Source of the DNA: Bryobacterales bacterium
Lineage (GTDB): Bacteria > Acidobacteriota > Terriglobia > Bryobacterales > UBA6623
Direction: 5' to 3'
Assembly (NCBI GenBank): GCA_026713545.1
Contig: JAPOOG010000077.1
Span: 37,238 to 101,237 of the forward strand
DNA length: 64,000 nucleotides
Position numbers and translations under genes: made by a program
Part shown: one piece after another, positions 1 through 64,000 of the stretch
Layout of the letters: the number at the start of each line of letters is the position of its first letter
Position numbering within the stretch: the first letter of the stretch is position 1
The notes under the pieces: generated by a model
Databases searched by the model: none
The model's input: the letters and a program-made list of their open reading frames with translations, nothing else
What the model was told of the DNA's origin: nothing

Positions 1-507
1 CTCGTAATAATTCCGCATATCCTCTTGCTCGATCACAAGCCGGGGCGCGACCTCTTGCTGAAGCACGGTATTCGACATCACATTGCGGCGCATCTGATCC
101 ATCAGGTCCTCGATCGGCATGCCGAAACGCTCGGCCGCCCAAACCTCGAATTCCTCGACCGTCTTCAGGTCGTACTGTTGCATCACCGAGTCCCGTTGCC
201 GCAGAACCTGGCTCTCGATGTTGTATTCGAGTTGGTTGCCCTTCTGGACCAGTAACAGCTCGTCGATCAGGTTGCGAAGGGAGTTGCGTTCGTTCACTTC
301 GATCTGCCTCGCCCTCTGCTCTGCACTGAGCTGGCGATCGGTGTCGATGCTCTGTCTGTATTCGTCAATCGCCTTCATGTATTGAGACCGAGTGACGACA
401 TCGCCATTCACCTTGGCGACGATCTCCTCGAGGATGAGGATGTCCGCCGCGGCGGGAACGGCGGCCAACAATGCAGTGAACAGGAATGAAGCGAGTTTGC
501 TGTACAT
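1..507 (-). CDS. SurA-like periplasmic chaperone / peptidyl-prolyl isomerase, N-terminal part (3' end of the gene lies beyond the left window edge)
   Basis: Own translation of the minus strand from ATG at 507-505 gives MYSKLASFLFTALLAAVPAAADILILEEIVAKVNGDVVTRSQYMKAIDEY... This is a signal peptide followed by the I-V-A-x-V-N-G-x-x-V-T pattern typical of SurA N-terminal domains. The ORF is open to position 1 (169 codons). It is absent from the supplied track because it is open-ended. Confidence 0.6.
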   Translation of the reverse strand, partial: MYSKLASFLFTALLAAVPAAADILILEEIVAKVNGDVVTRSQYMKAIDEYRQSIDTDRQLSAEQRARQIEVNERNSLRNLIDELLLVQKGNQLEYNIESQVLRQRDSVMQQYDLKTVEEFEVWAAERFGMPIEDLMDQMRRNVMSNTVLQQEVAPRLVIEQEDMRNYYE

Positions 508-765
508 GGATTTTCGGGACCGGCTGGAGAATGGGAAGCTGCTGTCCTGAACGCCCGGCGGGTCGGCCGAATCCGTGTCCGGCGACTCCGGCGAGTCTAC
601 TTTACTATCTTCTATCTTCGCACCATCGACAAGTGCAGTTTCAACCCATTGCAAGCCCCCATGCCGACCCGCTCTCGCGCGTCCGGTTCTGATGGGGATT
701 TCAATGGCGCATCGGCTTCGCAAGTCGAGTCAATAGTGTCTGCAACACGCCAGAGCCGCATCGAA

Positions 766-1953
766 TCACTGTTCCGTCACCTGCCGTATGACGCGCAGCC
801 AGTTGAGCCCGAGAATCTTCTTGATTCGTGAGTCGGAATAGCCTTTGCGCTTCAGCGCTTTCGTCATTTCCGGATAGTCGCTGATGTCCTTGATCTCACG
901 TGGTAACGGCGGACCGCCGTCGAAATCCGAGCCTAGGGCGATGTGATCTTCCCCAACAAGCCCAACGGCGTAGTCGATCACGTTAACCAACTGATCGACG
1001 TGCATCCAATACGGGTCGGGGATCGGACGCCGCAGACTGCCGAGGTTCCTGCCCACGCGTTCGTCGATCTCCGCCAGCGTCAGTCCATGCCAGGAGCTCA
1101 GTCGAGTCGAAATATCCGCACGTCGCCGCGGACGTCCCTCATTTCGCCAAGCGTAATACTTCGGATTATTGAATGTACTTCCCCATTGCAACCCGATGAC
1201 CCCACCTTTGGCCGCAACCGCCTTCGCCGATTTGTCGCTGATGCAGCGAGGTATGTCGACGAAGTGGCGAAACCCGCCATGTGAGAAGATCACCGGATCA
1301 GTGCTTAACTCCACCGTCTGCAGGATGGTCTCTTCCGACGCATGGGCGATGTTGATGACGATGCCGAGGCGGTTCATCTCTTTTACAACCTCCCGCCCAT
1401 GATCGTTGAGTCCGCCCCACTTGCGAACGTCGCAGCATGAATCGGCGAAGTTGTTCGTGTAGTTGTGCGCCGTCAACTGCACCGAGCGCAACCCGAGCGC
1501 GTAGAAACCTCGAAGAACATTGAGGTCCCCGTCCAAATCGAATCCGCCTTCCAAATCAATGAACGCCGCCATCTTTCCCGCCCCGTTGATCCGCTCGATG
1601 TCCGAAGCCGTCAGGGCTAACTCGATCACGTCGGCGTTCTGGTCGATTTGATCTCGCGCGAGCGACAGCACCCGCAGCGTGTTCTTGGTCTCGAAGCGCC
1701 CGGGATAATAAGCCTCGGGCGTGTAGATCGAGAAGAACATCGCGTCCAATCCGCCTTCGCGAGCGCGCGGCAAGTCCACGTCGCCATTCGGATAGCGGTC
1801 ACCGATATCGAGCCCTTGCAGAAGTTGACGCGTCATCACGTGAATATGCCCATCCATGACGAACGCTTCATCGTGCAATGTCGCAACGTTCTGCCCGAGC
1901 AGAAAGCATGGCAGGAGAATCAAGGCTGGGAAAATCCGTTTCCAAGAGCGCAT
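766..1953 (-). CDS. membrane dipeptidase, peptidase family M19
   Basis: Track ORF 766..2010. Motifs DGHIHVM, DLEGG, LTAHNYTNNFADSCC, GGLNDHGREVVKEMNRLGIVINIAHASE and HIALGSDFDGG fit the M19 renal-dipeptidase fold. Start moved to ATG 1953 (MRSWKRIFPALILLPCF signal peptide), which avoids overlap with the upstream gene ending at 1964. Confidence 0.85.
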   Translation of the reverse strand: MRSWKRIFPALILLPCFLLGQNVATLHDEAFVMDGHIHVMTRQLLQGLDIGDRYPNGDVDLPRAREGGLDAMFFSIYTPEAYYPGRFETKNTLRVLSLARDQIDQNADVIELALTASDIERINGAGKMAAFIDLEGGFDLDGDLNVLRGFYALGLRSVQLTAHNYTNNFADSCCDVRKWGGLNDHGREVVKEMNRLGIVINIAHASEETILQTVELSTDPVIFSHGGFRHFVDIPRCISDKSAKAVAAKGGVIGLQWGSTFNNPKYYAWRNEGRPRRRADISTRLSSWHGLTLAEIDERVGRNLGSLRRPIPDPYWMHVDQLVNVIDYAVGLVGEDHIALGSDFDGGPPLPREIKDISDYPEMTKALKRKGYSDSRIKKILGLNWLRVIRQVTEQ

Positions 1954-1963
1954 GATGGCGATT

Positions 1964-3268
1964 CTAACTGATGCTGCCTTCCGTTGATGCCTCGCGAAGG
2001 AGGGCGGCAATGTCGTGGTATCCCTTGTCCTCGGCCCACATCACGGGCGTCCAGCCTTCGACGTCGCTCAGATTCGGATCAGCTCCGTGCTTCAGCAGCA
2101 CTCGCACGGTTTCGATATGCCCTCGATCCGCAGCCCAACTCAGCGCCGTCCCTCCATCGTGATCCTTCGCGTCGACTTCGGCGCCGCGTGACAGCAAGAT
2201 CTCCTCTACCTCGGTCCGCCCTTCCAGCGCCGCCCACATCAAGGCGGTTCGCCCTTGCGGGTCCGCAGCGCGCAGGTCCGCCCCCACCTCGATCAAAGCC
2301 GCGACCATTTCGGCATCTCCTTCCGCCGCAGCGGCCTGTAATTCGTTGCGACCCTCGCTGTCAACGGTGTCGGTCTTGACTCCCGCGTCGATGCGGGCCT
2401 TGAGATCGAGCAGTCGCACGATCCGGGTGTACCCCATATGCTCGGCAAACGTCGAAGCGCTGTTGCCGGTCGCATCTTGCAAACTTGTATCCGCGCCCTG
2501 CGTCAGCAAAACCCGAACGCAGTCCAGATGTCCGTTCTCCGAAGCCAACATCAACGCGGTCAAGCCCTGGTCGTGTTGCGCATTGACACAGGCCCCTTTG
2601 CCGAGCAGTATCTCGACAATCGAAGTCCGACCCTTGTGCGCCGCGAAATGCAAGGCGCGAATCCCCTCCCGGTCTTTGACGTTGACATCTGCTCCGGCCT
2701 CAAGAAGTACCCGCACCATGTCGTCATCGCCGGCATCCGCCGCCGCCATCAGCGCCGTCTGACCGGCGTCGTTCTGCTGATTCACGTCGGCTCCGCCTTC
2801 GAGCAACTTCTCCACGGCGGGGCCGGCTCCCGCCTCGGCCGCAGCGACAAGCATACCCGGCTCGTCCTTTTGAAACGAGCTGATCTGTTCGTCCTGTGCT
2901 TGCTGCAGACCCTCGAAATCCTCTTCAGAGAGAGAGTACCGCTCCAATAGCTCTCTCAAACAGTTCTGCGCCGCGCTCTCATCACTTAAGGAAACGCAAA
3001 CACTCAACGGTCCCGCTGCGAGATCGACCTCATCGTCGTCCGGGACGAAGGACCCTCCCGATTCCAGGTAGCATTCAATCCCGGCTTCGCGCAAGAGAAG
3101 CGGAGCCTGGTCCAAAAGGACCGGATCCTCAGTAATCAGAACTGCGACCCTGTCAACCGAGGACGGCCTCTCTGTTTCCTCCGGGAGCTCCGCAACAAGC
3201 GGGACCTTGCAGTCCGAGCACTCCGTGAAGCCCTCGCGGTATTCCACTCGGCATTGTGGACAGAACAT
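1964..3268 (-). CDS. ankyrin-repeat protein with N-terminal zinc-ribbon / DUF2007-like domain
   Basis: N-terminus MFCPQCRVEYREGFTECSDCKVPL is a CxxC...CxxC ribbon. It is followed by at least 7 repeats of the G-x-T-A-L-M-x-A-A-x-x-G-H-x-x-x-V-x-x-L-L-x-x-G-A-D-V-N ankyrin pattern. Confidence 0.8.
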   Translation of the reverse strand: MFCPQCRVEYREGFTECSDCKVPLVAELPEETERPSSVDRVAVLITEDPVLLDQAPLLLREAGIECYLESGGSFVPDDDEVDLAAGPLSVCVSLSDESAAQNCLRELLERYSLSEEDFEGLQQAQDEQISSFQKDEPGMLVAAAEAGAGPAVEKLLEGGADVNQQNDAGQTALMAAADAGDDDMVRVLLEAGADVNVKDREGIRALHFAAHKGRTSIVEILLGKGACVNAQHDQGLTALMLASENGHLDCVRVLLTQGADTSLQDATGNSASTFAEHMGYTRIVRLLDLKARIDAGVKTDTVDSEGRNELQAAAAEGDAEMVAALIEVGADLRAADPQGRTALMWAALEGRTEVEEILLSRGAEVDAKDHDGGTALSWAADRGHIETVRVLLKHGADPNLSDVEGWTPVMWAEDKGYHDIAALLREASTEGSIS

Positions 3269-3537
3269 GCTTCGACGTTACAAACGTTACCGGGATTGGG
3301 AATCGGTGGCAACCTCCTCCGGGGCTTGAATCGCCCCGGCCTGCGCACGCCGCATCCACGACGCCTGTGAAAGCATTCGTCTCCAAGCAACGCGCTGTTG
3401 CCCTTCAAGCATTTGTCTTTGCGAAAACAGCGATCCCGGCGCCGTAAGACGCCTGATGCCAAGCCCCGAGCCTCGACCGGCGCTTGCCAGACAGTTTCCG
3501 AAACCGAACACACGTCCCTGGACGTAACAATCTCTAA

Positions 3538-3690
3538 CCTGCATTTCTCACCGCGCGGCGAGACGAAGTGCGTGAGAGGGCCGTCAGGACGAGGCGCGAG
3601 CCGGGCGGAGGAAAAAGGCGCGCGCAGGCGTACTTGACAAATCGCCTCTTTCCCCTACCTTGCCACATACACGGTGGTGAGAAATGTAGG
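3538..3690 (+). repeat. R1 inverted-repeat element, copy 1 (variant right half)
   Basis: Left end CCTGCATTTCTCACCGCGCGGCGAGACGAAGTGCGTGAGAGGGCCGTCAGGACGAGGCGCGAGCC. Right end GGTGGTGAGAAATGTAGG. The internal right arm differs from the other copies. Confidence 0.85.
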
Positions 3691-3818
3691 TTAAAGCCCT
3701 CTTGTGCTACAGTTTGCCTTTTGGCGACCGGACCGCTTCCGTGCGACGGTCGCCCGCCGTTGTCACGGTGAGCCGGCCGGGCAAAGGACGCCCGCGTTCC
3801 GTGTTCAATAAACACCCA

Positions 3819-4649
3819 ATGCTCATGAAATGCTTCTCGTTCGAACATGCGCGAAAGAACGTCTCCTGCGTGCTCTTCCTGCTCTGTCTTTGCCTGATTG
3901 CGACACCGATCCTCACCGCGCAACAGCGGGATGACGATGACGACATCAACATGGACCCGGTCTTCGTGCGGCGCTTTTCCGCCGGCGGCAAGTTTCGTTA
4001 CTTGGCGTTGGAGACGATGGCTAAAGGCACACTGAGTACCACCGTCATTGACACGGTCGATGTCGATGCCAGGAGCAGCGGGGACTCATCCCGTTACGGA
4101 TACGGTCTCACTACGCAGGTCGCTGTCACGAATAAATGGGCCTTCGCGCTGGAGCTGCTCAGCAGCAAGATCGAATACAACACCATCCGCGAGGTGACGA
4201 CCTTCATTGTGGATCCTTTCGAGAACGTGCTTCTCGAAACCCAACTGGTCAGCGGAGACGAAACAACGAGTGCCCGCCTGTGGGACATTCCCCTCCTGTT
4301 CCGCTACTACACCAAGAGCCGTTTCAACAGGGGGCCACGCGTCTTCTTCGAAGGCGGAGCGGTCGTTCGGCGCGTCACGGACATCAGCACATCGATCGAG
4401 ACAACAACCTCCACTACGAACCCCAACGTCGAGGATATGACCGATTGCTGCGACAAGGCCCCCGCCCGCGTCGCCAACCCCAACGCCCTCGGCGGCGCGG
4501 TCGGCATCGGTTTTCAGCTTATCGATGACGTCGGTATCCGCGTCGTTCCCGGCTTCCGTTACACACGCTGGTTTTCGAATGCGTTCGACGACCCGCCCAC
4601 CCGTTCAGAGAAGCATCAACTCGAGGTGACCATCGCGCTGACCTTCTGA
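3819..4649 (+). CDS. hypothetical outer-membrane beta-barrel protein
   Basis: Track ORF 3702..4649. Start moved to ATG 3819 (MLMKCFSFEHARKNVSCVLFLLCLCLIATPILTAQQ signal peptide). Alternating hydrophobic strands and the C-terminal ...LEVTIALTF aromatic terminus are typical of OMP barrels. The 5' extension in the track overlaps repeat R1 copy 1. Confidence 0.55.
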   Translation: MLMKCFSFEHARKNVSCVLFLLCLCLIATPILTAQQRDDDDDINMDPVFVRRFSAGGKFRYLALETMAKGTLSTTVIDTVDVDARSSGDSSRYGYGLTTQVAVTNKWAFALELLSSKIEYNTIREVTTFIVDPFENVLLETQLVSGDETTSARLWDIPLLFRYYTKSRFNRGPRVFFEGGAVVRRVTDISTSIETTTSTTNPNVEDMTDCCDKAPARVANPNALGGAVGIGFQLIDDVGIRVVPGFRYTRWFSNAFDDPPTRSEKHQLEVTIALTF

Positions 4650-4853
4650 CTGAAGAAGCTCGATCGCCCCTTTGCGCGTCAGCCGCATTCATCAACTACG
4701 ACGATCTGGCCGGAAGCACCTTCCAGAGCGTGCCCGTTGTCGAATCGCTAGCCCGGCGCCGCAACGAATGGAAGGCTGGTGTTACGAGGTGGGTTTCGGC
4801 ACGGGTCTTGATTCATTCTGACAAGTAATCAGTGGCGCGTATCCTGTGCACCG

Positions 4854-5192
4854 ATGAATATAATCCTCTCCGTCAAGGATGCCGTCGTGGCGCGGGCGCG
4901 AAAGTCGGCCGAGGCCTTGGGCCTGAACCTCCATCAGGCAGTGCGGAATTACCTCAGCGATCTTGCCGGGCATTCGCCGCGCGAGGCCGTCATTGCCGAG
5001 GTGGAGCGTTTGTCAGCTCAAGCGGGCGGCCATCGCGCGGGCTGGCGCTTCTGCGGTCCGTTTGACCGGAAATTGATTCACAGGGTCTCAGTGATTCTGG
5101 GGAGTTTGCCAGGCTGGAACGGGCCCCTGCAAGAAGCCGAGTCCTTCGCTGCAACTGGAACTATTGATCTTCCGGCGCACACCGCAACGTAG
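4854..5192 (+). CDS. ribbon-helix-helix (VapB/CopG-type) antitoxin-like protein, apparently orphan
   Basis: MNIILSVKDAVVARARKSAEALGLNLHQAVRNYLSDLAG has the strand-helix-helix layout of RHH antitoxins. The later ...GGHRAGWRF...DRKLIHR resembles the GW[KR]F-x-R-D-E-L-H-x-R tail that precedes PIN toxin genes. No intact toxin gene follows. Confidence 0.35.
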   Translation: MNIILSVKDAVVARARKSAEALGLNLHQAVRNYLSDLAGHSPREAVIAEVERLSAQAGGHRAGWRFCGPFDRKLIHRVSVILGSLPGWNGPLQEAESFAATGTIDLPAHTAT

Positions 5193-5252
5193 GCTCTTTG
5201 CGTTCTCAGATCTGCTTCGGCCACGGACGTTGGCCGTGCTACCTTAGCATCC

Positions 5253-6743
5253 GTGCAACGGCGTCTCCTCGATACTCGGACCCTCTTTCTCCTTGCGGCG
5301 CTCATTCCGGTAGCCTTTGCAGCGTGCTCGGAAGCCGGCACCAAAGTCATCAGACCCAATATCCTCTTCATCGCCATCGATGACCTCAACGACTGGGTTG
5401 AACCGCTCGGAGGCCATCCGCAGGTGCATACCCCGCATATCAGCCGTTTGGCATCTCGTGGAACCACTTTCACGAACGCCCATACGCAGGCGCCGCTGTG
5501 CAATCCCTCCCGCACAAGCCTCATGCTCGGCTTGAGGCCCTCTACAACCGGCATCTACGGCCTCCGCCCGTGGTTGCGTGACGTCGAAGAACTCAGCGGC
5601 CGCGTCACGCTTCCTCAGCACCTTGGGCAGCACGGCTATCGGACACTCTCAGCCGGCAAGATCTACCATGGCCGCTACGGTCGCGAGGGCGGTGAATTCG
5701 ACGTACTCGGGCCAAGAACCGAAGTCGGCGCGCGCCCTCCTCAAAAACTGGTCACCACGCCACAGAACCACCCGCTCATGGACTGGGGCTTGTTCCCCCA
5801 TCGCGACGAAGATAAAGGCGATTGGAAAGTCGCGCATTGGGCGGTCGAGCAGCTCGAAGGCGGGATGCCCGAACCCTTCTTCCTCTCCGCGGGTTTCTTC
5901 CTGCCCCACGTTCCCTGCTATGCAACGCAGAAGTGGTTTGACCTCTATCCGGAGAGCGGCACGCAGCTTCCACCGATGCGTGCCGACGATCGCGGCGACA
6001 CCCCGCATTTCTCGTGGTTCCTGCACTGGAAGCTCCCCGAGCCCCGCCTGCGGTTCCTTCAGGAGAGCGATCAGTGGACCAATCTCGTCCGCTCCTACCT
6101 GGCCTCGATCAGTTTCGTAGACAGCTTGATCGGCTGGCTTCTCGACACATTGGACGGCAGCCCCTATGCCGACAACACCATCGTCGTCCTCTGGTCGGAC
6201 CACGGCTGGCACCTTGGTGAAAAGCTCATCACCGGAAAGAACACGCTCTGGGACAGGTCCACGCGTGTGCCGCTGATCTTCGCCGGTCCCGGCGTCACGC
6301 AGGGAGTTGTCTCCAACCGCCCCGCCGAGTTGCTGGACATCTACCCAACCCTCACCGAACTCGCCGGATTGCCCCCGAAAGAGGATCTCGAGGGACACAG
6401 CCTCGTCCCGCAACTCAAAGACCCCGAGGCGCCCCGCGAGTGGCCGGCTGTCACGACCCACAACCGGAATAACCACGGGGTTCGCACAGAGGGCTGGCGC
6501 TACATCCGCTACGCCGACGGCAGTGAAGAACTCTATGACATGCGCAACGACCCGAACGAGTGGACCACCCTTGCCGGCGAGCCGGCCCATGCCGCCCGCA
6601 TCGAGGAGCTGCGCAGTTGGCTTCCCTCAAGAAACGTCAAGCCAGCACCCGGAAGCGCCGTCCGTGTTCTCACCTACGAGAACGGCCAGGCCAACTGGGA
6701 AGGCGAGGACATCCTCCCCGGCCAGCCGATCCCCGAGATCTGA
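5253..6743 (+). CDS. sulfatase (type I, Cys-type; iduronate-2-sulfatase-like)
   Basis: Lipoprotein-like signal (LIPVAFAAC). NILFIAIDDLNDW metal-binding start. Formylglycine motif C-N-P-S-R in AHTQAPLCNPSRTSLMLG. WSDHGWHLGEK downstream. Confidence 0.9.
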   Translation: MQRRLLDTRTLFLLAALIPVAFAACSEAGTKVIRPNILFIAIDDLNDWVEPLGGHPQVHTPHISRLASRGTTFTNAHTQAPLCNPSRTSLMLGLRPSTTGIYGLRPWLRDVEELSGRVTLPQHLGQHGYRTLSAGKIYHGRYGREGGEFDVLGPRTEVGARPPQKLVTTPQNHPLMDWGLFPHRDEDKGDWKVAHWAVEQLEGGMPEPFFLSAGFFLPHVPCYATQKWFDLYPESGTQLPPMRADDRGDTPHFSWFLHWKLPEPRLRFLQESDQWTNLVRSYLASISFVDSLIGWLLDTLDGSPYADNTIVVLWSDHGWHLGEKLITGKNTLWDRSTRVPLIFAGPGVTQGVVSNRPAELLDIYPTLTELAGLPPKEDLEGHSLVPQLKDPEAPREWPAVTTHNRNNHGVRTEGWRYIRYADGSEELYDMRNDPNEWTTLAGEPAHAARIEELRSWLPSRNVKPAPGSAVRVLTYENGQANWEGEDILPGQPIPEI

Positions 6744-6761
6744 AACTTCCTCCTGATCAAG

Positions 6762-6937
6762 CCTGCATTTCTCACCACGTGGCGAGACGAAGTGCGTGAG
6801 AGGGCCGTCAGGACGAGACGCGCGCCGCTTGGCGCGCGCAGGTGTACTTGAAAGTACATCGAGCACGGCATGCAAGCGCAACGAAGTCATGGCGGTCGTA
6901 TCGCGTGCTTCGGCCGTCGGGTAGTGAGAAATGCAGG
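6762..6937 (+). repeat. R1 inverted-repeat element, copy 2 (type a, full length)
   Basis: CCTGCATTTCTCACCACGTGGCGAGACGAAGTGCGTGAGAGGGCCGTCAGGACG ... CGAAGTCATGGCGGTCGTATCGCGTGCTTCGGCCGTCGGGTAGTGAGAAATGCAGG. Lies between the convergent sulfatase and FGE genes. Confidence 0.9.
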
Positions 6938-7031
6938 CTCGCGGCTTTGACACCGGACCGCATGTTGCCCGCTTGGATGACTTCGTATGGAGGCGAGGAA
7001 AAACTGGCGGGGCTTCCCAAACGTATCCTGT

Positions 7032-7916
7032 TCAACTCGCATCCCGAACACAGCGAAACCCTACGTTGTTCAGCCCTGAGTCGCGCGCTGTCTTCTGCCG
7101 CGCCGCCACGCGATACCCCTGGCAATAGTTCTCGCTGCACAGCCAGCTTCCACCGCGGTTGATCTTCTCTTGCCCCATCACCGGACCTTTCGGATTCTTG
7201 CGCGGAGACTCACGGTAGTAGGACGATGAATACCAATCCGCGACCCATTCCCAAACATTGCCCGCCATGTCGTAGAGCCCGTAACCGTTCGGAGCGAATC
7301 GCTGTACTGGCGCCGGGCCGCTGAAACCGTCGGTCGCTTGATCTCGGACCGGGAACCGTCCTTGCCAAACGTTCGCCCGGTGCATCCCGCGCGGCCGCAA
7401 TGCATCGCCCCACGGATAGACCGCGCCCTCTCGCCCGCCCCTCGCCGCATACTCCCATTCCGCTTCGGTCGGAAGGCGCTTCCCGGCCCACTCTGCATAG
7501 GCTGTAGCGTCATCCCACGACACATGAATCACCGGATAGTCGTCTTTGCCCTCCAGGTTTGATCCCGGCCCCTCGGGGTGCCGCCAGTCCGCGCCGTCGA
7601 GGAGTTTCCACTGCCCCGTATCGGCATCGAAGAAGCCGGATGATTCTTGCTTCTCTGACTCGGTCTCGTACCCGGTAGCTTCCACAAAGTCCCGAAACTG
7701 GCGGTTCGTCACCTCCGTGACATCCATGTAGAAGCCGTCGACAAACACTCGGTGCTCGGGTCCCTCGAAGGGGAAAGCATCATTGGTTCCCATCGTGAAC
7801 TCGCCGCCGTCGATAAACACCATGCCGGGCTCTTCCGCGGGCGGCTTCGAACTGCAGCCTGCGAAAAGCAGAAGGAGGGTTGTTGTCACGAACAGCACTG
7901 ATCGAAAGCTATGCAA
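7032..7916 (-). CDS. formylglycine-generating enzyme (SUMF1/FGE family)
   Basis: Motifs MVFIDGGEFTMGTN, VTNRQFRDFVEATGY, HVSWDDATAYAEWAGKRLPTEAEWEYAARGG, GLYDMAGNVWEWVADWY and RGGSWLCSENYCQGYRVAARQ. The last carries the paired Cys of aerobic FGE, comparable to the human active-site CxxxxC. Confidence 0.9.
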   Translation of the reverse strand: MHSFRSVLFVTTTLLLLFAGCSSKPPAEEPGMVFIDGGEFTMGTNDAFPFEGPEHRVFVDGFYMDVTEVTNRQFRDFVEATGYETESEKQESSGFFDADTGQWKLLDGADWRHPEGPGSNLEGKDDYPVIHVSWDDATAYAEWAGKRLPTEAEWEYAARGGREGAVYPWGDALRPRGMHRANVWQGRFPVRDQATDGFSGPAPVQRFAPNGYGLYDMAGNVWEWVADWYSSSYYRESPRKNPKGPVMGQEKINRGGSWLCSENYCQGYRVAARQKTARDSGLNNVGFRCVRDAS

Positions 7917-7973
7917 TGAAAGTACCGAGATAGAGAATCAGCGCGAGGAAGACACCAACGACTCCGTCCTGGC

Positions 7974-9185
7974 TCAGGCGTCCATCGCGTACGTCACGTA
8001 CTCACTGGCGCAAGGGTTGCCCAACGCCACGTGCATCCGTATTTTGGCAGGCTCGGCAATCATCGATGCCACCGTCCGACCCGCCGTCTCGAAACCCGAC
8101 TCCAGATCGTCGGTCTGTGGATGGCGGCAAATGCTCGCCGCGCCGTTGGAGTGGTCGCTCAGATATCTCTTGATCCGCTCGACGTTGATCTTGCCCTTCT
8201 CCTCATCGATCATCGAGTTCATTTTCTCCAGGCGCGGGAACGAATCGGCAAGACTCTTTTCGTAGTTCTTCGGCGTGCCGTAGAGCGGACAGAGATAGTG
8301 GTTCGTGTGTGCAATGTAGCCGCGATGACTGTCGTCCACGATCTGCGGCCCGTTCGTGTTTGCCTCGATGTCGATAATCGTGCCGGCTCCGTCGCAAAGC
8401 ACGTAATTGCCGTTCGAGGCAAGTGGCACTCGTTGGAAGATATCCAGCACTTCGCTGACCTTCGAGCACTCCAGCATCATCCGTTTCACCGGATAGTGTG
8501 ATAGTCCGAACTGTCCCGCCGGGCCGCCGCCGAGAGAATTCGCGAAATGCGCGACTCCGACGCTGTTCATGCCGTGATAGCCGATCATTCCGCCGAAAGT
8601 CCAGATCAAGACTTGCGGCTTGTCGATCGGCTTCAAGTGCAGCATGTAACCCATCTCGATATTCGGCTGCGACATGTCACTGTTCTGCCCAACCAGGATT
8701 TCTTTTTCCCCCGTTGACGACTTGCCGATCACATAGGTCGTGCAACCTTCGTCCGGCGCCTTTCCCAATTCGCCTCGAAGGTTGCAAGCCAACCCCTCGG
8801 CAAGCGTGATACCGGCGCCCTCGGCCAAACCTTCGATCTCATCCAACAGATGCGGACAGTATTGCTGGAACAGTTCGACAAACTTGAGCGCCTTCGTCTG
8901 CATCGCGTCCTGTGACAGTTTCTGAGTGCGCGCGATGTGATCGAGGTGCATGCGGATCGACTCGGACGCCTGCTCGCCATGCTGCCGCCCCAGTTCGCGG
9001 TGAGAGCCCTCCGCTTTGACAAGTTCGTACTGCGACCGGCTCGCCGGCTCGATATGAAACGATTTCGACGAAGCCTGCTCACTGCATGACGTCAGACCCG
9101 TGCCTCCAACGAGCGCGGCCGCTCCACCCAATAACGTGCGCCTGCTGAGTTGAGCGTTTTCTCTGAGAGAACCTCGGTCGGACAT
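7974..9185 (-). CDS. peptidase C45 family (acyl-CoA:6-aminopenicillanic-acid acyltransferase-like), Tat-exported
   Basis: Twin-arginine signal SRRTLLGGAAALVGGTGLTSC. Putative self-processing nucleophile in EGCTTYVIGK...ILVGQNSDM. Family assignment is by motif recall only. Confidence 0.7.
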   Translation of the reverse strand: MSDRGSLRENAQLSRRTLLGGAAALVGGTGLTSCSEQASSKSFHIEPASRSQYELVKAEGSHRELGRQHGEQASESIRMHLDHIARTQKLSQDAMQTKALKFVELFQQYCPHLLDEIEGLAEGAGITLAEGLACNLRGELGKAPDEGCTTYVIGKSSTGEKEILVGQNSDMSQPNIEMGYMLHLKPIDKPQVLIWTFGGMIGYHGMNSVGVAHFANSLGGGPAGQFGLSHYPVKRMMLECSKVSEVLDIFQRVPLASNGNYVLCDGAGTIIDIEANTNGPQIVDDSHRGYIAHTNHYLCPLYGTPKNYEKSLADSFPRLEKMNSMIDEEKGKINVERIKRYLSDHSNGAASICRHPQTDDLESGFETAGRTVASMIAEPAKIRMHVALGNPCASEYVTYAMDA

Positions 9186-9254
9186 GGGCTGCCCCTCTTG
9201 TAGCCACAGTCGTGACTTGCCCCATTATAGGAGCCGATCAACCGGAACGCCCGT

Positions 9255-10298
9255 TCAATCGCCGCCCGCCCCGGAAAGCATGCGCGCCGGCGTCGGCTCC
9301 GGCAAATACTTCTTCGCCACTCGGCACAGGAATGTATTGTTCCAGGCCGCCACCCGCAACTCCGCCGCAAGCCCGAGCAACACATGAGCCTCCGGCTCCT
9401 TCACTCCGTAGTCATTCACGAGCCACTGGATCATTTCCGTAATCGCCGCCTGAAACCCCATGTGCGTGCGGCCCGGCAATGTACCGAACGTCACCAGGTG
9501 ATGCGGTTCTTCCAAACGCGTGTAGCCGATGCGCTTGCCCTTGATCACATCCACGGTGAACTCGGCGTCAAGCGAAGTCTCCGTCCCGTTCCCGAGCAGT
9601 TCACCATCGCCGTGCGCCGCATGTCCGTCGCCCAGTAAGAACAACGCGCCCGGCTCGAATACATTCAGGTAAACCGTCGTTCCCTCGATGATCCCGTTGT
9701 AGTCGATATTCCCTCCATGCGGACCTGTCGGACCCGATGTGATCGCGGTCTTGTTCGGCGGAGCAACGCCCACGCACCCCACCGCCGGAATCGCCGGGAA
9801 CTCCATCTTCACCTTATTCCCCAAGGGCCGCGTCGGATACGTGATCTTCTTGTCGAGGTCGATGTACCACTTCACGGCATTGCGCCGCCCCGGTTGCAAC
9901 CACTCCTCGATAAAGTTGTTGTCGTAAATCCCTCGCACGTACCCCGGCAACAACGCGCTCAAACCCACCCGCACGCCGTTCCAGCCCCAGTCGCGATTCA
10001 GCCGCACCTTGTTGAAGTGCACCACAAGCAGGTCGCCCGGCTCCGCGCCGTTCACATAGAACGGTCCCGTCAGTACGTTGTCCTCGTAGATCACCAGTTT
10101 GCCCGTCTTGTCGTGGCCCCGCGAATCCAACATCGTGGTGATCACGGTGTCCCCGGGTTCCACGGTCGCAACCGGCTTGTGAGCAAACGAGAAGGTACGG
10201 TAGAAGCGATCCGGGAACACCTCATGGGTCTCAGCGAACGCCGCCCCTTGCAGTGTCATCCAAAGAATGGGGGTGATGAAATATCTCAGGAATCGCAT
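9255..10298 (-). CDS. acetamidase/formamidase family protein (secreted)
   Basis: Motifs LTGPFYVNGAEPGDLLVVHF, CVGVAPP, GPHGGNIDYNGIIEGTTVYLNVFEPGALFLLGDGHAAHGDGELLGNGTETS. Start set at ATG 10298, preceded by GGAGGAG. The track start 10310 is 4 codons upstream. Confidence 0.85.
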   Translation of the reverse strand: MRFLRYFITPILWMTLQGAAFAETHEVFPDRFYRTFSFAHKPVATVEPGDTVITTMLDSRGHDKTGKLVIYEDNVLTGPFYVNGAEPGDLLVVHFNKVRLNRDWGWNGVRVGLSALLPGYVRGIYDNNFIEEWLQPGRRNAVKWYIDLDKKITYPTRPLGNKVKMEFPAIPAVGCVGVAPPNKTAITSGPTGPHGGNIDYNGIIEGTTVYLNVFEPGALFLLGDGHAAHGDGELLGNGTETSLDAEFTVDVIKGKRIGYTRLEEPHHLVTFGTLPGRTHMGFQAAITEMIQWLVNDYGVKEPEAHVLLGLAAELRVAAWNNTFLCRVAKKYLPEPTPARMLSGAGGD

Positions 10299-10405
10299 GC
10301 TCTCCTCCACCGACGATCAGTTAGAGACGCATGATACCTCACACCCGCCGCCCAGGATTCTGAACAGTCGGGTGATACCATGACACCGGCATCCCGCCTT
10401 CGACG

Positions 10406-12709
10406 ATGAAGTCGCGCTTCCTCTTCTTGACGCTGTTTACCGCGGCGGCATTGGCGACAGGTGTGTCCTGCGAAAGCGCTCTTCCCCGGGACGGATCGGC
10501 CTCGATCGCAACTCGGCTTCCCGGAGCCGAGCCCTTTCCCGAAGCTCTTGTCCGGAAACTCGACCAGGCCTGGAGCCGTCGCGGCCCCGCCTACAAACCC
10601 CGCACCCGGCATCTCGACGAAAACGGTGCGCCCAAGTTCACGAATCGTCTGTTGCTGGAAGGCAGCCCCTATCTCCTGCAGCACGCCCACAACCCTATGA
10701 ACTGGCATCCCTGGGGAGAGGAAGCCTTCGAGACCGCTCGCCGCCTCGGCCGCCCCGTCCTGCTGAGCGTCGGCTATTCGACCTGCCACTGGTGCCACGT
10801 CATGGAGGAAGAGTCTTTCGACGATGTCGAGATCGCCAAATATATCAATGAAAACTACGTCGCGATCAAAGTGGACCGCGAGGAGCGGCCCGACGTCGAT
10901 TCCATCTACATGAGCGCTGTCCAGGCAATGGGACGCCATGGCGGCTGGCCCATGACCGCCTGGCTCACACCCGAGCGCAAACCCTTCTATGCGGGTACGT
11001 ATTTCCCCGCCCGCGACGGCGATCGCGGCGCGTCAAAAGGCTTCCTCACCATCCTTGGCGATCTAAAAAGGATCTACGACGAGCAACCGGAGGATGTCGC
11101 CGCCCGCGCCGAGCAGATCGCCGGCCGTGTCGAAGCCATGCTCCAGCCCGAGACCGGCTCACAACTCCCCAATGCGGAAGTGCTGCACACCGTCGCCCGG
11201 TTTTACCGCCGACAATTCGACAATGTAAACGGCGGCGCCAAGGGCGCGCCCAAGTTCCCAAGCGGTCTGGCCATCCGCTTCCTCCTCCGTTATCACCGCC
11301 ATACCGGCGACCAGCAGGCCCTCGAGATGGTCGAGTCAACGCTCCAACATATGGCCGCCGGCGGCATCTACGATCACATTGGCGGAGGCTTCCACCGCTA
11401 CGCCACCGATGCCGAGTGGCGGATTCCGCACTTCGAGAAGATGCTCTATGACAACGCGCTGCTGGTTGTGAACTACCTGGAGGCTTATCAGGCCACCGGA
11501 CGCCAGGACTTCGCCCGGGTCGCCCGTGAAATCCTTCGCTACGTCGAGCGCGACATGACGTCGCCGAAAGGCGCCTTCTATTCCGCCACCGACGCAGACA
11601 GTCACAATCCCCAAGGCGAGAACGAGGAAGGCTGGTTCTTCACGTGGACCCCCGAGGAAATCGATTCTGTCGTGACCAACGAACAGGCCCTCCTCGTCAA
11701 ACAGCACTACAACGTCACGGGCACAGGCAACTTCGAAGGACGCAACATCCTCCATGCCGTACCGGGCTCGTCAACAATCTCCGCGCAACTCCAAACCGCC
11801 CGGGAAAAACTCTACACGGCGCGTCTCAAGCGGCCTCTCCCGCTCCGCGACGAAAAAATCCTCACTTCCTGGAACGGCTTGATGATCTCCGCTCAGGCCT
11901 TCGCCGCTCTCGTCCTTCGCGAAGAGGTATATGCCCGGAGAGCCGAGCGGGCCGCGGACTTTCTCCTCACGAACCTGCGCCGCGAGGGGCGCCTCCTGCG
12001 CCGTTACAAAGACGGCGAAGCACGTCACACCGCGTACCTCGACGACTACGCCTTCCTGATCGCCGGACTTCTCGATCTCTACGAAGCTACCGGCGGTCTC
12101 CGTTGGTTGCGCGAAGCCATCGCGCTCGACCGCGTTCTGGAAAAGAACTACGAGGATACGGAGAACGGCGGCTTCTTCATGACCAGCAACGATCACGAGC
12201 AACTCCTCGCGCGTGAGAAACCCAACTACGACGGTGCTGAACCTTCCGGCAATTCCGCCGCGGTGCTGAATCTCTTCCGGTTGCACGAATTCACAACCAT
12301 CGACAGCTACCGCCAACGGGCCGAGAAAGCGCTCCGGGCTTTCCAACCCATCCTGGCGTCGCGTCCCGCCGCGCTATCGGAGATGCTGCTAGCCCTCGAC
12401 TTCCACCTCGACACACCCAAACAAGTGGTCATCGTGACACCCGACGATCGCGGGCAGGCGGCTCACCTGCTCGAACAGCTCCGCGATGCCTTTCTCCCCA
12501 ACCGCATCCTCACCGTTGTCAGCGAAGGGGAAGAACTCGCGGAGCACACCGCCGTCATTCCACTGCTTGACCAGAAACGGGCCATCAAGGAACAACCCAC
12601 TGCCTACGTCTGCGAAAACCGAATCTGCGAACTCCCGACCGGTGATCCCGTCACCTTCGCCGAGCAACTCCGCAAAGTGAAGCTCCTGAACGTTCCAACG
12701 GCTCCGTAG
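10406..12709 (+). CDS. thioredoxin-domain protein, DUF255 / YyaL (SSP411-like) family
   Basis: [79 protein letters not shown] is the diagnostic N-terminal block. A long alpha/alpha-toroid-like C-terminal region follows. Confidence 0.9.
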
Positions 12710-12724
12710 CGGAAACCGCCCGCC

Positions 12725-13687
12725 ATGAAAACTTCTTCATTCCACCCCAGTGACTACAGCCGCGGCCACAAGCATAGCCTCGAGCTCGATGTCGGCCACA
12801 GCGGCATCCAACTCCCGATCCTGCTTGTTCGAGGATCTCATGCAGGAGCCACGCTCGTGGTTACGGCCGGCATCCACGGGGATGAATACGAAGGCGTCCG
12901 CGCCAGCTTCGACGTCGTCGAGACGCTCGATCCCGCCGCCATGCGCGGTGACCTCATTACCGTTCCGGTTGCGAATCCACCCGCCTTCTGGGCCGGAACC
13001 CGCCGCAGCCCCCTTGACAGCGTCAATCTTGCCCGGATTTTCCCCGGTGCTCCCGACCAGGGGCCGTCAGAAGCGATCGCGCACACGCTGGCCCGGCAAG
13101 TGATCGCGCAAGCCGACTTCTACTTGGACCTGCATAGCGCCGGGGTGGCCTTCCTGATGCCCACGATGGTTGGCTACAACGCCAACGACTCACGAGGCCG
13201 CGCCGCCGCCGAGTGCTTCGGAGCACCCGTCACGTGGAGTCATCCGACCATCGCCCCCGGCCGCACCATCTCGTTCGCGCACGAGCGCGGCATCCCGTGG
13301 CTCTACACCGAAGCCCGCGGCGCCGGACGCATCCACCCCGACGACCTCAACGTCTTTCATAGCGGCGTCACGAACCTCATGCGGCATCTGCGGATCCTCC
13401 CCGGAGAGCCAGCCTCGCCAAGCACCATCGAAACACGCTTGCACGGCGACGGCGACATCGAAGCCGGCCTCCTCTGCCAACGGGAAGGCTTCTTCATTCC
13501 CAGCGTCGAGTTGCTTCAAACCGTGACCGAAAGGCAGGAACTGGGACGCACGGTCAATCTCCACGGCGAAACCATTGAAACCTACCGGGCAACCTCGGAC
13601 GGTATCATCGCTCTTGTCCGCCAGTTTCCCGTCGTCAAAACGGGCGACCCCATGTTCGTGATCACCCAACAGCTGCCTGAGACTTGA
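12725..13687 (+). CDS. succinylglutamate desuccinylase/aspartoacylase (M14 AstE/AspA) family protein
   Basis: LVVTAGIHGDEYEGVRA zinc-binding H-x-x-E block, DLHSAG, and about 320 aa length. Confidence 0.8.
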   Translation: MKTSSFHPSDYSRGHKHSLELDVGHSGIQLPILLVRGSHAGATLVVTAGIHGDEYEGVRASFDVVETLDPAAMRGDLITVPVANPPAFWAGTRRSPLDSVNLARIFPGAPDQGPSEAIAHTLARQVIAQADFYLDLHSAGVAFLMPTMVGYNANDSRGRAAAECFGAPVTWSHPTIAPGRTISFAHERGIPWLYTEARGAGRIHPDDLNVFHSGVTNLMRHLRILPGEPASPSTIETRLHGDGDIEAGLLCQREGFFIPSVELLQTVTERQELGRTVNLHGETIETYRATSDGIIALVRQFPVVKTGDPMFVITQQLPET

Positions 13688-13863
13688 TTGTTCCCGGACA
13701 ACTGCCACTTCACCAGGCTCCGTCGCAAGCCCTGCCAAAAAACGCACAGTATATTCGAAATCGATGCGAAGAGAAATGCGCGCAAACGGCAACGCAACAC
13801 TTAACAAATCCACTCGTTGAAAGGTAAGCTGGTTTTGCTGGGTCTTCAAATCGGAGGTTTGTC

Positions 13864-16035
13864 ATGAGGAGAGTTACTCTTAATTTAGCGCACTGCTATG
13901 GAATCAAGCAGCTCAAGACAGTACTTGATTTTTCCAGTACTCAGGCTTACGCAATCTATGCACCCAATGGTGTAATGAAGTCATCACTAGCACAAACATT
14001 TCAGGATGCATTCAAAGGAGAGACTTCAATAGATAGAATTTTTTCTCAACGTGTGACTATGCGTTAAATTACAGACGAAAATGGTAAAATAATTGATGGC
14101 GAGCAGGTAATGGTAGTGTTGCCATACGATTCCGAATATGGCCCGACCGAAAAAACGTCTACATTGTTGGTGGACGCCGGACTTCGGAGAGAATATGAAC
14201 GTCTTCACATCAACATCGATGATGCAAAGGCAGCGTTGTTAAAGGCAATTCGTCAAACAGCAAAGACCAGAAAAAGAGACTTTGAAAATGAGATTACGTC
14301 AGCCTTTACTAGCGGAGATGATTTTGAGGTAGCTGTCACGAGAATCAAAGATGAATTAAAAAAGCAAAAGGACATGCCTTTTGCAAATGTTGAATACGAG
14401 ACCATTTTCAATGAAAAGGTACTTAAAGCTTTTGACAACAAGGACCTCAAGAATGCTGTGGAAGACTATATTCGGAGATACAATGAACTGCTCGCAGTGT
14501 CAACATTTTTCAAAAAAGGCACATTTGACTACTACAATGCTGGGCAAATTGCTAGAAGTCTTACAGCGAACGGTTTTTTTAAGGCGCATCATACGGTCAA
14601 TTTGAGAGCTACTGGCAAAATACTAGAAATCGCTACTGCAAAGGAACTGGAAAATATAATCACAGAAGAAAAAAAGGCAATTCTCAATGATGATGTACTT
14701 CGCATGAGGTTCGATGACGTAGCAAAGCAGCTGCAGCGAAATGCCGAACTCAGAAAGTTCTGCTACTACCTTCAAGACAATGAGCCACTTCTATCTAGAA
14801 TGGACAATCTGCCGAAGTTCAAGGAGGATGTTCTCAAATCGTATTTGAAAGCTCATTATAATCTTTATCTCGAATTGATGGGTGAATACGCACATGCTGC
14901 GAGGCGCAAAAAGCAGATCGAAGAAGAAGCCAGAAAGCAGCAAACTCAATGGGAGCAAGTCATCGCTATTTTCAACGATCGCTTCTTTGTTCCTTTCGAG
15001 CTAGAGACGAAAAACCGCATAGCAGTAATGCTTGGTGATGAGCCAATTGTTGAACTTGGCTTTACCTACATAGATGGCGAGGAACGAGTGGGCATAGACA
15101 AGCCCGAACTTTTAAAGGTTCTAAGCACTGGTGAAAAAAAGGCTCTTTACGTTCTCAATGTCATCTTTGAAGTTGAAAGACGGAGCAAAGACGGTGTAGA
15201 AACACTCGTCATCATAGATGATATCGCAGACTCCTTCGACTATCAAAACAAGTACGCAATCATTCAGTATCTTGACGACATTAGTAAAGATGGTCTCTTT
15301 AAGCTCATAATCATGACTCACAATTTTGATTTCTTTCGCACGATAGAGGGAAGGAAAATTGCTGGTTATCGAAATTGTCTAATTGCTTTGAAGGACAAAG
15401 ATGAAATTACTCTTGTTCAGGCGGCAGGTATTAGAAATATCTTTGTGAACGATTGGAAAGAGAACTTTTTTGCTGACTCACGAAAGAAGATTGCGTCAAT
15501 CCCTTTTCTGCGAAACCTGGTCGAAATGACCACCGGTGAAGGCGACGCGAACTATAAACAACTGACGTCCATTCTCCATTGCATGCCCGATTCTAACAAA
15601 ATCACAGTCCGTCATCTGGACTGCATTTTTAATGTGATATGCAACACTGCCGGATCTTCTGATAATCCCTCAACACCGGTGCATGACTTAATTCAGAGTG
15701 AGGCGATTGCTTGCCTATCTAACCAAACGGCATTCAATCTTGAGAACAAAATTGTTCTTGCTATTGCAATACGTCGTGCTGCTGAGCAGTTCATGATTGA
15801 AAAGATTCGAAATGATGCGTTCGTATCAAAGATAGAATCCAATCAAACACAAGTTCTGATTCGAAAGTTTAAAAACCTATTCCCCAAAGAGGCTGAAACG
15901 ATCAAAGTATTGGATAGAGTCGCGCTCATGACTCCAGAAAACATCCACGTTAACTCTTTCATGTACGAGCCTATTGTGGACATGTCCGACGCGCATCTTA
16001 AAAAGCTTTATCAGGACGTCTTGGGACTGGTGTGA
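13864..16035 (+). pseudogene. AAA_13-type (PrrC/RloC-like) ABC/SMC ATPase on an AT-rich island, interrupted by one in-frame TAA at 14065-14067
   Basis: Track ORFs 13864..14067 and 14110..16035 are in the same frame, with a single TAA between them (...QRVTMR*ITDENGKIIDGEQVMVVLPYD...). N-terminus IYAPNGVMKSSLAQTF occupies the Walker A position. A long charged helical insert follows. ABC signature LSTGEKKALYVLNVIF, Walker B TLVIIDDIADSFD, H-loop LIIMTHNFDFF, then about 250 aa of C-terminal domain. Sampled lines are about 30-43% GC versus above 60% in the flanks. Confidence 0.7.
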
Positions 16036-16812
16036 GCCTTTACATTGCGGAAATTCTTCCAGTATCTGACCCGTACCGGGAAACCCTTCGTCTTCGGCAT
16101 GAGGCAGTCCATCGGAATGATGTAGAGCCTCACTTTTCTGTAAGTCCGTAACGCCTCGTAGCCGTTCGTGCTCGTCTCCACCGAGCAGCCCGGTTTCTGC
16201 AACATCCTCCGCGACGCTTCCCGGTTGACGCTGCGACCACTCAACACCGCCTCGGATTGACAACGTATTGGTGAACCGCTGTTGGTTTTTTCTTCCGACG
16301 CGCACTGTGATCGACCTCGGTCCATCGATAAACGTGTACTCCGTAGGCCTTGCCGGTATGGCAGCTATCACTGCAGCGACTGCAGACATTACTCCGATCG
16401 CTTTCCAAGCCGTCTTCGCGGTGATCACGGCGTCTCTGCCATCGGACCAATAACTCGTGCAGGACGAACTGTAGTCAATGTAAAAACAATCCGTCACGTA
16501 ACCGGGTTCCTCTGATACCGCAAGATAACCGGCAATCACCGCCCCTGAAAGCAATCCATAAGCTACCGCTCCTCTTCGCATGGGGACAGACAAGTCTTCG
16601 TTGATCTCGGGATCCAAGCTGGCGAACGTTGCCACCAATGACCGATGCTTCCGGTCATACACTTCAATGCCGTCATCGGTGACGTGGATCGCGGCTTTCC
16701 GCCATTTTCCGTCAAGCGTCTTGTATCTCACCTTTCCTTTATCGAACCATTCGGCTTGGACTGCGCACGCACTCAACACAACAAGAACGAAGCCTCTGCA
16801 TAGCCTGGTCAT
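15877..16812 (-). CDS. hypothetical secreted/membrane protein; the 3' third of the ORF is doubtful
   Basis: MTRLCRGFVLVVLSACAVQA signal peptide, then two hydrophobic segments (AVAYGLLSGAVIAGYLAV, AIGVMSAVAAVIAAI). The ORF has no stop until 15877. It therefore runs over the receiver remnant in another frame and 160 nt into the antisense of the AT-rich ATPase gene, so the native 3' end has probably been lost. Confidence 0.35.
   Translation of the reverse strand: MTRLCRGFVLVVLSACAVQAEWFDKGKVRYKTLDGKWRKAAIHVTDDGIEVYDRKHRSLVATFASLDPEINEDLSVPMRRGAVAYGLLSGAVIAGYLAVSEEPGYVTDCFYIDYSSSCTSYWSDGRDAVITAKTAWKAIGVMSAVAAVIAAIPARPTEYTFIDGPRSITVRVGRKNQQRFTNTLSIRGGVEWSQRQPGSVAEDVAETGLLGGDEHERLRGVTDLQKSEALHHSDGLPHAEDEGFPGTGQILEEFPQCKGSHQSQDVLIKLFKMRVGHVHNRLVHERVNVDVFWSHERDSIQYFDRFSLFGE
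16040..16256 (-). pseudogene. degenerate response-regulator receiver-domain remnant, truncated at the island edge
   Basis: Track ORF 16011..16325(-) reads ...AVLSGRSVNREASRRMLQKPGCSVETSTNGYEALRTYRKVRLYIIPMDCLMPKTKGFPVRVRYWKNF. This parallels the hybrid-kinase receiver consensus VLVVEDNxVNRxVAxxMLxKxGxxVxxAxNGxEALxxxxxxxYDLILMDCxMPxMDGFExxRxIR. The acidic pocket is lost and the reading frame breaks off at about 16040, where the AT-rich island begins. Confidence 0.4.
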
Positions 16813-17196
16813 TCCCTCCGCCCTCCTTTCTTTGCCGGTCCGGTTACCCATTCGCGGAACACAGGATGCCGGCCCGAGGAGTCCAAGCGCAGGTGACCTT
16901 GCAGTCTCCCGAACCGCTATTGCGTCGTTTCGAAGACGGCATCCGTCCGTACCGAGCCTTCGGGACCGCCAACCGCGCGACTACGGGCAAGCGCCACATG
17001 CCGCTTGGACGGAGCGTGTGTTTAGAGCGTTTCTATGGTTCGTGTGGTTGCGAACAAACCCATCCTGAAGCGGGATTCATGACCCGCAGGCAATGTCTCC
17101 AGCGGAAAACGAGGCTCCGCCTCAGATCGACAAGCAGGACAACGGATCGCCGCGTCAACTTGACTCGTATGTGAACCTTGGCGGCGAAGAAAAAAA

Positions 17197-17982
17197 CTAG
17201 ATCGCTGTCCAGCCCGCATCCACCGGAATGTTGGCGCCGGTGATGTAGCGCGACGCGTCCGACGCCAGGAACACGGCGGGTCCTTTGATATCGTCCTCGT
17301 CGGCCATTCGTCCCAGCAGAGTGCGCGCACTGTACTGCCGGACGAACGTGTCGCTGTGATCGGGTGTTTGCAGACCGCCCGGAGAGAGCGCGTTGACCCT
17401 TACGTTGTAGGTCCCCAGGAAACTCGCCAGGTAGCGGGTCATCTGGATCATCCCGCCCTTCGCGAAGTGATAGTCGATCGGGTTCGACATGGAGGTGCCC
17501 TCGTAGATGGACCAGTCCGGCCCCACCATGCCGTAGATGGAGGCAATGTTCACGATCGATCCGGACCGCCGCTCGCGCATCGGCTCGGACAGGATTTGGC
17601 ATGCCAGCAACAGGCCTGACGAATTGACCCGCATGGCTTGCCGCCAACCCTCGGCGGTGACTTCGAGCAGGCCTCCTCCGGCCCGAGCCACCGAATTGTT
17701 GAAGAGCACGTCAAGCTGTCCATGACGTTCGATCAGCCGGTCCCGCAAGCGCCGAATCGAGTCCTCCGACGCTTGATCATATTGATCTCCTTCAGCACGC
17801 AGCCCTTCTTGTCGAAGCTCCTCGGCGTACGCCCGGCAGGCCTCTTCATTCCGGGAGGCGGTCACGACCGTCGCCCCCGCCTCGGCCAGGGCGCGCACGA
17901 TGTGTTTACCGTAGAGCCCGGCGCCCCCCGTCACCAGAGCCACCTTCCCATCCAGGCGAAACAGCTTCTCCGTCGGAATCAT
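17197..17982 (-). CDS. SDR-family oxidoreductase
   Basis: GKVALVTGGAGLYGKHIVRALAEAGATVV (TGxxxGxG), NNSV, catalytic Y-x-x-x-K region (DYHFAKGG), PGGL. Confidence 0.85.
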   Translation of the reverse strand: MIPTEKLFRLDGKVALVTGGAGLYGKHIVRALAEAGATVVTASRNEEACRAYAEELRQEGLRAEGDQYDQASEDSIRRLRDRLIERHGQLDVLFNNSVARAGGGLLEVTAEGWRQAMRVNSSGLLLACQILSEPMRERRSGSIVNIASIYGMVGPDWSIYEGTSMSNPIDYHFAKGGMIQMTRYLASFLGTYNVRVNALSPGGLQTPDHSDTFVRQYSARTLLGRMADEDDIKGPAVFLASDASRYITGANIPVDAGWTAI

Positions 17983-18920
17983 GCCGCCCCCTCCTGATCC
18001 TCTTCGGCGCCAAGAACCTGACCCCGGATGTCGAGCCCGGCCTTCTCGCTCCAGGCGGCAAGAATGCGCTCGAAAATCGCGCCGCCAACTTCTCCGTCTC
18101 TGACCGGAAGACCGTTGATTCGCGTGACAGGGGCCATGCAGTAGGGCGTCGTGACCAGAAAGATCTCATCGGCGTTGATCGCGTCATGCACTTGCAGGTC
18201 GCGGCTCTCGAATCCGATCCCCAACTCCGCGCAAATCTCGGACACCACTTCCCGGCTCGCCCCTCGCAGCATGTTCGCCGCCGTGGGAGAGTAGACGGCA
18301 CCCTTCTTGACGAGCAGCAGATTCGAGCCGCTGCACTCCGTCAGGTTCCCATCCAGATCGAGCAACAGTGGAACGGCATCCGGATCCACCAACTGTGCTT
18401 CCTTTTCCGCGATCCACCAATGCAAGCGGCTGCGATGCTTGATCTTCTGATCGAGGCACTGCGGTGGAACGTGCCGCGTGCTCGGCGTCACGACATGCGC
18501 TCCCTCGGTAAAGAAGCGCTGAAACGCCGCGAACGGAAGCGGAAAGGAATGAATGCAGAACGTCGGTTCGCCCGGCTTGAAATCGGCCGCGTTGCCGGCG
18601 TAGCCCAGGTTTTCTCCAGGCGTCAGGAAGTAGACGACGCCCAAGTCGGCGCCGGCGGGGAGCAACCCCGCATTGTGCCGAATGAGTTCCCTCGTCCTGG
18701 CCATCGTCTCGCCGGGGCCGATTGGGACCGTGAGGCGCGCATACTTCGCCGACTCGAAAAAGCGCTCGACGTGTTCCTCCAGGCGGAACGGCTCGTGATG
18801 GAACGTCCGCAACTGATCCGTTACCGTAGCCCCGAGGACAATCCCGAAATCGTAGATGTTCACCTTGGCCTGAGACGCCGGCGTAAAACCTCCCCCTAGA
18901 TACACGATCGGTTCCCGCAT
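17979..18920 (-). CDS. class IV aminotransferase (branched-chain / D-amino-acid aminotransferase family)
   Basis: Motifs IYDFGIVLGATVTDQLRTF, ECSGSNLLLVKKGAVYSP, LRGASREVV, ADEIFLVTTPYCMAPVTRING. Start at ATG 18920, preceded by GGGAGGGAAG. 4-nt overlap with the downstream SDR gene. Confidence 0.85.
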   Translation of the reverse strand: MREPIVYLGGGFTPASQAKVNIYDFGIVLGATVTDQLRTFHHEPFRLEEHVERFFESAKYARLTVPIGPGETMARTRELIRHNAGLLPAGADLGVVYFLTPGENLGYAGNAADFKPGEPTFCIHSFPLPFAAFQRFFTEGAHVVTPSTRHVPPQCLDQKIKHRSRLHWWIAEKEAQLVDPDAVPLLLDLDGNLTECSGSNLLLVKKGAVYSPTAANMLRGASREVVSEICAELGIGFESRDLQVHDAINADEIFLVTTPYCMAPVTRINGLPVRDGEVGGAIFERILAAWSEKAGLDIRGQVLGAEEDQEGAA

Positions 18921-19324
18921 CTTCCCTCCCGTCCGTCTTTGCAGCATGGTAAGCCATTCCGTATCGTCTCTACATCTCTACATCAGCAATCCCGACTGTC
19001 CATCCACGGATCTGTGCCTTGTCGGCATGGGCCGGCGCCGTCTCGGTGATGTGCCGCGCCACCCCGCTCGACGCCGCGCGATGTGCCGCGCCGTCAGAAG
19101 GCAGGAACACGCCATGGTGTGCCCCGCAACACCCTGGGGTCATAAGAATCCAATCCCGCGGCTTCAGTCGCCGGCTCAGGTCTCGAAGGCCGTCGTCGGG
19201 ACAATTCTAGCCCCCCGACCGTCCCGGCCGTAGCGGAAGGCCCGCCCGGCATTAGCGTGTTAGGATGCATCCTTCGCCGGCCGTCCGGTGCGCCGCCGAC
19301 AAGCTGGGGTCACGGAGTGCGTCA

Positions 19325-19648
19325 ATGAAACGCTATGGATCGGTGTTGCGAGTTCGGCCCGAAAGAGAACAGGAGTACCGCCGCTACCACGAAGCCGTCT
19401 GGCCCGAGATCCTCGAAATCATCCGCGAGTGCAACATCCGCAACTATTCCATCTACTTGAAGGACGGCTACCTGTTCGCATACTTCGAATACACCGGCGA
19501 CGACTTCGTGGCAGATAGCGCCAAGATGGCCCGTCAACCGAAAATGCGCGAGTGGTGGGACATCATGGAACCGATGCAGCACCCCCTGCCCACCCGCAAA
19601 GAAGGAGAATGGTGGGCCTCCATGGAGGAAGTCTTCCACACCGACTAG
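19325..19648 (+). CDS. rhaM: L-rhamnose mutarotase
   Basis: MKRYGSVLRVRPEREQEYRRYHEAVWPEILEIIRECNIRNYSIYLKDGYLFAYFEYTGDDF...EWWASMEEVFHTD matches the roughly 105-aa RhaM/YiiL fold pattern. Start moved from 19265 to ATG 19325. Confidence 0.85.
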   Translation: MKRYGSVLRVRPEREQEYRRYHEAVWPEILEIIRECNIRNYSIYLKDGYLFAYFEYTGDDFVADSAKMARQPKMREWWDIMEPMQHPLPTRKEGEWWASMEEVFHTD

Positions 19649-19822
19649 CCGGCCCTTTCTGGCACATTTCGACGATCCGGCGCCTAGCAAGTACTCTGGA
19701 ACCCTCGCAACGCGACGCCGGCGCTCGGCCTGATCCCCTGCGGCGCAACCAATTACCGCTGTCGGCGAAATGGGAGAAGTTCTCCGGGGTCAGCCAAGCA
19801 GAATGTGCAGTTAGAGCACATT

Positions 19823-19850
19823 GGTACTGAAGCCCTTCAGTCTTGTTTTT
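19823..19850 (+). repeat. module A: short hairpin plus T-tract (terminator-like), copy 1
   Basis: GGTACTGAAGCCCTTCAGTCTTGTTTTT. ACTGA/TCAGT stem followed by a T-run. Nearly identical copies occur at 20017 and 58822. Confidence 0.8.
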
Positions 19851-19967
19851 ACCGCCCCGCCCTGCATAGCATGAGCACACGGAGGCGGCGAGGAACAGTC
19901 CGTGCGGATCACGAATCAGGGCTTTCCGGGCTTTCACTAGCCACTAGTCACAAGCCACTGCTTTTTA

Positions 19968-20000
19968 GGTTTTCACGAATCACGAGACGCGAGACACGGT
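19968..20000 (+). repeat. module B: CACGRNN heptad array
   Basis: GGTTTTCACGAATCACGAGACGCGAGACACGGTTTTTTT. Units have a 7-nt period. Confidence 0.8.
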
Positions 20001-20016
20001 TTTTTTGTTGCCTCTT

Positions 20017-20044
20017 GGTACTGAAGCGCTTCAGTCTTTTTTTT
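20017..20044 (+). repeat. module A hairpin plus T-tract, copy 2
   Basis: GGTACTGAAGCGCTTCAGTCTTTTTTTT. Confidence 0.8.
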
Positions 20045-20157
20045 CCGCTCCGGCCGGCATAGCATGAGGACAGGAAGGCCGTAATCATCGAGATCGACTG
20101 ACCGTCGGCGCGGCGCTCGCTGTAGAGGCTGCCCCCTCGACGGCGACGCGGCCTTCA

Positions 20158-20236
20158 AGGTTTTTACGAATCACGAGACATGAATCACGGCTTTTATGCT
20201 TTTCACGAATCACGAGACACGAAACACGGCTTTTAC
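20158..20236 (+). repeat. module B: two tandem units of the CACGAAT heptad array
   Basis: TTTTTACGAATCACGAGACATGAATCACGGCTTTTATGCTTTTCACGAATCACGAGACACGAAACACGGCTTTTACC. Confidence 0.85.
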
Positions 20237-20306
20237 CGCCGTGGGTGCGCGACGGGTGGCGCCACCGGAAACCGCCGTCCGGACCACTGCCCCCGCCGGC
20301 AAGTCA

Positions 20307-20395
20307 CTGTTTTACAGTTCACCAATGTTCACCAATGTTCACCAATGTTCGCCATTGTTCGCCATTGTTCAGATAAAAATATTGTCCTGCGCCAG
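20307..20395 (+). repeat. module C copy 1: 10-bp phased tandem array followed by an AT-box
   Basis: (ACCAATGTTC)x3 (GCCATTGTTC)x2, then AGATAAAAATATTGTCCTGCGCCAGCG. The exact 10-nt period is visible in the 10-column layout of the sequence listing. Confidence 0.9.
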
Positions 20396-20434
20396 CGCCC
20401 TCGCGCCGCCCGGACGGCCGCTCCCGCCGCCCTG

Positions 20435-20560
20435 TCACTGCTTGCCTGCCCAGAATTGCCCGGCATTGCTCGGAGTTGCTCGGCTAAAAATAGTGCCCTG
20501 CGCCAGTGTCCTTGCCACGTCAGCCGTTCTCGGTCGGCCTCGCGACGAGCGCCGTTCGCC
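20435..20560 (+). repeat. module C copy 2
   Basis: GTCACTGCTTGCCTGCC CAGAATTGCC CGGCATTGCT CGGAGTTGCT CGGCTAAAAATAGTGCCCTGCGCCAGTG ... CGTCAGCCGTTCTCGGTCGGCCTCGCGACGAGCGCCGTTCGCC. Collinear with 59071-59200. Confidence 0.85.
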
Positions 20561-20702
20561 GCCGCTCCCGTCGCCCTCCGGACTCGTTCCGCTGCTGCGA
20601 ACGCGGAATGAACCATTCGGAGAAAGGGGAACGTTTTTGATTGCGTTGAGAGCAGCGGATTTCCCGCTTGACTCGTCAGGGGCAAGCTCGTTTAATGGGC
20701 GC

Positions 20703-22754
20703 ATGTCCAGATTGTTCCTCATTGTTCTGCTCGCTCTCGTACCCGTCTCGGGCGCTTTCTCTCGAGTCGTTCGCGTGGAAGTCGAGAGCACCGAGACCCT
20801 GCTCCGGGGCAGGTCTTTCGGCTTGACGGGCCCTTATCAAAAGCTCACCGGCAAGGTTTTCTTCGCCGTGGACCCGGGCAACTCGGCGAACCGCATCATC
20901 GCCGACATCGACCTCGCGCCCACCAACAGCCAGGGCGAGGTCGAGTTCTCCTCCGAGTTCTTCTTGCTCAAACCTCTTCAAGCCGCCCTCGGCAACGGAA
21001 CCGTCCTGTACGAGGTGTCGAATCGTGGCAACAAGGGCATGCTCCGTTTTTTCAACGACGCCCAGGGAAGCCGCAGCCCTTCCGAGGCTGAACACTTCGG
21101 CGACGGCTTCCTGCTCGAAGAGGGTTTCACTCTGCTATGGCTCGGCTGGCAGTTCGACGTACCCCAGGAACCCGATCGGATGCGTCTGCTTACGCCGATC
21201 GCCAGGCAAGACGGCGGGCCGGTCCGCGGCCTTGTTCGCAGTGACTTCGTCGTCCAGGACCGCGTCTACGATCGCCTGCTGTCGGACCGCAATCATATTC
21301 CCTATCCGGTAGCCGATCCCGATGCGCCCGAAACCGTCATGACCGTAAGGGACCGGGTCGAATCACAGCGCCGCGTCATACCCCGCTCGCAATGGAAATT
21401 CGGCCGCATGGAGAACGGCCGGCTTGTGTCCGACAAGGGCCGCGTGCATCTCGAAGGTGGTTTCGAGCCGGGCAAGATCTATGAGGTGGTCTACGTCTCG
21501 GAGAACCCGCCGCTTGTCGGTCTCGGGCCGACGGCCATCCGCGACTTTGTTTCGCAACTCAAATACGAAGGGAACGACGATCTCTCGATCCCGGCCGACG
21601 CGCTCGACCGCGCACTCGGCTTCGGCATCTCCCAGAGCGGCCGGTTCCTTCGCACGTTTCTCTACTACGGTTTCAACGAAGACGAGGAACATCGGATCGT
21701 CTTCGACGGCCTCATCTCACATGTCGCCGGGGGTGGCCGCGGCAGCTTCAACCACCGTTTCGCTCAGCCGTCGCGCGATGCGCATCCCTTCATGAACTTC
21801 TTCTATCCGACCGATATCTTCCCGTTTACCGACGTCGAGCAACACGATCCGGAAACAGGCTTGCGAGACGGCATTCTCACCCACCGCCTCGCACGGAAGT
21901 TCTGGCCCAAGATCTTCTACACCAACTCTTCCTACGAATACTGGGGCAGGGCGGCGTCGTTGATTCACACGACCATCGACGGCAAGGAAGATATCGCCCT
22001 CTATGACAACGTCCGGATCTACATGTTTGCCGGGACGCAGCACGGGCCGGCCGGATTTCCACCGAGAGTTACCTTGGGGCAGCAGCTCAGCAATCCCATG
22101 GACTTTCGCTGGTCGATGCGAGCGCTTCTGAAGGCCATGAAGAGATGGGCGGCGGGCGACGGAGAACCGCCGCCGAGCCAGTACCCTCTGCGCAAGGACG
22201 GGAGCCTGGTGAGCGCGGAAGACCTGATGTTCCCAAAGATTCCCGGAGTCGGTTTCTCGAGCCGCGTCCACAAAGCCTATCGCGCCGACTACGGGCCGAT
22301 GTTCTACAGCCGGGGAATCGTCACGAAGGAGCCGCCGGATATCGGGAAGGCCTTCCCGATTCTCGTCTCGGCGGTGGACCGCGACGGCAACGAGATCGCC
22401 GGTGTGAGCATGCCCGAGCAAGAAGTACCGCTTGCTACGTTTGCAGGCTGGAACCTGTTCAACGAGAAGTCCGGTCCCACCGACGAGATATCCAGCATGC
22501 AAGGCTCGTACATTCCGTTCGCCAGAACCGAGGCCGAGCGCAAGGCGAATGGGGATCCGCGGCCTTCGATCGAAGCGCGCTACAACAGCCGCGAAGAGTA
22601 TCTCGGCCTCGTCGCCGACGCCGGCATCCGGTTGATCGAAGCCGGCTACCTGCTGGGCAAGGACCTGCCCGCCATCGTCAGCAACGCCGGCCGCCATTGG
22701 GATTACCTGATGAAGCTCGATCCGGAACCGGCAAGCGGACCACAGCGGCCTTAG
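20703..22754 (+). CDS. secreted hypothetical protein (possibly an alpha/beta-hydrolase-domain family)
   Basis: Track ORF 20196..22754. The first 169 codons run through the non-coding repeat modules, so the start is moved to in-frame ATG 20703 (MSRLFLIVLLALVPVSGAFS signal peptide). Family name is recalled from the N-terminal block VVRVEVES...GPYQKLTGKVFFAVDP...VLYEVSNRGNKGMLRFFN and is not verified. Confidence 0.6.
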   Translation: MSRLFLIVLLALVPVSGAFSRVVRVEVESTETLLRGRSFGLTGPYQKLTGKVFFAVDPGNSANRIIADIDLAPTNSQGEVEFSSEFFLLKPLQAALGNGTVLYEVSNRGNKGMLRFFNDAQGSRSPSEAEHFGDGFLLEEGFTLLWLGWQFDVPQEPDRMRLLTPIARQDGGPVRGLVRSDFVVQDRVYDRLLSDRNHIPYPVADPDAPETVMTVRDRVESQRRVIPRSQWKFGRMENGRLVSDKGRVHLEGGFEPGKIYEVVYVSENPPLVGLGPTAIRDFVSQLKYEGNDDLSIPADALDRALGFGISQSGRFLRTFLYYGFNEDEEHRIVFDGLISHVAGGGRGSFNHRFAQPSRDAHPFMNFFYPTDIFPFTDVEQHDPETGLRDGILTHRLARKFWPKIFYTNSSYEYWGRAASLIHTTIDGKEDIALYDNVRIYMFAGTQHGPAGFPPRVTLGQQLSNPMDFRWSMRALLKAMKRWAAGDGEPPPSQYPLRKDGSLVSAEDLMFPKIPGVGFSSRVHKAYRADYGPMFYSRGIVTKEPPDIGKAFPILVSAVDRDGNEIAGVSMPEQEVPLATFAGWNLFNEKSGPTDEISSMQGSYIPFARTEAERKANGDPRPSIEARYNSREEYLGLVADAGIRLIEAGYLLGKDLPAIVSNAGRHWDYLMKLDPEPASGPQRP

Positions 22755-22938
22755 CCGATCGGCGTCGGACCCGCTATCTATCTCAGCCGAGATGTGAAGT
22801 TGACGCTGAAGAGCCCGCAATGCGAACAGGCAGCCTGCCTGTCGGAGATTCCTCCAACGGATCGACACGACTGCGCGGGGGCTCCTGAATCGCGAAAAAG
22901 AGCCGGCAATAGCAGGTAATGCTGGACTGGGAACATAG

Positions 22939-23116
22939 CCTGCTTTTCTCACCACGCGACGAGGCGAAGTGCGTGAGAGGGCCGTCAGGACGGGGCGCGA
23001 GCCGCTTGGCGCGCGCAGGCGTACTTGAACAGTACGTTGAGTACGGCAAGCAAGCGCAACGAAGTCCTGGCGGTCGTATCGCGTGCTTCGCCTCGTCGCG
23101 TGGTGAGAAATGCAGG
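22939..23116 (+). repeat. R1 element, copy 3 (type a; 31-nt perfect terminal inverted repeat)
   Basis: CCTGCTTTTCTCACCACGCGACGAGGCGAAGTGCGTGAGAGGGCCGTCAGGACG ... CTTCGCCTCGTCGCGTGGTGAGAAATGCAGG. The right end directly abuts the TCA (= TGA stop) of the DUF1501 gene at 23117. Confidence 0.9.
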
Positions 23117-24577
23117 TCAGCCCACGAACAGATCCGTAACCGCCTTGCCCTTGACCAACTCGCGAGGCTGGTCGAGATGATTGTGGATTTCCATATTGGG
23201 ATCGATGCCGAGGGCGTAATAAACGGTGGCCAGCAGGTCGTTCGGATGGACCGGCTTTTCCCTGGGTGAGGATGCCGTCTCGTCGGACTCGCCGTAAAGC
23301 CGTCCGCCGGGAATGCCCGCGCCGGCAACCATCGCCGTGTAGCAATAGGGCCAGTGGTCGCGGCCGTCCGGGGAATTCGAGTTGCCCGACGTACTGACGC
23401 CGAGGCGCGGCGAGCGGCCGAATTCCCCAACAGCCACCACGAGGGTGTCATCGAGCAGGCCGCGCTCGGTCATGTCGCCGAGCAGCGCGCTCAGGGTCTG
23501 GTCGAGCACGGGGCAATGCAGGTTCTTCAGCGGCCCGAAGTTCGACGCATGCGTATCCCAAGCGGTCGTTTCCGGGTTGCCGTTGGCGACCGACGGCCAG
23601 TTGACCTGCACGAATCGCGTGCCGGCTTCGATGAGCCTCCGCGCCATCAAAGCGCCCTGGCCGAAGGTCGTCCGTCCGTAGCGCTCTCGCATCTTGTCCG
23701 GCTCCTTCGACAGGTCGAACGCGTCGCGCGCTTTGCCGGAGAGCACCAGATCGAAGGCCTTCTCGTAGTAGGTGTCGAGCGCCGTGTTCTCGACGGCCTT
23801 CTCGAGATCGGGCATGGACTCGTTGATGCCCTTCAGCAGCTCGAAGCGGCTCTGCAGGCGCTCGGGCGGTGTTTCTTTCCGTAGCGCGAGGTCGTCGAGC
23901 TTGATCGGCTTGTTCGGGTCCTGGTAGAGGCGATAGGGGTCGTACGCCTTGCCGATGAAACCGGCGGCGCCGCCTTTGCCGATGACGCTCGATTCCTGCA
24001 GCGGACGCGGCATCTCGACGAACGGCAGCACGGGCTCGGTCGGCGGTATCATCTTGCTGATCCAGGAGCCGGCCGTGGGGAAGTCGATCGGCGACGGCGG
24101 CTCGAGTTGGCCCGACGGCGACACCTTGTCGGGCGGGTAGCCGGTCAGCATCTGATAGATCGCGGCGGTATGGTTGAACAGGCCCTTCGGCGTGTAGCTC
24201 ATCGAACGGATGAGCGTGCACTTGTCGATGGATTCGGCGAGCTTCGGCATCGTCTCGCTGAGCCAGATGCCGGGGACCTTCGATTGAATCGGTTTGAACT
24301 CGCCTCGAATGTTCGACGGCGCGTCGGGTTTGGGGTCCCAAATATCGATATGGCTCGGACCGCCTTGGAGGAACAGCATGATGACCGACTTGGCCCGGCC
24401 GAACCCGCCTGCGCCCTCGAAGCGCGGCGGGACGGCAGCCGCCTTCGCGCGGTCCTGCAACTCGAAGACCTGCGACAAAGTCATACCGAGCAGGCCGAGC
24501 GAACCCACCTGCATGAAGTCGCGGCGACTTGCGCCGTCACAATTGCGTACCGACCAACGTCCCGGAATGTTCAGCAT
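23117..24577 (-). CDS. DUF1501 domain protein (sulfatase-like fold), Tat-exported
   Basis: MLNIPGRWSVRNCDGASRRDFMQVGSLGLLGMTL Tat signal. Also SVIMLFLQGGPSHIDIWDPKP, GRDHW and the C-terminal HPNDLLATVYYALGID block characteristic of DUF1501. Start at ATG 24577, preceded by GGGGAGG. Confidence 0.9.
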   Translation of the reverse strand: MLNIPGRWSVRNCDGASRRDFMQVGSLGLLGMTLSQVFELQDRAKAAAVPPRFEGAGGFGRAKSVIMLFLQGGPSHIDIWDPKPDAPSNIRGEFKPIQSKVPGIWLSETMPKLAESIDKCTLIRSMSYTPKGLFNHTAAIYQMLTGYPPDKVSPSGQLEPPSPIDFPTAGSWISKMIPPTEPVLPFVEMPRPLQESSVIGKGGAAGFIGKAYDPYRLYQDPNKPIKLDDLALRKETPPERLQSRFELLKGINESMPDLEKAVENTALDTYYEKAFDLVLSGKARDAFDLSKEPDKMRERYGRTTFGQGALMARRLIEAGTRFVQVNWPSVANGNPETTAWDTHASNFGPLKNLHCPVLDQTLSALLGDMTERGLLDDTLVVAVGEFGRSPRLGVSTSGNSNSPDGRDHWPYCYTAMVAGAGIPGGRLYGESDETASSPREKPVHPNDLLATVYYALGIDPNMEIHNHLDQPRELVKGKAVTDLFVG

Positions 24578-24780
24578 GGAGGCCTCCCCTGACCGAAGGT
24601 TGTTGACAGGTATTATACGCCAGTCGCACGCGACCGCAATAGCGGGCAACGTCTTTATCAGGCTCCTTCGGGGCCGGATTGCCGGGGTTTACTATCGCCA
24701 TGCAGCGGATCTGCCGTCGCGGTCGGTCGCCAATCCTTCTTGACCTGCGCCGCCGTCGCCCCGTTGTCGTTTGGGGAAAC

Positions 24781-26058
24781 TTATGCCTTGGCGGCCTTGC
24801 GGGCGCTGCTCAGGATGTCTCTCAGGCGCTTGCCGATGATGAGGTCGTCGCCGGAGCGCAGGGTCATCGAGACGATGTGCATTTCGTCGGGGCGAGAGGG
24901 AAGCTTGGGGTCCTTCTTGCGGACGGCAGGCACCATCGGCGGGTTGTTGCTGACGGTGAGAACTTCGATGCGGGGGTTGCCGACACGCAGTTGCCGGTCG
25001 CAGTCGGCGATGGTGAAGTTCCAGGCCTTCTCGTCCCAATTGAGACTCAAGCGGGGCGGGCGGTAGGGGTCGGTTTGCTCCGAGATCTCGGCGCTGACGC
25101 CGGGGACGCTTTCCACGAGTTTCTTGATCCGCGAAAGGCGGTCGAGCCACTCCTTCTCGAGCTTCTCGAAATCGGCTTGGAGCCACCACTCCACAGCGGC
25201 GAGGCAGCCCATGATCTCTTCCTTGCCGACCTTCATGGGACGGCAGACGGAGCCCTCCCAGGGGTTGTAGTTGGCGATGGCGGCGTCGATCAGGTCCTTG
25301 CGGCCGAAGAGCAGGCCGCTGCATTGCGGTCCGCGAAGGCCCTTGCCGCCGGAAAAGGTGTAGAGGTCGACGCCCATCTTGGCGTAGACGCGGATGGAGT
25401 CGATGGGCGGAATGCCGGCGGCTTGGTCGAGAAGCAGCGGGACCTTGACTTCCTTCGCGATGGCGACGAGTTTTTCGAGTTGCTCGCCGCTGCGGGTGGT
25501 GTAGATCATCGCGGTATTGGGATTGACGGAACGGCGGACGTCATCGAGGGTAGGAGCGATCACGAGTTTGCCGCCGGCGAGGCGGATGGCGCTGTCGAAG
25601 GCATTGCGTCCGGGAAACATGATGACTTCGTGCTTGAGACCCGTGGTGTCGGGGAGTTGCCAGATGAGGGCCGGGTCGGCGCCGGCGATGCAGGCGGCGG
25701 TGGCGGCGGCCATGGCGCCCGCGGCGCCAGAGGTCACCATGCCGAATTCGGCGCCGGAGAGCTCGGCGAGTCGTTTGCCGACGGCCTGCTGCAGATCGAA
25801 GATGTCGACGTAGTGCAGGGCGGCTTCCTGCTTGGCTTTGCGCACGGCGGGCAGCTCGAGAGTGCCGCTGAGGTAGGTCCACACACCGCGTCCGTTAATG
25901 AGGGGCTTGACGCCGAGACGGGTGTAGATGTTATCGGAATCGGATCGGCCGGCTGCGGCGAAGGCTTTGCGCTTGAGGTCGTCGAAGGCGATGAGGCCGA
26001 GGAGCGGGAGAGATCCCAAGAGTTTGAGGAAGTTGCGGCGGTGGCTTGGAATGAGCAT
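24781..26058 (-). CDS. SelA-like (L-seryl-tRNA(Sec) selenium transferase family fold) PLP-dependent enzyme with twin-arginine signal
   Basis: MLIPSHRRNFLKLLGSLPLLGLIAF Tat-like signal, GMVTSGAAGAMAAATAACIAG, and PLP-lysine block DLYTFSGGKGLRGPQCSGLL (compare SelA FSGDKLLGGPQ). The 878-aa track ORF 24781..27417 is trimmed to ATG 26058 because its upstream half is antisense to the next gene. Confidence 0.75.
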   Translation of the reverse strand: MLIPSHRRNFLKLLGSLPLLGLIAFDDLKRKAFAAAGRSDSDNIYTRLGVKPLINGRGVWTYLSGTLELPAVRKAKQEAALHYVDIFDLQQAVGKRLAELSGAEFGMVTSGAAGAMAAATAACIAGADPALIWQLPDTTGLKHEVIMFPGRNAFDSAIRLAGGKLVIAPTLDDVRRSVNPNTAMIYTTRSGEQLEKLVAIAKEVKVPLLLDQAAGIPPIDSIRVYAKMGVDLYTFSGGKGLRGPQCSGLLFGRKDLIDAAIANYNPWEGSVCRPMKVGKEEIMGCLAAVEWWLQADFEKLEKEWLDRLSRIKKLVESVPGVSAEISEQTDPYRPPRLSLNWDEKAWNFTIADCDRQLRVGNPRIEVLTVSNNPPMVPAVRKKDPKLPSRPDEMHIVSMTLRSGDDLIIGKRLRDILSSARKAAKA

Positions 26059-26250
26059 GGGTTCCTCCAGGAGTAGCGGGCTGGGTTCAATGATACCGGT
26101 TGAGGTGTGCTGCCGTGGCGGATGGCAATGCGGACGGGGCCGACATAGCCGGCGTGATTGGCGATGGACTGCAGGGCCCCACTTTATCGGCAGCGCTTCG
26201 CGGGGAAGGTCACACCGCGGACCGGAACGACATCTTGAACCACGCCGGGG

Positions 26251-27846
26251 TTGTGGCGTTGGAAGAAACTTGACAGCAGTCACGTTTCCGCCCAGCGGAC
26301 CGCCGCGGCCGGTGAGGGGGGATACCTGCCGCTGGTCGGGGCACTCCGGGTTCTGGTATGCTTGCGAACCTTGACGGAACGGAGTGAGCGAGACAGAGAA
26401 GCGGCGGCGGCTCGGTATTTGCCGCAGTGGGATCGGGGCGAGTTGCCGGAGGCGCCGCGCTTCCGGCTGTATCAGATGGGGGCGCTGATCGGTCCTGGCT
26501 TGCTGATGGTAGGGTCGACCATCGGCGGCGGGGAGTGGATGTTCGGTCCGATCGTGACGGCGCGCTACGGCGGCATCGTGATGTGGATTGCCGCGGTGAG
26601 CGTGGCCCTTCAGGCAGTGTTCAATCTGTCGGTGATGCGCTACGCGCTGTACACCGGCGAGCCGATCTTCGTGGGGCTGCTGCGGACGTTCCCCGGTCCG
26701 AAGTTCTGGATCGTTTTCTATCTGATTGCCGACTCGGGATATATCTGGCCGTACGTGGCCTCGAACGCGGCAGTGCCGGTGGCGGCGGCGTGGTTGGGGA
26801 GACTGCCCGGGCCGCAGGACGACTTCCTGGTGCGGGTGTTGGGATATGCGATTTTCTTGAGTTGTTTCATCCCGTTGATCTTCGGGGGGAAGGTGTACAC
26901 GGCGGTCGAACGGTTCATGACGGCGAAGGTGATCTTCGTGCTCGGCTTCCTGCTCGCGGTGGATCTTTTTCTGGTGAGCGGCGAGACGTGGTGGGCGGTG
27001 TTCAGCGGCTTCTTCAAGGTGGGCATGCTGCCGGAGGGAGAAGTGGATTGGGCAACGCTGGCGGCATTCGCGGCGGTGGCTGGTGTGGGCGGACTGTCGA
27101 ACACCCTGTTCTCGAACTACGCGCGGGACAAAGGTTGGGGCATGGGAGCGCTTGTCGGGGCGATTCCGAGCTTGATTGGCGGGAAGAAGATTGCACTGTC
27201 GCCGGTGGGAAAGGTATTCGCCGTGACGCCCGAGAACCTGAAGCGCTGGAAGGCGTGGCTGGGATACATCCGGCGGGATCAGATCTGGATTTGGGCCGCG
27301 GGATCCATGATCGGCATGGCGCTGCCGTCGATGCTGTCGCTGGAGTTCCTGCCGGGCGCGGAAGTGGAGGGGCATGCGGCGGCGGCGATGACGGCGCGAG
27401 GTATTGCGGATCGGCACGGCGAAGTGTTCTGGTTTCTGACATTGCTGTGCGGTTTCGTGGTCTTGGGCATCGGTTTCATCCAGACCCTTGACGGAATCGT
27501 GCGGCGATGGACGGACGTTCTGTGGAGCGCCTCAGGACGGCTGCGCTCGAAAGGCGGTCAAGTCAAGAACATCTACTACGTCGTGCTGCTGGCGTATTGT
27601 CTTTGGGGATTGCTGGCGTTGCGGCTGACGCCGAATCCGTTGGTGCTGGCGATTGTCAGCAGCGTTTGCGGGAACGTGGGCCTCGGATCGTCGGCGCTGC
27701 ATACCCTGTTCGTGAACCGCAGGCTGATGCCGCCGGAGCTGCGGCTTCCCTGGTACATGCAACTGGGGTTGGTCGGGGCCTTCGTCTTCTTCCTGGGGAT
27801 CTCGGGTGTGGCTTTGCATCAGCACTTGACAGCGGTGAGCAGGTAG
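26251..27846 (+). CDS. Nramp-related (LeuT-fold) membrane transporter; start uncertain
   Basis: At least 10 hydrophobic segments. GPGLLMVGSTIGGGEWMFGPIVTARYGGIVMWIAAVS aligns with Nramp TM1 (GPGfL...DPGN...GaxyGYxLLW) but has GGGE where canonical Nramps have DPGN. Candidate starts lie anywhere from TTG 26251 to ATG 26476. Confidence 0.6.
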   Translation: MWRWKKLDSSHVSAQRTAAAGEGGYLPLVGALRVLVCLRTLTERSERDREAAAARYLPQWDRGELPEAPRFRLYQMGALIGPGLLMVGSTIGGGEWMFGPIVTARYGGIVMWIAAVSVALQAVFNLSVMRYALYTGEPIFVGLLRTFPGPKFWIVFYLIADSGYIWPYVASNAAVPVAAAWLGRLPGPQDDFLVRVLGYAIFLSCFIPLIFGGKVYTAVERFMTAKVIFVLGFLLAVDLFLVSGETWWAVFSGFFKVGMLPEGEVDWATLAAFAAVAGVGGLSNTLFSNYARDKGWGMGALVGAIPSLIGGKKIALSPVGKVFAVTPENLKRWKAWLGYIRRDQIWIWAAGSMIGMALPSMLSLEFLPGAEVEGHAAAAMTARGIADRHGEVFWFLTLLCGFVVLGIGFIQTLDGIVRRWTDVLWSASGRLRSKGGQVKNIYYVVLLAYCLWGLLALRLTPNPLVLAIVSSVCGNVGLGSSALHTLFVNRRLMPPELRLPWYMQLGLVGAFVFFLGISGVALHQHLTAVSR

Positions 27847-27885
27847 TTCAGCCGCCTGCGGTGCGCTCGAACCCCTCTGTCCCAG

Positions 27886-28062
27886 CCTGCATTTCTCACC
27901 ACGAAGCGAGGTGAAGTGCGTGAGCGGGCCGTCAGGACGAGACGCGCTCAGCTTGGTGCGCGCAGGTGTACTTGACCAGTAGATCGAGCACGGCAAGCGA
28001 GCGCAACGAAGTCATGGCGGTCTTATCGCGTGCTTCGGTCGTCAGGTGGTGAGACATGCAGG
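27886..28062 (+). repeat. R1 element, copy 4 (type a)
   Basis: CCTGCATTTCTCACCACGAAGCGAGGTGAAGTGCGTGAGCGGGCCGTCAGGACG ... CTTCGGTCGTCAGGTGGTGAGACATGCAGG. Overlaps the last 13 codons and the stop of the PAP2 gene. Confidence 0.9.
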
Positions 28063-29021
28063 CTGGCCTCCACCGGCGGCGGTTTTCTTTCGTCCGATAC
28101 CACCCTCGGACGCGCCACCAGGAGGGTGACTCCCAGCGCGATCAGGCTCACACCGACGCCCGCGACCGAATCCACGGCGAAGTGGTATCGGCCGTAGATC
28201 GTCGCCCAGAAAATACCCAGCGTCACCGCCGCGGCCGCATAAGGCGCCCAGCGGCCGCGCTTCATGATCAGAAATGCGCCGAAGACAACCGAGCAACTCG
28301 CTGATACGTGAGCGCTCGGGAAGACGCTGGTGTGAATCCCCGCGTCCTTCAGAATCCACCAGTTGAGCTGCCGGAACACCGTATCGATCCGCGGCATGTC
28401 ATCGAGCGGAAATACGGTTCGCGGCGGCTCCGAGGGAAAGTAGGGGAACAGCGCGTAGGAAAGCAGAGTCCCCAAGAGATAGATGAACAGGAACCGATCC
28501 GAAGCCTCGCGCCGGTAAAGATACGCATAGAGCATCAACATCACGAACGGCGCCAGCAGGTATACGAGCGTGTAGCAGATTTCCAGATACGCGGGCAACA
28601 CCGGCCCCAGCGCTTCGATCGCATCCCGCAAGCCCCAATCGTGAAGCAGCCATCGGTCCCATACGATCCACGCGCGCTCCAATTCATAGGTGTGTTCGTC
28701 GGGAGCGAACCATCCCATCTCGCGGTAGCACAGCGGCACAAGGAAAAACGGGGTCCAATCGCGAAAAATATTCAGCACCCGGCTCGCGCGGCCGCTGAAG
28801 CAGAACCCCAAGGTCAGATAGGCTGCGATGACAGCCGCGTTGACGACCAGGACCCGCGTTCTGACGTGAGGCGGAATATCGATGAACAGCGACACTCCAA
28901 CCACGTACAAGAAATAACCCACGAGAATCCATTCGGACTTTCGCAGGAACCGAACCGCGGGTTCGGGGGGTTTGGAATCCCTTCTCTCGAGCCAAGTAGA
29001 ACGCATCACGCCCACCGCCAA
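28023..29021 (-). CDS. PAP2-superfamily membrane phosphatase / phosphotransferase
   Basis: Multi-pass membrane protein with PAP2 C2/C3 motifs SVFPSAHVSAS and GRYHFAVDSVAG. The C-terminal ...SLHVSPPDDRSTR and the stop are encoded by the right arm of R1 copy 4. Confidence 0.75.
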   Translation of the reverse strand: MAVGVMRSTWLERRDSKPPEPAVRFLRKSEWILVGYFLYVVGVSLFIDIPPHVRTRVLVVNAAVIAAYLTLGFCFSGRASRVLNIFRDWTPFFLVPLCYREMGWFAPDEHTYELERAWIVWDRWLLHDWGLRDAIEALGPVLPAYLEICYTLVYLLAPFVMLMLYAYLYRREASDRFLFIYLLGTLLSYALFPYFPSEPPRTVFPLDDMPRIDTVFRQLNWWILKDAGIHTSVFPSAHVSASCSVVFGAFLIMKRGRWAPYAAAAVTLGIFWATIYGRYHFAVDSVAGVGVSLIALGVTLLVARPRVVSDERKPPPVEASLHVSPPDDRSTR

Positions 29022-29171
29022 GACATGCCTTTGGGACGACCCCGATCTGCGCTACGTTCCGGGCAAACTCATCCGGCGGGTTCCAGCAGCCGGACGGCGG
29101 GACTCTCCGGAATACATCGACGTCATTTACCGAACGCACCCCGCCGCGTCGTCATCGCTTGCCCAGATGTA

Positions 29172-29957
29172 TCAATCGAGCCGCAGGACTTTTCCGGCCC
29201 CGAGGGTCTCGAAGTTCGACCCATATGCTTCCGCAAAGAGCGCCTTGGCAAGATCTCCGGTGCAATGCCCCGGCATCAGGCGCTTCACTTGCAGTTCACG
29301 CAGCCGCCGGATTTGTGTTTGGATCTGACGCTCGTTCTGCCGAAACATGTGAAAACCGCCCAGCAGGAGCCGAACCGAGTCTGCGCCGCGCTGCCGCTGC
29401 ACTTTCTCGACGATCGTCACGATGCCCGGGTGGCTGCATCCGACGATAAGCACGATCCCTTGGGATGTCTCGATCGCCAGCGATTGCTCCGGCGGATCGC
29501 CTGCAATCATTCCGGTCGAATACGCCCTCGGGATCAACTCGTACGGCCGCGCCTCCCGTTGCACCTTCATGCCGATCGCCGCCGCCTCATCGAATGCCTT
29601 CTCGTAGAAGGCTTCCAGAAAATGAACGCTCATCCGCCTGTTCAGGGGATACAGCTCATACACGCCATTGCGATGATCCGGATGCTGATGAGAAATCATG
29701 GCCGTCTCGATGGATGACGGCTCGATCCCCATCCGTTCGAGGTTCGCGAGAAACAGCTCCGGTTTCGTCCCCGAATCGAACAGCGCCCGCCGGCCGCGGA
29801 ACGTCACGACGGAAGAGAAGCCCCAGTCGGCAGGGACGTCTTCTCGGACCGAGGTATTGTCGTAGATGACGCGGATCTCCAGCTCGGGTTCCGCGGCCGG
29901 CAGGGCGAGTACGCCCCACGCCAACACGAAAGCCGCCGCAAGACAGGGCGGTTTCAT
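29172..29957 (-). CDS. MBL-fold metallo-hydrolase (secreted)
   Basis: ISHQHPDHRNG (HxHxDH). Start moved to ATG 29957 (MKPPCLAAAFVLAWGVLALPAAEP signal peptide). GCSHPG further downstream. Confidence 0.8.
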   Translation of the reverse strand: MKPPCLAAAFVLAWGVLALPAAEPELEIRVIYDNTSVREDVPADWGFSSVVTFRGRRALFDSGTKPELFLANLERMGIEPSSIETAMISHQHPDHRNGVYELYPLNRRMSVHFLEAFYEKAFDEAAAIGMKVQREARPYELIPRAYSTGMIAGDPPEQSLAIETSQGIVLIVGCSHPGIVTIVEKVQRQRGADSVRLLLGGFHMFRQNERQIQTQIRRLRELQVKRLMPGHCTGDLAKALFAEAYGSNFETLGAGKVLRLD

Positions 29958-30122
29958 ACGCCAAGTCCGTTCGCTCGAAGAAAAAACTCTTCGAGAGCGG
30001 TCGGCGGATCGTGACGCCGGCGGACCGCTCGATCGCGAATGTCCGCCACGCGTCCCGCAACCGGCCGGTTCAGGACAAGTTCCTCGTGCGCCGATCAGCA
30101 TCTCCACTTCGGACACTTTACT

Positions 30123-30320
30123 TCAATCGCGAACGACGCGCGCTATCGGGCCCATCACGAAGTACAGGGATGCCAGCGAAAGCAACGGCAGAATGCCTGT
30201 GAGTACGAACACCCGTGTGAATGAATAGGCGCCCGCGATGGAGCCCACCGGTTTGGCGAACAGCACGCTGCCCGGTCCGGCTCCCATGCCCGAGAATCCC
30301 GACATCGACGTAGAGGGGTT
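30123..30320 (-). pseudogene. duplicated 3'-terminal fragment of the MFS transporter gene at 34021..35325
   Basis: Minus-strand translation ...MSGFSGMGAGPGSVLFAKPVGSIAGAYSFTRVFVLTGILPLLSLASLYFVMGPIARVVRD* compares with the MFS C-terminus ...VSGFSGMGAGLGSVLFTKMVGSIADTYSFTPVFILIGILPLLSLASLFFVMGPIARVVRD*. Nucleotide similarity is visible over about 190-200 nt (30118-30320 versus 34017-34215). No similarity upstream of that. Confidence 0.75.
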
Positions 30321-30707
30321 CGCCCGCATCCTTCTGCTTGAGGCCCTTGGCGCTTGGCGGCACGATCCAGGCTCGTTCGATGTCGCGCTACAAGGTCGCA
30401 ACGGCCCGTGGCCTACGTTCAAACTCCCGTTTCTCCTCCGGGTGCAGTTCGAGGATGGCGGCCGGCCGTGTACTGGTGTTCCCCCCTGGCGCTCAGTATG
30501 ACACGGGAAATATATTTTGATTTGACTCGCTTGAGATTCGGCGCCCCAGCAGTCCGTGGTGAAATCCCGCGTAGCACCGTGAACAGTGCTGCGCACGGCT
30601 GACAAGGCGCAACGAGGAAGCATATTGGACCTGTTCGACCGAGGAGCAACGCAGTTCAGCCGGGATGCATCGCCGCTTGAACGCAGCGGGGCTTTTGCCG
30701 CGGGCTG

Positions 30708-33700
30708 CTAGAACAGCAGGCGGAAGCCGACTTGCATCTGGAAGGGTGCTCCGGGGATGTTGCCCGTCAGATACTCGCCGTCCACGCCGCGGGTCTGGGC
30801 GAAGTTGGGGTTCGTCGGCAGTCCGCTCAGCCCGCACGCCAAGTCGCGCGAGCTGGCGCAGTAGTTGGCGACGGAGGAATCCCCCCGGTTCAGCGTGACA
30901 TTGTCGAGGTTGAGGAGGTTGAAGAACTCCAGCGAGACGAGCGCTTGCCGGGTCTCGCCGAGCGGGAAGCGCTTTTGGACGCGCAGGTTGATGTCGGCAA
31001 TCGGCTTGTCGCGGAATGCGTTTCTCGTGAACGGTACGCCGGGGGCGCTGTATGGGCGGTCGGCCCCGCCCCGGTCCTCGTTCGAATCCGTGCCCATGCG
31101 CGCGTCGAACGGGGCGCCCGACAGGATGTGCATCCCGGTCGAGACGTCGACGCCGCCGCGCAGCATGACCACGCTGTTCAGGTGGAACTGGTGCCTGCGG
31201 TCGAGCACGTTCGGGCCGTACTCCGCAATCAGGTCGTACGCGTTCTCATAGGCAACCCCGCCCGCCGACCGCTCGTTATCGTCGTTCGATTCGTTCTTCG
31301 ATAGCACATAGTAGGCGTTTAATTGCCCCCAGGAGCGTCGGACCTCCGAGCTGATCGTCAGCGCGCGGTAAAGCGCCGACGCGGTCGACTCGCGCACGGT
31401 GATGCTGTCGAGGGTCGAGACCGGACGCGCCGTTCCACTCCGCAGGCCGAAGAACGGGCGTTGCGCCGGATCGTCGGAGCGCACGGTCGGCAGCGGCACG
31501 TTGAGGTCGCGGTTACGTTCCAGGCGGACCGTGTCGACGACGAGCACGTCCGCGCCCAGCAACCAGTCGGGACGGATCTCGCGCTGCACCCCGCCACCGG
31601 CCTGTCTCGCCATCGGATTCCGGAAGTCCTCGTCCATCATGGTTACTCCGGCACCGGCGAACGGGTTGTTCTCGATCCCGAGCGCGGTCGCGATGGCCGA
31701 CATCTGGTCCGGGGTCAATGTCGGCAGGTTGTCGAGCGTCCGCTCGTTGAGGTCGATCCCGATAAGCCGCATCTGCTCGTACAGGGTGTCGTGCGGATTC
31801 TCCGGCGGAACACGGAACGGCAGGGCCATCGTGACGTCACCGGGCGGCAGCCGGAAGTTATTTACCGGGGCGGCCATCAGCAGCAGAGGGGTTCGTGCGT
31901 AGTAAATGCCCGTGAACCCGCGCACCACGGTTTTGGCGTCGCCAGTCGGATCCCACGCGAAGCCGGCCCGCGGCCCGAACTGAGCGCCGCTGCTCGGAAT
32001 GACCGTAGGGGCCACGGTACGGCCGATGGGGAAGGTGACGCCGCGCAGTTGGTCGAGCAGGATGTCGTTGCCGACGTCCGGGGTCGGGTTGAACTGTCCG
32101 TCCCAGCGCAGGCCGTAGTTGATCGTCAGGGTCGGGGCCACCCGCCACTCGTCCTGTACGAACAGGCCGGCCTCGTCGGTTGCGAACGACGCTTTCAGAT
32201 TGCCGATCTGCTGCCGGTAGATCAGCGACCGCGAGTCGAAGCGGTTCGGTATGGCACCGCCGACGCCGATGATGTCCAACGTCCGCTCGACGTCCGACCC
32301 AAAAACGAGATAGCCGCCGTTCTGGAAGAAGCCGAACATCTGGTCGATGAAGACGTGGTTGTAGTCGAATCCCGCCTTGAGGCTGTGGCCGCCGGCGAGC
32401 CACGTCACGTTGCCGCCCGCCTGCGCGCGCCAGTCATACTGCGTCGTAGGGCGGAAGCTGCGGGTCCCGAACTCGCCGAGCGACAGGTCGACGAGCGGCT
32501 TGAGAGCGTTCGCCAAACGCGGCCGGTCCTCGCGCGAATACTGCGCCCGCAGCTCGAATACCAAGTCGGAGGACGGCGCGCGCATGAACTGGCCGACCGT
32601 GGTCTGCGTGGAGTCCTCCTCAGTGCCGTTTGTCTCGAGCGAGCGGTGGGTGGTCGGGGTGATGGTGCCGCCGACGCCGTCGGAGTTGAGCGCCTTGTTG
32701 GTGCTGCCGTTGTAGCGGACGTTGAAGCGGTTCGCGTTCGACAGATTGAAATCGGCGCGCGCGAGCCACGCCCGGGAGTCGTTAGTCACTTCGAACGGCG
32801 TCTCGAAGCGCCGGAAGTGGTCGTATCCTTCGCGGCTGGCCGCCGTCGGTGTGAAGCCGTCGAGCCGCACGAAGCGCACCTCGCGCGGCGCCTTGAACTC
32901 TTGCTGTTCGTAAGCGGCGAAGAAGAATGCGCGGTCGCGCACGAGTGCGCCGCCCAGCGAGCCGCCGAACTGATGCTGGGTGGGGGCCGCGTTTTGCTGG
33001 AACGCGTTCTTGGCCGCGAGCTTCTCCGGCCGTAGCAGGTAGAAGACCGACCCGCTCGTGTCGTTCGCCCCCGACTTGGTTATGGCGTTGACGAGCCCGC
33101 CGGTCGAACGCCCGAACTCGGGCGAGTAGCCTGCCTTGACCACTCGAAACTCGCGGATCGCCTCCTGCGGGATCGTGAACGTGAACTGCGAGCGCTCCCC
33201 GCCGCGGATGCCGCCGAAGAACGGCTGGTTGTAGTCGACCCCGTCGATGCTGATGTTGCCGTTGATGCCGCGCTGTCCCGCTAGCGATATCTGGCCGCGC
33301 TGCGGTTCGACCTGCGCCGTGGGCGTCAGGGAGACGAAATCGTGGAACCGCCGGCCGTTGATCGGCAGGTTCGATATCGCTTGGCTGTCGAGCGTCACGT
33401 CGGACGTATCTGTGGTCGTTTCGACTACGGACGTTTGGGCGGTCACGGTGATCTCTTCGCTCACGCCTGCCGCCGCGAGCCTGAAGTTGATAGTCCTGCT
33501 GGCTCCCACGGTGAGCGTCACCTCGCCGAGCTCGACCGTGTCGAAGCCGGCAAGCCCGGCGCGCACGTCGTAGCGGCCGGGCGGCAAGAGCAGGATGTGG
33601 TAGCGGCCGGCGCCGTCGGAGACGCCGGATCGCACAAGGCCGTCGTCGAGGTTCACGATGGTCACGGTTGCGCCCGGAAGGACGCCGCCGGTCGTGTCTT

Positions 33701-33806
33701 CCAGCAGGCCGATGATCTCGGCGGTGGTCGCCCGGTTCTGGGCGAGCGCCGGAAGCGGGATCAACATGATGGAAATCAGGGTCAAGCACGCGCCCAAGTG
33801 AACCAT
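30708..33806 (-). CDS. TonB-dependent receptor with carboxypeptidase-regulatory-like N-terminal domain
   Basis: Signal peptide, then [51 protein letters not shown] (CarboxypepD_reg), a plug-like region ([13 protein letters not shown]...[14 protein letters not shown]), a long barrel, and the C-terminal ...[11 protein letters not shown]. Confidence 0.85.
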
Positions 33807-34020
33807 CAGAATGATCCTGACTGTGATCTTGCAACAGGTTTTCCACTTGGCCCTGAACGAGAAACTGAGGCGGTCAAGAACACCGTTTCACGCAGGGAAG
33901 ACCGAGTGAACATCCATCAGAATACAATTTGACCTCGCTAAGCCGACCCGATCTTCTCCGGCGGGTCCTCGACGAGCGCCGCCTGAGAGGATCAACAACT
34001 CCTTGTCGGGCGCCTTGCAT

Positions 34021-35325
34021 TCAATCGCGCACGACTCGCGCTATCGGGCCCATCACGAAGAACAGGGATGCCAGCGAAAGCAGCGGCAGAATGCCGATGA
34101 GAATGAACACCGGCGTGAATGAATAGGTGTCCGCGATGGAGCCCACCATTTTGGTGAACAGCACGCTGCCCAGTCCGGCTCCCATGCCCGAGAATCCCGA
34201 TACCGACGCAACGAGCCGGGGGCTCACCAGGTCCGCCGGGAGAGTCAGCGTGTTGGTCGAATAGGCATAGAACGAAAGCAGCGCGATGCTCGACAGCAGC
34301 AGCGCCGTCACGTCCGACTCGACGAGCCCCACGCCAATGCTCGACATCATCATCAGGCCGGAAACGAGCATCACGGTTTTCCGAGCGCGGTTCACGCTCC
34401 AGCCGCGTTCGATCAGCCGCCCCGAGATCCCGCCGCCGAGGAAACTGGCGAAGATGGCCGGCAGAAAGACAATCCACAGATGGTCGCGGATGCCTTCCAT
34501 CTGATAGCCCCGTTCATCCACGAAATACTTCGGCAGCCAGGCCAGATAGAACCAGAGAATCGTGTCGGAAAAGAAGCGCACGAACGCGACGCCCCAGACT
34601 TGCCGGTAACGCAACACGCTTCGCCAGCCGGCCAGGACCCCTTGTTTCTGAGGGCTTTCCGGCTTCCGCGACTGCTCTTGACGGAGTTCGTCAAGCTCAT
34701 CCCTCCGCATGAGCCAGTGTTTCTCCGGAGAGCGATAGAACCACAGCCAGAGCGGCGCCCACAGAAAACCGGTGGCGCCGACGATCACGAACATCCAACG
34801 CCAGTCCGTCCAGAGGATCAACTGAGCGATGACGACCGGCGCGATCATGGCGCCGAGTCCCGATCCGCCCCCGGAGAAGTACGCGACGCCCAACCCTCGC
34901 TGGCGGGTCGGGAACCACTCCGAAATCGCTTTCACCGACGCGGGCCAGTTCCCGGCCTCACCCCAGCCCAACAGGAAGCGGAAGATGCTGAGGCTGACAA
35001 TCCCGCGAGCCGTCGAGCAAAGAATGCCCGACACCGACCAGAACAGCATGATGATCAGGAAACCCGCGCGTGTGCCCAGGACGTCCATGAAGCGGCCCGT
35101 CACGAGCTGGCCGATCATGTAGGCTGCGGTGAAAGCGATGTTGATGTTCGCTACGTCATCGTTCGACAGGCTGAATTCTTCAACGATCGCCGGCGTGGCG
35201 ACCGCGAACGTCTGCCGATCGAGGTAGTTGATCAGGGTCGCCAGGAAAAGCAGCGTGCAGATCCACCAGCGAAGGTTCTTCACGCCGCTCGATGACTGCT
35301 TGTCGGCCGGCACAGCGTCAGGCAT
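34021..35325 (-). CDS. MFS transporter (ACS / hexuronate-galactonate transporter-like)
   Basis: NLRWWICTLLFLATLINYLDRQTFAVATPAI, GRFMDVLGTR, and 12 predicted TM segments. Confidence 0.85.
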   Translation of the reverse strand: MPDAVPADKQSSSGVKNLRWWICTLLFLATLINYLDRQTFAVATPAIVEEFSLSNDDVANINIAFTAAYMIGQLVTGRFMDVLGTRAGFLIIMLFWSVSGILCSTARGIVSLSIFRFLLGWGEAGNWPASVKAISEWFPTRQRGLGVAYFSGGGSGLGAMIAPVVIAQLILWTDWRWMFVIVGATGFLWAPLWLWFYRSPEKHWLMRRDELDELRQEQSRKPESPQKQGVLAGWRSVLRYRQVWGVAFVRFFSDTILWFYLAWLPKYFVDERGYQMEGIRDHLWIVFLPAIFASFLGGGISGRLIERGWSVNRARKTVMLVSGLMMMSSIGVGLVESDVTALLLSSIALLSFYAYSTNTLTLPADLVSPRLVASVSGFSGMGAGLGSVLFTKMVGSIADTYSFTPVFILIGILPLLSLASLFFVMGPIARVVRD

Positions 35326-35453
35326 TGTAACGCATGGGCCGGCTCCCGGCGGCGGCCGACGCTACCGTGTGCTCAGAGAGGGACCGTGGTTGCGCAAGAA
35401 CGCCCGCATCGATGACCGGCAGGGAGAACCTGCCCTTTGCGGCCGCTCCTGGG

Positions 35454-35612
35454 CCTGCATTTCTCACCACGAGGCGAGGCGAAGTGCGTGAGAGGGCCGT
35501 CAGGACGAGCCGCTAGCCACTTGGCCCCAGCAACATGGCCTTTACCGGTTCTCCACACGAATCACGGCCTTTTTCTCGCGTGCTTCGGCTGTCAGGCGGT
35601 GAGCAACGAAGG
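35454..35612 (+). repeat. R1 element, copy 5 (type b, degenerate right terminus)
   Basis: CCTGCATTTCTCACCACGAGGCGAGGCGAAGTGCGTGAGAGGGCCGTCAGGACGAGCCGC ... CACACGAATCACGGCCTTTTTCTCGCGTGCTTCGGCTGTCAGGCGGTGAGCAACGAAGG. Confidence 0.8.
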
Positions 35613-35678
35613 CCATCAGGAAGGCTCGGTTTCTCCGGTGAAGTCCCTGCTGAAACCTCTGTGTTACAGTGGGAACTC

Positions 35679-35885
35679 ATGGCGATCCCGAACGCAAAAC
35701 GATATCGGATCAAGAACCCGAACGGGACCGACTACGCCACCGTCGTCGCCGTGCTCCCCAAGAACGCCGATGTCAAGGCCTATCTGAAAGACGCCGCCAA
35801 CCGCTTCGATTGGAAGGCGTTGCAAGAGACGAGAACCGCACAGAGCAAGATCCGCATCGGTCAGCAAAAGCAGCGCAAGCGCTAG
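35679..35885 (+). CDS. small hypothetical protein (68 aa)
   Basis: MAIPNAKRYRIKNPNGTDYATVVAVLPKNADVKAYLKDAANRFDWKALQETRTAQSKIRIGQQKQRKR. Third codon positions are strongly GC-rich, as in the neighbouring genes. The longer track ORF (35535) begins inside R1 copy 5. No family recognised. Confidence 0.4.
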   Translation: MAIPNAKRYRIKNPNGTDYATVVAVLPKNADVKAYLKDAANRFDWKALQETRTAQSKIRIGQQKQRKR

Positions 35886-35909
35886 CCGCTCCACCCCCGA
35901 ACAGCGGCT

Positions 35910-37217
35910 TCAGAACCGCGCCTGCAGGTTCTTGAGTGCGAGCATGGCTTCTTGCGCCACGCCGTCATCCGGATCATGGATAAGCTTCTCGAGGTGCGGC
36001 ATGCTCTCCTTGTTTCCGTTGATGGCGACAATGTAGGCGATGTGTTTCTTCTGATCGTTGGAGCCCGTGGTGAGCGGTTTGTAGAGCTGCTGCAGGATCT
36101 CCGCGTCGCGTGACAACTCGATCAGGAAGGGCCTCGCTTCAAGTCGGTGAAAACTCGAGTTCAGCCCGTCGAAGAGATACGTCAGGAAACTCATATCGCC
36201 CAGGTCTACCGCGGCGAAGGCCATCGACAAACGCGCCGACTCGCTCTTTTCCCTGGCGAAGGCATCGAGTATCATCGGCAGGTCGTCCCGATTACCCAGC
36301 CTTCCGAGGCCTTCAGCGGCGGCCGCGCGGAGCTGCCGATCCTTGTCCCGCAGGTAGGTGTGAAACAGCGTACGTTGTTGCGGGTCTCTTATCTTCGCAA
36401 TGGCGATCAGGGCCTCTCTGCGGATTCTCTTCCTGGGACTTCTGTTGAGCAGGTTGACCAGCTCCGGCGTCGCTTCCTGCACCCGCAGTTGACCCACCGT
36501 GCGCGCCGTTTCGTACTGCACGTCCTCGTCGGGGTCACGGACCAGAAAGACCAGTTCGGGACCCACCTGCGTATCGCCGATCTTACGGATCGATCGAATG
36601 CACTCGACAATGATGATCTGGTCCTTGGCCCGCAAGCCTTCGACGAGTTGAGACATGCCCTGCTTGCCTCGCAGCACGCCAAGGGCCCGCGCCGCGTTTG
36701 CTCGCGACTCGATGCTTGTGCCGCCGGAAATCAGCCGGCCGATGGCTCGAACGACATCCGCCGACACCTGGCTCTGAACATAGGCTTCGACGACCTTCGG
36801 CTCCGGCTCCGTGAAGCGCCCCTTGATATCGGATCCGAACGACTTCAGCGAGGCGCTCCAGCCGCTCTTCACGTACCCCGGATAGTAGAAGTTGACCAGC
36901 CCGTCCACCGCCATCGCCTGGATCGCGGGCATGGCGTCTCGGGTCGCCCGCATCAGGGGTTCGAGACTATCTTGGGTGTCGAGACGCAAGATCGCCCCGA
37001 CCGCCTCGGCCCGCACTTCCGTGACCGGGTCGTCGAGCAACTCGGCAAGGGCGGGGATGTCCTGCGATGTCCCTTCCTTGCCTGCCTTTTTCGCAGCCTC
37101 CGCGCGTCGTTTCGGATCGGAGTCGTTCAACAACGCAACCTGTGCGGAAAGGGCGAGCGTAACGAATGGGATCAGGACGAGGGGGGCGCGGCGGTGGAAC
37201 AACCCGGGTCGCATCAT
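35910..37217 (-). CDS. HEAT-repeat (PBS-lyase-type) protein, secreted
   Basis: Repeated D-P-x-x-x-V-R-x-x-A-x-x-A-L-G motifs (DDPVTEVRAEAVGAILRL, DPDEDVQYETARTVGQL, DKDRQLRAAAAEGLGRL, DPDDGVAQEAMLALKNL). Confidence 0.75.
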   Translation of the reverse strand: MMRPGLFHRRAPLVLIPFVTLALSAQVALLNDSDPKRRAEAAKKAGKEGTSQDIPALAELLDDPVTEVRAEAVGAILRLDTQDSLEPLMRATRDAMPAIQAMAVDGLVNFYYPGYVKSGWSASLKSFGSDIKGRFTEPEPKVVEAYVQSQVSADVVRAIGRLISGGTSIESRANAARALGVLRGKQGMSQLVEGLRAKDQIIIVECIRSIRKIGDTQVGPELVFLVRDPDEDVQYETARTVGQLRVQEATPELVNLLNRSPRKRIRREALIAIAKIRDPQQRTLFHTYLRDKDRQLRAAAAEGLGRLGNRDDLPMILDAFAREKSESARLSMAFAAVDLGDMSFLTYLFDGLNSSFHRLEARPFLIELSRDAEILQQLYKPLTTGSNDQKKHIAYIVAINGNKESMPHLEKLIHDPDDGVAQEAMLALKNLQARF

Positions 37218-37284
37218 GAGCCGGAATCCTCCTGCTTCGCGGGATCTGGTGAATCAGACCCCGCTGTCGAATTCACTCGTCTCT

Positions 37285-38127
37285 TTATTGTACGTACTCG
37301 AGTTCCACCTTCTTCGACACCAAGCCGGCTTCGTAACCCATCGCAAGCAGTTTCCGCGCCGCTTCCAGGACTTCGGGCTCCATATCGGTCGTGTGGTGGT
37401 TTACGTACATTCCCACGAAAGAGTCCGCTGTGGCTCCGTCGAGCCCCCGGGAGAACTCCATGGCGTAGTTCAAGGCCTCTTCGCGGTGCTCCAAGGCGTA
37501 ATGAATACTCGCGCGCAGGCAGGCGACGCATTCCGTCTGGATTTCCGGAGACAGACTGCGGAGGATGGCGTTGGCGCCAAGCGGCAACGGCAGACCGTGT
37601 TGTTCCTTCCACCACGCGCCCAAATCCACAACCCGTTGGAGCCCGCTCCGGACGTACATCAACTGCCCCTCGTGGATGATGAGCCCCGCGTCTACGTCTC
37701 CCTCATGAACACGGTCGAGGATTTGATCGAAGGGGACGACGACGGGCTCGAAATGCGGCTCCAGGAGCCGCAGGGTCAGGTAGGCGGTGGTCTGAAGTCC
37801 GGGAACAGCGATGGTCTTACCCTTGATCTCCGCGATGGACAGCGCTCGCTTGGCGACGACGAGAGGCCCGTAGCCGTCCCCCACGCTCGACCCGGGGGAC
37901 GTCAGGACGTACTTGTCCGCGACGTACGGATAGGCGTGATAGGAGATGGCGGTCATTTCGTAGCGGCCTTGCTTCGCCGCGTCGTTCAGTGTCTGGATGT
38001 CGCTGAGTTGATGCTCGAATCGAACCGACGGGGACCGGACTTTTCCGGTTACCATCCCGTAGAACATGAAGGCGTCATCCGCATCGGGGCTGTGCGCCAC
38101 CGTAACTGTCGTCAGGGGGGAGTGCAT
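37285..38127 (-). CDS. MqnA/MqnD-family (futalosine-pathway menaquinone biosynthesis / SBP-fold) protein
   Basis: VAHSPDADDAFMFYGMVTGKV parallels the GxSPCPNDTFxFxAL block of MqnA/MqnD. About 280 aa. Confidence 0.7.
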   Translation of the reverse strand: MHSPLTTVTVAHSPDADDAFMFYGMVTGKVRSPSVRFEHQLSDIQTLNDAAKQGRYEMTAISYHAYPYVADKYVLTSPGSSVGDGYGPLVVAKRALSIAEIKGKTIAVPGLQTTAYLTLRLLEPHFEPVVVPFDQILDRVHEGDVDAGLIIHEGQLMYVRSGLQRVVDLGAWWKEQHGLPLPLGANAILRSLSPEIQTECVACLRASIHYALEHREEALNYAMEFSRGLDGATADSFVGMYVNHHTTDMEPEVLEAARKLLAMGYEAGLVSKKVELEYVQ

Positions 38128-38307
38128 GTCGTTGTCCGGAAAGCCGAGGCTGCCAAGCGGCTTCCACCATCGCTAGAATCAATGAAGAGGAGAGGTCTGC
38201 GGTTGCGGACCCGGCGGCCCGCGGAAATCGGGCGCTTCTGCTACTGTAGCAGACCCATCACGAACATCCCTAAGCCCGCTCGCGGATTCTTCAGAGACGC
38301 TTGATCC

Positions 38308-38736
38308 ATGCCCGAAAACACGGCCCCCCAGGTGATCGCAGGCGTATCCGACCTTCTATTCACCTCAAAGATTTCCGAAACAGCCCGTCTCCTCCGTATT
38401 TCGGTCGGCTTCGCCGGCTCGCAGGAGGCGCTTTTTCGGAAAGCTTCACAGGTGCCCCGGCTGATCATTCTGGACTTGAATCTCAAGCCCCTCGACCCGC
38501 TGGCGCTCATCCGCGATCTGAAGGGGAACCCTGACCTGGCGGAGGTCCCGATCACCGCCTTCGTGAACCACGAATGCGCCGACCTGATCGAAGCAGCCCG
38601 GCAGGCCGGCTGCGACGCGGTCCTCACCCGCGGCGCTTTCTCGAGCGGCCTTCCGAAAATTCTCGGCGGCGTTGCCGGCCAGCCCCAAGGCAAGCCGCAC
38701 CCGCCAGGCTCGAAGTCGGACCGGCCCTCACGGTGA
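38308..38736 (+). CDS. receiver-domain-like protein (atypical single-domain response regulator)
   Basis: PRLIILDLNLKPLDPLALIRDLKGNPDLAEVPITAFVNH...AGCDAVLTRG has the beta3-Asp, beta4-Thr layout of CheY-like receivers. The N-terminal acidic pair and the conserved Lys look replaced. Confidence 0.55.
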   Translation: MPENTAPQVIAGVSDLLFTSKISETARLLRISVGFAGSQEALFRKASQVPRLIILDLNLKPLDPLALIRDLKGNPDLAEVPITAFVNHECADLIEAARQAGCDAVLTRGAFSSGLPKILGGVAGQPQGKPHPPGSKSDRPSR

Positions 38737-39065
38737 AATCGGATTGAGCACCGGCAGCCCTTCGAGGGCCGCCTCTTCGCACAATCGTGCGTCCGCTCAG
38801 ACCAAGGTCAAGGTCCCCGGCAGGCCCTGGCGCACCACCAGACAGCCGGCGAACTGAAGCGCGTCATAGGTCTTGAGCAGGTACTCGTCGATCAAACGGG
38901 CGGCCTCTTCGATCACGGCGGAGGTCGCAGGCTGCACCAGGAAGGACAACGACGCGTCTTCTTCGATCTGCTCGAGAATCCGATCAGCGTCCGCTGCCGC
39001 TCTGTCCCCTCTTCCTCGACATAGAGTTTGACAAGCGCGCTCGTATCCAAATAGACGTTTGCCAT
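38728..39065 (-). pseudogene. vapC: vapC (PIN-domain toxin) pseudogene with two frameshifts and an internal deletion
   Basis: Own three-frame reading of the minus strand. Frame a: MANVYLDTSALVKLYVEEEGTE... Frame b: ...LVQPATSAVIEEAARLIDEYLLKTYDALQFAGCL...LTLV*. Frame c: ADARLCEEAALEGLPVLNPISP*. The PIN acidic residues (YLDTS, TYDAL, ADARL) are recognisable but are split over three frames. Confidence 0.65.
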
Positions 39066-39072
39066 AGGCAGG

Positions 39073-39519
39073 TCAGCGCCTGTCGCCGAGAACGGTATCG
39101 GAAATGGCTCCGCCGCGTATGCGGACCGGCGTGAACCCGGCGCGGCCCTTCGGAGTTGCCGACTGGAATCGAGGATGCCTTCGATTGACCCGTATGGCGG
39201 TAACCGGGTGGTGCGGCTGATAGGGGTTGGGAGCTCGGCTGGTCAGGATGAGGCGCTGCTCCGTTGCATGGCGCAGCAGAGCGCCGCTCGTTCTCGGGTC
39301 ACCGGCCCAAGCATGGCCGCACGCGGGAAGAAACTGGTCGCGGAACCATTTCAGCCCAACGAACGGACGCTTGCTTTCCACTTGCTGGAGCGCATCGAGG
39401 AGTTGGCCTGTCGTCGTCTCGAAATCGAACACGTCGGCTTTTCCGTCCCGGCCGAGAGTGCTCGATTCGCGCCAGTCCTGCTGCTCGTGAGCATCCTCGA
39501 CCGCAACGAATCGGATCAC
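39073..39519 (-). CDS. hypothetical protein in antitoxin position upstream of the vapC remnant
   Basis: 148-aa ORF (GTG start) ending ...RIRGGAISDTVLGDRR* 8 nt before the vapC ATG. The tail resembles VapB-type toxin-binding tails. The body (LKWFRDQFLPACGHAWAGDPRTSGALLRHATEQRLILTSRAPNPYQPHHPVTAIRVNRRHP) is not recognised. Confidence 0.4.
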   Translation of the reverse strand: MIRFVAVEDAHEQQDWRESSTLGRDGKADVFDFETTTGQLLDALQQVESKRPFVGLKWFRDQFLPACGHAWAGDPRTSGALLRHATEQRLILTSRAPNPYQPHHPVTAIRVNRRHPRFQSATPKGRAGFTPVRIRGGAISDTVLGDRR

Positions 39520-39525
39520 TACTTC

Positions 39526-39723
39526 TCAACGATCCGGATCGAAGTAGCTGGCGTCTGCGTCCTCCCGGACCTCCCTGCCCTTATCCAGGTTGCGAATGCT
39601 GACTTGGGGATTGCGGTCGTACACCGGCAGATGCCTCAATCCCTCCAAAGTGGGTGGCAAGGTCGAAGTCGACAGGCCCGTGAGGCTCTCTTCGAGATCC
39701 CGCTGAATGTCCAATATCTTCAT
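39526..39723 (-). CDS. 65-aa ORF, in frame with 39073..39519 and separated from it only by one TGA
   Basis: MKILDIQRDLEESL...SYFDPDR*EVV(IRFVAVEDAHEQ...). Both ORFs are in the same minus-strand frame. An AT-rich putative promoter region lies directly upstream (39724-39800). Confidence 0.35.
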   Translation of the reverse strand: MKILDIQRDLEESLTGLSTSTLPPTLEGLRHLPVYDRNPQVSIRNLDKGREVREDADASYFDPDR

Positions 39724-40021
39724 ATCGATCTCGAATTTGTATAGGAATTTTTAATATATTTCTAATAAAAGTAGTCCATCTTCCGCTCCCGAGGTTTGTC
39801 AAGCCCTCTGCGATGCCTGCGCCGCAATCGAGACGGCCAGGAAAAAGTCGATCACAGGATCAAGGGCGTGGTTATGGCGGGACGTTGATGGAGTCAGTGT
39901 CGTGGGTGGCTCCGGCAGTGCCACACACAATCGGCTTTCAGGTGGTTTCCCAGCCGGGGTCAGCCGAGGGACTCTACAATCAGTATTGACCCGTAGCCAG
40001 GAATTTGGGGAGGCTTCCGCA

Positions 40022-40237
40022 ATGAGAAACGAGTTCACGGCGATGATCGAGCAGGACGGCGAATGGCATATCGCCTACTGCCCCGAAATTCCCGGAGCCA
40101 ACGGCCAAGGCAAGACCAGGGATGAAGCCCGCGAAAATTTGGCTGAGGCCATAGCGCTTATTCTCGAGGACCGTCGTGAAGAGGGGTTGCGCGGTGTGCC
40201 CCCCAAGGCCATCCGGGAAACCGTCAGCGTCTCATGA
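40022..40237 (+). CDS. hicB: HicB-family antitoxin
   Basis: MRNEFTAMIEQDGEWHIAYCPEIPGANGQGKTRDEARENLAEAIALILEDRREEG matches the HicB N-terminal (RNase-H-like) domain pattern. GGGGAGG lies 7 nt upstream of ATG 40022. The stop overlaps the hicA ATG (ATGA). Confidence 0.8.
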   Translation: MRNEFTAMIEQDGEWHIAYCPEIPGANGQGKTRDEARENLAEAIALILEDRREEGLRGVPPKAIRETVSVS

Positions 40238-40441
40238 AACGGAGCACTCTGCTGCGACACCTCCGGAGGCTCGGCTGCTATCTCGAACGCGAAGGGCGTT
40301 CTCACTCTGTGGTCCAATCCGAACACCGGCGAGGTCGAGACGATTCCGCGCCATACTGAAATATCCAACCGTTTGACGATCAAGATCTGTCGAAACCTTT
40401 CGGTTCCGGATATCGGGGAAAGCTACCCTTCGGAGCGCTGA
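40234..40441 (+). pseudogene. hicA: hicA toxin pseudogene (frameshift at about 40309)
   Basis: Frame 1 reads MKRSTLLRHLRRLGCYLEREGRSHSV, then goes out of frame (stop at 40357). The next frame continues WSNPNTGEVETIPRHTEISNRLTIKICRNLSVPDIGESYPSER*. Joined, they give the HicA consensus (GSHxxWxNPxTGxxxxxPRHxEI). The total length of 208 nt is not a multiple of 3. The break looks like a 2-nt loss in a GTGTGG run. Confidence 0.75.
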
Positions 40442-40550
40442 TTTACGTGGCGGCGGCGTTCTCGTGCTGGAGCCGGTTGCCGGGATGGGTGCAAGACAGG
40501 CGCCACCCGGCGCACTCTTCCCGCCGCGGCGGCCGTCCGCCGCGAACCGG

Positions 40551-41576
40551 CTACTGATTCGTGAAGCGGATCAGATCCTCCAGCTTCTCCCGAGCCTTGC
40601 CGCTGTCGATCGACTCGGACGCCAGGCGGGCGCCCTCGACGAAACCGGCGGCCCTCCCGGCGGCTGCCAGAGCCGCCGCGGCGTTCGCCACAACGATGTC
40701 CCGCTTTGGCCCGCTGTCGCCGGAAAGAATCGCCTTGAGGATCGCGGCGTTCTCGTCCCGGTCCCCGCCGGTCAGATCCTGACTCGACGCCCATGGCAGA
40801 GAGAACTCCTCGGGGCCGACTTCACGCTCGTTGACCTCTCCATCGCGCACCTCGGCCAGACGCGTGCTGCCCGTGGTCGTAATCTCGTCCAGCCCGTCGC
40901 TGCCGTGAACGACGAACGCTCGGGAGACCCCCAGCCGGGCGAGCGCTTCGGCGATCTGCGGAACGCGCGAGCCATCGAACACCCCCACCACCTGCGACGC
41001 GGCGCCGGCAGGATTCGTCAAAGGCCCGAGCAGATTGAATACCGTCCGCATCTTGAGTTCCGCGCGGACCGGGCCCGCATGTTTCATCGCCGTGTGGATC
41101 GTCGGAGCGAACAGGAATCCGATGCCCGCCTCGTCGATCGAGCGCGCCATCCTCTCCGGCGTCAGAGCCACGTTGACGCCGGCGGCCTCGAGCACATCCG
41201 CGCTGCCGCAGCGGCTCGAGATGGAGCGGTTGCCGTGCTTCGCGACGGATGCCCCGGCGCCGGCCACGACGAAGGCGCTCACCGTCGAGATGTTGAACGT
41301 CTGCGCCCCGTCGCCGCCCGTTCCGCAGGTGTCCACGAGCGACGACCTCGGCGTCTTGCACGGGATCGCCAGGGCGGCCGAACGCATGGCCCGTGCGAAC
41401 CCGACGATCTCGTCCGTCGTTTCGCCCTTGATTACCAACGCCGTCAGCAATGATCCGATCAATGCCGGCGACGACTTCCCGGCCAGGATCTCGCCCATCA
41501 CCGCGGCCGCCTCGGTCTCCGTCAGGTCCTCTCGCCGCACCGCTTTGTGCAGCGCTTCACGCACGCCGACGCTCAC
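40551..41576 (-). CDS. trpD: anthranilate phosphoribosyltransferase
   Basis: CGTGGDGAQTFNISTVSAFVVAGAGASVAKHGNRSISSRCGSADVLEAAGV and the rest of the TrpD pattern. Start set at GTG 41576, preceded by AAGGAG at 7-nt spacing. The track ORF extends to 41690 with no better start. Confidence 0.9.
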   Translation of the reverse strand: MSVGVREALHKAVRREDLTETEAAAVMGEILAGKSSPALIGSLLTALVIKGETTDEIVGFARAMRSAALAIPCKTPRSSLVDTCGTGGDGAQTFNISTVSAFVVAGAGASVAKHGNRSISSRCGSADVLEAAGVNVALTPERMARSIDEAGIGFLFAPTIHTAMKHAGPVRAELKMRTVFNLLGPLTNPAGAASQVVGVFDGSRVPQIAEALARLGVSRAFVVHGSDGLDEITTTGSTRLAEVRDGEVNEREVGPEEFSLPWASSQDLTGGDRDENAAILKAILSGDSGPKRDIVVANAAAALAAAGRAAGFVEGARLASESIDSGKAREKLEDLIRFTNQ

Positions 41577-41665
41577 ATTTGCGCTCCTTCGAATCGATCT
41601 TTTATGATGGGAAAACTTCGGCCTTCCTGTCGTTTCCCAGATCCTATCACGCGTCGATCCGCTGC

Positions 41666-42823
41666 ATGAAAATCCACGAGTATCAGGCAAAGGGCGTCCT
41701 GCGCCGGTACAACGTCCCCGTACCGCGAGGCGAAGTTGCCTTCTCTCCCGACGAGGCTCGGCGGGTTGCCGAGAAACTCGGCGGTCGTGTCGTCGTCAAG
41801 GCGCAGATCCACGCCGGCGGCCGCGGCAAGGGCGGCGGCGTCAAGTTGGCCGACAACCCCGAACAGGCCGCCCGGCTTGCCGAAAAAATCATCGGGATGA
41901 CTCTCGTCACTCACCAGACCGGCCCGGAAGGACGACTCGTCAAGCGCGTGCTTGTCGAAGAAACGCTCCCGATCGACCGCGAGCTATACCTCGGCATCGT
42001 CCTTGACCGCAAGCTCGAGCGGCCCGTGCTCATGGCTTCGTCTGAGGGCGGCATGGATATCGAGGAAGTCGCCGCCAAGACACCCGAACTCATCCTCAAA
42101 GAAACCATCGAGCCCGGTATCGGCCTGATGCCCCACCAGGCGCGGCGCTTGGCGTTCGGCATGGGTCTGGAAGGCGAAGCCGTAAAGGGCATTGTCAACG
42201 CCATGCTCGCGCTCGCCAAGGCATACGAAGCGACCGATGCCAATCTTTTGGAGATCAACCCCTTCGTCATCACCACGGACGAGCGGGCCGTGGCGCTCGA
42301 CGCCAAGATGGATTTCGACGACAACGGGCTGTTTCGCCACCCCGACTTGATCGAATTGCGCGACCTCGATGAAGAAGATCCCCTCGAGACCGATGCTTCG
42401 AACTTCAACCTCAACTACATCAAGCTCGACGGCAATGTCGGCTGCATGGTCAACGGCGCGGGCCTGGCGATGGCCACGATGGACATCATCCAACACGCCG
42501 GCGGCCGTCCCGCCAATTTCCTCGACGTCGGCGGCGGAGCCAACGCCGAGCAGATCAAGAACGGCTTCCGCATCATCCTGTCGGACGCGAACGTCAAGGC
42601 GATCCTCATCAACATCTTCGGCGGTATCCTGCGCGTTGACGTCCTCGCCGCGGGCGTGGTCGCCGCGGCCAGGGAACTTGACATTCAGGTCCCGATCGTC
42701 CTGCGCCTCGAAGGCACGAAAGTCGACGAGGGCAAGAGCATCCTCCAGGATTCCGGCATGAACTTCACCGTCGCCGCGAACATGAAAGAAGCCGCCGAGA
42801 AAGTCGTCGCCCTCGCGAGTTGA
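41666..42823 (+). CDS. sucC: succinate--CoA ligase (ADP-forming) subunit beta
   Basis: [62 protein letters not shown]... Start moved to ATG 41666. Confidence 0.95.
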
Positions 42824-42830
42824 ACCAGGC

Positions 42831-43694
42831 ATGAGCATCCTTCTGGACGAAAACACCCGGATCGTTGTGCAGGGCTTTGGGCGTGCGGGCGCTTTCCACG
42901 CGCAACAGTGCAAGGACTACGGCGCAAAGATCGTCGGCGCGGTGCACCCCGGCAAGGGCGGCGGAGAGAAGGACGGTACGCCGATCTTCAACACCATGCG
43001 CGAGGCCGTGGACGCGGTTCAACCGGCGGCCTCGATCGTCTTCGTCCCGGCCGCCGGCGCGGCGGACGCCATCATCGAGGCGGCGGACGGAGGTCTGGAA
43101 CTCGTTGTCTGCATCACCGAGGGCATTCCCGCGCAAGACCTCGTCAAGGTCAGTTTCGCTCTGCGGGGAAGCAGGACCCGCCTGATCGGACCCAACTGCC
43201 CCGGACTCATTTCCCCCGGCAAGTCGAAGCTGGGCATCATGCCGGGCTACATCCACAAACAAGGGAATGTCGGTGTGGTTTCGCGCTCCGGGACATTGAC
43301 CTATGAGGCCGTCGGACAGCTATCCGTGCTCGGGATCGGCCAGTCCACCTGCGTGGGTATCGGCGGTGACCCGATCATCGGAACCAATTTCATCGACGTG
43401 CTCGATCTTTTCAACGAAGACCCCGCCACGCACGCCGTCATCATGATCGGCGAAATCGGTGGAACCGCCGAAGAAGAAGCCGCCGCCTTCATCAAGGAGC
43501 GCTTCAGCAAGCCCGTGGCCGCCTTCATCGCCGGCCGTACGGCGCCTCCGGGTCGCCGCATGGGCCACGCGGGCGCCATCATCTCCGGCGGCAAGGGAAC
43601 CGCGAGCGAGAAAGTCGCCGCCCTCGAGGATGCCGGCATCGCCGTCGCTCCGACCCCCGCGGACATGGGCGCGACCCTGGCCGGCCTGCTCTGA
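42831..43694 (+). CDS. sucD: succinate--CoA ligase subunit alpha
   Basis: Motifs [41 protein letters not shown], and [14 protein letters not shown] (phosphohistidine loop). Confidence 0.95.
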
Positions 43695-43795
43695 CCTGAA
43701 ACATCCCCCGGATCAAGCGGCGTTGACGACGACCCAAATGTTCCCCGCTTGTATGATCCGCACGCGGGCGGAGAACACTAAAAACTGAAAACCGC
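43692..43795 (+). repeat. module D, copy 1 (begins on the sucD TGA)
   Basis: TGACCTGAAACATCCCCCGGATCAAGCGGCGTTGACGACGACCCAAATGTTCCCCGCTTGTATGATCCGCACGCGGGCGGAGAACACTAAAAACTGAAAACC. Internal inverted repeat CGGATCAAGCGG / CCGCTTG(TA)TGATCCG. Confidence 0.85.
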
Positions 43796-43874
43796 CCTTA
43801 TGCTCCGCCCGCGGGGGAGGAAAAAACAGTCTGCCCTGGGCACCGCAAGCCCGCCGCGACAATAGAATCGAATC

Positions 43875-44297
43875 ATGGCTATCGAACGCACTCTCACCAT
43901 CATCAAACCCGATGCCGCCGGCGCTTCTCACATCGGAGAAATCATCACCGAGTTGGAACGCGCCGGCTTCCACATCCTGGCGATGCGAAAGATGCATCTG
44001 AGCCATGCTCAGGCGGAAGGTTTCTATGCCGTCCACCGCGAAAGACCGTTCTTCGAGTCGCTGGTGACGTTCATGACCGAAGGCGAGATCGTACCCATGG
44101 CGTTGGAGCGCGAGAATGCCATCAGCGCCCTGCGCGAGCTGATGGGCCCCACGAACGCTTCCGAAGCCCCGGCGGAAACCATCCGCGGCAAGTTCGGAAC
44201 CAACATCGAACGCAACGCCATCCATGGCTCCGACGCCCCCGAACCCGCCGCCGTCGAGCTGGCCTTCTTCTTCAGCCGCCTCGAACTCGACCGCTAG
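43875..44297 (+). CDS. ndk: nucleoside-diphosphate kinase
   Basis: MAIERTLTIIKPDA...NAIHGSDA, about 140 aa. Confidence 0.95.
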   Translation: MAIERTLTIIKPDAAGASHIGEIITELERAGFHILAMRKMHLSHAQAEGFYAVHRERPFFESLVTFMTEGEIVPMALERENAISALRELMGPTNASEAPAETIRGKFGTNIERNAIHGSDAPEPAAVELAFFFSRLELDR

Positions 44298-44407
44298 CGG
44301 AAGTCCTCGAAACTCACAGGCAGGCCGAGAACATCCTGCCCACCGCCGAGCGGGAAGCCCCTGACGGGGGCTCCGTGGATACCTCCGCTCGTCGTCTTCT
44401 CGGCTGG

Positions 44408-44575
44408 CCTGCATGTCTCACCACGAGGCGAGTTGAAGTGCGTGAGAGGGCCGTCAGGACGAGGCGCGTGCCGCTTGGCGTCGGCAACACGGCTTTTGAG
44501 GTTTCTCACGAATCACGAGACACGAATCACGCCCTTTTTCGCGTGCTTCGGCCGTCGGGTGGTGAGATATGCAGG
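44408..44575 (+). repeat. R1 element, copy 6 (type b, heptad-module core)
   Basis: CCTGCATGTCTCACCACGAGGCGAGTTGAAGTGCGTGAGAGGGCCGTCAGGACG ... TTCTCACGAATCACGAGACACGAATCACGCCC ... GTGCTTCGGCCGTCGGGTGGTGAGATATGCAGG. Confidence 0.9.
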
Positions 44576-44638
44576 CAAGCTCCACGCTATTGCGAGCCGC
44601 CTTGACGCTCGCCTCTCCGGAGGGGTCTACTTGAGGGC

Positions 44639-45871
44639 ATGCCCATCCCGCAGGACCAGCAGATTCCTCTTGTCGACCGCTTGACGGAACTCTCCGGCGG
44701 CAGCTACCCGCCGGAAACCCGCCGCAAGTATTTCATCAGCGCACCGCAATGGGCCTATGCCTACGAGGGTCAGGCGCTCTTCCACGCCCCCACCCGAAAC
44801 GCCGTCCCCTTCGAGGAAGTGATCCGCGCCCTCGGCGAGATCGGCGTGTCTTATTGGACGACCCACGACACCGACGTCATCCCGACCGACCATCTGATGA
44901 CCGGCCGCCAGGCGGAAATCGTCGACCGCATCCGGTCCGCTCTCGAGCGGCACGGCGTGCGCTGTTCGATGGTCACCTGCGAGACCTTCCATCACCCTGT
45001 TTTCGCGGCGAGCGCCGCCGCTGAGGCGCCGGAAGTCCGCGCCTACGCCGCGCGGCGCCTGTCGAACGTCGTCGATATCGGCCACGATCTTGGCGCGGGC
45101 TTCGCCGTCTACTGGCCCGGAACCCTGGGCTACATGATCCAGGGCGCCATCGACGAGACACAAACGCTGCGCTGGTTCGCCGACGGCATCAACTCCGCCT
45201 GCGCGCGAGACATCGCGCTGGCCGGGGAGCGCGGCCGCGGCACGCTGAAGCATTGCCTCGAAGCGAAACCGTTCGAACCGGTCAGTCAGATCATCCTGCC
45301 CTCATCCGACGCCATGCTGGCCTTCATCGGCAGCGGCCTGCTCACCCACCCCGAGATGGTCGGCCTCAACCCCGAATATCTGCACGAGCTGATGTGGGGC
45401 GCCGCCTGCCGCGCCGCGCTGGCCCGCGCCCTGGTATGCGGAAAACTCTGGCACTTCGACATCAACGACGGCTATCCGTTGAAGCATGACGTCGACCTGG
45501 GAGTCGGGCTGGTGAATCCGCTCGATTGGCTCAACGTGTTGATCCTGCTGCGGTCGCACGGCTACGAAGGCCCGTTCAATCTCGACTTCAAGCCGCCCCG
45601 CACGACGAGCAACCACGGTGTCTTCAAGATCAGCTTTCCCACCGCCGTCGACCGCTTCATCACGCTGTGGGAGATTGCGGGTGAAGCCGTCGAGGACCCG
45701 GTCATCCAGGAAGCCGGAGCGGCCTTGAAAGCCGGCGGCGGGGCTCCCGCCACAGCCGGCGCCGCCGAGATTGTGGCGGCGAATCGCGAACTGCTGAGCC
45801 TCCACGAACTGATTGCCCACCAGCTGTTTCAGATCCTGATCGGGCAACACCGCGGCCGCGTCTTCGGATAG
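44639..45871 (+). CDS. xylose-isomerase-family TIM-barrel sugar isomerase-like protein
   Basis: YWTTHDTDVIP (compare XylA FHDxDxxP), AVYWPGTLGY (compare WGGREGY), LEAKPFEP (compare EPKPxEP), NPEYLHEL, HFDINDG...DVDLG. Layout is parallel to XylA but divergent. Confidence 0.65.
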   Translation: MPIPQDQQIPLVDRLTELSGGSYPPETRRKYFISAPQWAYAYEGQALFHAPTRNAVPFEEVIRALGEIGVSYWTTHDTDVIPTDHLMTGRQAEIVDRIRSALERHGVRCSMVTCETFHHPVFAASAAAEAPEVRAYAARRLSNVVDIGHDLGAGFAVYWPGTLGYMIQGAIDETQTLRWFADGINSACARDIALAGERGRGTLKHCLEAKPFEPVSQIILPSSDAMLAFIGSGLLTHPEMVGLNPEYLHELMWGAACRAALARALVCGKLWHFDINDGYPLKHDVDLGVGLVNPLDWLNVLILLRSHGYEGPFNLDFKPPRTTSNHGVFKISFPTAVDRFITLWEIAGEAVEDPVIQEAGAALKAGGGAPATAGAAEIVAANRELLSLHELIAHQLFQILIGQHRGRVFG

Positions 45872-45900
45872 TTGGAGGCGTCGGAGGAGTCGGAGAAAAA

Positions 45901-46947
45901 ATGCTGAAGCGCAGGGTCGGCGGCGAACTCTGGTGCGTCTCGCAGCCCGATCACGCCGCCGCTGCCGGCTACCTGGCCGCTCACTGGGGCAACGGCGAAT
46001 TCACCCGCCCCGGCTGGTACGCTCCCTGTCCCGACCCCGAAAGGCTGCGAGCCGAAACCGTCCTCGCCGTCTCCGAGCACGACAACGGTTGGTGGGAATG
46101 GGAGGCCGACCCCCGGATCGATCCCGCCGACGGCCTTCCCTTGGACCTGACGAGCATCGAGCAGTCCGACGGCCTCCAACGCTGGCGCCTGGGCGTACCC
46201 CGCTTCCGGGAGAGCCATCCTTACGTCGCGCTGCTTATCAGCCTGCATGCCTACTGGCTGCACGCTCCCCGCGTCCAGGCCGAGGATGCGCCCGCGTTCC
46301 TCCACCCGCTCTTCGGAAGCCCTGCTGATTGGCCCTCACCGCAAGGCCGGGAACTCGAAGAAGCCAGGCGGTTCGTTGCCGAACAACACGTCCTGCAGGA
46401 GCTGCTCATCGATCGTATCAGCAGCGATCCCGAATGGGCCGCCGCCATCGAGCCGTGGAGCCTGCGTCCCCACACCCGCCTCCTGCAAGCCTGCGACGCC
46501 CTCTCGCTCCACCTCTGTTTTGGCGGAGACAAGGAGCGAATCATGCACGGCATTCCGCGCGCGAGCTGGAACGATCGAGTCTCGCTCAGCGTCCGGCTGG
46601 CAGGCGAATCCCGAGTAGCCATCGACCCCTACCCCTTCGATCAGGACCCGCTCGCGGTCACCCTCCGAGCCCGCATCCTCAACCTGTATTTCTCACCACG
46701 TGGCGAGGCGAAGTGCGTGAGAGGGCCGTCAGGACGAGGCGCGAGCCGCTTGGCGCGCACAGGCGTACTTGACAGTACGTCGAGCACGGCAAGCAAGCGC
46801 AACGAAGTCCTGGCGGTCGTATCGCCTGCTTCGACCGTCGGGTGGGGAGATATGCAGGTTAACCCGGAGATTCGCGTCCCCGACGACTTCCATGCCTGGT
46901 GGCACGCGCTCCCCCGCCGGGAAATTCGGTTCATATTCACTCGTTGA
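45901..46947 (+). CDS. DUF3891-like protein whose ORF runs through R1 copy 7
   Basis: N-terminal QPDHAAAAGYLAAHWGN...AVSEHDNGWWEWE pattern, recalled as DUF3891. Codons 262-321 (LYFSPRGEAKCVRGPSGRGASRLARTGVLDST...GDMQVN) are encoded by the repeat. 28 further codons follow before TGA at 46945-46947. Confidence 0.55.
   Translation: MLKRRVGGELWCVSQPDHAAAAGYLAAHWGNGEFTRPGWYAPCPDPERLRAETVLAVSEHDNGWWEWEADPRIDPADGLPLDLTSIEQSDGLQRWRLGVPRFRESHPYVALLISLHAYWLHAPRVQAEDAPAFLHPLFGSPADWPSPQGRELEEARRFVAEQHVLQELLIDRISSDPEWAAAIEPWSLRPHTRLLQACDALSLHLCFGGDKERIMHGIPRASWNDRVSLSVRLAGESRVAIDPYPFDQDPLAVTLRARILNLYFSPRGEAKCVRGPSGRGASRLARTGVLDSTSSTASKRNEVLAVVSPASTVGWGDMQVNPEIRVPDDFHAWWHALPRREIRFIFTR
46683..46858 (+). 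repeat. R1 element, copy 7 (type a), located inside the DUF3891-like ORF
   Basis: CCTGTATTTCTCACCACGTGGCGAGGCGAAGTGCGTGAGAGGGCCGTCAGGACG ... CTTCGACCGTCGGGTGGGGAGATATGCAGG. Flanked by AAC(C) at 46681 and 46861, exactly 180 nt apart. Confidence 0.9.
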
Positions 46948-46982
46948 ACGGACAGCGCCGGCCCGACGGCGGCTATCGCTGA

Positions 46983-47151
46983 CCTGCATTCCTCGCCACA
47001 TGGCGAGGCGAAGTGCGTGAGAGGGCCGTCAGGACGAGGTGCGAGCCGCTTGGCGCGCACAACATGGCCTTTAAAGTTTTTCACGAGTCACGAAACACGA
47101 ATCACGGCCTTTTCTCGCGTGCTTCGGCCGTCAGATGGTGAGAAATGCAGG
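46983..47151 (+). repeat. R1 element, copy 8 (type b)
   Basis: CCTGCATTCCTCGCCACATGGCGAGGCGAAGTGCGTGAGAGGGCCGTCAGGACG ... TTTTTCACGAGTCACGAAACACGAATCACGGCC ... GTGCTTCGGCCGTCAGATGGTGAGAAATGCAGG. The right end abuts the TCA (= TGA stop) of pta at 47152. Confidence 0.9.
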
Positions 47152-48114
47152 TCAGGCCTGCAGGGCCGTGATCGCTGCGATGTAGTAGATGTCGTCGGCG
47201 GTGCAGCCGCGAGAGAGGTCGTTGGCGGGCTTCGTCAGCCCCTGGAGAAACGGCCCCAGTGATTTGGCTCCACCGAGCCGTTCGGCGAGCTTGTAGCCGA
47301 TATTGGCGGAATTGAGATCGGGGAAGATCAGCACGTTGGCCCGTCCGGCGACGGGCGAGCCGGGCGCTTTGCGCGCGGCGACACTTTCGACCAGGGCGGC
47401 GTCGGCCTGCAGCTCGCCGTCGATGGTGAGATCAGGGGCCCGCTCGCGGATGATGCGGCAAGCCTCCGCAACCTTCTCGGCCAGCGGATGCCGCGCGCTG
47501 CCCTTGGTCGAGAACGACAGCAACGCCAGGCGGGGCTCGTCGACGAGGAACCGGCGGCTGTTCTCGGCGGTGGCCATGGCGATGTCCGCCAGTTGGGCGG
47601 CGTTGGGCTCGGGCACTACGGCGGCGTCGGCGAAGACCAGCACGCCGCGGCTGCCGTGATGCTGCTCGGGGTGGACCAGAAGCATGAAGCTCGACACGAG
47701 GCGGATGTCCGGCTTCAGCCCCAGGCACCGGATCGCGGCCCGCAGGGTCTCGGCGGTGGTGTTGTTCGCCCCGCCCACCATGCCGTCCACGTCGCCGTTG
47801 GCCAGCATGAGCGATGCGAAATAGAGCGGCCTTCCTGCCGCCTCGTGCGCCTCGGCGCGCCTGACCCCCTTCGCCTTCCTGAGATCGTGGTAAAGCCCGG
47901 CGTAGGCCTCGCGTTTGGGGCTGCGCTCCGAATCCACCCATTCGACCCCGCGCGGCGGGTCCCCGGGGCGGCCCACGACCACGGGCTTGACCACGGCGTC
48001 TCGCGCCAGCCGCTCGGCAGCACGGATCACTCGCTCGTCGTTCCCTTCCGGGAAGACGATGCGCTTGTTGGCAAGCCGTGCTCGAGCGGCCAGATCGTTG
48101 AGGAAGGCTCCCAT
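47152..48114 (-). CDS. pta: phosphate acetyltransferase (PTA_PTB domain only)
   Basis: [36 protein letters not shown]...[45 protein letters not shown]. Start moved to ATG 48114. Confidence 0.85.
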
Positions 48115-48163
48115 GACTGATTTCGGCCCGGACGGAAACAGCCGCCGGACAAGTCCGGCGCGC

Positions 48164-48922
48164 TTACTGCGCGATCCAGCCGCCGTCGATGACGATGTCG
48201 GTCCCGGTGATGAACCCGGCTTCCTCCGAGCACAGGTACACGGCCAGTGAACCGACCTCCTCGACCTTGCCCCAACGCCCCGCCGGAATCCGCGAAAGGA
48301 ACTGAGCATTGCGCTCGGGGTCGTCGAGGATGGGCTGGTTCATCTCGGTGGCGAACGGCCCGGGACTGATGCCGTTGGCGGTTATGTTGTAGGGCGCCAG
48401 TTCCAGGGCAAGCGCCTTCGTCATGCCGAGCAGGCCGGCCTTCGTCGCGCTGTAGCCGGTGCGCAACGGTATCGACACGTGCGACATGATCGACGTCAGG
48501 TTGATGATGCGGCCCCAGCGTTTCTCCTTCATCCCGGGTACGAGCTCGCGGCACATCAGGAACGGCGCGGTCAGGTTGATGCCGACAATCTCGTTCCACT
48601 CCTCCGTCGTGAACTCATCCACGGCCTTGCGGTTGTTGATGCCGGCGTTGTTGATCAGGATGTCGCAAGTCCCCAGCCGTTGCGAGACGTGCTCCGCGGC
48701 ATCGGCGACAGCGGCAACGTCGCTGACATCCGCCACGATCGCTTCGGCCTTGCCGCCGCCCGTACTGATGCCCGCCGCGACTTCATCCAGGAGACTCTTG
48801 CTGCGTGCGACGAGGGCGACGGACGCCCCGGCGGACGCCAGCGACTCCGCGATCTGTCGGCCCAGGCCCTTGCTGGCGCCGGTGACCACGGCGACATGCC
48901 CTTCGAGAGACGCTGCCCTCAC
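48164..48922 (-). CDS. SDR-family oxidoreductase (FabG-like)
   Basis: [56 protein letters not shown]. Confidence 0.85.
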
Positions 48923-48968
48923 ACGACCTCCTTCCAGCCGCTTCGAACGATGACTGTACCACAGCCCG

Positions 48969-49520
48969 TCAGGGGAAACAGCAGCTCTTGGCGGCCAGGA
49001 CAGCCATTCCCAGCAGGTACCCGGCTAGCGCCTGGTATTCGCGATTGCGGACGTAGAGCCGGAATTGAAACGCCTCTTTCGGCGGGTATTGCGGACGCCA
49101 TTTCGGCCACAAGCGAGGGACCCGCTCCCGATACTCGCTGTAGCCGGGAAACTTCCCCAGCAGGTAGCCCTCTTCTTCCTCGATCGCCGGTAGATAAAAG
49201 AACACGAAGAACGCGGCGAGCAGGATTCCGATGCCGGCGTGCGCCCCAGCCACGGAAAATCCGATCCCGGCCAGCAGCGTTCCCAGAAAGAGCGGGTTCC
49301 GGGTGTGCGCGTAGGGCCCCGTTACCGCCAGGCTTTCGTATTTCGCCAAATGTCCGGCGGCCCAGGCCCGGAGCCCTATGCCGGCGGCGCCCACGGCGAA
49401 GCCCACGGCCAGGGACATCTCCGTCGGGCGGGCCAGCAGCAGGAACGCCGCGGCCACCGCGAAACCCGCCGCGACACGCCAACGCGCCGCCCAGCCCGCG
49501 TATTTTTTGGGAAACGCCAT
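48969..49520 (-). CDS. isoprenylcysteine carboxyl / phospholipid methyltransferase-family membrane protein
   Basis: Four to five TM segments. TGPYAHTRNPLFLGTLL and EEEEGYLLGKFPGYSEYRERVP match the ICMT/PEMT C-terminal signature. Confidence 0.7.
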   Translation of the reverse strand: MAFPKKYAGWAARWRVAAGFAVAAAFLLLARPTEMSLAVGFAVGAAGIGLRAWAAGHLAKYESLAVTGPYAHTRNPLFLGTLLAGIGFSVAGAHAGIGILLAAFFVFFYLPAIEEEEGYLLGKFPGYSEYRERVPRLWPKWRPQYPPKEAFQFRLYVRNREYQALAGYLLGMAVLAAKSCCFP

Positions 49521-49616
49521 CGTCCGATCAGTCTAACCTGCATTTCTTTGTCACCACTCGGTGAGGAATACAGGCCGGCCGCACTCGTCGGCGTGGGTTT
49601 CCTTCCGAATACCCTC

Positions 49617-51413
49617 TCAGAAAACGACCGCCACCAACTCGCCGCGCACGCTGCGGTCATCCCGGGTCGGCCTGTAGGCGACGTTCACCTCCCATCCCGC
49701 GGCATCGCAGGGCAGCGATCGCCAACCCTTCGGAGCGTAGTGCAACGCAGCCGGCGCGTCCGCACGTTCCCGGAGCCGCATGTTCCAGCGCGGCGTTCGC
49801 ACCGTCACCAGTTTCTCTCCGGCGCCGCACTCGACTTTGACGATGTGGCCGTACAGCAGCACGGTGCCCGGCGGCGGCCAGGTCTCTTTCCTGACGACCG
49901 GAAGCGGTCGGGCAAGGGGGGTCGGCTCCGTTTTCAGAAACCCCGACTCCAGGCTCGGTTCGGCAGGGTCGATGCGAGGTTGCGGGACACTCATCGCGTG
50001 CTGTCGTCGCCGAAGCATCAGCACTTCGAATTCCTTGTCGGCGCGTTCTCGCCACTCGGGATGCAAGGCAAGGTCCGCCAACCCGTCCGCCGCCGCCGGC
50101 CATTCACCGAGCAGGCCCAAAGCCTGCGCGCGCGTCAGCAGATAGGAAGGCTCATCCGGTTGCCGGGTGAGTGTTTTCTCCGCGTGCTGAAGAGCCAGCG
50201 CCGCTCTGCGCCGCTGAGCGTCCTGTATTCCTTCGATCGGCCTCAACAACAGCAGGGCGTAGCGGTGATGGGTGCGCGGGTTGCTCGACCCGTTGGCGAC
50301 GGCCCGGGCGAGGGTCCGCTCCGCGGCGGCATAGTCGTAGCGGTCCATTTGGAGCGCACCGAGGATCTCACTGGGCTCGGGTCGCTCCGGGTAGGCATCT
50401 TCAAGACGCCGCAGTTCGGCTTCCGCCATTTCCCAGGCCCGCGGTTCTGATGTCAAATCCTCCTGGTCAAGCGGTGTTGACACCGATCCGGATGTTTCCC
50501 GCTTGGTTGATCCGCTCGGGGGCGGAGAAAAAACTCGCCAGACATCGGCGACATGCACAGGCCATTCCCACTCAGCGAGCGGACGCACTGCGAAAGATGC
50601 GCGATCCAACGGCTCGAAGCCCACCGTGGTCGGCGGCGGCGGTTGCGAGAGCAAGTCTTCGAAGTGCGCCCTCAGCCGCGCCTCCCAGTCCGCCAAGTCT
50701 TCGCTCGAAAGCTGCCGCTCGAGGTTCTCGTAGCGCCACGCCTCGCCGGCGCCCACGATCGTCGCGTGACGGTGCACGATCAACCAGCACTGCGCATAAA
50801 ACGCCGGATGCGCAACCATCTTGGCCTGCTGGCCCACAGCAAGGAGCCTCGGAAGCGGAATCCACTCTTCGTTCTGCAGTTCCTGCAGGAAGACGGGTAC
50901 GGGCGCGCCGAAGGATGCGCCGTCGTTCAGCGGGATCGAGCGGGAGAGGAACTCCGCCAGGCCTTCGCGGTGCCACAGCGGCCTGCTCTGATCGCGGAAG
51001 AGCCAATGCACGTACTCGTGCGCCAAAGCCGCGCGAGCCGTTTCGGGCGGGTCCCAGGCAAGGACGATGTAGTCGCGGTCGCCTCCCGTCAGAAAGAACC
51101 CGCGAGCGGAACCGTGAATGGCAATGGAGGCGGGAAACAGCGTTTCCAGGCGCTCTCGATCGGGCGCCAGCAAGACCGGGATGGGTTCGTGGCCGAACAC
51201 CGCTGGGCGCACGCCCAGGGCTTGCAGAGAAGCGTGCGCCCTCTCGAGATGGTCAGCCGCCTGAAGCGCCGTTTCGGCCGGCATCCGCGTAACGACCCGG
51301 AAGCGCGGTGTCAACACTTCCACGGCCGTGTCGCCCAAGACCGCTAGCGGCGACAGCAGCAGCAATGAGCAAAGGCGCAACATGGCGCAACCTGCTACCC
51401 CGCACCATAACAC
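49617..51413 (-). CDS. secreted peptidase-MA-like (HExxH) protein with TPR-like C-terminal half; contains module D copy 2 in frame
   Basis: Signal peptide. LAHEYVHWLF (HExxH), then REGLAEFLS. The TPR-like helical region is (LGALQMDRYDYAAAERTLARAV...). Residues RVFSPPPSGSTKRETSGSVSTPLDQEDLTS are encoded by the antisense of repeat module D. Confidence 0.5.
   Translation of the reverse strand: MLWCGVAGCAMLRLCSLLLLSPLAVLGDTAVEVLTPRFRVVTRMPAETALQAADHLERAHASLQALGVRPAVFGHEPIPVLLAPDRERLETLFPASIAIHGSARGFFLTGGDRDYIVLAWDPPETARAALAHEYVHWLFRDQSRPLWHREGLAEFLSRSIPLNDGASFGAPVPVFLQELQNEEWIPLPRLLAVGQQAKMVAHPAFYAQCWLIVHRHATIVGAGEAWRYENLERQLSSEDLADWEARLRAHFEDLLSQPPPPTTVGFEPLDRASFAVRPLAEWEWPVHVADVWRVFSPPPSGSTKRETSGSVSTPLDQEDLTSEPRAWEMAEAELRRLEDAYPERPEPSEILGALQMDRYDYAAAERTLARAVANGSSNPRTHHRYALLLLRPIEGIQDAQRRRAALALQHAEKTLTRQPDEPSYLLTRAQALGLLGEWPAAADGLADLALHPEWRERADKEFEVLMLRRRQHAMSVPQPRIDPAEPSLESGFLKTEPTPLARPLPVVRKETWPPPGTVLLYGHIVKVECGAGEKLVTVRTPRWNMRLRERADAPAALHYAPKGWRSLPCDAAGWEVNVAYRPTRDDRSVRGELVAVVF
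50447..50526 (+). repeat. module D, copy 2 (inside a minus-strand CDS)
   Basis: TGATGTCAAATCCTCCTGGTCAAGCGGTGTTGACACCGATCCGGATGTTTCCCGCTTGGTTGATCCGCTCGGGGGCGGAGAAAAAACT. Shares runs GGTGTTGAC, CCGGATGTTTCCCGCTTG and TGATCCGCTC with copy 3. Confidence 0.85.
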
Positions 51414-51437
51414 CGCTCCGTCGGGAGCCGGTTGCCT

Positions 51438-51639
51438 GGTCTGCTTTTCTCGCCAAGCGGCGAGGCGAAGTACGTGAGAGGGCCGTCAGGACGAGGCGCG
51501 AGCGCCCGTGCCGGCGACACGGCTTTTCCCGTTCACCCCCGTCCGACATTCCTTCTGGAGCGAACAAAGCCCCCGCCAATGGTTTTCACGAATCACGAGT
51601 CACGAATCACGGCTTTTACGCTTTTCACGAATCACGGCC
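51438..51639 (+). repeat. composite repeat: R1 left half (copy 9) + module E + heptad module B
   Basis: GGTCTGCTTTTCTCGCCAAGCGGCGAGGCGAAGTACGTGAGAGGGCCGTCAGGACGAGGCGCGAGC, then CTTCTGGAGCGAACAAAGCCCCCGCCAATGG (also found at 53712), then TTTTCACGAATCACGAGTCACGAATCACGGCTTTTACGCTTTTCACGAATCACGGCC. Confidence 0.85.
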
Positions 51640-52437
51640 TTAGTCCGCACAAGGCTCCTGAAACACCGTGATGTCGGGCAGGCGTACCGCCGTCAGCGTT
51701 CCTCCCCAGACGCATCCGGTGTCGATCCCGATGATGCCGGGGCGAATGTAGAGGCCCAAAGCCGCCCAGTGCCCGAAGACGATGGTGCGCAATCCCCGGT
51801 CCGCAGCCGGCAAAGCGAACCAGGGCACTTCCCCGGGAGCCTCTTCCGGCGGCCCGTTGTGCCGGTAAGACGGTCGGCCGTCCCGGGTGCACATCCGCAT
51901 GCGGGTGAAGATATCCGTCAAGCCGCGCCAGCGTGCCGCCCCCGTGAGATCGTTCCGCCAAACGACTCTGCGGGCAATTGCCTCCCGCAGCAGCTTCGCG
52001 TAGCCGGGACCCTGCAAAGCCGCCTCGGCCTCGCGGGCGTAGCCGCGAGCCTGCTCAAGCAGCCAGGAGGGAAGCAGGCCGGCATGCACCAGGACGAGCG
52101 GACCCTCCTCGAGCAACAACGGCTGACGGCGCAGCCAATCCAACAGCTCCGTTCGGTCCGGAGCCGCGAGCAGCTCGTCCAGCGTGTCCTGCGGACTCGG
52201 CGATGATGCTCCGGCGGCAACGGCGAGCAGCTTCAGATCGTGGTTGCCGAGCACGGTCCGGACCGAATCGCGGTTCCGGTAAGCCCAGCGCAACGTTTCG
52301 AGCGACCGAGGCCCGCGGTTGACAAGGTCGCCCGCAAGCCAAAGTCGGTCTTCGACGGGGTCGAACTGGATTTGTTCGAGGAGCTTGCGGAACGTGAGAT
52401 AGCAGCCTTGTATGTCACCGATTGCGTAGGTCGCCAT
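51640..52437 (-). CDS. apaH: bis(5'-nucleosyl)-tetraphosphatase (symmetrical)
   Basis: MATYAIGDIQGCYLTFRKLLEQIQFDPVEDRLWLAGDLVNRGPRSLETLRW...VLGNHD...GHW; metallophosphatase motifs in ApaH order. Confidence 0.85.
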   Translation of the reverse strand: MATYAIGDIQGCYLTFRKLLEQIQFDPVEDRLWLAGDLVNRGPRSLETLRWAYRNRDSVRTVLGNHDLKLLAVAAGASSPSPQDTLDELLAAPDRTELLDWLRRQPLLLEEGPLVLVHAGLLPSWLLEQARGYAREAEAALQGPGYAKLLREAIARRVVWRNDLTGAARWRGLTDIFTRMRMCTRDGRPSYRHNGPPEEAPGEVPWFALPAADRGLRTIVFGHWAALGLYIRPGIIGIDTGCVWGGTLTAVRLPDITVFQEPCAD

Positions 52438-52566
52438 ATGATCACGGCCGGCGAACAGGCCGTGTTCCCGTTAGGGTACTATCGTCTTTCGCGGTCGCGG
52501 CCTCTTTGCAGCCGACCGTTAAGCCAGAAGGCCGATTTCCGGCTGATCAAGGAGAGTGAAAGAGCT

Positions 52567-53643
52567 ATGGCAGACGCTCTTCGCATGGCCGCCATTGGGC
52601 TGGGCCGCATTGGCCGTATTCACGCGCAGCATGTCCACGAATTCGCTTCCGCCAAGCCGGGCATGTGCGAACTGACAGCGCTCGTCGACAGCGACCGCGA
52701 GCGAGCCGAGGCTCTCGCCGCGGAATTCAGCGCGGATGGCGGCGCGGATGTCCGGATCTTCGGGACCGTAGAGGATCTGATCGCCGCCGATTGCAGCGAC
52801 GCCGGCTTCGTCTGCACGCCCACGGAAACCCACCGCGATACCGCCGGGGCTCTTGTCGGAGCCGGACAGCGCGTGCTGCTGGAAAAGCCCTTGACCGACT
52901 CGCTGCGGCAAGACCGCGAGTTCGTCGCCTGGCTGAACGCCAACCATCCCCAGTCGATCATGCTGGCGTTTCAGCGGCGCTTCGACGCCCCGCTTCAGTA
53001 CGCCAAGCAGCTTCTGGAAGCCGCAACGATCGGACGCGCCTTCAAGATCGTCTCCGCCTTGGAGGACTCCGGCCCTCCGCACGCGGAGTATCGCAGCGGC
53101 GGCCTGCTCGTCGACATGTCCGTCCACAACGTGGATGAAATCCTGTGGTTGACCGGCAAACGCCCCATTGCGGCGGGCAGCATGGGGTCGCTGATCTACA
53201 GCCAGGGCTTCTCTCCGGTCAAGGAGGACTTCGACGACGGCTACATCCGCCTCTGGTTCGACGATCGCATGATCGCGCAGATCGAGGTCAGCCGGAATCA
53301 CGTCTCCGGCTACCGCGTCGAGACCTGGATCTTCGGAGAGAAGGGCCACATCCACGTCGGCCGCTTCGAGCAAAAACCGCTGGAAGTCGTCGTCGAGGCC
53401 TACGGGCGCGACCAACCGATCGACCGCAAGACGTTCGCCATGCGGGACTACGGGCACCCGGTCCCCGAGTTCGTCGACCGCTTCGGCCCGGCCTACCGCG
53501 CCGAGCTCGCCCATTTCATCGAGCAGTGCCGGAAGGGAGAGCCCTTCTCGGTGAATCACAACGACGGCTTGAGAACGATGGAAGTCATCGACGCCGCGCT
53601 GCGGTCGCGATGGGAACCCGTCCCGATCCATCCGACCCCTTGA
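52567..53643 (+). CDS. Gfo/Idh/MocA-family oxidoreductase
   Basis: LRMAAIGLGRIGRIHAQHV Rossmann start, EKPL. Start moved to ATG 52567, preceded by AAGGAG. The upstream part of track ORF 52240 is antisense to apaH. Confidence 0.85.
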   Translation: MADALRMAAIGLGRIGRIHAQHVHEFASAKPGMCELTALVDSDRERAEALAAEFSADGGADVRIFGTVEDLIAADCSDAGFVCTPTETHRDTAGALVGAGQRVLLEKPLTDSLRQDREFVAWLNANHPQSIMLAFQRRFDAPLQYAKQLLEAATIGRAFKIVSALEDSGPPHAEYRSGGLLVDMSVHNVDEILWLTGKRPIAAGSMGSLIYSQGFSPVKEDFDDGYIRLWFDDRMIAQIEVSRNHVSGYRVETWIFGEKGHIHVGRFEQKPLEVVVEAYGRDQPIDRKTFAMRDYGHPVPEFVDRFGPAYRAELAHFIEQCRKGEPFSVNHNDGLRTMEVIDAALRSRWEPVPIHPTP

Positions 53644-53783
53644 CCCGAACCATCCACCTGACCAGGCGGTGTTGACGCCAACCCGGATGTTTCCCGCTTG
53701 TATGATCCGCTCTTCTGGAGCGAACAAGCCCCCGCCAATGGTTTTCACGAATCACGAAACACGAGACACGAATCACGGCCTTT
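53641..53783 (+). repeat. module D copy 3 + module E + heptad module B (begins on the TGA of the preceding gene)
   Basis: TGACCCGAACCATCCACCTGACCAGGCGGTGTTGACGCCAACCCGGATGTTTCCCGCTTGTATGATCCGCTCTTCTGGAGCGAACAAGCCCCCGCCAATGGTTTTCACGAATCACGAAACACGAGACACGAATCACGGCC. Confidence 0.85.
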
Positions 53784-53863
53784 CCCCACCCCAGGGAGTT
53801 TCCCTATAATCACTGGCGGGCAGCGGGACGGCCATCCCCGGCCTGCCCGCATAGGAGTCGTCG

Positions 53864-54544
53864 TTGGCTCGACACAAGCCCGTCTCTCTGACAGCCATTG
53901 TCCTTCTGGGGTGGCTAGCCGTTTCGCCTTTCGCCTTTCGCCCTGTCGCCGCGCAAAACGTTCCTCAAATGAAGCCTGCCGCCGGCCGCTTTCTGGTCGC
54001 GAATCGTCGGATGCGGGACTCCCGCTTCGTCAAGTCGGTCATCCTTCTCGTTAGCTACGGAGAGAAGGGCGCTATGGGTTTGATCGTCAACCAGCCTTCC
54101 GGCGTCAAGCTGGCGGAGCTGCTTCCCGACGCCGATCAACTCAAGGACCGCGGCGATACCGTATATTTCGGCGGTCCCGTGGCGCAAGACGGGATCATGC
54201 TGCTGCTGCGTGCGGAGACCGGGCCGGAAGGGGCCGAGCACGTCTTCGCGGATGTATACGTCAGTCCGAACCGCGACGTCCTGGATCGGCTGGTCGCCAG
54301 GGACTCCGACAGCTTCCGCAGTTACCTCGGCTACTCGGGCTGGGCGCCGGGGCAGCTCGACCACGAACTGGAGCGCCGGGACTGGCATGTGACGGCGGGG
54401 GACGCCGATCTGGTCTTCTCCCCGCTTCCGGCATCCGTCTGGGACAAGCTGATCAAACAGACGGACCTGCTCTTCGCCGCAGGGGCCGGACCGCGTTTCA
54501 CGCCGCATGGCGATGCCGGGGAGCGGAATCACTCTGGATTCTGA
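53864..54544 (+). CDS. YqgE/AlgH-family protein (UPF0301/DUF179) with N-terminal signal/anchor
   Basis: GRFLVANRRMRDSRFVKSVILLVSYGEKGAMGLIVNQPS, VYFGGPV, YLGYSGWAPGQLDHELERRDWHV. Confidence 0.8.
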   Translation: MARHKPVSLTAIVLLGWLAVSPFAFRPVAAQNVPQMKPAAGRFLVANRRMRDSRFVKSVILLVSYGEKGAMGLIVNQPSGVKLAELLPDADQLKDRGDTVYFGGPVAQDGIMLLLRAETGPEGAEHVFADVYVSPNRDVLDRLVARDSDSFRSYLGYSGWAPGQLDHELERRDWHVTAGDADLVFSPLPASVWDKLIKQTDLLFAAGAGPRFTPHGDAGERNHSGF

Positions 54545-54640
54545 TGTGAAACATCCTCCGGATCAGGTGTCATTGACGCCGGTCCACATGTTTCTTGCTG
54601 GAATGATTCGCACGCGGGCGGAGAAAACCAAGAACTGAAA
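54542..54640 (+). repeat. module D, copy 4 (begins on the TGA of the yqgE-like gene)
   Basis: TGATGTGAAACATCCTCCGGATCAGGTGTCATTGACGCCGGTCCACATGTTTCTTGCTGGAATGATTCGCACGCGGGCGGAGAAAACCAAGAACTGAAAGC. Confidence 0.85.
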
Positions 54641-55137
54641 GCTGCCGGTCTGATCCTCATAACCGGCATGCGAATCATGCCTCGAACGGTTGTCCTGACA
54701 GCTCCGGCGACGGACCCGCATGCAATTCTTCACCCGGTTGGCGAAGCTGGCGAGCTGGCGAGGACGGCCTTGACCTGCATCCACGAGTACGGACTCAACC
54801 CGGCCGGCAAGGCAACCGACACCATGTATCCGCAACGGTGCAGAAGTGCGCCAACTCACATTTGCCTCTTTACGAAGAGTTGACAGCCAGGCAGCCGTAG
54901 GGCTAATGTGGAATGAGCGGTGGAGAAAGTGTTCTGCCGTGAGGGGTCTATGTAGCTCTGCCGTTGCTCCTTGGGGGGGCAGCGGGGGAATATCACGCCT
55001 GTCTCTGGAGTTATCACGCACATTTTTTACGCGTGAGCTCCTTTTTGTTCAACTCGTTCAAACAAAAAACGCTTTGAAAGGGCGCCGCGAGTGTGAGTGG
55101 TGTCCTCTCAGCCACAGTGAAGGAATAACAAAGCCAT

Positions 55138-58100
55138 ATGGAAGGAAAAGCACTAAGGAAACTGCCGCTGTTGTTGGCGGCGGTTCTTCTCGTAGCGGGA
55201 TTGCTGGCCCCGAATCTCAGCGGCCAGGCGATCACGCAGACCATTCAGGGTCTGGTGACGGACGCCACCGGCGCCGTGATTCCGGGCGCATCGGTTACTC
55301 TTACGAACCGCGATACGGGTGTAACCAGCACCATCCAGACGAACGAAACGGGAAACTATTCGTTCCCGCAAGTACCGGTCGGCAACTACGACCTTTCCTG
55401 TCAGCTGGAAGGTTTCAAGACCGACAGCGTCACGAACCAGCGCGTGGAAACGGGCGCCCAGGTTCGTATCGACTTATCTCTCGAAATCGGTGACGTGACG
55501 GAGACGGTGGAAGTGTCCGCCGCCGCCATCACCCTGAACACCGAGAATGCCGTCGTTGGCGGCGTGGTCGAGAACAAGCGCGTGACCGAGTTGCCGCTCA
55601 ACGGCCGCAACATCGTGCAGCTCGCCGTCATGGTGCCGGGCGTGCAGTACGGCCAGCGCACCGGCATGAACGACGGTCAGGGCGGGTTCCCGATTCCGGG
55701 CGCCGGCTACTCCGTCAGCGCCAACGGGCAGCGTGAGATTCACCAGGTGGTCTCGCTTGACGGCGTGGACGCCAAGGATCCCCGCATCCACATCACGAAC
55801 TTCGTGCCTTCGATCGAGGCGATCGAGGAGTTCAAGATCCAGACCAACGCCTATTCGGCCGAAGTCGGGTTCGGCGGCGGAGCCGTGACGTCGATCACCA
55901 TGAAGAGCGGCACCAACGAGTTTCACGGTACGTTGTTCGAGTTCCTTCGCAACGAAGCTCTCGACGCCGAGCACTACTTCTTGAACTTCGAGTTGGCGGC
56001 GGGCGAAGCGCGCCGTCCCAAGCAGCAGCTCCGGCGCAACCAGTACGGCGCGGTCTTGAGCGGCCCGATCGTCAAGAACAAGACCTTCTGGGCGTTCAAC
56101 TGGGAGGGCCGCCGCGAGCGGACTTCCTCCGTGCAGAGCGCCTGGTTCCCGGACTCCACCTTCAAGAGCGGCGACTACTCGCGTTTCGCGATGCCGACGC
56201 CCCGTTCCGCCGGTGGTTTTCGGGACCCCATCATCCTCTACGACGTCTACACCGGCGAGCCGTTCATGAACAACGTGATTCCGGCTTCCAGGCTCCATCC
56301 GGGCTCGCAAACCACGATGAGCGAGCTTCTTCCCGCCCCCTGCTTCCAGCAGCAGGACCCGCTCGATTTCACCTGCCGCGACAACATCGTGCAGCCGATC
56401 AACCTCGACCAGTACTACGGCCGAGTCGATCACCATTTCAGCGACAAGGACCGCATCTTCGGCCGTTACCAGCTTGCTTCGGGTGAGCGGGCGCTGAACA
56501 ACATCAACCCCAAGAGGGCGCGGATCGACTCGAACGACGTCTATAACCTGGCGTCGCAGTGGATCCATACCTTCAACCAGAATGCGATCAACGAGTTCCG
56601 GTTCGGGTTCAACCTCGCCGGTACCAATCCCTTCCACTACTTCACCAACACGGATTTCGACTCCGATAGCCTCGGCATCGGCCTGATCCGGGTGGCGGGC
56701 GACAACAACCGCAAGCTGACTCCCCTCGAGACGGGGCCGCCGCATATCAGCGGCGCGCGCTTTCCGTGGTCGGTCAACGGCAACCTCAACCAGTTGGATA
56801 CCTACCAGTTCAGCGACCACCTGTCCATCATTCGAGGCAGTCACAACCTGAAGGTCGGCGGTGAGTACTACTACATAACCATGGACCGCGCCGCGGCCAA
56901 CTTGCCGACGGGCCGTTACACGTTCAACGCGGCTCAAAGCGGTGACGGGTTTGCCTCGTTCCTGCTGGGGCTGCCTTCCCGGACGGAAACAGCGGAAGGC
57001 TGGCCGCGCACCGTGCCGCGGGCCGGCCGCCAGGCCTACTACGTCAACGACGACTGGAAAGCCACGTCGAAGTTGACCTTGAACCTGGGCTTGCGGCTCG
57101 AGTACGTCGGCAACTCCCAGGATGCTCTCGGCCTGCAGCGGGTCGTCGCCTTCCCGGGTGAGCCGTACAACCGCGGTCCGTACTTCACGGATCCGGAAAC
57201 CGGACAGCAGATCCCGACCTTCTTCCCCGAGCCGGTCAACGTACCGGAAGGCAAGGTCAACCTGTGGCAGCAGCAGGGCGTGTTCTACCAGCCGCGTCTT
57301 GGCGTCGCCTACCGTCCGGCGGAAGGTTGGGTGGTCCGCGTCGGCGGAGGCTACTTCAGCAACATCGACCACATGAATACCTGGACGATCCTGAACCTGA
57401 ATCCGCCGCTGTCGGGCTCGAACAACTTCGAGGCCGTCACCGACGCTTCCGGCTCCATTACCGTCGATGGCGCAAGCGGGCCGGTCAACCGGACGTTGCG
57501 CATGTTCCGTCCCGGCAACCCGATCATCACGTTGAACGACCCCTTCCTTCAGGAAGTGGGAGCCGCCGCATCGCCGCGCAACATCAACACCTTGACGACG
57601 CCCTCCGATCAGAAGACGGGCAACGTGGTGAAGTGGAGCTTCGACATCCAGAGGGAACTGCCCTTCGAGACGTCCTTGACGGTCGGCTATGTCGGCAGCA
57701 AGGGGTCCCACGCGGGCAACAGCGTCAGAAACTACAACAGTCCTCTGCCTTCTCCGGATAACAACATTCAGAGAAACCGGCCCTGGCGGCGCGTGTACGA
57801 TCCGGCGACGCCGGAGTTGGGCGTGCAGAGCCTGGCGGTGATCCGCTATCTGGACAGCTTCGCGAACACCTTCCATCACGGTCTGCAGATGAAGCTGGAC
57901 AAGCGCTACTCCAATGGGCTGGCGTTCGGTGTGGCTTACACCTTCAGCAAGTCGCACGGCGACGGAGAGAACGGCGGCCAGCAGGGCGCCCAGTTCCAGA
58001 ACCCGCGCAACTGCCTGACCTGCGACCGCGGTCGCTTCCGGTTCGACCAGCGGCACAACCTCGTCAGCCACTTCGTGTGGGAAATGCCGGGACAGAACCT

Positions 58101-58617
58101 CTCGGGGCCGTTGAAGCACATCATCGGCGGCTGGCAGTCGAACGGCATCCTGTCGCTGCGTTCGGGCTTCCCGTTCACCGTCGTGAACCCCAGGGGCGAC
58201 CTGAATGTTTCCGACTCCAATATCCGCCCGGACCGGCTTGCCGACGGAGCGCTCTCCAATGCCACGAGAAAGCTGTGGTATGACCCGACGGCGTTCCAGA
58301 GGGTGACCTGCGATGTCCCGGAACTGGTGGCCGACCGCTGCCACTTCGGCGACGCCGGTTACAACATCCTCGATTCGCCGGGGCAGGTGAACCTGGACTT
58401 CGGACTCTTCAAGAACTTCCCGATCACCGAGAACGTGAGGCTCCAGTTCCGCTGGGAGCTGTTCAACGCCACGAACACCCCGTACTTCGGCGCTCCGGGG
58501 GGCATCTCGTTCTCCAACACCAATCAGCTCGTGCCCGACGGCTCGCGCAACGGTGAGATCCGGAGTATCCGGACGCCCATGAGGATTCAGCAATTCGCGC
58601 TGAAGCTCTTCTTCTAG
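55138..58617 (+). CDS. TonB-dependent receptor with carboxypeptidase-regulatory-like domain (paralog 1)
   Basis: Signal peptide. GLVTDATGAVIPGASVTLTNRDTGVTSTIQTNETGNYSFPQVPVGNYDLSCQLEGFKT, plug-like LNGRNIVQLAVMVPGV...VSLDGVDAKD, and the C-terminal ...IQQFALKLFF. Confidence 0.85.
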   Translation: MEGKALRKLPLLLAAVLLVAGLLAPNLSGQAITQTIQGLVTDATGAVIPGASVTLTNRDTGVTSTIQTNETGNYSFPQVPVGNYDLSCQLEGFKTDSVTNQRVETGAQVRIDLSLEIGDVTETVEVSAAAITLNTENAVVGGVVENKRVTELPLNGRNIVQLAVMVPGVQYGQRTGMNDGQGGFPIPGAGYSVSANGQREIHQVVSLDGVDAKDPRIHITNFVPSIEAIEEFKIQTNAYSAEVGFGGGAVTSITMKSGTNEFHGTLFEFLRNEALDAEHYFLNFELAAGEARRPKQQLRRNQYGAVLSGPIVKNKTFWAFNWEGRRERTSSVQSAWFPDSTFKSGDYSRFAMPTPRSAGGFRDPIILYDVYTGEPFMNNVIPASRLHPGSQTTMSELLPAPCFQQQDPLDFTCRDNIVQPINLDQYYGRVDHHFSDKDRIFGRYQLASGERALNNINPKRARIDSNDVYNLASQWIHTFNQNAINEFRFGFNLAGTNPFHYFTNTDFDSDSLGIGLIRVAGDNNRKLTPLETGPPHISGARFPWSVNGNLNQLDTYQFSDHLSIIRGSHNLKVGGEYYYITMDRAAANLPTGRYTFNAAQSGDGFASFLLGLPSRTETAEGWPRTVPRAGRQAYYVNDDWKATSKLTLNLGLRLEYVGNSQDALGLQRVVAFPGEPYNRGPYFTDPETGQQIPTFFPEPVNVPEGKVNLWQQQGVFYQPRLGVAYRPAEGWVVRVGGGYFSNIDHMNTWTILNLNPPLSGSNNFEAVTDASGSITVDGASGPVNRTLRMFRPGNPIITLNDPFLQEVGAAASPRNINTLTTPSDQKTGNVVKWSFDIQRELPFETSLTVGYVGSKGSHAGNSVRNYNSPLPSPDNNIQRNRPWRRVYDPATPELGVQSLAVIRYLDSFANTFHHGLQMKLDKRYSNGLAFGVAYTFSKSHGDGENGGQQGAQFQNPRNCLTCDRGRFRFDQRHNLVSHFVWEMPGQNLSGPLKHIIGGWQSNGILSLRSGFPFTVVNPRGDLNVSDSNIRPDRLADGALSNATRKLWYDPTAFQRVTCDVPELVADRCHFGDAGYNILDSPGQVNLDFGLFKNFPITENVRLQFRWELFNATNTPYFGAPGGISFSNTNQLVPDGSRNGEIRSIRTPMRIQQFALKLFF

Positions 58618-58639
58618 ACGTTTCCAACCCTTAACCAGC

Positions 58640-58673
58640 GGGCCGGCCCTCGGGCCGGCCCGTTTTGTTTTTT
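58640..58673 (+). terminator. rho-independent terminator after TBDR paralog 1
   Basis: GGGCCGGCC CTCG GGCCGGCCC followed by GTTTTGTTTTTT. 9-bp GC stem, 4-nt loop, T-tract. Located 23 nt after the stop. Confidence 0.85.
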
Positions 58674-58748
58674 AGGCTCGGTTCAAGACGCGCGCTTTGT
58701 CCGGGCACGGCCTGCCCAGGAGCCGCAGGCCCGATATGCAGGGCCAAG

Positions 58749-58812
58749 GCTTTTCACGAATCACGAGACACGAATCACGGCTTTTATCTTTTTCGCGAAT
58801 CACGTTTTTTTG
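58749..58812 (+). repeat. module B heptad array
   Basis: GCTTTTCACGAATCACGAGACACGAATCACGGCTTTTATCTTTTTCGCGAATCACGTTTTTTTG. Confidence 0.85.
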
Positions 58813-58821
58813 TAGCCTGAA

Positions 58822-58848
58822 GGTACTGAAGCCCTTCAGTCTTGTTTT
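58822..58848 (+). repeat. module A hairpin plus T-tract, copy 3
   Basis: GGTACTGAAGCCCTTCAGTCTTGTTTT. Confidence 0.8.
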
Positions 58849-58861
58849 GCCTCCCCGGCCG

Positions 58862-58999
58862 GCCTAGCATGAGGTCAGCGAGGCGAAAATCCTGCCGCGT
58901 GGCAAGGCAAAGTGCATGAGAGGGCCGGCAGGACGAGGCGCAAGCCGCCCGCGCCGGCGACACCGCCTGTAAGCCTTTTTACGAATCACGGCCTTTACC
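58862..58999 (+). repeat. degenerate R1-related segment (copy 10) ending in a heptad unit
   Basis: ...CTAGCATGAGGTCAGCGAGGCGAAAATCCTGCCGCGTGGCAAGGCAAAGTGCATGAGAGGGCCGGCAGGACGAGGCGCAAGCCGCC ... CTTTTTACGAATCACGGCC. Confidence 0.65.
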
Positions 59000-59070
59000 G
59001 CCGTTCGGTTCGTCGCGTGTGCGAATGGTTCACAAGACAAAACCCACCGCCCGGAACGCCGTACCCGCCG

Positions 59071-59200
59071 ACAAGTCACTGCTTCCCTGCCCACCATTTC
59101 CCACTATTTCCCGGCATTTCCCGGTAAATAAATTGCCCTTGAGCCAGTGTCCGAGCACCGTCAGCCGTTCTCGGTCTGCTTCACGACGAGCGCCGTTCGC
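59071..59200 (+). repeat. module C copy 3 (10-bp phased array plus AT-box plus conserved tail)
   Basis: AAGTCACTGCTTCCCTGC CCACCATTTC CCACTATTTC CCGGCATTTC CCGGTAAATAAATTGCCCTTGAGCCAGTG ... CGTCAGCCGTTCTCGGTCTGCTTCACGACGAGCGCCGTTCGCC. Confidence 0.85.
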
Positions 59201-59350
59201 CTGTATATCTCACCAAGTGGCAAGGCGAAGTCTATCCGGGTCACGAGACACGAACCACGAAATGCTGCCTTCCCCCATTGATCACGGCAAGCCAGCGCAA
59301 CGAAGTCATGGCGGTCTGATCGTGTGCTGCGGCTATCGCGACATGATTCC
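59200..59350 (+). repeat. R1 element, copy 11 (degenerate)
   Basis: CCTGTATATCTCACCAAGTGGCAAGGCGAAGT ... CACGGCAAGCCAGCGCAACGAAGTCATGGCGGTCTGATCGTGTGCTGCGG ... The right terminus is eroded. Confidence 0.65.
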
Positions 59351-59635
59351 AAGCCGGGAAAGGAGCAGGTTCTGAATCGCGATGACAATCTTGCATATCC
59401 GCTTGACATCAATTGTTGAATCGTGATAGGGTCGCCGTGGGGTGGTTAGAGGTTTGAGTGCCGCCGGAGTTCGGAACTCGAAGCTGTCTAGGCCGATGTT
59501 CCATCGTCGCGCGGGTGCCTCACTGTTCATGCTCGACTCGTGGTTGCGCTCTTGACTACGGGTAGAGTGTGGCTGCCCGGCTTGTTCCATCGAAACAGAC
59601 CAAACCTTTCTCATTAACGGAGGAGACGAAATTCT

Positions 59636-62600
59636 GTGACCATAAAAAAACCTTGGGGATGGCTGTTCTTTTTACTGGCGCTTTCCCTGTTGATCCACAC
59701 GCCTGCGCTGAAAGCGCAGTCGACTACCCAGACCGTCCAGGGTCTGGTAAGCGATGCGACCGGCGCTGTGATCCCCGGTGCGACGATCAGCTACATGAAC
59801 CTCGACACCGGTGTCTCGCAGTCGGTGCAATCCAATGCGACCGGGAACTACACGTTTACGCTGGTTCCCGTCGGCAACTATGAAATCACGTGTCAGTTGG
59901 AAGGCTTCAAGACCAACACCACGCCCAACCAGCGCGTAGAGACCGGCGCTCAGGTGCGCGTTGACTTTACGCTCGAGATCGGTGACGTTACCGAGACCGT
60001 CGAAGTGTCGGCCGCCGCCGTCACCCTGCAGACGGAGAATGCGACCGTCGGCGCGGTGGTGGAGAACCGGCGCATTATCGAGCTGCCGCTGAACGGCCGC
60101 AACATCGTGCAGTTGGCGGTGTTGGTGCCGGGCGTGCAGTATGGACAACGCTCGGGCATGGCCACCGGTGAAGGCGGCTTCCCGGTCCCCGGCGCGAGCT
60201 ACTCGGTAAGCGCCAACGGTGTCCGCGAGATCCACCAGGTCGTCAGTCTGGACGGTGTGGACGCCAAGGACCCGCGCATTCACATCACGCCCTTCGTGCC
60301 GTCGATCGAGGCCATCGAGGAGTTCAAGATCACGACCAGCGCCTACAACGCCGAAGTCGGCTTCGGGGGCGGAGCCGTGACCAACATCACGATGAAGAGC
60401 GGGACGAACGAGCTGCACGGCACGCTGTTCGAGTTCCTCCGTAACGACAAGCTCGACGCCGACCCGTACTTCTTGAACTTCGAGCGGCCGGCCGACCAGC
60501 AGCGGGAGAAAAACAAGCGCATCCGCAACCAGTTCGGCTTCGTCGTCAGCGGCCCCATCAAGAAGAACAAGACGTTCTTCATGGCCGACATCGAAAGCCG
60601 TCAGGACCGCAATACGGGTGTTTCGGAGGCCTGGTTCCCGCTGAATGAGATGCGCGGCGGAGACTTCAGCGAGCTGTTGACCGGAACGATCAACCCGGAA
60701 ACGGGCAACCTGTTCCGTCGTCCCCTCGTCATCTACGATGCCTTTACGGGCGATCCTTTCCCGAACAACGTCATCCCGCAGGACCGGCTGCATCCGGGCG
60801 TAGTCAACAACTTCTTGCCGCAGCTCGTTCCGCAGGCGGACTTCCGGGATACGCTGGGCGATCCGCTGGCGCCGACCGTGCGCAAGGGGATCGTGAACCT
60901 GGTGGATTCGACGCAGTACTACGGCCGGATCGATCACCACTTCAGCGACGCCGATCGTGTTTTCGGGCGGCTGGCGTGGGACGACTCCTTCCGTCCGGGC
61001 CCGACCATCAATCCCAACTTCTCCAACGACTGGGTCATCGATGCCCAGAACCTGGCTACGCAGTGGATCCACACGTTTAACCAGAACATGATCAACGAGC
61101 TGCGCTTCGGGTTCAGCTTCTCGAACAACGATCTGGTGCACCCGCGGACGAACGACGAGAGCTTCAACATGGATGATTTCGGTATCGGCAGGTACCGCGT
61201 CTTTGGCGATGGCAACCGTACGCTGACGCCCTTCGAGCAGGGCGTCGTCCAGACTTACGGCGCTGGGATTCCCGCTATGCGTGACAACAGCATCACGAAC
61301 AAGATGGACAGCCTGCAGGCCGGTGACCATGTCTCGCTCATCAAGGGAAGTCACAACCTCAAGTTCGGCGGCGAGATGTACCGGGTTTCGATCGAGCGCG
61401 CCGCGGCGAACTTCGCGACCGGCCGCATTACGATGGGCGCCCGTGAGAGCGGACACAACTTCGCTTCGTTCCTGCTGGGACTACCGACGTCGACGCTGTC
61501 CGCGGAGGGCGTGCCGTTCACGTTCGTGCGGGCGATTCGACAGGGCTACTATGTCCACGACGACTGGAAAGTGAATTCCAGGCTCACCTTGAACATGGGC
61601 CTGCGCTTCGAGTATCTCGGTAACCCGCGCGATATCGCGGGTCTGTGGCGAACCATCAACTTCCCGGGCGAAGATCACCCCGCAGGCAGGGATGGATTCA
61701 ACGGCCAGGGCTACACCGATCCGGAAACGGGGGAGAGGGTCGTGACGGCTGGCCCCACCTACGTCGATGAGCGCGGTGGAGTGAAGCTCTGGAAGCAGGA
61801 CATCAAGTTCTTCATGCCGCGGCTGGGCGTAGCCTATCGGCCGGCGAACGGCTGGGTGCTTCGCGCCGGTGCCGGTTGGTACGCCAACTTGATGCACCAG
61901 AACAACTTCACGATCCTCAACCTGATGCCGCCCAAGTCGGGCTCTCTCGAGTTCCAGCAGGTGACCGACTTCAGCCGGTCGTTGATGGTCACGGGGGTTG
62001 ACGGTGAAACGTATCGATCCGATACGAGGATGCTCCGAGCGGGAGCGCCCCTCATCACGCTCAACGATCCCTTCGCTGAGCAGGGTGGAGGCGTGGCGGT
62101 TGAGAAGCCGGTCCGTACTTATCACGTCAAACCCGATTACAAGGACGGCGACACCTGGCGGTGGAGCATGGACGTCCAACGGGACCTGGGTTGGAACACG
62201 GCCCTGACGGTTGGCTATGTGGGCAGCAAGAGCACCCACGTCGCGAACAGCTTCTGGAACTGGAACAACCCGCTGCCCTCCCCGGATACCAATGTCCAGG
62301 CGAACCGGCCGTTCCCGCGGTTCTTCGACGAGTCGACCCCGTCGCTGGGGGTGCAGGGAGTCGCCAATATCCGCTATCTCGACAGCTACGGTGACACCAA
62401 CCACCACGGCTTCCAGGCCAAACTCGAAAAGCGGTATTCGTCGGGTGTGACCTTCGGCATGTCCTACACCTGGAGCAAGACGCTGGGGAACGGCGAAGCC
62501 GGAGGCAACCAGCACGCCTACCATCAGAACTCCCGCCTCGACCGCTCTTCGACGAGGGGACGCCTGCGTTTCGACCAGCAGCACATGTTGGTCTCGCACT

Positions 62601-63145
62601 GGGTCTGGGATATGCCGGGACGGAACCTCTCGGGACCGTTGAAGTACATCCTGGGCGGTTGGCAGAACAACGGTATCCTGTCGTTCCGTTCGGGATTCCC
62701 GATGAACATCACCAACAACTTCAGGGATCTGAACCTTGCGGACAGTACCTCCATCCGGCCGGATCTGACTGGGGACTGGAAGATCTCGAACCCGAACAGG
62801 AAGCTGTGGTACAACACGCAGGCTTTCCAACGGGTGACGTGCAACATTCCGGAACTGGTGTCGACTCACTGCCACTTTGGCGACTTGGGTTACGCCGTGC
62901 TCACGACGCCGGCACAGGGGCAACTGGATTTCGGGTTCTTCAAGAACATCCCGATCGGCGAGCGTTTCCGGATCCAGTTCCGCTCGGAGTTCTTCAACGC
63001 GACCAATTCGCCGTGGTTCGGCGCCCCGGGTAATATTTCGTTCTCAAGCGTGAGTCTCGTTCCTGACGGGGCTCGCAACGGCGAGATCCGCAGCACGCGT
63101 TCGAATATGCGGATTATCCAGTTCGGGCTGAAGCTCCACTTCTAG
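59636..63145 (+). CDS. TonB-dependent receptor with carboxypeptidase-regulatory-like domain (paralog 2)
   Basis: GTG start preceded by GGAGGAG. GLVSDATGAVIPGATISYMNLDTGVSQSVQSNATGNYTFTLVPVGNYEITCQLEGFKT. Collinear with paralog 1 throughout. C-terminal ...IIQFGLKLHF. Confidence 0.85.
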   Translation: MTIKKPWGWLFFLLALSLLIHTPALKAQSTTQTVQGLVSDATGAVIPGATISYMNLDTGVSQSVQSNATGNYTFTLVPVGNYEITCQLEGFKTNTTPNQRVETGAQVRVDFTLEIGDVTETVEVSAAAVTLQTENATVGAVVENRRIIELPLNGRNIVQLAVLVPGVQYGQRSGMATGEGGFPVPGASYSVSANGVREIHQVVSLDGVDAKDPRIHITPFVPSIEAIEEFKITTSAYNAEVGFGGGAVTNITMKSGTNELHGTLFEFLRNDKLDADPYFLNFERPADQQREKNKRIRNQFGFVVSGPIKKNKTFFMADIESRQDRNTGVSEAWFPLNEMRGGDFSELLTGTINPETGNLFRRPLVIYDAFTGDPFPNNVIPQDRLHPGVVNNFLPQLVPQADFRDTLGDPLAPTVRKGIVNLVDSTQYYGRIDHHFSDADRVFGRLAWDDSFRPGPTINPNFSNDWVIDAQNLATQWIHTFNQNMINELRFGFSFSNNDLVHPRTNDESFNMDDFGIGRYRVFGDGNRTLTPFEQGVVQTYGAGIPAMRDNSITNKMDSLQAGDHVSLIKGSHNLKFGGEMYRVSIERAAANFATGRITMGARESGHNFASFLLGLPTSTLSAEGVPFTFVRAIRQGYYVHDDWKVNSRLTLNMGLRFEYLGNPRDIAGLWRTINFPGEDHPAGRDGFNGQGYTDPETGERVVTAGPTYVDERGGVKLWKQDIKFFMPRLGVAYRPANGWVLRAGAGWYANLMHQNNFTILNLMPPKSGSLEFQQVTDFSRSLMVTGVDGETYRSDTRMLRAGAPLITLNDPFAEQGGGVAVEKPVRTYHVKPDYKDGDTWRWSMDVQRDLGWNTALTVGYVGSKSTHVANSFWNWNNPLPSPDTNVQANRPFPRFFDESTPSLGVQGVANIRYLDSYGDTNHHGFQAKLEKRYSSGVTFGMSYTWSKTLGNGEAGGNQHAYHQNSRLDRSSTRGRLRFDQQHMLVSHWVWDMPGRNLSGPLKYILGGWQNNGILSFRSGFPMNITNNFRDLNLADSTSIRPDLTGDWKISNPNRKLWYNTQAFQRVTCNIPELVSTHCHFGDLGYAVLTTPAQGQLDFGFFKNIPIGERFRIQFRSEFFNATNSPWFGAPGNISFSSVSLVPDGARNGEIRSTRSNMRIIQFGLKLHF

Positions 63146-63188
63146 TCCGTATCAAAACATCCAACCGGAGCCTTCACGGCTCCGCGAA

Positions 63189-63220
63189 GGGCCGGCCCGC
63201 AACGGGCCGGCCCTTTCTTC
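63189..63220 (+). terminator. rho-independent terminator after TBDR paralog 2
   Basis: GGGCCGGCCC GCAAC GGGCCGGCCC followed by TTTCTTC. 10-bp GC stem. The T-tract is weaker than at 58640. Confidence 0.7.
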
Positions 63221-63328
63221 ATCTTCATGTGCAGCCTTGCAGCGCCCGTGGCTCCACGGTCCGCTTCCCGCCCGCTCTCCTTCCCTCCAGCCCTTCTATA
63301 ATCGGGTTCTTATCCGGCCTGCCGGCAT

Positions 63329-64000
63329 ATGCCCAGCACCTCGCGAAGGAAAAACAACTGGCGACTGCGCAGGGAAGAAGCGCTCCAACGTCTCGGACCC
63401 GGCGCGGGAGCGATCATCGCCTTCCTGGCGATCGCCATCGTCGGGAGCCTGCTCTCGCCCACCTTCCTGACGCAGCGCAACGTCACCAACGTGATGCGGC
63501 AAACCGCGATGCTCGGCGTGGTCACGGTGGGAATGACCTTCGTCATTCTGACCGCCGGCATCGACCTTTCCGTGGGCATGGTGCTGAGCTTCACGAGCGT
63601 GGCCGCCGCCATGTTGTTCGACAACGGACAGGGTTTGCCTCTGCCCGTCGTCTTCCTGGCGACGCTCGCTCTCGGCTCGGTGATCGGCGCATTCAACGGT
63701 TTCATGATCATCTGGCGCGGCGCCGCGCCCTTCGTGGTCACCCTGGCGATGATGGCCATCGCCGGCGGCGCAGCACTCACCGTATCCGGCGGCAAACCTA
63801 TTGGCGGCATCCAGGGGACCTATGCCTGGCTGGGGGCCGGTTCTGTCGGTCCGGTCCCCGTGCTGGTCTTGATCATGCTCGCCGTGTTCCTGTTGGGAGC
63901 ACTCGTCCTGCGCTACACGCCCTACGGACGGCACGTCTACGCCGTTGGCGGAAACGAGGAAGCCTCGCGCCTTTCCGGCATCGCGGTCGATCGCGTCAAG
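63329..64000 (+). CDS. sugar ABC transporter permease (RbsC/BPD_transp_2 family), 3' end beyond the window
   Basis: Own translation from ATG 63329: MPSTSRRKNNWRLRREEALQRLGPGAGAIIAFLAIAIVGSLLSPTFLTQRNVTNVMRQTAMLGVVTVGMTFVILTAGIDLSVGMVLSF...RHVYAVGGNEEASRLSGI. The TAGIDLSVG and GGNxxAxxxSGI blocks are typical of ribose-type permeases. The ORF is open to position 64000. Confidence 0.8.
   Translation, partial: MPSTSRRKNNWRLRREEALQRLGPGAGAIIAFLAIAIVGSLLSPTFLTQRNVTNVMRQTAMLGVVTVGMTFVILTAGIDLSVGMVLSFTSVAAAMLFDNGQGLPLPVVFLATLALGSVIGAFNGFMIIWRGAAPFVVTLAMMAIAGGAALTVSGGKPIGGIQGTYAWLGAGSVGPVPVLVLIMLAVFLLGALVLRYTPYGRHVYAVGGNEEASRLSGIAVDRVK

Follow-up and report, generated by a model that had tools for sequence, protein, structure and literature searches.

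The window, by which we mean the whole 64-kb stretch of DNA that was analysed, carries repeated copies of an element here referred to as R1. An nhmmer profile built from the four type-a copies found 11 non-overlapping copies in the window, eight of them long and three truncated or degenerate, and all 11 lie on the + strand (Table 1). The same 11 copies, with terminal inverted repeats (TIRs) and an asymmetric core, had been described in an earlier reading made without database searches (the sequence-only reading), and a direct search bears them out: allowing up to two mismatches, CCTGCATTTCTCACCAC has 15 matches in the window where chance would give 0.01, and the pairs fall where that reading had placed the copies. 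The 49-nt asymmetric core, with up to three mismatches, was matched four times (expected, 0), on the + strand only. The alignment contains three long variants: type a; type b, in which a heptad module of the CACGAAT type replaces the centre; and the copy at 3538. Copies in the window are 153–178 bp long and the consensus is about 177 bp. The three truncated or degenerate copies of the earlier grouping were recovered by both alignment and nhmmer. Two details were amended. The truncated copy placed at 58862 is real, but nhmmer puts its start nearer 58891. The copy at 22939–23116, whose arms of 53 nt are complementary at 85%, had been credited with a perfect palindromic terminus of 31 nt; 30 of the 31 positions agree, and position 6 differs (CCTGCT on the left versus CCTGCA on the right).

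Table 1. Copies of R1 in the 64-kb window, with the evidence for each.
Feature	Position	Strand	nhmmer	Other evidence	Flanks
R1, normal left arm and core, other right half	3538..3690	+	3534-3641, E=1.7e-22	TIR matches, alignment	CTAA / TTAA
R1 type a, full-length	6762..6937	+	6758-6941, 209 bits	TIR, core, alignment	
R1 type a, full-length	22939..23116	+	22935-23120	TIR, core, alignment	
R1 type a, full-length	27886..28062	+	27882-28066	TIR, alignment, filled-versus-empty comparison	
R1 type b, heptad-module centre, degenerate right TIR	35454..35612	+	35453-35614	TIR, alignment	
R1 type b	44408..44575	+	44407-44579	TIR, alignment	
R1 type a	46683..46858	+	46679-46862	TIR, core, alignment, fold	
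R1 type b	46983..47151	+	46982-47154	TIR, core, alignment	
R1 truncated, left arm and core only	51439..51503	+	model positions 5-69, E=3.6e-14	alignment	
R1 degenerate fragment, left arm and core	58891..58948	+	model positions 15-72, E=5e-7	alignment	
R1 degenerate, both arms recognisable	59199..59341	+	model positions 5-167, E=1e-16	alignment	

As for the neighbours of these copies, the one at 6762 starts 19 nt past the stop of a sulfatase gene (5253–6743; Pfam), and the stop codon of a DUF1501 gene (23117–24649, - strand; Pfam) adjoins the right end of the copy at 22939. The copy at 44408 has ndk (43875–44297) on one side and a gene at 44639–45871 on the other. The stop codon of a phosphate acetyltransferase gene (47152–48309, - strand) adjoins the right end of the copy at 46983, and a heptad-array module follows the truncated copy at 51439.

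R1 contains no conserved ORF; its only frames arise by chance or by read-through from adjacent genes. For example, the copy at 46683 sits at the 3' end of a DUF3891 gene, whose ORF (45901–46947) reads through the element to 46947, while its DUF3891 domain stops at residue 261, precisely where the element starts. The recurring pseudo-peptides that had been ascribed to R1 are genuine read-throughs. The earlier remark that no transposase was in sight also holds for the window: Pfam or NCBIfam scans of 34 window ORFs (30 of them against Pfam) assigned none to a transposase family, and tblastn with the IS1380 and IS110 transposases found elsewhere gave no match there.

We further analyzed the ends of R1 in 133 full-length copies. 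The TIRs are 17 nt long, the terminal pairs are kept across these copies, and the consensus with its flanks reads CTAG/CCTGCA...TGCAGG/CTAG. The YTAR target of R1 is present on both sides as a direct 4-bp duplication, a feature absent from the sequence-only reading. The order of preference is CTAG, TTAG, TTAA and CTAA, with 36 copies flanked by CTAG/CTAG, 14 by TTAG/TTAG, seven by TTAA/TTAA and three by CTAA/CTAA. Because the pairs TTAG/TTAG and CTAA/CTAA are not palindromic, they show that the duplication is direct and not inverted. The copy at 27886 departs from this rule, since the CCAG on its left side reverse-complements the target CTGG instead of repeating it directly.

The profile was then run on related loci together with the window, and 312 copies were found in 860 kb. 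The sample consists of the window and 102 loci drawn from four Bryobacterales MAGs and from two short contigs whose bins belong to other phyla. R1 reaches a copy number of at least a hundred in sponge-associated Bryobacterales genomes. Identity to the consensus is about 94%, and near neighbours are no more similar than distant copies, which is consistent with spread from one or few sources. Three syntenic pairs of sites, with flank identity of 93–96%, are filled in one genome and empty in another. First, the site of the window copy at 27886, the sole well-resolved filled/empty pair within the window, lacks R1 in locus L009; at the orthologous site of OZ242366.1 the empty sequence reads GTC-CTGG-CTC. 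Second, the window is empty at 29012–29022, where L009 has one R1 nested in another. Third, the window is empty near 660, where L086 has a type-b copy. Together with the target duplications, these empty sites show that R1 copies arrive by transposition.

A candidate partner was found in sister genomes. An insertion sequence (IS) of 1.74 kb is present in OZ241991.1 (L074, L100) and in L001, with the ends CTAG/CCCGCATTTCTCACCAG ... CTGGTGAGATTTCCGGG/CTAG and a single ORF encoding a 487-aa transposase. This protein matches Pfam DDE_Tnp_1_4 (PF13701) at 2e-147 (491 bits; curated cut-off 34.7) and the NCBIfam model "IS1380 family transposase" (NF033539) at 4e-117 (391.5 bits; curated cut-off 180). 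The IS end agrees with that of R1 at 15 of 17 positions, and the CTAG duplication is the same. Metagenomic relatives of the transposase share 56–67% amino-acid identity with it, and more than 60 metagenomic relatives of the IS have ends CCCG[C/G]ATTTCTCACC.. spaced about 1.70–1.77 kb apart, with YTAR on either side; several of them read CCCGCATTTCTCACCAC, identical to R1 at 16 of 17 positions. The similarity of R1 to the IS is confined to the terminal ~17 nt, and further inward the two align no better than shuffled sequence does, so R1 is no simple internal-deletion derivative of the IS. The sequence-only reading had stated that an autonomous IS with the same termini would make these copies ordinary MITE derivatives. 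Such an IS exists in the sister genomes, and the novelty that had been implied for R1 was overstated.

The TIRs, the 4-bp duplication, the lack of coding capacity, the copy number and the insertion polymorphism support the MITE-like character proposed earlier. What is shown here comprises the ends, the duplication, the copy number, the polymorphism and the existence of an IS whose ends and target match those of R1. On these grounds we consider it very probable (about 0.9) that R1 is a non-coding MITE of about 177 bp, devoid of a transposase and moved in trans by an IS1380-family DDE transposase with near-identical 17-nt ends. Since the window has no transposase gene, we infer from the sister genomes that such trans-mobilisation takes place in the source genome, that the transposase of the partner IS, or a close relative, is the actual mover, and that the window's own genome has, or formerly had, a copy of the IS. 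In this scheme, the IS1380-family transposase would bind both TIRs and put R1 into a YTAR tetranucleotide, preferably CTAG, whose 4 bp would become duplicated. At 62% G+C, YTAR is rare within genes, and it includes the stops TAG and TAA; hence copies would land between genes, often precisely on a stop codon. After insertion, copies would decay neutrally, their centres may become swapped, nested or expanded, and they may act as landing pads for other mobile elements.

The partner IS resembles members of the IS1380 family (IS1380, IS1247, ISEcp1) in its length of about 1.74 kb, its single ORF, its ends starting with CC and its short target duplication. For comparison, IS1247 is 1672 bp long with an IR of 16/13 and a DR of 5 (PMC3281130). 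R1 has the end sequence and the YTAR duplication of the partner IS clade; however, it is about 177 bp long, lacks a transposase and shares only the terminal ~17 nt with the IS, and the two arms of R1 are able to pair along about 80 nt, which the ends of the IS are not. No published MITE attributed to IS1380 was found in the literature searched. R1 shares with bacterial MITEs a size of 100–300 bp, TIRs, a short duplication, a whole-element hairpin, an intergenic place, a modular or mosaic interior and high copy number, as well as mobilisation in trans by an autonomous relative, which for R1 is the putative step. These features are common to Correia/CREE of Neisseria, ERIC/IRU of enterobacteria, RUP of pneumococcus and the Tn3-related TIMEs. 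Those four families probably have other sequences, and they have other hosts and other transposase families, the host of R1 being an uncultured sponge-associated Bryobacterales; the duplication is TA in Correia and 5 bp in TIMEs, compared with the 4-bp YTAR of R1. Correia, ERIC, RUP and RPE (Rickettsia) also differ from R1 in hosts and ends, and the likeness is in kind only; Correia and RPE, which the sequence-only reading had named, are probably unrelated to R1 in sequence. Eukaryotic piggyBac elements duplicate 4 bp on insertion and use TTAA as their target. R1 and the IS clade share this duplication length, and their YTAR targets include TTAA, but R1 prefers CTAG and has a bacterial host. 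For piggyBac, IS1380 transposases serve as the prokaryotic outgroup (PMC10813416).

The hairpin formed by R1 brings up a different explanation, namely that R1 is mainly a structured RNA (for example, one that stabilises transcripts, offers a site to RNase III or is a small RNA in its own right) whose top-strand hairpin is selected and whose spread is secondary. As RNA, the top strand of the copy at 46683 folds at -101 kcal/mol (z = -7.9) and the bottom strand at -72.5 (z = -3.3), and the top strand is the more stable in all 133 copies. In addition, nine positions of the hairpin are fixed as G·U (G·T) wobbles and none as an A·C mismatch, and double-sided pair changes occupy 72 cells versus 12.7 in shuffles. 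However, the strand asymmetry is equally present with DNA energy parameters, and it could have come from C-to-T changes that favoured one strand of the source copy; together, the wobble pattern and the top-strand stability are hints of strand-specific selection or mutation in that copy. The excess of double changes could come from subfamilies rather than independent events. One-sided substitutions break the standard pair (445) slightly more often than they keep it (367), and breakage is about as frequent as chance would give, so there is little selection on the hairpin and individual copies look neutral. The orientation of R1 is unrelated to the direction of flanking genes (71, 58, 52 and 49 in the upstream/downstream classes). 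Rfam 15 gave no match across the whole window at the gathering score, with Acido-1 and Acido-Lenti-1 among the families searched, and at E<=10 nothing overlaps R1 in region 44300–47300. As the duplications and empty sites also show arrival by transposition, we regard a primary RNA role as improbable.

As a MITE, R1 is ordinary in kind, save for the near-constant same-way orientation of neighbouring copies. Among adjacent high-scoring pairs less than 8 kb apart, 63 of 67 are co-oriented, and clusters are uniformly oriented, the densest being L052 with eight copies in 8 kb. A symmetric-ended DDE element offers no obvious reason for this, and to our knowledge near-uniform local orientation has not been described for the Correia, ERIC, RUP or TIME families. 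Orientation could be set if R1 were of the REP/BIME-RAYT or IS200/IS605 PATE kind, a single-strand-DNA element moved by a Y1/HUH transposase at replication-fork hairpins. The strand-asymmetric hairpin, the strong local co-orientation and a slight excess of pyrimidines on the R1-top strand of the flanks (purine skew -0.011, p = 0.002, with negative values at 65% of loci) would agree with this, but R1 has true TIRs and a direct 4-bp duplication, and Y1 elements, as far as we know, have neither. Moreover, the orientation blocks switch at least 17 times per complete chromosome instead of twice, and orientation does not track replication direction as estimated from GC3 skew (-0.018, with a bootstrap interval of -0.041 to +0.006). 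In the loci sampled, the autonomous element that matches R1 belongs to the DDE-type IS1380 family, and we consider a single-strand mechanism very improbable.

We give almost no credence to R1 copies being attC-like sites in integron cassette arrays that have become dispersed (CALINs), where recombination of the folded bottom strand by a tyrosine recombinase would set their orientation: R1 is an imperfect palindrome of roughly attC-like size with uniform orientation inside clusters, but its ends are CCTGCA.../...TGCAGG with YTAR flanks and lack the core sites RYYYAAC ... GTTRRRY, the 4-bp duplication is individual to each copy, several ordinary genes on either strand, rather than single-gene cassettes, occupy the intervals, the copies are scattered across whole chromosomes, and an IS with the ends of R1 exists.

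The earlier comparison with REP/BIME does not extend to membership. REP/BIME elements are small imperfect palindromes of 20–40 nt, associated with RAYT (Y1) proteins and without target duplication; R1, at about 177 bp, is far larger, has the 4-bp duplication and is matched by a DDE IS. The two are alike in serving as landing pads. REPs are specific targets for some IS110 members such as IS621, and R1 is likewise a specific target of an IS110-family element, with 10 of 10 copies seen at one position at the R1 apex.

R1, the inverted-repeat element of about 177 bp, is a real and abundant MITE family belonging to an IS1380 clade. In the window, its terminal repeat CCTGCATTTCTCACCAC has 15 matches at no more than 2 mismatches, against a chance expectation of 0.01, and these matches to the terminal 17-mer pair left with right at the ends of the copies delimited by the earlier sequence-only reading. 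The asymmetric 49-nt core described in that reading has 4 matches, every one on the + strand, where 0 are expected. An nhmmer profile built on four type-a copies recovers 11 non-overlapping copies in the 64-kb window, the number counted before, on the + strand only. Alignment of the eight long copies likewise bears out three variants (copies are named by their start coordinate): type a; type b, with CACGAAT-type heptads in place of the usual centre; and copy 3538, whose right half is unlike that of the other copies. The "31-nt perfect palindrome" ascribed to copy 22939 needs a small correction, to 30/31.

The consensus of 133 full-length copies begins with CCTGCATTTCTCACCAC and ends with GTGGTGAGAAATGCAGG, with CTAG on either side. 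Among these 133 copies the flanks are CTAG/CTAG in 36, TTAG/TTAG in 14, TTAA/TTAA in 7 and CTAA/CTAA in 3. On the two sides of R1 the tetranucleotide is directly duplicated and does not simply extend the palindrome: the non-palindromic flank pairs match directly, and therefore the target of R1 is YTAR with a 4-bp duplication. An inverted duplication of the flanks, at which two window copies hinted, was ruled out on the 133 copies, across which the direct-repeat pattern prevails. The reverse-complement flanks of these two copies (Table) look like compensatory changes lengthening the hairpin. R1 folds whole, as a single long imperfect hairpin, and the RNA fold of copy 46683 reaches -101 kcal/mol (z = -7.9).

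Long R1-bounded units were searched for by pairing matches to left-half and right-half profiles. A 1.75-kb repeat in OZ241991.1 (loci L074 and L100, 97% identical) is the autonomous partner IS. Its ends read CCCGCATTTCTCACCAG and CTGGTGAGATTTCCGGG; the better one is identical to the R1 repeat at 15/17 positions, with CTAG on both sides, as in R1. The partner IS has a single ORF of 487 aa, which matches Pfam DDE_Tnp_1_4 (2e-147) and, in NCBIfam, 'IS1380 family transposase' (4e-117), in each case far above the curated cut-off. A third copy, with 88% amino-acid identity, lies on a short contig binned as Gammaproteobacteria and adjoins R1 via a shared CTAG. Scanning metagenomes with the partner transposase returned 590 relatives, the best 80 of which are 56–67% identical; more than 60 of these 80 have ends CCCG[C/G]ATTTCTCACC at a spacing of 1.70–1.77 kb, each end bordered by YTAR, and in several relatives the ends read CCCGCATTTCTCACCAC, which agrees with the R1 repeat at 16/17 positions. 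Since the ends and YTAR are common to these relatives, the ends and target of R1 are the signature of a whole IS1380 clade. The similarity of R1 to the IS ends with the terminal repeat; descent of R1 from the partner IS by deletion was ruled out, as the resemblance stops past the TIR. Judged from this comparison, R1 has taken over the ends of the IS without being a simple deletion derivative of it.

Two further kinds of R1-bounded unit were rejected as the parent: stretches of 1.2–1.4 kb (loci L013 and L008) are without a transposase ORF and hold heptad-array repeats only, and in five 1.6-kb units the insert encodes an IS110-family transposase. In agreement with the sequence-only reading, no transposase of either the IS1380 or the IS110 kind was found in the window; an autonomous IS with R1 termini, which that reading had raised as a source of ordinary MITE derivatives, exists in sister genomes. 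In the literature that could be searched, no description of the family or of any IS1380-derived MITE was found, and to that extent R1 is previously undescribed. With R1, the IS1380 family, prokaryotic relatives of piggyBac, gains a high-copy MITE.

Outside the window, an exact-match search with the 27-nt R1 core, using one genome per species, found at least 102 stretches. Among the matches listed, nearly all come from four Bryobacterales MAGs, namely the three complete chromosomes OZ241991.1, OZ242366.1 and OZ244625.1 and the short-read MAG RHO3_bin_12. Also among these matches are two short contigs: JAPOWV010000036.1 (L001, 2.3 kb), binned as Gammaproteobacteria and carrying R1 with an IS1380 element, and JAAXGO010000265.1 (L035, 1.2 kb), binned as Rhodothermales and carrying R1. 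Both hold nearly nothing besides these repeats, and may be mis-binned Bryobacterales DNA, the alternative being inter-phylum transfer. By profile, at least 312 copies are present in the 860 kb sampled (window plus loci), with a maximum of 8 per 8-kb block, and at least 128 lie on one complete chromosome (39 sampled 8-kb blocks). Identity of full-length copies to their own consensus is about 94%, and neighbours resemble each other no more than distant copies do (similarity 0.904 vs 0.917), a pattern that fits a burst from a single source copy or a small number of them.

Stretches of the window are syntenic with loci of three of these genomes at 93–96% identity. Copy 27886-28062 is absent from the orthologous OZ242366.1 site, which reads GTC-CTGG-CTC where the filled window site reads GTC-CCAG-[R1]-CTGG-CCTC. 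At the same OZ242366.1 locus, R1 is nested in R1 where the window, at 29012-29022, is empty; RHO3_bin_12 has a type-b copy with TTAA flanks at a position that is empty in the window near 660. These differences between filled and empty sites speak for mobility of R1. Nesting of R1 in R1, or abutment with R1 or IS1380 via a shared CTAG, is always in the same orientation (loci in the Table, also L099, L052 and L062), and a unit made of the left 60 nt of R1, CTAG and a full R1 recurs in at least 4 loci.

Selection on the hairpin in individual copies was considered and rejected, since among one-sided substitutions 367 leave a standard pair intact and 445 disrupt it. Double-sided pair changes are in excess (72 cells vs 12.7 in column shuffles), behind which subfamily inheritance could lie. 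A described RNA family, another identity left open by the sequence-only reading, came out negative: Rfam gave no match at gathering score across the window, and at E<=10 an R1-rich stretch of 3 kb yielded nothing of relevance. Membership in REP/BIME, to which R1 had been likened, is excluded by its size, its duplication and its DDE partner. Integron attC sites were dismissed because the core sites are missing and the intervals between R1 copies are multi-gene and on both strands. The consensus hairpin has a G·T wobble fixed at 9 positions and a fixed A·C mismatch at none, and the top strand is the better folder in 133/133 copies with RNA and DNA parameters alike. This strand asymmetry could come from selection on a single-stranded form, or from C-to-T change that favoured one strand of the source copy.

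R1 is also an example of a MITE acting as a dedicated landing site for an IS110-family element. This 1.44-kb element matches the NCBIfam model 'IS110 family RNA-guided transposase' (3.5e-100). Its 10 copies in the loci sampled from OZ242366.1 all sit at one position of the R1 apex, between ACTT and GAAC, and the five fully covered ones point the same way with respect to R1. Five inserts show 100% identity among themselves but are flanked by differing R1 halves, and therefore the IS110-family element is younger than R1 and targets it. Within the 3' non-coding part of the element, GGCGTACTTATG repeats the junction between target and left end and may belong to a guide (bridge) RNA; Rfam gave no match in this 3' part.

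R1 copies are locally co-oriented. In 63 of 67 adjacent high-scoring pairs less than 8 kb apart the orientation is the same, and it is uniform in 71 of the 80 loci having at least two copies. The same-orientation fraction is 100% below 500 bp, 92% at 0.5–8 kb, 83% at 8–30 kb and about 40–47% at 30–300 kb, so that coherence fades over roughly 10–30 kb, with many block switches along each complete chromosome. Moreover, non-orthologous insertions agree in orientation within syntenic regions of different genomes. Three causes were tried, none with support in the data. Local hopping from neighbours finds no support in the similarity of neighbours (0.904 vs 0.917 for distant copies), a comparison with little power after a burst of near-identical copies. 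Replication direction gives a GC3-skew component of -0.018 (bootstrap interval -0.041 to +0.006), about 0 in the two large chromosomes, and a two-replichore pattern is absent from the per-locus skew. Direction of the flanking genes, with crude gene calls made in this analysis, gives four classes of 71, 58, 52 and 49. The flanking DNA is only weakly enriched in pyrimidines on the R1-top strand (p ~0.002). We consider it rather unlikely, at about one chance in five, that a regional factor rather than chance sets the orientation of R1 and its IS1380-type partner. The DDE transposase may read the orientation of a resident copy, e.g. via synapsis within a supercoiled domain, or may instead respond to some strand-specific DNA state, and the strand-asymmetric hairpin could belong to the mechanism. 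Co-orientation is the one feature of R1 that could reveal something new on how DDE transposases choose orientation. At one place on OZ241991.1, near 3.86 Mb (locus L083), a '-' block changes cleanly to a '+' block within 2.7 kb; this interval spans one gene, and neither an IS nor a tRNA nor any other scar is visible in it.

YTAR contains TAG and TAA, and therefore directs R1 copies often to stop codons: 40 of 174 full-length copies adjoin the stop of a called gene. The ends of the DUF1501 and phosphate acetyltransferase genes coincide with copies 22939 and 46983, respectively. In the DUF3891 ORF, the domain extends to residue 261, where copy 46683 starts; the ORF runs about 87 codons further, through this copy, its own gene end being lost. 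The recurrent "pseudo-peptides" noted earlier are explained in this way. R1 accounts for much of the ORF-polluting sequence, repetitive and hairpin-forming, that is found in the genomes of sponge-associated Bryobacterales; it can be masked in annotation, spurious C-terminal extensions such as that of the DUF3891 gene can be recognised, and breaks in short-read MAG assemblies are easier to account for.

Coordinates of R1-related and other features in the window and in sampled loci (L numbers) of related genomes
Feature	Location	Strand	Source
Truncated R1	window 51439-51503	+	nhmmer
Truncated R1	window 58891-58948	+	nhmmer
Truncated R1	window 59199-59341	+	nhmmer
Reverse-complement flanks CCAG/CTGG	window 27882-27885, 28063-28066		
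Reverse-complement flanks CTGA/TCAG	window 46979-46982, 47152-47155		
Nested or abutting R1	L009:5107-5478		OZ242366.1
Nested or abutting R1	L001:116-355		JAPOWV010000036.1
R1 before orientation switch	L083:3907-4090	-	OZ241991.1
R1 after orientation switch	L083:6759-6941	+	OZ241991.1
R1 + IS110-family insert	L058:2508-4132		OZ242366.1
R1 + IS110-family insert	L058:4843-6467		OZ242366.1
R1 + IS110-family insert	L048:4241-5865		OZ242366.1
R1 + IS110-family insert	L012:6301-7924		OZ242366.1
R1 + IS110-family insert	L051:2228-3841		OZ242366.1
DUF3891 ORF	window 45901-46947	+	
Heptad array	window 19974-20229		
Heptad array	window 51587-51637		
Heptad array	window 53746-53778		
Heptad array	window 58755-58780		
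Heptads inside type-b R1	window 35556		
Heptads inside type-b R1	window 44507-44532		
Heptads inside type-b R1	window 47082-47107		
Heptads inside type-b R1	window 59242-59260		
Low-G+C island	window 14110-16035	+	

A second repeat consists of (CACGAWW)n heptad arrays, with 26 matches in the window vs 0.9 expected; all but one of the 26 are on the + strand. The arrays have their own conserved upstream module, TTCTGGAGCGAACAAGCCCCCGCCAATGGTTTT, and the heptad repeat forms the centre both of type-b R1 and of the 1.2–1.4-kb R1-bounded stretches. They are oriented as R1, many being located inside long R1 derivatives, and by the crude gene calls, of the 17 arrays that are not close to R1, 13 precede a gene of the same orientation, which they lie upstream of. 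The low-G+C island (41% vs about 62%) carries a 641-aa ORF, for which Pfam gave no match; against PDC-S46, a PADLOC model for candidate anti-phage defence, the ORF scores 1.5e-223, and it has a weak RecF/AriA-like ATPase stretch. Finally, window 1964-3268, 5253-6743, 7032-7916, 35910-37217, 30708-33806 and 55138-58617 have a gene content typical of sponge symbionts, including ankyrin-repeat and HEAT-repeat proteins, a sulfatase with an FGE-type maturase and large TonB-type outer-membrane barrels, in keeping with the sponge-derived names that the related MAGs bear.

Follow-up and report, generated by a model that had tools for sequence, protein, structure and literature searches.

The window analysed here, a stretch of 64,000 nucleotides from a Bryobacterales bacterium, harbors numerous copies of a hairpin repeat, R1, which all point the same way irrespective of the direction of the flanking genes. 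This raises the questions of what kind of element R1 is, whether its co-orientation is peculiar to this locus and what sets it.

R1 copies and associated modules in the window

A search of both strands with the R1 core GTGCGTGAGAGGGCCGTCAGGACG, allowing up to three mismatches, yielded ten matches on the plus strand (3568, 6792, 22969, 27916, 35484, 44438, 46713, 47013, 51470 and 58912) and none on the minus strand, with a chance expectation of 0. The initial annotation had reported eleven plus-strand copies and no reverse complement of the core on that strand. The common orientation and the missing reverse complement are borne out, but only ten copies retain the core, the eleventh probably being a degenerate, core-less R1-type copy (59200..59357, plus strand) which has kept the left TIR CCTGTATATCTCACCAA and a D module (59291-59322).

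All ten core-bearing copies lie on the plus strand. Copy 1 (3538..3690) is a short variant of 153 nt with a GGGCGGAGGAAAAAGG module and the flanks CTAA/TTAA, located between divergent ankyrin (minus strand) and OMP-like (plus strand) genes. Copy 2 (6762..6937; 176 nt), of the D-module type, separates convergent sulfatase (plus) and FGE-sulfatase (minus) genes, while copy 3 (22939..23116; 178 nt), whose 53-nt arms are 85% complementary, is likewise flanked by convergent genes. Copy 4 (27886..28062; 177 nt; flanks CCAG/CTGG) sits between co-directional genes, and OZ242366.1 (L009) has an empty site at this point of its orthologous stretch. The heptad type is represented by copy 5 (35454..35613), which has a degenerate right TIR and minus-strand genes on both sides, and by copy 6 (44408..44575; 168 nt), flanked by plus-strand genes for NDK and a TIM-barrel protein. 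Copies 7 (46683..46858; 176 nt; flanks TCAA/TTAA) and 8 (46983..47151; 169 nt; heptad type; flanks CTGA/TCAG) share a convergent setting, the former at the 3′ end of a DUF3891 gene, with the ORF continuing through the element and the latter adjoining the stop codon of a minus-strand phosphotransacetylase gene. Copy 9 (51440..51640), between divergent genes, has a degenerate left TIR and no right TIR, and its core, with one mismatch, is followed by heptad modules. Copy 10 (58880..59000), with two core mismatches, is embedded among heptad and terminator-like modules that form a composite, with plus-strand TonB-receptor paralogues on either side. Divergent (copies 1 and 9), convergent (2, 3 and 7/8) and co-directional (4, 5, 6 and 10) gene arrangements are thus all represented, as initially described. 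Most elements are intergenic, and annotated ORFs are overlapped by copies 4 and 7.

The other modules share this orientation. Five D modules, rather than the four counted previously, are all found on the plus strand, as are all 23 matches to the heptad sequence CACGARWCACG, distributed over approximately ten clusters, in agreement with the earlier reading of the heptads. Stand-alone heptad (CACGARW) arrays occur on the plus strand at 19920..20250, each with a terminator-like hairpin module GGTACTGAAGCCCTTCAGTC upstream (19823-19842, just outside this interval, and 20017-20036, inside it; both plus), while a further stand-alone array is located at 53734..53780 (plus) and another array (58743..58810, plus) directly upstream of copy 10. 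A TIR-only mini hairpin of 38 nt (CCTGCATTTCTTTGTCACCACTCGGTGAGGAATACAGG; 49537..49574), preceded by CTAA, is probably an R1 element with an internal deletion. As the D modules and several heptad clusters reside within R1 elements, they do not represent independent events, and the number of independent insertions in the window is roughly 13-14. Under independent random orientation, ten of ten co-oriented cores have a probability of ~0.2%, so that the run far exceeds chance, as had been argued.

R1 as a non-autonomous derivative of an IS1380-family element

As a non-autonomous foldback MITE, R1 belongs to a DDE insertion sequence (IS) of the IS1380 family, and its hosts are Bryobacterales (Acidobacteriota) symbionts of sponges. 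The 181 TIR-bounded units identified have a modal length of 176-177 nt, fold as one long imperfect hairpin and end in 17-bp TIRs (CCTGCATTTCTCACCAC), beyond which the two ends diverge from each other. The TSD is 4 bp in length (YTAR): YTAR flanks were observed in 157 non-redundant copies, with perfect direct repeats in 61, including the non-palindromic TTAG/TTAG (15 copies) and CTAA/CTAA (four copies). Empty sites mostly show exactly one 4-mer between the flanks, and the presence of R1 is polymorphic between Bryobacterales genomes sharing 93-96% identity.

A 1.72-kb IS of the same lineage (L001, 356-2080) has TIRs that match those of R1 at 15/17 positions and the TSD CTAG. Its ORF encodes a 487 amino acid protein matching NF033539 (IS1380 family; 388 bits, against an NCBIfam equivalog cut-off of 180 bits) and PF13701 (491 bits). 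Twenty further full-length copies (1722-1734 bp) are present on five complete chromosomes, 16 of them with CTAG/CTAG flanks, and OZ241991.1 and OZ244625.1 carry both the full-length IS and R1. Relatives with transposases of 57-65% identity have the same TIR (CCCGSATWTCTCAC) and a YTAR TSD. R1 shares only the terminal ~17 bp with the IS and is far more abundant. The transposase of this IS probably moves R1 in trans. Members of the IS1380 family, such as ISEcp1 and IS1380, and their MITE derivatives resemble R1 and its cognate IS in TIRs beginning with CC and a 4-bp TSD, but unlike the IS copies of this family, R1 is a locally polar foldback of 177 nt.

The interiors of R1 elements also host two IS110-family ISs, one of which is inserted at an identical position of the apical loop in six or more R1 copies that diverged independently. 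This parallels the IS110-family elements that target REP-like palindromes, the ISs being passengers with R1 as their target and not agents moving R1.

Co-orientation, foldback asymmetry and strand skew

The co-orientation was followed in 8-kb blocks of related genomes and in independent 21-kb loci, the latter selected on the IS rather than on R1. Adjacent R1 pairs agree in 63/66 and 60/66 cases, respectively, and a run of the length seen in the window is therefore expected. Among all R1 pairs in the 21-kb loci, the ratio of agreeing to opposed pairs is 29:0 below 2 kb and 48:6 (~89%) at 10-22 kb, while one inverted pair is spaced at only 717 bp in the 8-kb blocks. Genes co-oriented and anti-oriented with R1 are balanced (222:232 in the blocks; 86:87 in the loci), which upholds the initial view that the DNA strand, rather than the transcription unit, is the reference of the bias. 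Nested R1 insertions, and new insertions in relatives, have the orientation of their neighbours. Co-orientation is therefore a general local rule, independent of gene direction. The possibility of a local accident, such as segmental duplication, can be dismissed, as the bias is systematic in relatives and the copies have unique flanks, their own TSDs and empty sites in relatives.

The rule extends to R2, an unrelated hairpin MITE (260 nt; TIR CAGCCCGTGTCAAAAGTC; YTAR flanks), the orientation of which relative to R1 is fixed in 11/12 and 6/7 copies (17:2 overall). Full-length IS copies, on the other hand, are parallel to R1 in six loci and antiparallel in nine.

The two R1 strands differ in their folding. 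The top strand is the more stable in 155/157 copies, and nine G.T wobbles in its consensus stem become A.C mismatches on the bottom strand, so that the top strand folds better by ~11 kcal/mol as ssDNA and ~23 kcal/mol as RNA. For copy 3, the ssDNA folds are -75.3 (top) and -62.0 kcal/mol (bottom); fold z-scores for one window copy are -13.1 and -7.7, and the top-strand RNA hairpin averages -107 kcal/mol. Copy-specific departures from Watson-Crick pairing favor G.T (80) over A.C (33), while overall substitutions are balanced (C>T 79; G>A 77). Of the two R2 strands, the one that folds better corresponds in orientation to the R1 top strand in 8/8 cases.

The R1-top strand further shows a regional, gene-independent excess of T3 over A3 at third codon positions. 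With repeats masked, the AT3 effect is -0.043 (CI -0.063 to -0.026; permutation p below 2e-4), and it was replicated in the 21-kb loci (-0.072; CI -0.101 to -0.041; p=0.002). It lies between -0.03 and -0.06 at distances of 0.5 kb to more than 4.5 kb from the element, with the CIs of the two farthest bins reaching zero. For full-length IS copies, the association with AT3 is not significant (+0.034; p=0.11). The GC3 effect is inconsistent between samples (-0.016, not significant, and +0.028), and a G-rich oligomer polarity seen at first was not replicated in the 21-kb loci.

At the chromosome scale, sparse maps of sampled parts of three complete chromosomes show that, among the matches listed, R1 orientation flips about once per 50-57 kb. 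In the same set of matches listed, the best two-arc fit is at permutation level (p=0.67 and 0.19), so no two-arm ori/ter pattern is present; orientation switches from one sampled block to the next at the frequency expected at random, concordance between sampled blocks is at chance from 10 to 300 kb, and AT3 skew taken per block likewise lacks a replichore structure. Given the sparse maps, whole-chromosome ratios such as 27:7 blocks, among the matches listed, may be a sampling artefact. The DNA examined contains neither dnaA nor an ori marker, and tRNAs were too few to anchor replication direction. The initial annotation had considered a link between R1 orientation and replication direction, with a switch expected at ori/ter. 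The covariation with AT3 skew in two samples agrees with such a link, but among the matches listed the switch is missing and a simple replichore model fails.

Origin of the orientation polarity

We propose, with a probability of about 45%, that R1 and R2 are foldback MITEs under a strand-linked, probably replication-linked, polarity that was later scrambled by rearrangement. This reading draws on the sharing of the polarity by R2, its tracking of the T>A skew and its absence from the non-hairpin IS, which suggest, but do not prove, a link with replication. What sets the orientation would be some feature of the DNA strand as such, most likely which way it was being replicated when copies were inserted or retained, with the polarity acting through the single-stranded foldback state of R1. 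In most bacteria that lack PolC, the leading strand is the one with T>A, and if this applies here, the better-folding R1 strand would lie on the lagging-strand template.

A purely local process independent of replication, in which the first copy in a region fixes the orientation over tens of kb through orientation-keeping short-range (cis) transposition or the purging of unstable nearby inverted copies, appears unlikely, though it deserves consideration. It fits the concordance near 1 below 10 kb, ~0.9 to 20 kb and at chance between sampled blocks at 10-300 kb, the lack of a chromosome-scale pattern among the matches listed, and the nested copies, always in the orientation of their host, where inverted nesting would create a perfect long palindrome. 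However, it predicts no link with base composition, whereas AT3 skew tracks R1 in two independent samples; neither homology-based avoidance nor R1-specific hopping explains the co-orientation of R2, and the inverted pair 717 bp apart exists. Somewhat less probable still is a polarity imposed by an asymmetric IS1380 transpososome docked on the beta sliding clamp at the fork, as for Tn7 TnsE, such that all insertions would adopt a single orientation with respect to fork movement, with the hairpin irrelevant. The R1 ends, diverging beyond 17 bp, would permit such a complex, and the transposase matches the clamp-binding consensus exactly at residue 389 (QLSLF), with QLxLF kept in most of 79 relatives, although this motif adjoins the catalytic YREK-like motif and its conservation may be structural. 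An IS1380-family transposase peptide has been shown to bind the E. coli beta clamp, yet the same study found no orientation bias for IS1380 (p=0.20-0.67; Gomez et al. 2014, PMC3971601). Moreover, the 20 young full-length ISs, with the same ends and TSD, are neither co-oriented with R1 nor significantly associated with AT3.

Mobilisation of R1 as ssDNA by a Y1/HUH enzyme (IS200/IS605 TnpA or RAYT) in a PATE- or REPIN-like manner, as initially suggested, is very improbable. The strand-asymmetric hairpin and gene-independent orientation would suit it, as would the geometry of IS608-type elements, which are oriented relative to replication via the lagging-strand template (PMC5027513, PMC3971601), should T>A denote the leading strand. 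However, the 17-bp TIRs and 4-bp YTAR TSD, both lacking in Y1 elements, and a cognate DDE IS sharing these two features refute it, and a Y1_Tnp domain is absent from the 20 window proteins scanned. Equally little credence can be given to a role at the RNA level, as terminator, stabiliser or sRNA, with co-orientation merely reflecting clusters of co-directional genes. The very stable top-strand RNA hairpin and the mostly intergenic location, copies 4 and 7 excepted, are compatible with it, but the balanced gene counts and the divergent, convergent and tandem settings of the window copies are not; R1 elements further lack a sigma-70-like promoter and have no Rfam match.

Among known systems, Correia/NEMIS, ERIC, RUP and the cyanobacterial Nezha are small, non-coding, intergenic MITEs with TIRs, a TSD and hairpins, and classical bacterial MITEs are often nested mosaics mobilised in trans by a DDE transposase. 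R1 resembles them in its small size, TIR and TSD, hairpin and nesting. To our knowledge, these families occur locally in both orientations, whereas adjacent R1 and R2 copies agree in 91-95% of cases, independently of genes, and have a strand-asymmetric G.T-wobble stem. IS200/IS605, PATE and REP/REPIN-RAYT are likewise hairpin-bearing repeats where the strand matters, but rely on Y1 HUH enzymes and lack the TIRs and TSD of R1. The Tn7 TnsE pathway and the orientation-biased ISs of Gomez et al. (2014) share the gene-independent, strand-tied orientation, and the clamp-binding motif of the cognate transposase is a further likeness to replication-oriented transposition. Unlike in TnsE-type systems, the hairpin MITEs show the polarity and their parent IS does not, and an ori/ter switch was not found among the matches listed.

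Counting against a strand-linked polarity, the 4-bp TSD implies ordinary double-strand integration, which alone does not explain orientation-specific insertion of a foldback. If the polarity was originally replichore-wide, explaining the flip rate would take over 100 inversions in each genome after the R1 burst. The ~50-kb orientation domains of these sponge symbionts may then be the remnants of that replichore-wide polarity after many inversions.

R1 elements and their cognate insertion sequence

The hairpin repeat R1 is delimited by a 17 bp terminal inverted repeat (TIR), CCTGCATTTCTCACCAC and its complement, which bounds 181 units in the window and 103 related loci (retrieved from related genomes and labelled L001, L010 and so on). 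The TIR-bounded units have a modal length of 176-177 nt, and copies share approximately 93% pairwise identity. They are flanked by 4 bp YTAR sequences, which form perfect direct repeats in 61/157 non-redundant copies, including the non-palindromic pairs TTAG/TTAG (n = 15) and CTAA/CTAA (n = 4). At empty sites, identified in paralogous or orthologous sequence, mostly a single 4-mer separates the flanks, which together with the YTAR flanks indicates a 4 bp target-site duplication (TSD). The window shares 91-96% identity with stretches of sponge Bryobacterales MAGs, and its gene content, with ankyrin repeats, a sulfatase with FGE and CarboxypepD_reg TonB receptors, fits a sponge-associated acidobacterium. 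R1 copies are present or absent between genomes of 93-96% identity, showing that the family has recently been mobile.

Among insertions in non-repeat DNA the R1 target is asymmetric, with C in 61/125 and G in 22 at position +8 (4 nt past the TSD), no such C preference at the mirrored left position, and a right flank that is pyrimidine-rich on the top strand, i.e. the strand reading the 24 nt R1 core pattern. Mini hairpins of 34-47 nt consisting of the TIRs only are found at 49537-49574 in the window, at 2422 in L050 and as other TIR-bounded units of 39-47 nt. At least one of their two flanks is YTAR-like, and their appearance suggests remnants of excision or R1 copies that have lost their interior.

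A cognate insertion sequence (IS) of 1,725 bp was found through an orphan TIR at positions 356-2080 of L001, with CTAG on both sides. Its TIRs, CCCGCATTTCTCACCAG and CCCGGATATCTCACCAG, agree with the R1 TIR at 15/17 positions, and its 487 amino acid ORF matches NF033539 (IS1380; 388 bits, cut-off 180) and PF13701 (491 bits, cut-off 34.7) and is, on sequence grounds, an IS1380-family DDE transposase. Complete chromosomes encode transposases 88-94% identical to that of L001; two of these chromosomes, OZ241991.1 and OZ244625.1, are named as Bryobacterales and harbor both the cognate IS and R1. Twenty full-length copies (1,722-1,734 bp) were retrieved from five complete chromosomes, all with the same TIRs, starting with CCCGG or CCCGC in 20/20 and flanked by 4 bp direct repeats, CTAG/CTAG in 16/20. 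The IS thus shares with the IS1380 family, as described in ISfinder, TIRs beginning with CC and a TSD of 4-5 bp. Transposase relatives from metagenomes show only 57-65% identity, with the same TIR and YTAR TSD retained. When long units bounded by the TIR were searched for the autonomous IS, only R1 copies with IS110-family insertions or long composites of heptad modules were recovered. Genes flanking the IS are co-oriented with the transposase gene at a ratio of 129:98 (L184-L203), and L186 harbors two IS copies in the same direction, 6.8 kb apart.

R1 is small, non-coding and multi-copy, is bounded by TIRs and a TSD with single-target empty sites, is polymorphic for insertion and has a cognate autonomous element, all of which are criteria for a MITE. 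As its TIR and TSD match those of the IS in the same lineage, R1 is very probably a foldback MITE of an IS1380-family clade, whose transposase would move it in trans. Typical R1 copies also occur in short contigs binned as Gammaproteobacteria (L001, JAPOWV010000036.1, which also carries the IS) or Rhodothermales (L052), both probably mis-binned Bryobacterales DNA. The core pattern also has one match each in L034 (a Pirellulaceae MAG) and L012 (Lentzea), both of them only putative R1.

Mobilization by Y1/HUH enzymes, as proposed in the initial annotation, is refuted by the 17 bp TIRs and 4 bp TSD of R1, since elements moved by such enzymes have neither, and its cognate enzyme is of the DDE type. 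Palindrome-associated elements of the IS200/IS605 type (PATE) lack TIRs and TSD, have subterminal hairpins and insert 3′ of a fixed tetra- or pentanucleotide, whereas in REP/REPIN-RAYT systems a RAYT (Y1) gene is flanked by the repeats and no TSD is made, in contrast to the TSD and DDE cognate of R1. A Y1 domain was not found in the 20 window proteins scanned, a subset of those encoded. An integron attC array was likewise ruled out by the TSD, core sequence and spacing. An attC array consists of R''-L''/L'-R' sites that have a GTTRRRY core, are spaced at cassette intervals, lie next to an IntI gene and are free of a TSD, whereas R1 has ends of the form CCTGCAT..., a YTAR TSD and a spacing of 0.3-16 kb across ordinary multi-gene housekeeping regions.

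Hairpin anatomy and associated modules

R1 folds as a single long hairpin with imperfect pairing. The 53 nt arms of window copy 3 are 85% complementary, and its R1 core pairs with the 3′ part of module D. The consensus top strand folds with 60 Watson-Crick and nine G.T pairs. The top strand folds better than the bottom strand in 155/157 copies, as each G.T wobble corresponds to an A.C mismatch in the complementary strand; mean folding energies for top and bottom are -106.9 and -83.8 kcal/mol as RNA and -56.0 and -44.5 kcal/mol as DNA. One window copy, folded as single-stranded DNA, gives -75.3 (z -13.1) for the top strand and -62.0 (z -7.7) for the bottom strand. Copy-specific departures from Watson-Crick pairing favor G.T over A.C (80:33 cells; 37:22 site types), and within R1 elements C>T (79) and G>A (77) changes are overall balanced. 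Together, these two results speak for mild selection on folding of the top strand and against strand-biased mutation inside the elements as the source of the wobble asymmetry.

Apically, the hairpin is assembled as a mosaic from D modules, heptad arrays and other modules. The heptads (CACGAAT/CACGAGA/CACGAAA) stand in tandem within a GGYTTTT frame and are reminiscent of short tandemly repeated heptamers in cyanobacteria. They occur in the window at 19920-20250, 51575-51640, 53734-53780 and 58743-58810, and are observed alone, inside R1 and in 1.2-1.4 kb composites (L016, L008). An IS110-family IS (PF01548 and PF02371) is inserted in the apical loop between GCGTACTT and GAACAGTAC, as in L015 (6304-7921), L063, L068, L071 and L081 (two copies), with partial copies in L064 and L069. 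It occupies the same site in the same orientation in at least six R1 copies, and since the surrounding R1 arms differ as those of ordinary copies do, these represent independent site-specific insertions. The 1,618 bp R1::IS110 composite was ruled out as a mobile unit, its R1 arms being 83-98% identical, like ordinary R1. A second, different IS110-family IS is located in another R1 copy (L046, 6554-7978).

Further features were observed in the window. The DUF3891 domain of the ORF at 45901-46947 ends near residue 261 and the reading frame continues through R1 copy 7 (46683-46858) to 46947, so that the gene's original 3′ end, stop codon included, was apparently replaced through this insertion. 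Tandem paralogs of approximately 1,160 amino acids (55138-58617 and 59636-63145; 71-79% DNA identity over several segments), with an R1/heptad composite between them, look similar to the CarboxypepD_reg TonB-dependent receptor encoded by a 1,032 amino acid ORF at 30708-33806. A conserved motif of approximately 70 nt (...CAAGCGGCGTTGACG...TGTTCCCCGCTTGTATGATCCGC) is found at 43690-43761, 50444-50515, 53641-53710 and 54540-54611, on the + strand in all four cases and upstream of + strand genes in three. The motif, a candidate for a common leader or regulatory element, has no match in a gathering-threshold Rfam scan of the whole window. The region 14000-17200 has a low G+C content (approximately 0.50, against 0.60-0.65) and encodes a 641 amino acid product with a weak, sub-threshold SMC_N match and, overlapping on the opposite strand, a 324 amino acid product with no Pfam match; it may represent foreign DNA, possibly related to defence.

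Shared orientation of R1 and R2 copies

Ten matches to the R1 core (up to three mismatches) are located on the + strand of the window, with none on the - strand and none expected by chance, in agreement with the initial annotation, which had placed all copies on one strand; the eleventh copy that it counted is probably a degenerate, core-less element at 59200-59357. The common polarity it described for the other modules also holds, with D modules on the + strand in 5/5 copies and heptads in 23/23 matches, although many of these modules are parts of R1 elements and cannot be counted as separate events. Our own Pfam-checked gene calls likewise place divergent, convergent and co-directional genes next to R1, as had been noted.

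Beyond the window, adjacent R1 pairs are co-oriented in 63/66 cases in 8 kb blocks fetched by the core pattern, and in 60/66 cases in an independent set of twenty 21.4 kb loci picked by the presence of the IS and not by R1. Counting all pairs, those that agree and disagree number 29:0 at less than 2 kb, 36:3 at 2-5 kb, 63:7 at 5-10 kb and 48:6 at 10-22 kb, and genome-specific and nested insertions also match the orientation of their neighbors. Genes co-oriented and anti-oriented with R1 are equally frequent in two samples (222:232 and 86:87), and transcription direction is thus irrelevant to R1 orientation. Stand-alone heptad arrays agree with R1 in a ratio of 82:5, which is weaker evidence given the sequence common to these arrays and heptad-type R1 copies.

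The same orientation is followed by a second hairpin MITE, R2 (260 nt; TIR CAGCCCGTGTCAAAAGTC; YTAR flanks), whose sequence is unrelated to R1. Copies are located in L010 (4370-4629), L094 (7219-7478), L054 (2958-3217) and L019 (three copies), with none in the window. Orientation of R2 is fixed relative to local R1 in 11/12 and 6/7 copies (17:2 in total), and its better-folding strand is aligned with the R1 top strand in 8/8. We know of no described MITE family with such gene-independent, cross-family co-orientation. A model ascribing an RNA function to R1 is contradicted; Rfam scans of the window and the R2-bearing loci gave zero matches, and a sigma-70-like site for an internal promoter was not found in the R1 elements.

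Strand composition and possible causes of the polarity

For the analysis of AT skew at third codon positions, we masked repeats, trimmed the ends of genes and corrected the values for gene direction. The R1 top strand carries an excess of T over A at these positions (AT3), with an effect of -0.043 (CI -0.063 to -0.026; permutation p < 2e-4) that was replicated in the independent sample (-0.072; CI -0.101 to -0.041; p = 0.002). The effect is seen in 4/5 genome subsets and ranges from -0.03 to -0.06 between 0.5 and more than 4.5 kb from the element, the CIs of the two farthest bins reaching zero. The corresponding GC3 effect is inconsistent, at -0.016 (not significant) in the first sample and +0.028 (weakly positive) in the second. 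Polar oligomers (C-rich on the top strand; AGGnGGGG 56:16 on the bottom strand) were discarded, being borderline after multiple testing and unreplicated (895:829 and 14:11). To our knowledge, replication is the sole established source of gene-independent strand asymmetry, and in most bacteria that lack PolC the leading strand is the one with T>A. If this applies here, the better-folding strand of R1 would lie on the lagging-strand template.

The link to replication direction raised in the initial annotation is supported in so far as AT3 skew co-varies with orientation, but the two-arm pattern is absent from the sparse sampled blocks of three complete chromosomes (two-arc fits, p = 0.67 and 0.19 against permutation). 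Block AT3 skew in these sparse samples shows no replichore structure, orientation switches between successive sampled blocks as frequently as at random, and concordance between sampled blocks 10-300 kb apart is at chance level, with orientation flipping about once per 57 kb. Among the matches listed for the complete chromosome OZ242366.1 there are 27 "-" and 7 "+" R1 blocks, which may be a sampling artefact. Only seven tRNA genes were available as a handle on replication direction, and motif searches of the fetched DNA for DnaA, FtsK, RpoB and similar proteins gave nothing usable.

Our leading interpretation, to which we assign a probability of roughly 0.45, is that a strand-linked and probably replication-linked polarity would act on the single-stranded foldback state of the MITEs and would later be broken by rearrangement into domains of approximately 50 kb. 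A link to replication requires many inversions after the R1 burst, which would have scrambled both skew and MITE orientation and are plausible in an IS-laden symbiont. That hairpin MITEs are inserted, amplified or retained through foldback of single-stranded DNA at the fork, with the better-folding strand always on the same template, appears unlikely; under this reading a DDE transposase would move the MITEs, and R1 and R2 would be aligned by their better-folding strands but the non-hairpin parent IS would not. The behavior of the IS bears on whether the transposase could suffice. The IS copies, twenty in number and young, encode identical proteins at up to nine places per chromosome. Where the local R1 copies all point one way, six IS copies are parallel to them and nine antiparallel, and IS orientation shows no significant relation to AT3 (+0.034; p = 0.11). 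IS and MITE share ends and TSD yet differ in polarity, which, at low statistical power, argues against polarity set by the transposase alone and implicates the ability of the MITEs to fold back.

Insertion directed by binding of the transposase to the replication clamp is weakened by the same behavior and seems improbable, even though at residue 389 the transposase has QLSLF, an exact match to the clamp-binding consensus. This motif is only a lead, as it adjoins the catalytic YREK-like motif; an IS1380-family transposase peptide has been found to bind the beta clamp, while orientation bias was not found for this family (Gomez et al. 2014; PMC3971601). Purely local mechanisms would account for the short range of co-orientation, but leave both the skew association and the agreement of R2 unexplained, and we consider them doubtful.

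R1 represents an unusual DDE-type MITE with strongly unequal folding of its two strands, whose orientation is blind to genes, tracks strand composition and is matched by an unrelated hairpin MITE and not by the parent IS. Should the replication link fail, the short-range rule would still need a mechanism. It has long been asked how MITEs become more numerous than the transposons they derive from, and folding of their inverted repeats in DNA made single-stranded by replication is one proposed answer. If the foldback reading is true, the R1 system would provide natural evidence for this long-proposed route of amplification, and MITE orientation would record past replication direction in a heavily rearranged symbiont genome. 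If the replication link holds, foldback MITEs would join Y1 elements, group II introns and Tn7 as elements with strand-specific behavior, and R1 would serve as a practical marker for reconstructing inversions in repeat-laden symbiont genomes.

Follow-up and report, generated by a model that had tools for sequence, protein, structure and literature searches.

A single gene of the candidate phage-defence family PDC-S46 lies in an AT-rich island of ~2.3 kb (~13737–16069) within the stretch of Bryobacterales (Acidobacteriota) DNA analysed here (the window; 64,000 nucleotides). The reading that best explains the data as a whole, and one we hold to be very probable, is a one-time horizontal gain of this single gene, which replaced the relic of a receiver gene and has since decayed.

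Composition and extent of the island

In 200-nt windows, the GC content of the segment at ~13.7–16.1 kb ranges from 0.365 to 0.475 with a mean of 0.415, compared with a mean of 0.622 (sd 0.041) elsewhere in the 64-kb window, where 2 of 611 such windows fall below 0.48. The island mean is 5 sd below the outside mean, and the GC3 of the island gene is 0.42 versus 0.75–0.78 in the neighbouring genes. Change points in the cumulative GC content were found at 13736 and 16069, in agreement with the junctions placed by comparison with relatives (~13731–13737 and ~16050–16075). A first-pass annotation of this DNA, made from the sequence alone, had described a foreign, AT-rich islet holding one gene, and the windowed GC, change points, and GC3 all bear this out. 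The shift in composition that it placed at about 13861 and about 16036 is real, although the island starts ~130 nt upstream of 13864 and ends ~35 nt past 16035; its figure of more than 60% GC for the flanks does not hold on the right, where GC is intermediate (53–56%) at 16.04–16.85 kb.

The island consists of a 130-nt leader, one gene, and a 35-nt tail. The 5′ non-coding leader (13737–13863, forward strand) includes a Shine-Dalgarno-like GGAGG at 13853–13857, and the 3′ tail occupies 16036–16069 of the same strand. Between them is the only reading frame of the island, with 723 codons and an in-frame TAA. As the first-pass annotation had stated, neither an integrase, a transposase, nor direct repeats accompany the gene: flanking direct or inverted repeats did not exceed chance matches, no terminal repeat or target-site duplication was found at the island, the 64-kb window contains no tRNA gene and no Rfam match at gathering thresholds, and no integrase, transposase, or hsd gene is located within ~±10 kb, either here or in a colinear relative. 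Scans for promoters and terminators at the island performed no better than shuffles. The hallmarks of an integrase- or transposase-borne genomic island (a recombinase gene, a tRNA target, and flanking repeats) are absent.

The island gene and its ATPase domain

The island gene (13864–16035, forward strand, 723 codons) is a PDC-S46 family gene that is now a pseudogene. When the 723-aa protein was searched against PADLOC, as the first-pass annotation had proposed, it matched PDLC05023 (PDC-S46) over its full length (E = 5.5e-256, 849.7 bits, residues 1–720 against profile positions 1–716 of 719). The match to the prophage protein family phrog_38705 is likewise full-length. From the AlphaFold model of an intact homologue with 74% identity (pLDDT 84), the encoded protein is predicted to comprise an SMC/Rad50-like ABC ATPase head, interrupted by a ~270-aa helical insert, and a C-terminal all-helical domain. 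A Foldseek search with this model retrieved the heads of SMC, Rad50, RecN, a retron-associated ATPase, and Septu PtuA, with 24 significant matches (probability 1.0, E = 1.5e-5 to 7.6e-4).

The P-loop, A-P-N-G-V-M-K-S-S, is encoded by codons 33–41 (13960–13986, forward strand) and adopts a strand-loop-helix arrangement in the homologue model (residues 28–51). Ala33, Asn35, Gly36, Met38, and Lys39 are invariant in both alignments (23 and 97 sequences), and Ser40 and Ser41 are invariant in the smaller and at least 90% conserved in the larger. The Walker A motif is therefore deviant, reading A-x-x-G-x-M-K-S throughout the family and not G-x-x-x-x-G-K-S/T, with Met in place of the second Gly; with this Met, ATP might not be hydrolysed in the usual way. 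The motifs of the ATPase C-lobe (15121–15333, forward strand), which also form invariant columns in both alignments, are the signature LSTGE (codons 420–424), the Walker B and D-loop segment LVIIDDIADSFD (codons 448–459), and the H-loop MTHNFDF (codons 484–490). With these five motifs, the head fold, and an insert between the N- and C-lobes, the protein has the features that define an ABC ATPase of the SMC/Rad50 class. The C-lobe of the window protein matches SMC_N, PDC-S06, AriA, and mad8 weakly, the Pfam SMC_N score of 27.7 bits being under the 40-bit cut-off. A scan of the window protein against NCBIfam gave no match, and searching PDB sequences with the PDC-S46 family profile returned matches at chance level only.

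The C-terminal domain

The C-terminal domain (~219 aa; 15376–16032, forward strand), the presumed effector, was modelled from the window's own sequence and is all-helical after a β-hairpin (pLDDT 85.8, pTM 0.83). Its conserved polar residues are found in F-x-R550-N551, H572, K629, R637-x3-E641, H695-x-N697, E702-P703, and D706, and their conservation persists among members at 36–53% identity. The domain alone matches the PDC-S46 profile in PADLOC with E = 1.3e-75. No other significant match was obtained in Pfam, PADLOC, the PDB, or among viral folds, PDC-S46 was the only family shared by 28 diverse C-terminal domains in Pfam and PADLOC, and a PDB sequence search with the C-terminal profile did not rise above chance.

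Neither of two Foldseek searches with the domain produced a significant hit. The best-scoring entries were the HEPN proteins 2q00 and 1wwp (E = 0.8–1.0, probability 0.92 and 0.75, respectively). The HEPN superfamily is marked by an Rx4–6H motif in a four-helix core; this motif is not conserved in the 28 diverse domains, and the Pfam HEPN families do not match the domain. A phmmer search of the domain against 1.84 billion representatives revealed no other architecture among the best 150 of ~1100 clusters, in which all matches of ~680–760 aa carry the domain C-terminally and shorter entries may be fragments. Since no significant sequence or fold match was found, the case for an effector role of this domain is weak.

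An in-frame stop has inactivated this copy

The in-frame TAA at codon 68 (14065–14067, forward strand) leaves a 67-residue piece with the P-loop and an ORF of 641 codons (14110–16035). Codon 68 specifies Lys, Gln, Asn, or Ser in 21 full-length homologues and is AAT in the relative L003 and CAT in L004 and L005; because homologues have K/Q/N/S/H at this position, the TAA is a nonsense mutation, and because it splits the P-loop from the remaining ATPase, the copy is a pseudogene. The same TAA is present in L002, an ENA short-read contig that is identical to the window at 13899–17829 (3931 nt). The copies in the window and L003 differ with a dN/dS of 0.097 (dS = 0.29), a ratio of about 0.10 from which it follows that the gene was functional until recently, and the copy is thus a recent pseudogene. 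This dS is roughly double the values for the core flanks (0.11–0.155); the excess could stem from accelerated change, the gene being AT-rich and its genome GC-rich, or from the segment being older or having recombined.

Island-bearing and island-free relatives

Six related species-level genomes were compared, with the island in four (the window, L003, L004, and L005) and absent from two (L006 and L007), so that the empty site anticipated by the first-pass annotation does exist. The left junction and leader are common to all four island bearers and the right tail to the window, L003, and L004; these shared junctions point to one acquisition. At the same site, the island has the same foreign GC content (41%) in the relatives, where a copy of native GC content, named in the first-pass annotation as the observation that would speak against a foreign origin, was not encountered.

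None of the four island copies is intact. L003 has a 1-nt deletion corresponding to window position 15359 that causes a frameshift and could be an assembly error, L004 has lost the equivalent of window 14081–16033, and the L005 copy combines an early stop, P-loop substitutions, an insertion of ~300 nt, and truncation. The four copies have thus been damaged independently, by nonsense mutation, frameshift, and two large deletions, and the gene is being lost by the lineage. The first-pass annotation had reconstructed the protein with the stop simply read through; the TAA is instead an inactivating mutation, and each of the four island-bearing lineages has a different lesion.

In L006 and L007, receiver-relic sequence takes the place of the island leader, and homology to the island-free L006 resumes at 16076. 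In the tree of the flanks, island-free L007 is nested among the island bearers, and its adjacent segment has 81–82% identity to all others. One extra event is therefore needed in the history, for which we propose that a divergent allele replaced this part of L007, on the evidence of this 81–82% identity. L007 as a simple deletion derivative was considered and rejected, as it keeps ancestral REC sequence that the island bearers do not have and its adjacent segment is a divergent allele.

The receiver relic and its surroundings

The sequence immediately to the right of the island is a relic of a REC domain (16077–16229, reverse strand; Pfam Response_reg, profile positions 9–59 of 111, E = 1.5e-5), the 3′ half of which is replaced by the island. 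A more distant relative, L008, encodes a 988-aa hybrid histidine kinase at the syntenic position, and over 50 aa the relic shares 42% identity (E = 1e-12) with the C-terminal REC of that kinase; by this homology the relic is the remnant of a hybrid histidine kinase that has been lost. L006 and L007 keep the missing 3′ REC pieces, e.g. '...DDFFWKPVDLKAS', and from these island-free sites it follows that the island replaced ~190 bp of the decayed relic. The suggestion in the first-pass annotation that the gene had landed inside a decayed receiver gene therefore agrees with the Response_reg fragment, its homology to the L008 REC, and the pieces retained in L006 and L007.

The relic is overlapped by a conserved hypothetical gene (15877–16851, reverse strand), which was taken from the list of open reading frames, begins with a signal-peptide-like N terminus, and has no Pfam match. 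Its frame now continues across the REC relic and takes in 159 nt of the island; the orthologues stop sooner (L006, 254 aa; L007, 232 aa). The conserved part (16260–16812) has a dN/dS of 0.10–0.12. Adjacent genes encode a DsbH-like thioredoxin, an AstE/AspA-like enzyme, an SDR, and a class IV aminotransferase, and the interval between the AstE and SDR genes varies among Bryobacterales.

Spread and status of the PDC-S46 family

Homologues of the island gene number more than 6000 (~721 aa), in ~1100 clusters at 50% identity. Plasmid-borne examples are found in Rhizobium, Sphingomonas, Ralstonia, Leptospira, and Paenibacillus, among others, and one homologue is in a phage record. In the homologous loci examined it is always a lone gene, whose neighbours differ each time and include toxin-antitoxin pairs, an IS1595 transposase, and a Bil/HEPN defence cluster; the window gene, alone in its island and with no constant partner, is organised as PDC-S46, a single-gene system, prescribes. 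The DNA similarity to the nearest homologues ends at the ends of the ORF. In each of the 10 loci measured, the window included, the gene has a lower GC content than its flanks, by a wide margin in nine and a small one (0.309 versus 0.332) in a low-GC Leptospira plasmid.

The PDC systems were introduced as '145 untested phage defence candidates', each family having been drawn from genes found inside known defence systems (Payne et al. 2024, bioRxiv 10.1101/2024.01.29.577857). PDC-S11 and PDC-S12 have since been tested by other groups; a literature search found no paper naming PDC-S46, nor is it named in 11 text supplementary files of Payne et al. PDC-S46 is a candidate anti-phage family, and one that moves horizontally. 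The first-pass annotation had reached the same view of the gene, with which the full-length PDC-S46 match and the homologues on plasmids, in a prophage family, and in varied contexts are in keeping.

Alternative explanations

It is unlikely that the gene is still functional, with the TAA reflecting a minority allele or a mistake in sequencing or assembly, or with the 67-aa and 641-aa pieces acting together or reinitiation taking place. The TAA is a single lesion with an ATG 42 nt past it, the dN/dS against L003 is low (0.097), and a break at 13828–13898 in the ENA assembly from this population hints at heterogeneity near the 5′ end. However, the TAA is read both in the window and in the ENA contig that is identical to it over 3931 nt, and it cuts the invariant P-loop off from every other motif of the ATPase. 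A natural split at this point is seen in no homologue, the short entries examined being a frameshifted copy or having mis-called starts, and three other island-bearing species also have broken copies. Their repeated inactivation without loss of the host lineage also weighs against a role outside defence, in which the protein would be a housekeeping or accessory SMC/RecN/Rad50-like ATPase for DNA repair or chromosome handling and the AT-richness due to chance. We consider this quite improbable: the best Pfam and fold matches are indeed SMC_N and the heads of Rad50, RecN, and RecF, and one homologue lies between AddAB-like and SbcCD-like genes, but the distribution is patchy even among sister species, members are carried on plasmids and grouped into a prophage protein family, they have a foreign composition in nearly every host measured, and the window gene is matched over its full length by a family drawn from genes within known defence systems.

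Slightly less credible again is that the island is what is left of a larger mobile element (a prophage, integrative element, or transposon) whose mobility genes were later deleted. In its favour are the assignment of the family to a PHROG, the transposases that sometimes adjoin homologues, and the variability of the AstE–SDR interval among Bryobacterales. Against it, the same tight junctions recur in all four island bearers and enclose only the gene, a search for terminal repeats, target duplications, tRNAs, and integrase fragments found none, and DNA similarity to the nearest homologues is confined to the ORF. The chance that the AT-rich segment is an assembly chimera within a Bryobacterales contig is close to nil. 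The break of the same-population short-read assembly at the left edge (13828–13898) might suggest one, but the right junction is contiguous in that assembly (L002), and both junctions are found in separate assemblies of L003 (a 2.36-Mb contig) and L004 (a complete chromosome), with the left junction also in L005. A chimera was rejected on this recurrence of the junctions.

Proposed history and mechanism

Under the preferred reading, that of a single horizontal gain followed by decay, the ancestor of this Bryobacterales species group would have gained the island once, at a variable spot between the conserved AstE-like and SDR genes, where it would have displaced ~190 bp of a receiver relic that was already decaying. 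Its arrival would have been by illegitimate or homology-assisted recombination and not through an element-encoded recombinase. By analogy with PrrC, RloC, and OLD, defences that likewise join an ABC ATPase to an effector in a single chain, the ATPase with its insert would sense a cue of infection and, in response, set free the C-terminal domain to act as a toxic effector, leading to abortive infection; the effector may be an RNase with an Arg-x3-Glu…His constellation. More broadly, PDC-S46 could be a distinct single-chain immune protein, in which an ATPase with a non-canonical P-loop controls an unclassified helical effector with a PrrC-like Arg-x3-Glu…His site, and so a third 'ABC ATPase plus RNase' branch of abortive-infection proteins; we regard this as possible but doubtful. 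If it were true, the intact homologue, the nonsense, frameshift, and deletion alleles, and the island-free sites would record how fast a costly gene is discarded.

The islet is an instance of ordinary defence-gene gain and loss in the Bryobacterales and adds a new member to a catalogued family; a lone defence-type gene that is gained at a variable spot and then lost is what pan-immune turnover is expected to yield. The natural history of the locus comprises one acquisition, exact junctions, two island-free genomes, and four modes of inactivation in sister species. Together, the dN/dS of 0.10 and the lesions document strong recent constraint and then rapid loss in uncultured soil Acidobacteriota. 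As a large and strongly conserved candidate family with an unusual invariant P-loop and a C-terminal domain that has no recognisable relative, PDC-S46 is a reasonable target for experiment.

Comparison with known systems

The best fold matches of the ATPase head, taken with the helices that emerge from it, are to PtuA (Septu and retron-associated), SMC, Rad50, and RecN (PDB codes 5xei, 9e8z, 9bi4, 8eea, and 4ad8), all with probability 1.0, at an identity of 10–14% and TM of 0.2–0.4. These proteins either form long coiled-coil dimers or act together with a nuclease that is a separate partner, and the C-terminal domain of PDC-S46 is missing from them. The first-pass annotation had also labelled the protein as AAA_13-type. 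The window protein has no match to AAA_13 (PF13166) at E ≤ 1; 4 of 10 close homologues pass the gathering cut-off of 36 bits (36.6–50.4 bits) via the ATPase C-lobe only, their residues ~317–510 aligning to positions ~393–582 of the 713 in the profile, and the N-terminal lobe and C-terminal third of the profile are never matched. In a separate scan of 23 members, 0 of 23 matched at E ≤ 0.1. As it stands, the label is not supported for this protein.

PrrC and RloC resemble the window protein in being single chains in which an ABC ATPase at the N terminus is followed by a helical domain at the C terminus, and RloC, like PDC-S46, has a helical insert in its ATPase. Both have a Walker B 'DD' and an 'LSxGE[KR]'-type signature that resemble the motifs of PDC-S46. 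They are anticodon nucleases with a C-terminal HEPN-type RNase, for which the published triad is Arg-x3-Glu-x31–52-His. The near-invariant R637-x3-E641-x53-H695 and R550-x3-E554-x17-H572 of PDC-S46 recall this triad, at spacings outside the published range. PDC-S46 differs in its deviant P-loop, and homology of the C-terminal domains is not demonstrable. The PrrC and RloC models in PADLOC matched neither the whole protein (E ≤ 1) nor the C-terminal domain (E ≤ 10). RloC carries a CxxC zinc hook within its coiled-coil insert, and none is present anywhere in the window protein, which has cysteines at positions 11, 300, 505, 573, 587, 593, and 617. PrrC is found in an hsd locus in the classical case, whereas the island gene has no hsd genes within ±10 kb; this last point is as the first-pass annotation had described it, and with the lack of a PADLOC match and a zinc hook it leaves the naming of the protein there as PrrC/RloC-like unsupported as stated.

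PDC-S06, which by sequence is probably a sister family of similar length and is also a candidate, matches in part (residues 418–575 against profile positions 416–572 of 693, E = 1.4e-10), the alignment covering no more than the C-lobe of the ATPase and the beginning of the C-terminal domain. The match to PDC-S46 itself is end-to-end. The function of that family is a prediction, and the window copy departs from it by its nonsense codon; in length, in motifs, and in organisation as a lone gene, the two are alike.

Composition and content of the island

A GC scan in 200-nt windows revealed a trough between about 13.7 and 16.1 kb, where GC content is 0.365–0.475 (mean 0.415) against a mean of 0.622 (sd 0.041) in the rest of the window, where 2 of 611 windows fall below 0.48. 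This trough is real and the sole one in the window. GC3 is 0.42 in the island gene compared with 0.75–0.78 in the flanking genes, and cumulative-GC change points fall at 13736 and 16069, confirming the abrupt AT-rich segment of the first-pass annotation and refining its edges. That the flanks exceed 60% GC holds for the mean outside the island but not for the right flank at 16.04–16.85 kb, which is intermediate (53–56% GC).

The island gene is one frame of 723 codons (13864–16035, + strand) with GGAGG, as read from the sequence, 6 nt upstream of its ATG, in which an in-frame TAA (14065–14067, +) leaves two ORFs, one of 67 aa and one of 641 aa. The ORF list and tRNA scan showed neither an integrase or transposase nor a tRNA for the island, and a repeat search found no terminal repeat or target duplication at its ends.

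Two contigs of a short-read ENA assembly, ERZ27241795, evidently from the same population, match the window exactly, the first up to 13827 and the second from 13899 on; the break (13828–13898) at the left edge of the island may reflect strain heterogeneity or a drop in coverage. A palindromic intergenic repeat of ~180 nt, with inverted ends TTTCTCACCACGCGACGAGGCGAAG ... CTTCGCCTCGTCGCGTGGTGAGAAA, occurs at no fewer than 10 window sites (3535–3637, 6760–6937, 22926–23125, 27884–28062, 35453–35525, 44407–44480, 46683–46865, 46983–47158, 51441–51503, and 58905–59334). It is not next to the island, differs in presence among relatives, and has no match in Rfam; its appearance is that of a MITE or REP-type element.

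The island gene encodes a PDC-S46 protein

The reconstructed island protein matches the PADLOC profile PDC-S46 with an E-value of 5.5e-256 (residues 1–720 to profile positions 1–716 of 719). This full-length match to a candidate family agrees with the defence-type family proposed earlier and makes the gene a new member of a family that is catalogued yet uncharacterised. Its homologues number more than 6000, nearly all 720–735 aa and highly conserved, some annotated as 'phage infection protein' or 'AAA family ATPase'; the function-unknown family phrog_38705 was matched by the 641-aa ORF and by one homologue. The PDC systems are 145 untested candidates derived by 'guilt by embedding' (Payne et al., bioRxiv 10.1101/2024.01.29.577857); S46 is named neither in the supplementary text of that work nor in the other literature searched, and tests of two further PDCs, S11 and S12, have meanwhile been carried out by others.

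A Pfam scan of the window protein gave SMC_N and AAA_23 only, both sub-threshold, with no AAA_13 match, and NCBIfam yielded nothing useful. The AAA_13 cut-off (36 bits) was passed by 4 of 10 close homologues tested, where the match covers the ATPase C-lobe only (profile about 393–582 of 713). The earlier label 'AAA_13-type' is thus half correct where the ATPase is concerned and has no support for the remainder of the protein. The proposed PrrC/RloC-like membership is wrong or unproven, with neither the whole protein nor its C-terminal domain matching PrrC or RloC in PADLOC.

The ATPase domain

Alignments revealed a conserved P-loop, YAIYAPNGVMKSS, with the family Walker A sequence APNGVMKSS at codons 33–41 (window 13960–13986). 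Within it, A33, N35, G36, M38, and K39 are invariant in both PDC-S46 alignments and both Ser residues are at least 90% conserved. Almost all P-loop NTPases have a Gly before the Lys; here the invariant Met38 takes the place of this second Gly of GxxxxGK[ST]. Also conserved are the signature motif (LSTGE[KR]KA), Walker B and the D-loop (hhhhDDIADSFDYQNKY), the H-loop (MTHNFDFFRT), and a C-terminal motif (MTPENIHxNSFMYEPIxDM).

The whole-protein AlphaFold model, that of an intact homologue (74% identical; pLDDT 84), predicts an ABC head interrupted by ~270 residues of helices and followed by a helical C-terminal domain. Foldseek searches with this model returned 24 significant matches (probability 1.0, E 1.5e-5 to 7.6e-4), comprising the heads of SMC, Rad50, RecN, and RecF together with retron-complex and Septu ATPases.

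Inactivation of the island gene

Codon 68 encodes Lys, Gln, Asn, or Ser in 21 full-length homologues, and reads AAT in L003 and CAT in L004 and L005, the relatives' loci that carry the island; the TAA of the window is consequently a nonsense mutation. It cuts the P-loop (codons 33–41) off from all other motifs and is also present in ENA contig k141_131432, whose sequence equals that of window 13899–17829. The window copy, although full length, is dead; the first-pass reading of a single gene in the island was correct but missed its state.

In L003, a 2.36-Mb ENA contig, the gene is full length (41% GC) with a sense codon 68, and a 1-nt deletion at window position 15359 reduces the product to 505 aa. 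L004 keeps window positions 13739–14080 joined directly to 16034, and L005 keeps about 13739–14511 before a jump to 16095, its copy having a premature stop, substitutions in the P-loop, and a ~300-nt insertion. Between the window and L003 genes dN/dS is 0.097 (dS 0.29; 47 non-synonymous and 111 synonymous differences), which indicates that strong purifying selection acted over most of the period after the two lineages split and that the lesions are recent.

The dS of the adjacent hypothetical gene (16260–16812) is similarly 0.26, and core flanking genes show about half these values (0.11–0.155); the raised dS could come from pressure on the composition of AT-rich DNA, from codons being less constrained, or from a separate history of the segment. 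The window and L003 have RKIAGY at codons 497–502 (about 15352–15369), in the stretch linking the ATPase to the C-terminal domain, one residue more than the nearly invariant RFV-xY of the family and at the same spot as the L003 deletion, which may be an old compensated frameshift. A homologue from an unrelated lineage (P0048; locus L057, about 2930–2945) carries an independent 1-nt insertion causing a frameshift at about codon 61, 7 codons from the nonsense codon of the window, and its P-loop segment is likewise cut off; this proximity may be coincidence or mark a region preferred for inactivation.

Acquisition of the island

A search with the AstE-like flank protein led to metagenome-assembled genomes of Bryobacterales (Acidobacteriota). 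Five close species-level relatives are colinear with the window at 91–95% identity. Comparison of the locus from the AstE-like to the SDR gene, as suggested in the first-pass annotation, located sites without the island in two relatives' loci, L006 and L007, where window homology stops at about 13724–13730 and resumes at 16076 and 16259, respectively. The left junction and a 130-nt leader are common to the window, L003, L004, and L005, and the island 3' tail to the window, L003, and L004, which points to one acquisition. The nearest homologues have 70–73% DNA identity and nothing in common beyond the ORF. The horizontal origin proposed earlier is largely right.

The decayed receiver gene described at the landing site is also present, as a Response_reg fragment at 16077–16229 (− strand; profile 9–59 of 111). 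In L006 the decayed receiver, broken by stops and frameshifts, spans the site ('...DIILMD..MPETNGF...PVIVL...EAGRDDFFWKPVDLKAS'). Some 190 nt of it (L006 11001–11190) are missing from the island-bearing genomes; thus the island took the place of the relic's 3' half. The simplest account would be that a short foreign fragment entered dispensable DNA by illegitimate or one-sided homology-assisted recombination.

A flank tree rooted on L006, (window,(L003,(L004,(L005,L007)))) with bootstrap values of 100, 88, and 87%, nests the island-free L007 among island bearers. Descent of L007 by deletion of the island is ruled out because it keeps receiver sequence lost by the island genomes (the piece '...LLMKPVDLKVS'). 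The L007 segment beside the site is 81–82% identical to all others, compared with 90–91% for the outgroup, which is consistent with homologous recombination having put a divergent allele without the island in its place.

In L008, from a more distant Bryobacterales genome, the AstE–SDR interval, syntenic with window about 13700–17100, holds a 988-aa hybrid sensor histidine kinase (10900–13866, −), whose C-terminal receiver shares 42% identity with the window relic (E 1e-12). Other genes lie between AstE and SDR in the relative L009, and the two are about 50–800 nt apart in three more (L010–L012). Gene content in the interval is variable, making it a turnover hotspot, and the relic is a leftover after kinase loss.

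The neighbouring conserved hypothetical gene (15877–16851, −) has lost its normal stop in the window and its frame crosses the relic and 159 nt of the island, so that it encodes 324 aa; the lengths are 254 aa in L006 and 232 aa in L007. In L004 a second, 77–79% identical copy of the hypothetical-gene segment adjoins the first (L004 11352–12410 and 12862–13623, corresponding to window 16034–17091); this tandem paralogue is absent from the window.

Genomic settings of PDC-S46

In every locus examined the PDC-S46 gene stands alone, each time among different neighbours, in keeping with the lone-gene status noted for the island. Plasmid-borne homologues adjoin an HTH-PIN pair or MazEF, or lie near replication genes. 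Others lie between a tricorn-type protease and an IS1595 transposase, within a cluster of Bil-like ubiquitin-system genes with a HEPN protein, between AddAB-like and SbcCD-like genes, or beside an HTH-M78 peptidase gene. The gene is lower in GC than its flanks in all 10 loci measured, the window included, by a wide margin in nine and a small one in a low-GC Leptospira plasmid (0.309 vs 0.332).

The C-terminal domain

A model of the window protein's own C-terminal 219 aa (pLDDT 85.8, pTM 0.83) predicts a β-hairpin followed by about ten helices. Among members 36–53% identical, F-x-R550-N551, H572, K629, R637, E641, Q661-T662, T690-P691-E692, H695, N697, E702-P703, and D706 are invariant or nearly so. 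The C-terminal domains of 28 diverse members share no Pfam or PADLOC family except PDC-S46, and the domain has no sequence match in the PDB and no significant Foldseek match among PDB or viral models. The only two PDB Foldseek matches of appreciable probability, 2q00 (0.92) and 1wwp (0.75), are not significant (E 0.8–1.0); both are HEPN domains (Anantharaman et al. 2013). No conserved Rx4–6H motif is present in the PDC-S46 family. A search with the domain gave about 1100 clusters, the best 150 of which revealed no alternative architecture; matches of ~680–760 aa all carry the domain C-terminally and shorter entries are possibly fragments.

By analogy, the ATPase would act as the sensor for a toxic effector fused to it, which may be an RNase. 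As a lead, and not a demonstration of homology, the sequence patterns R550-E554-H572 (x17) and R637-E641-H695 (x53) recall the Arg-x3-Glu-x31–52-His triad of PrrC and RloC.
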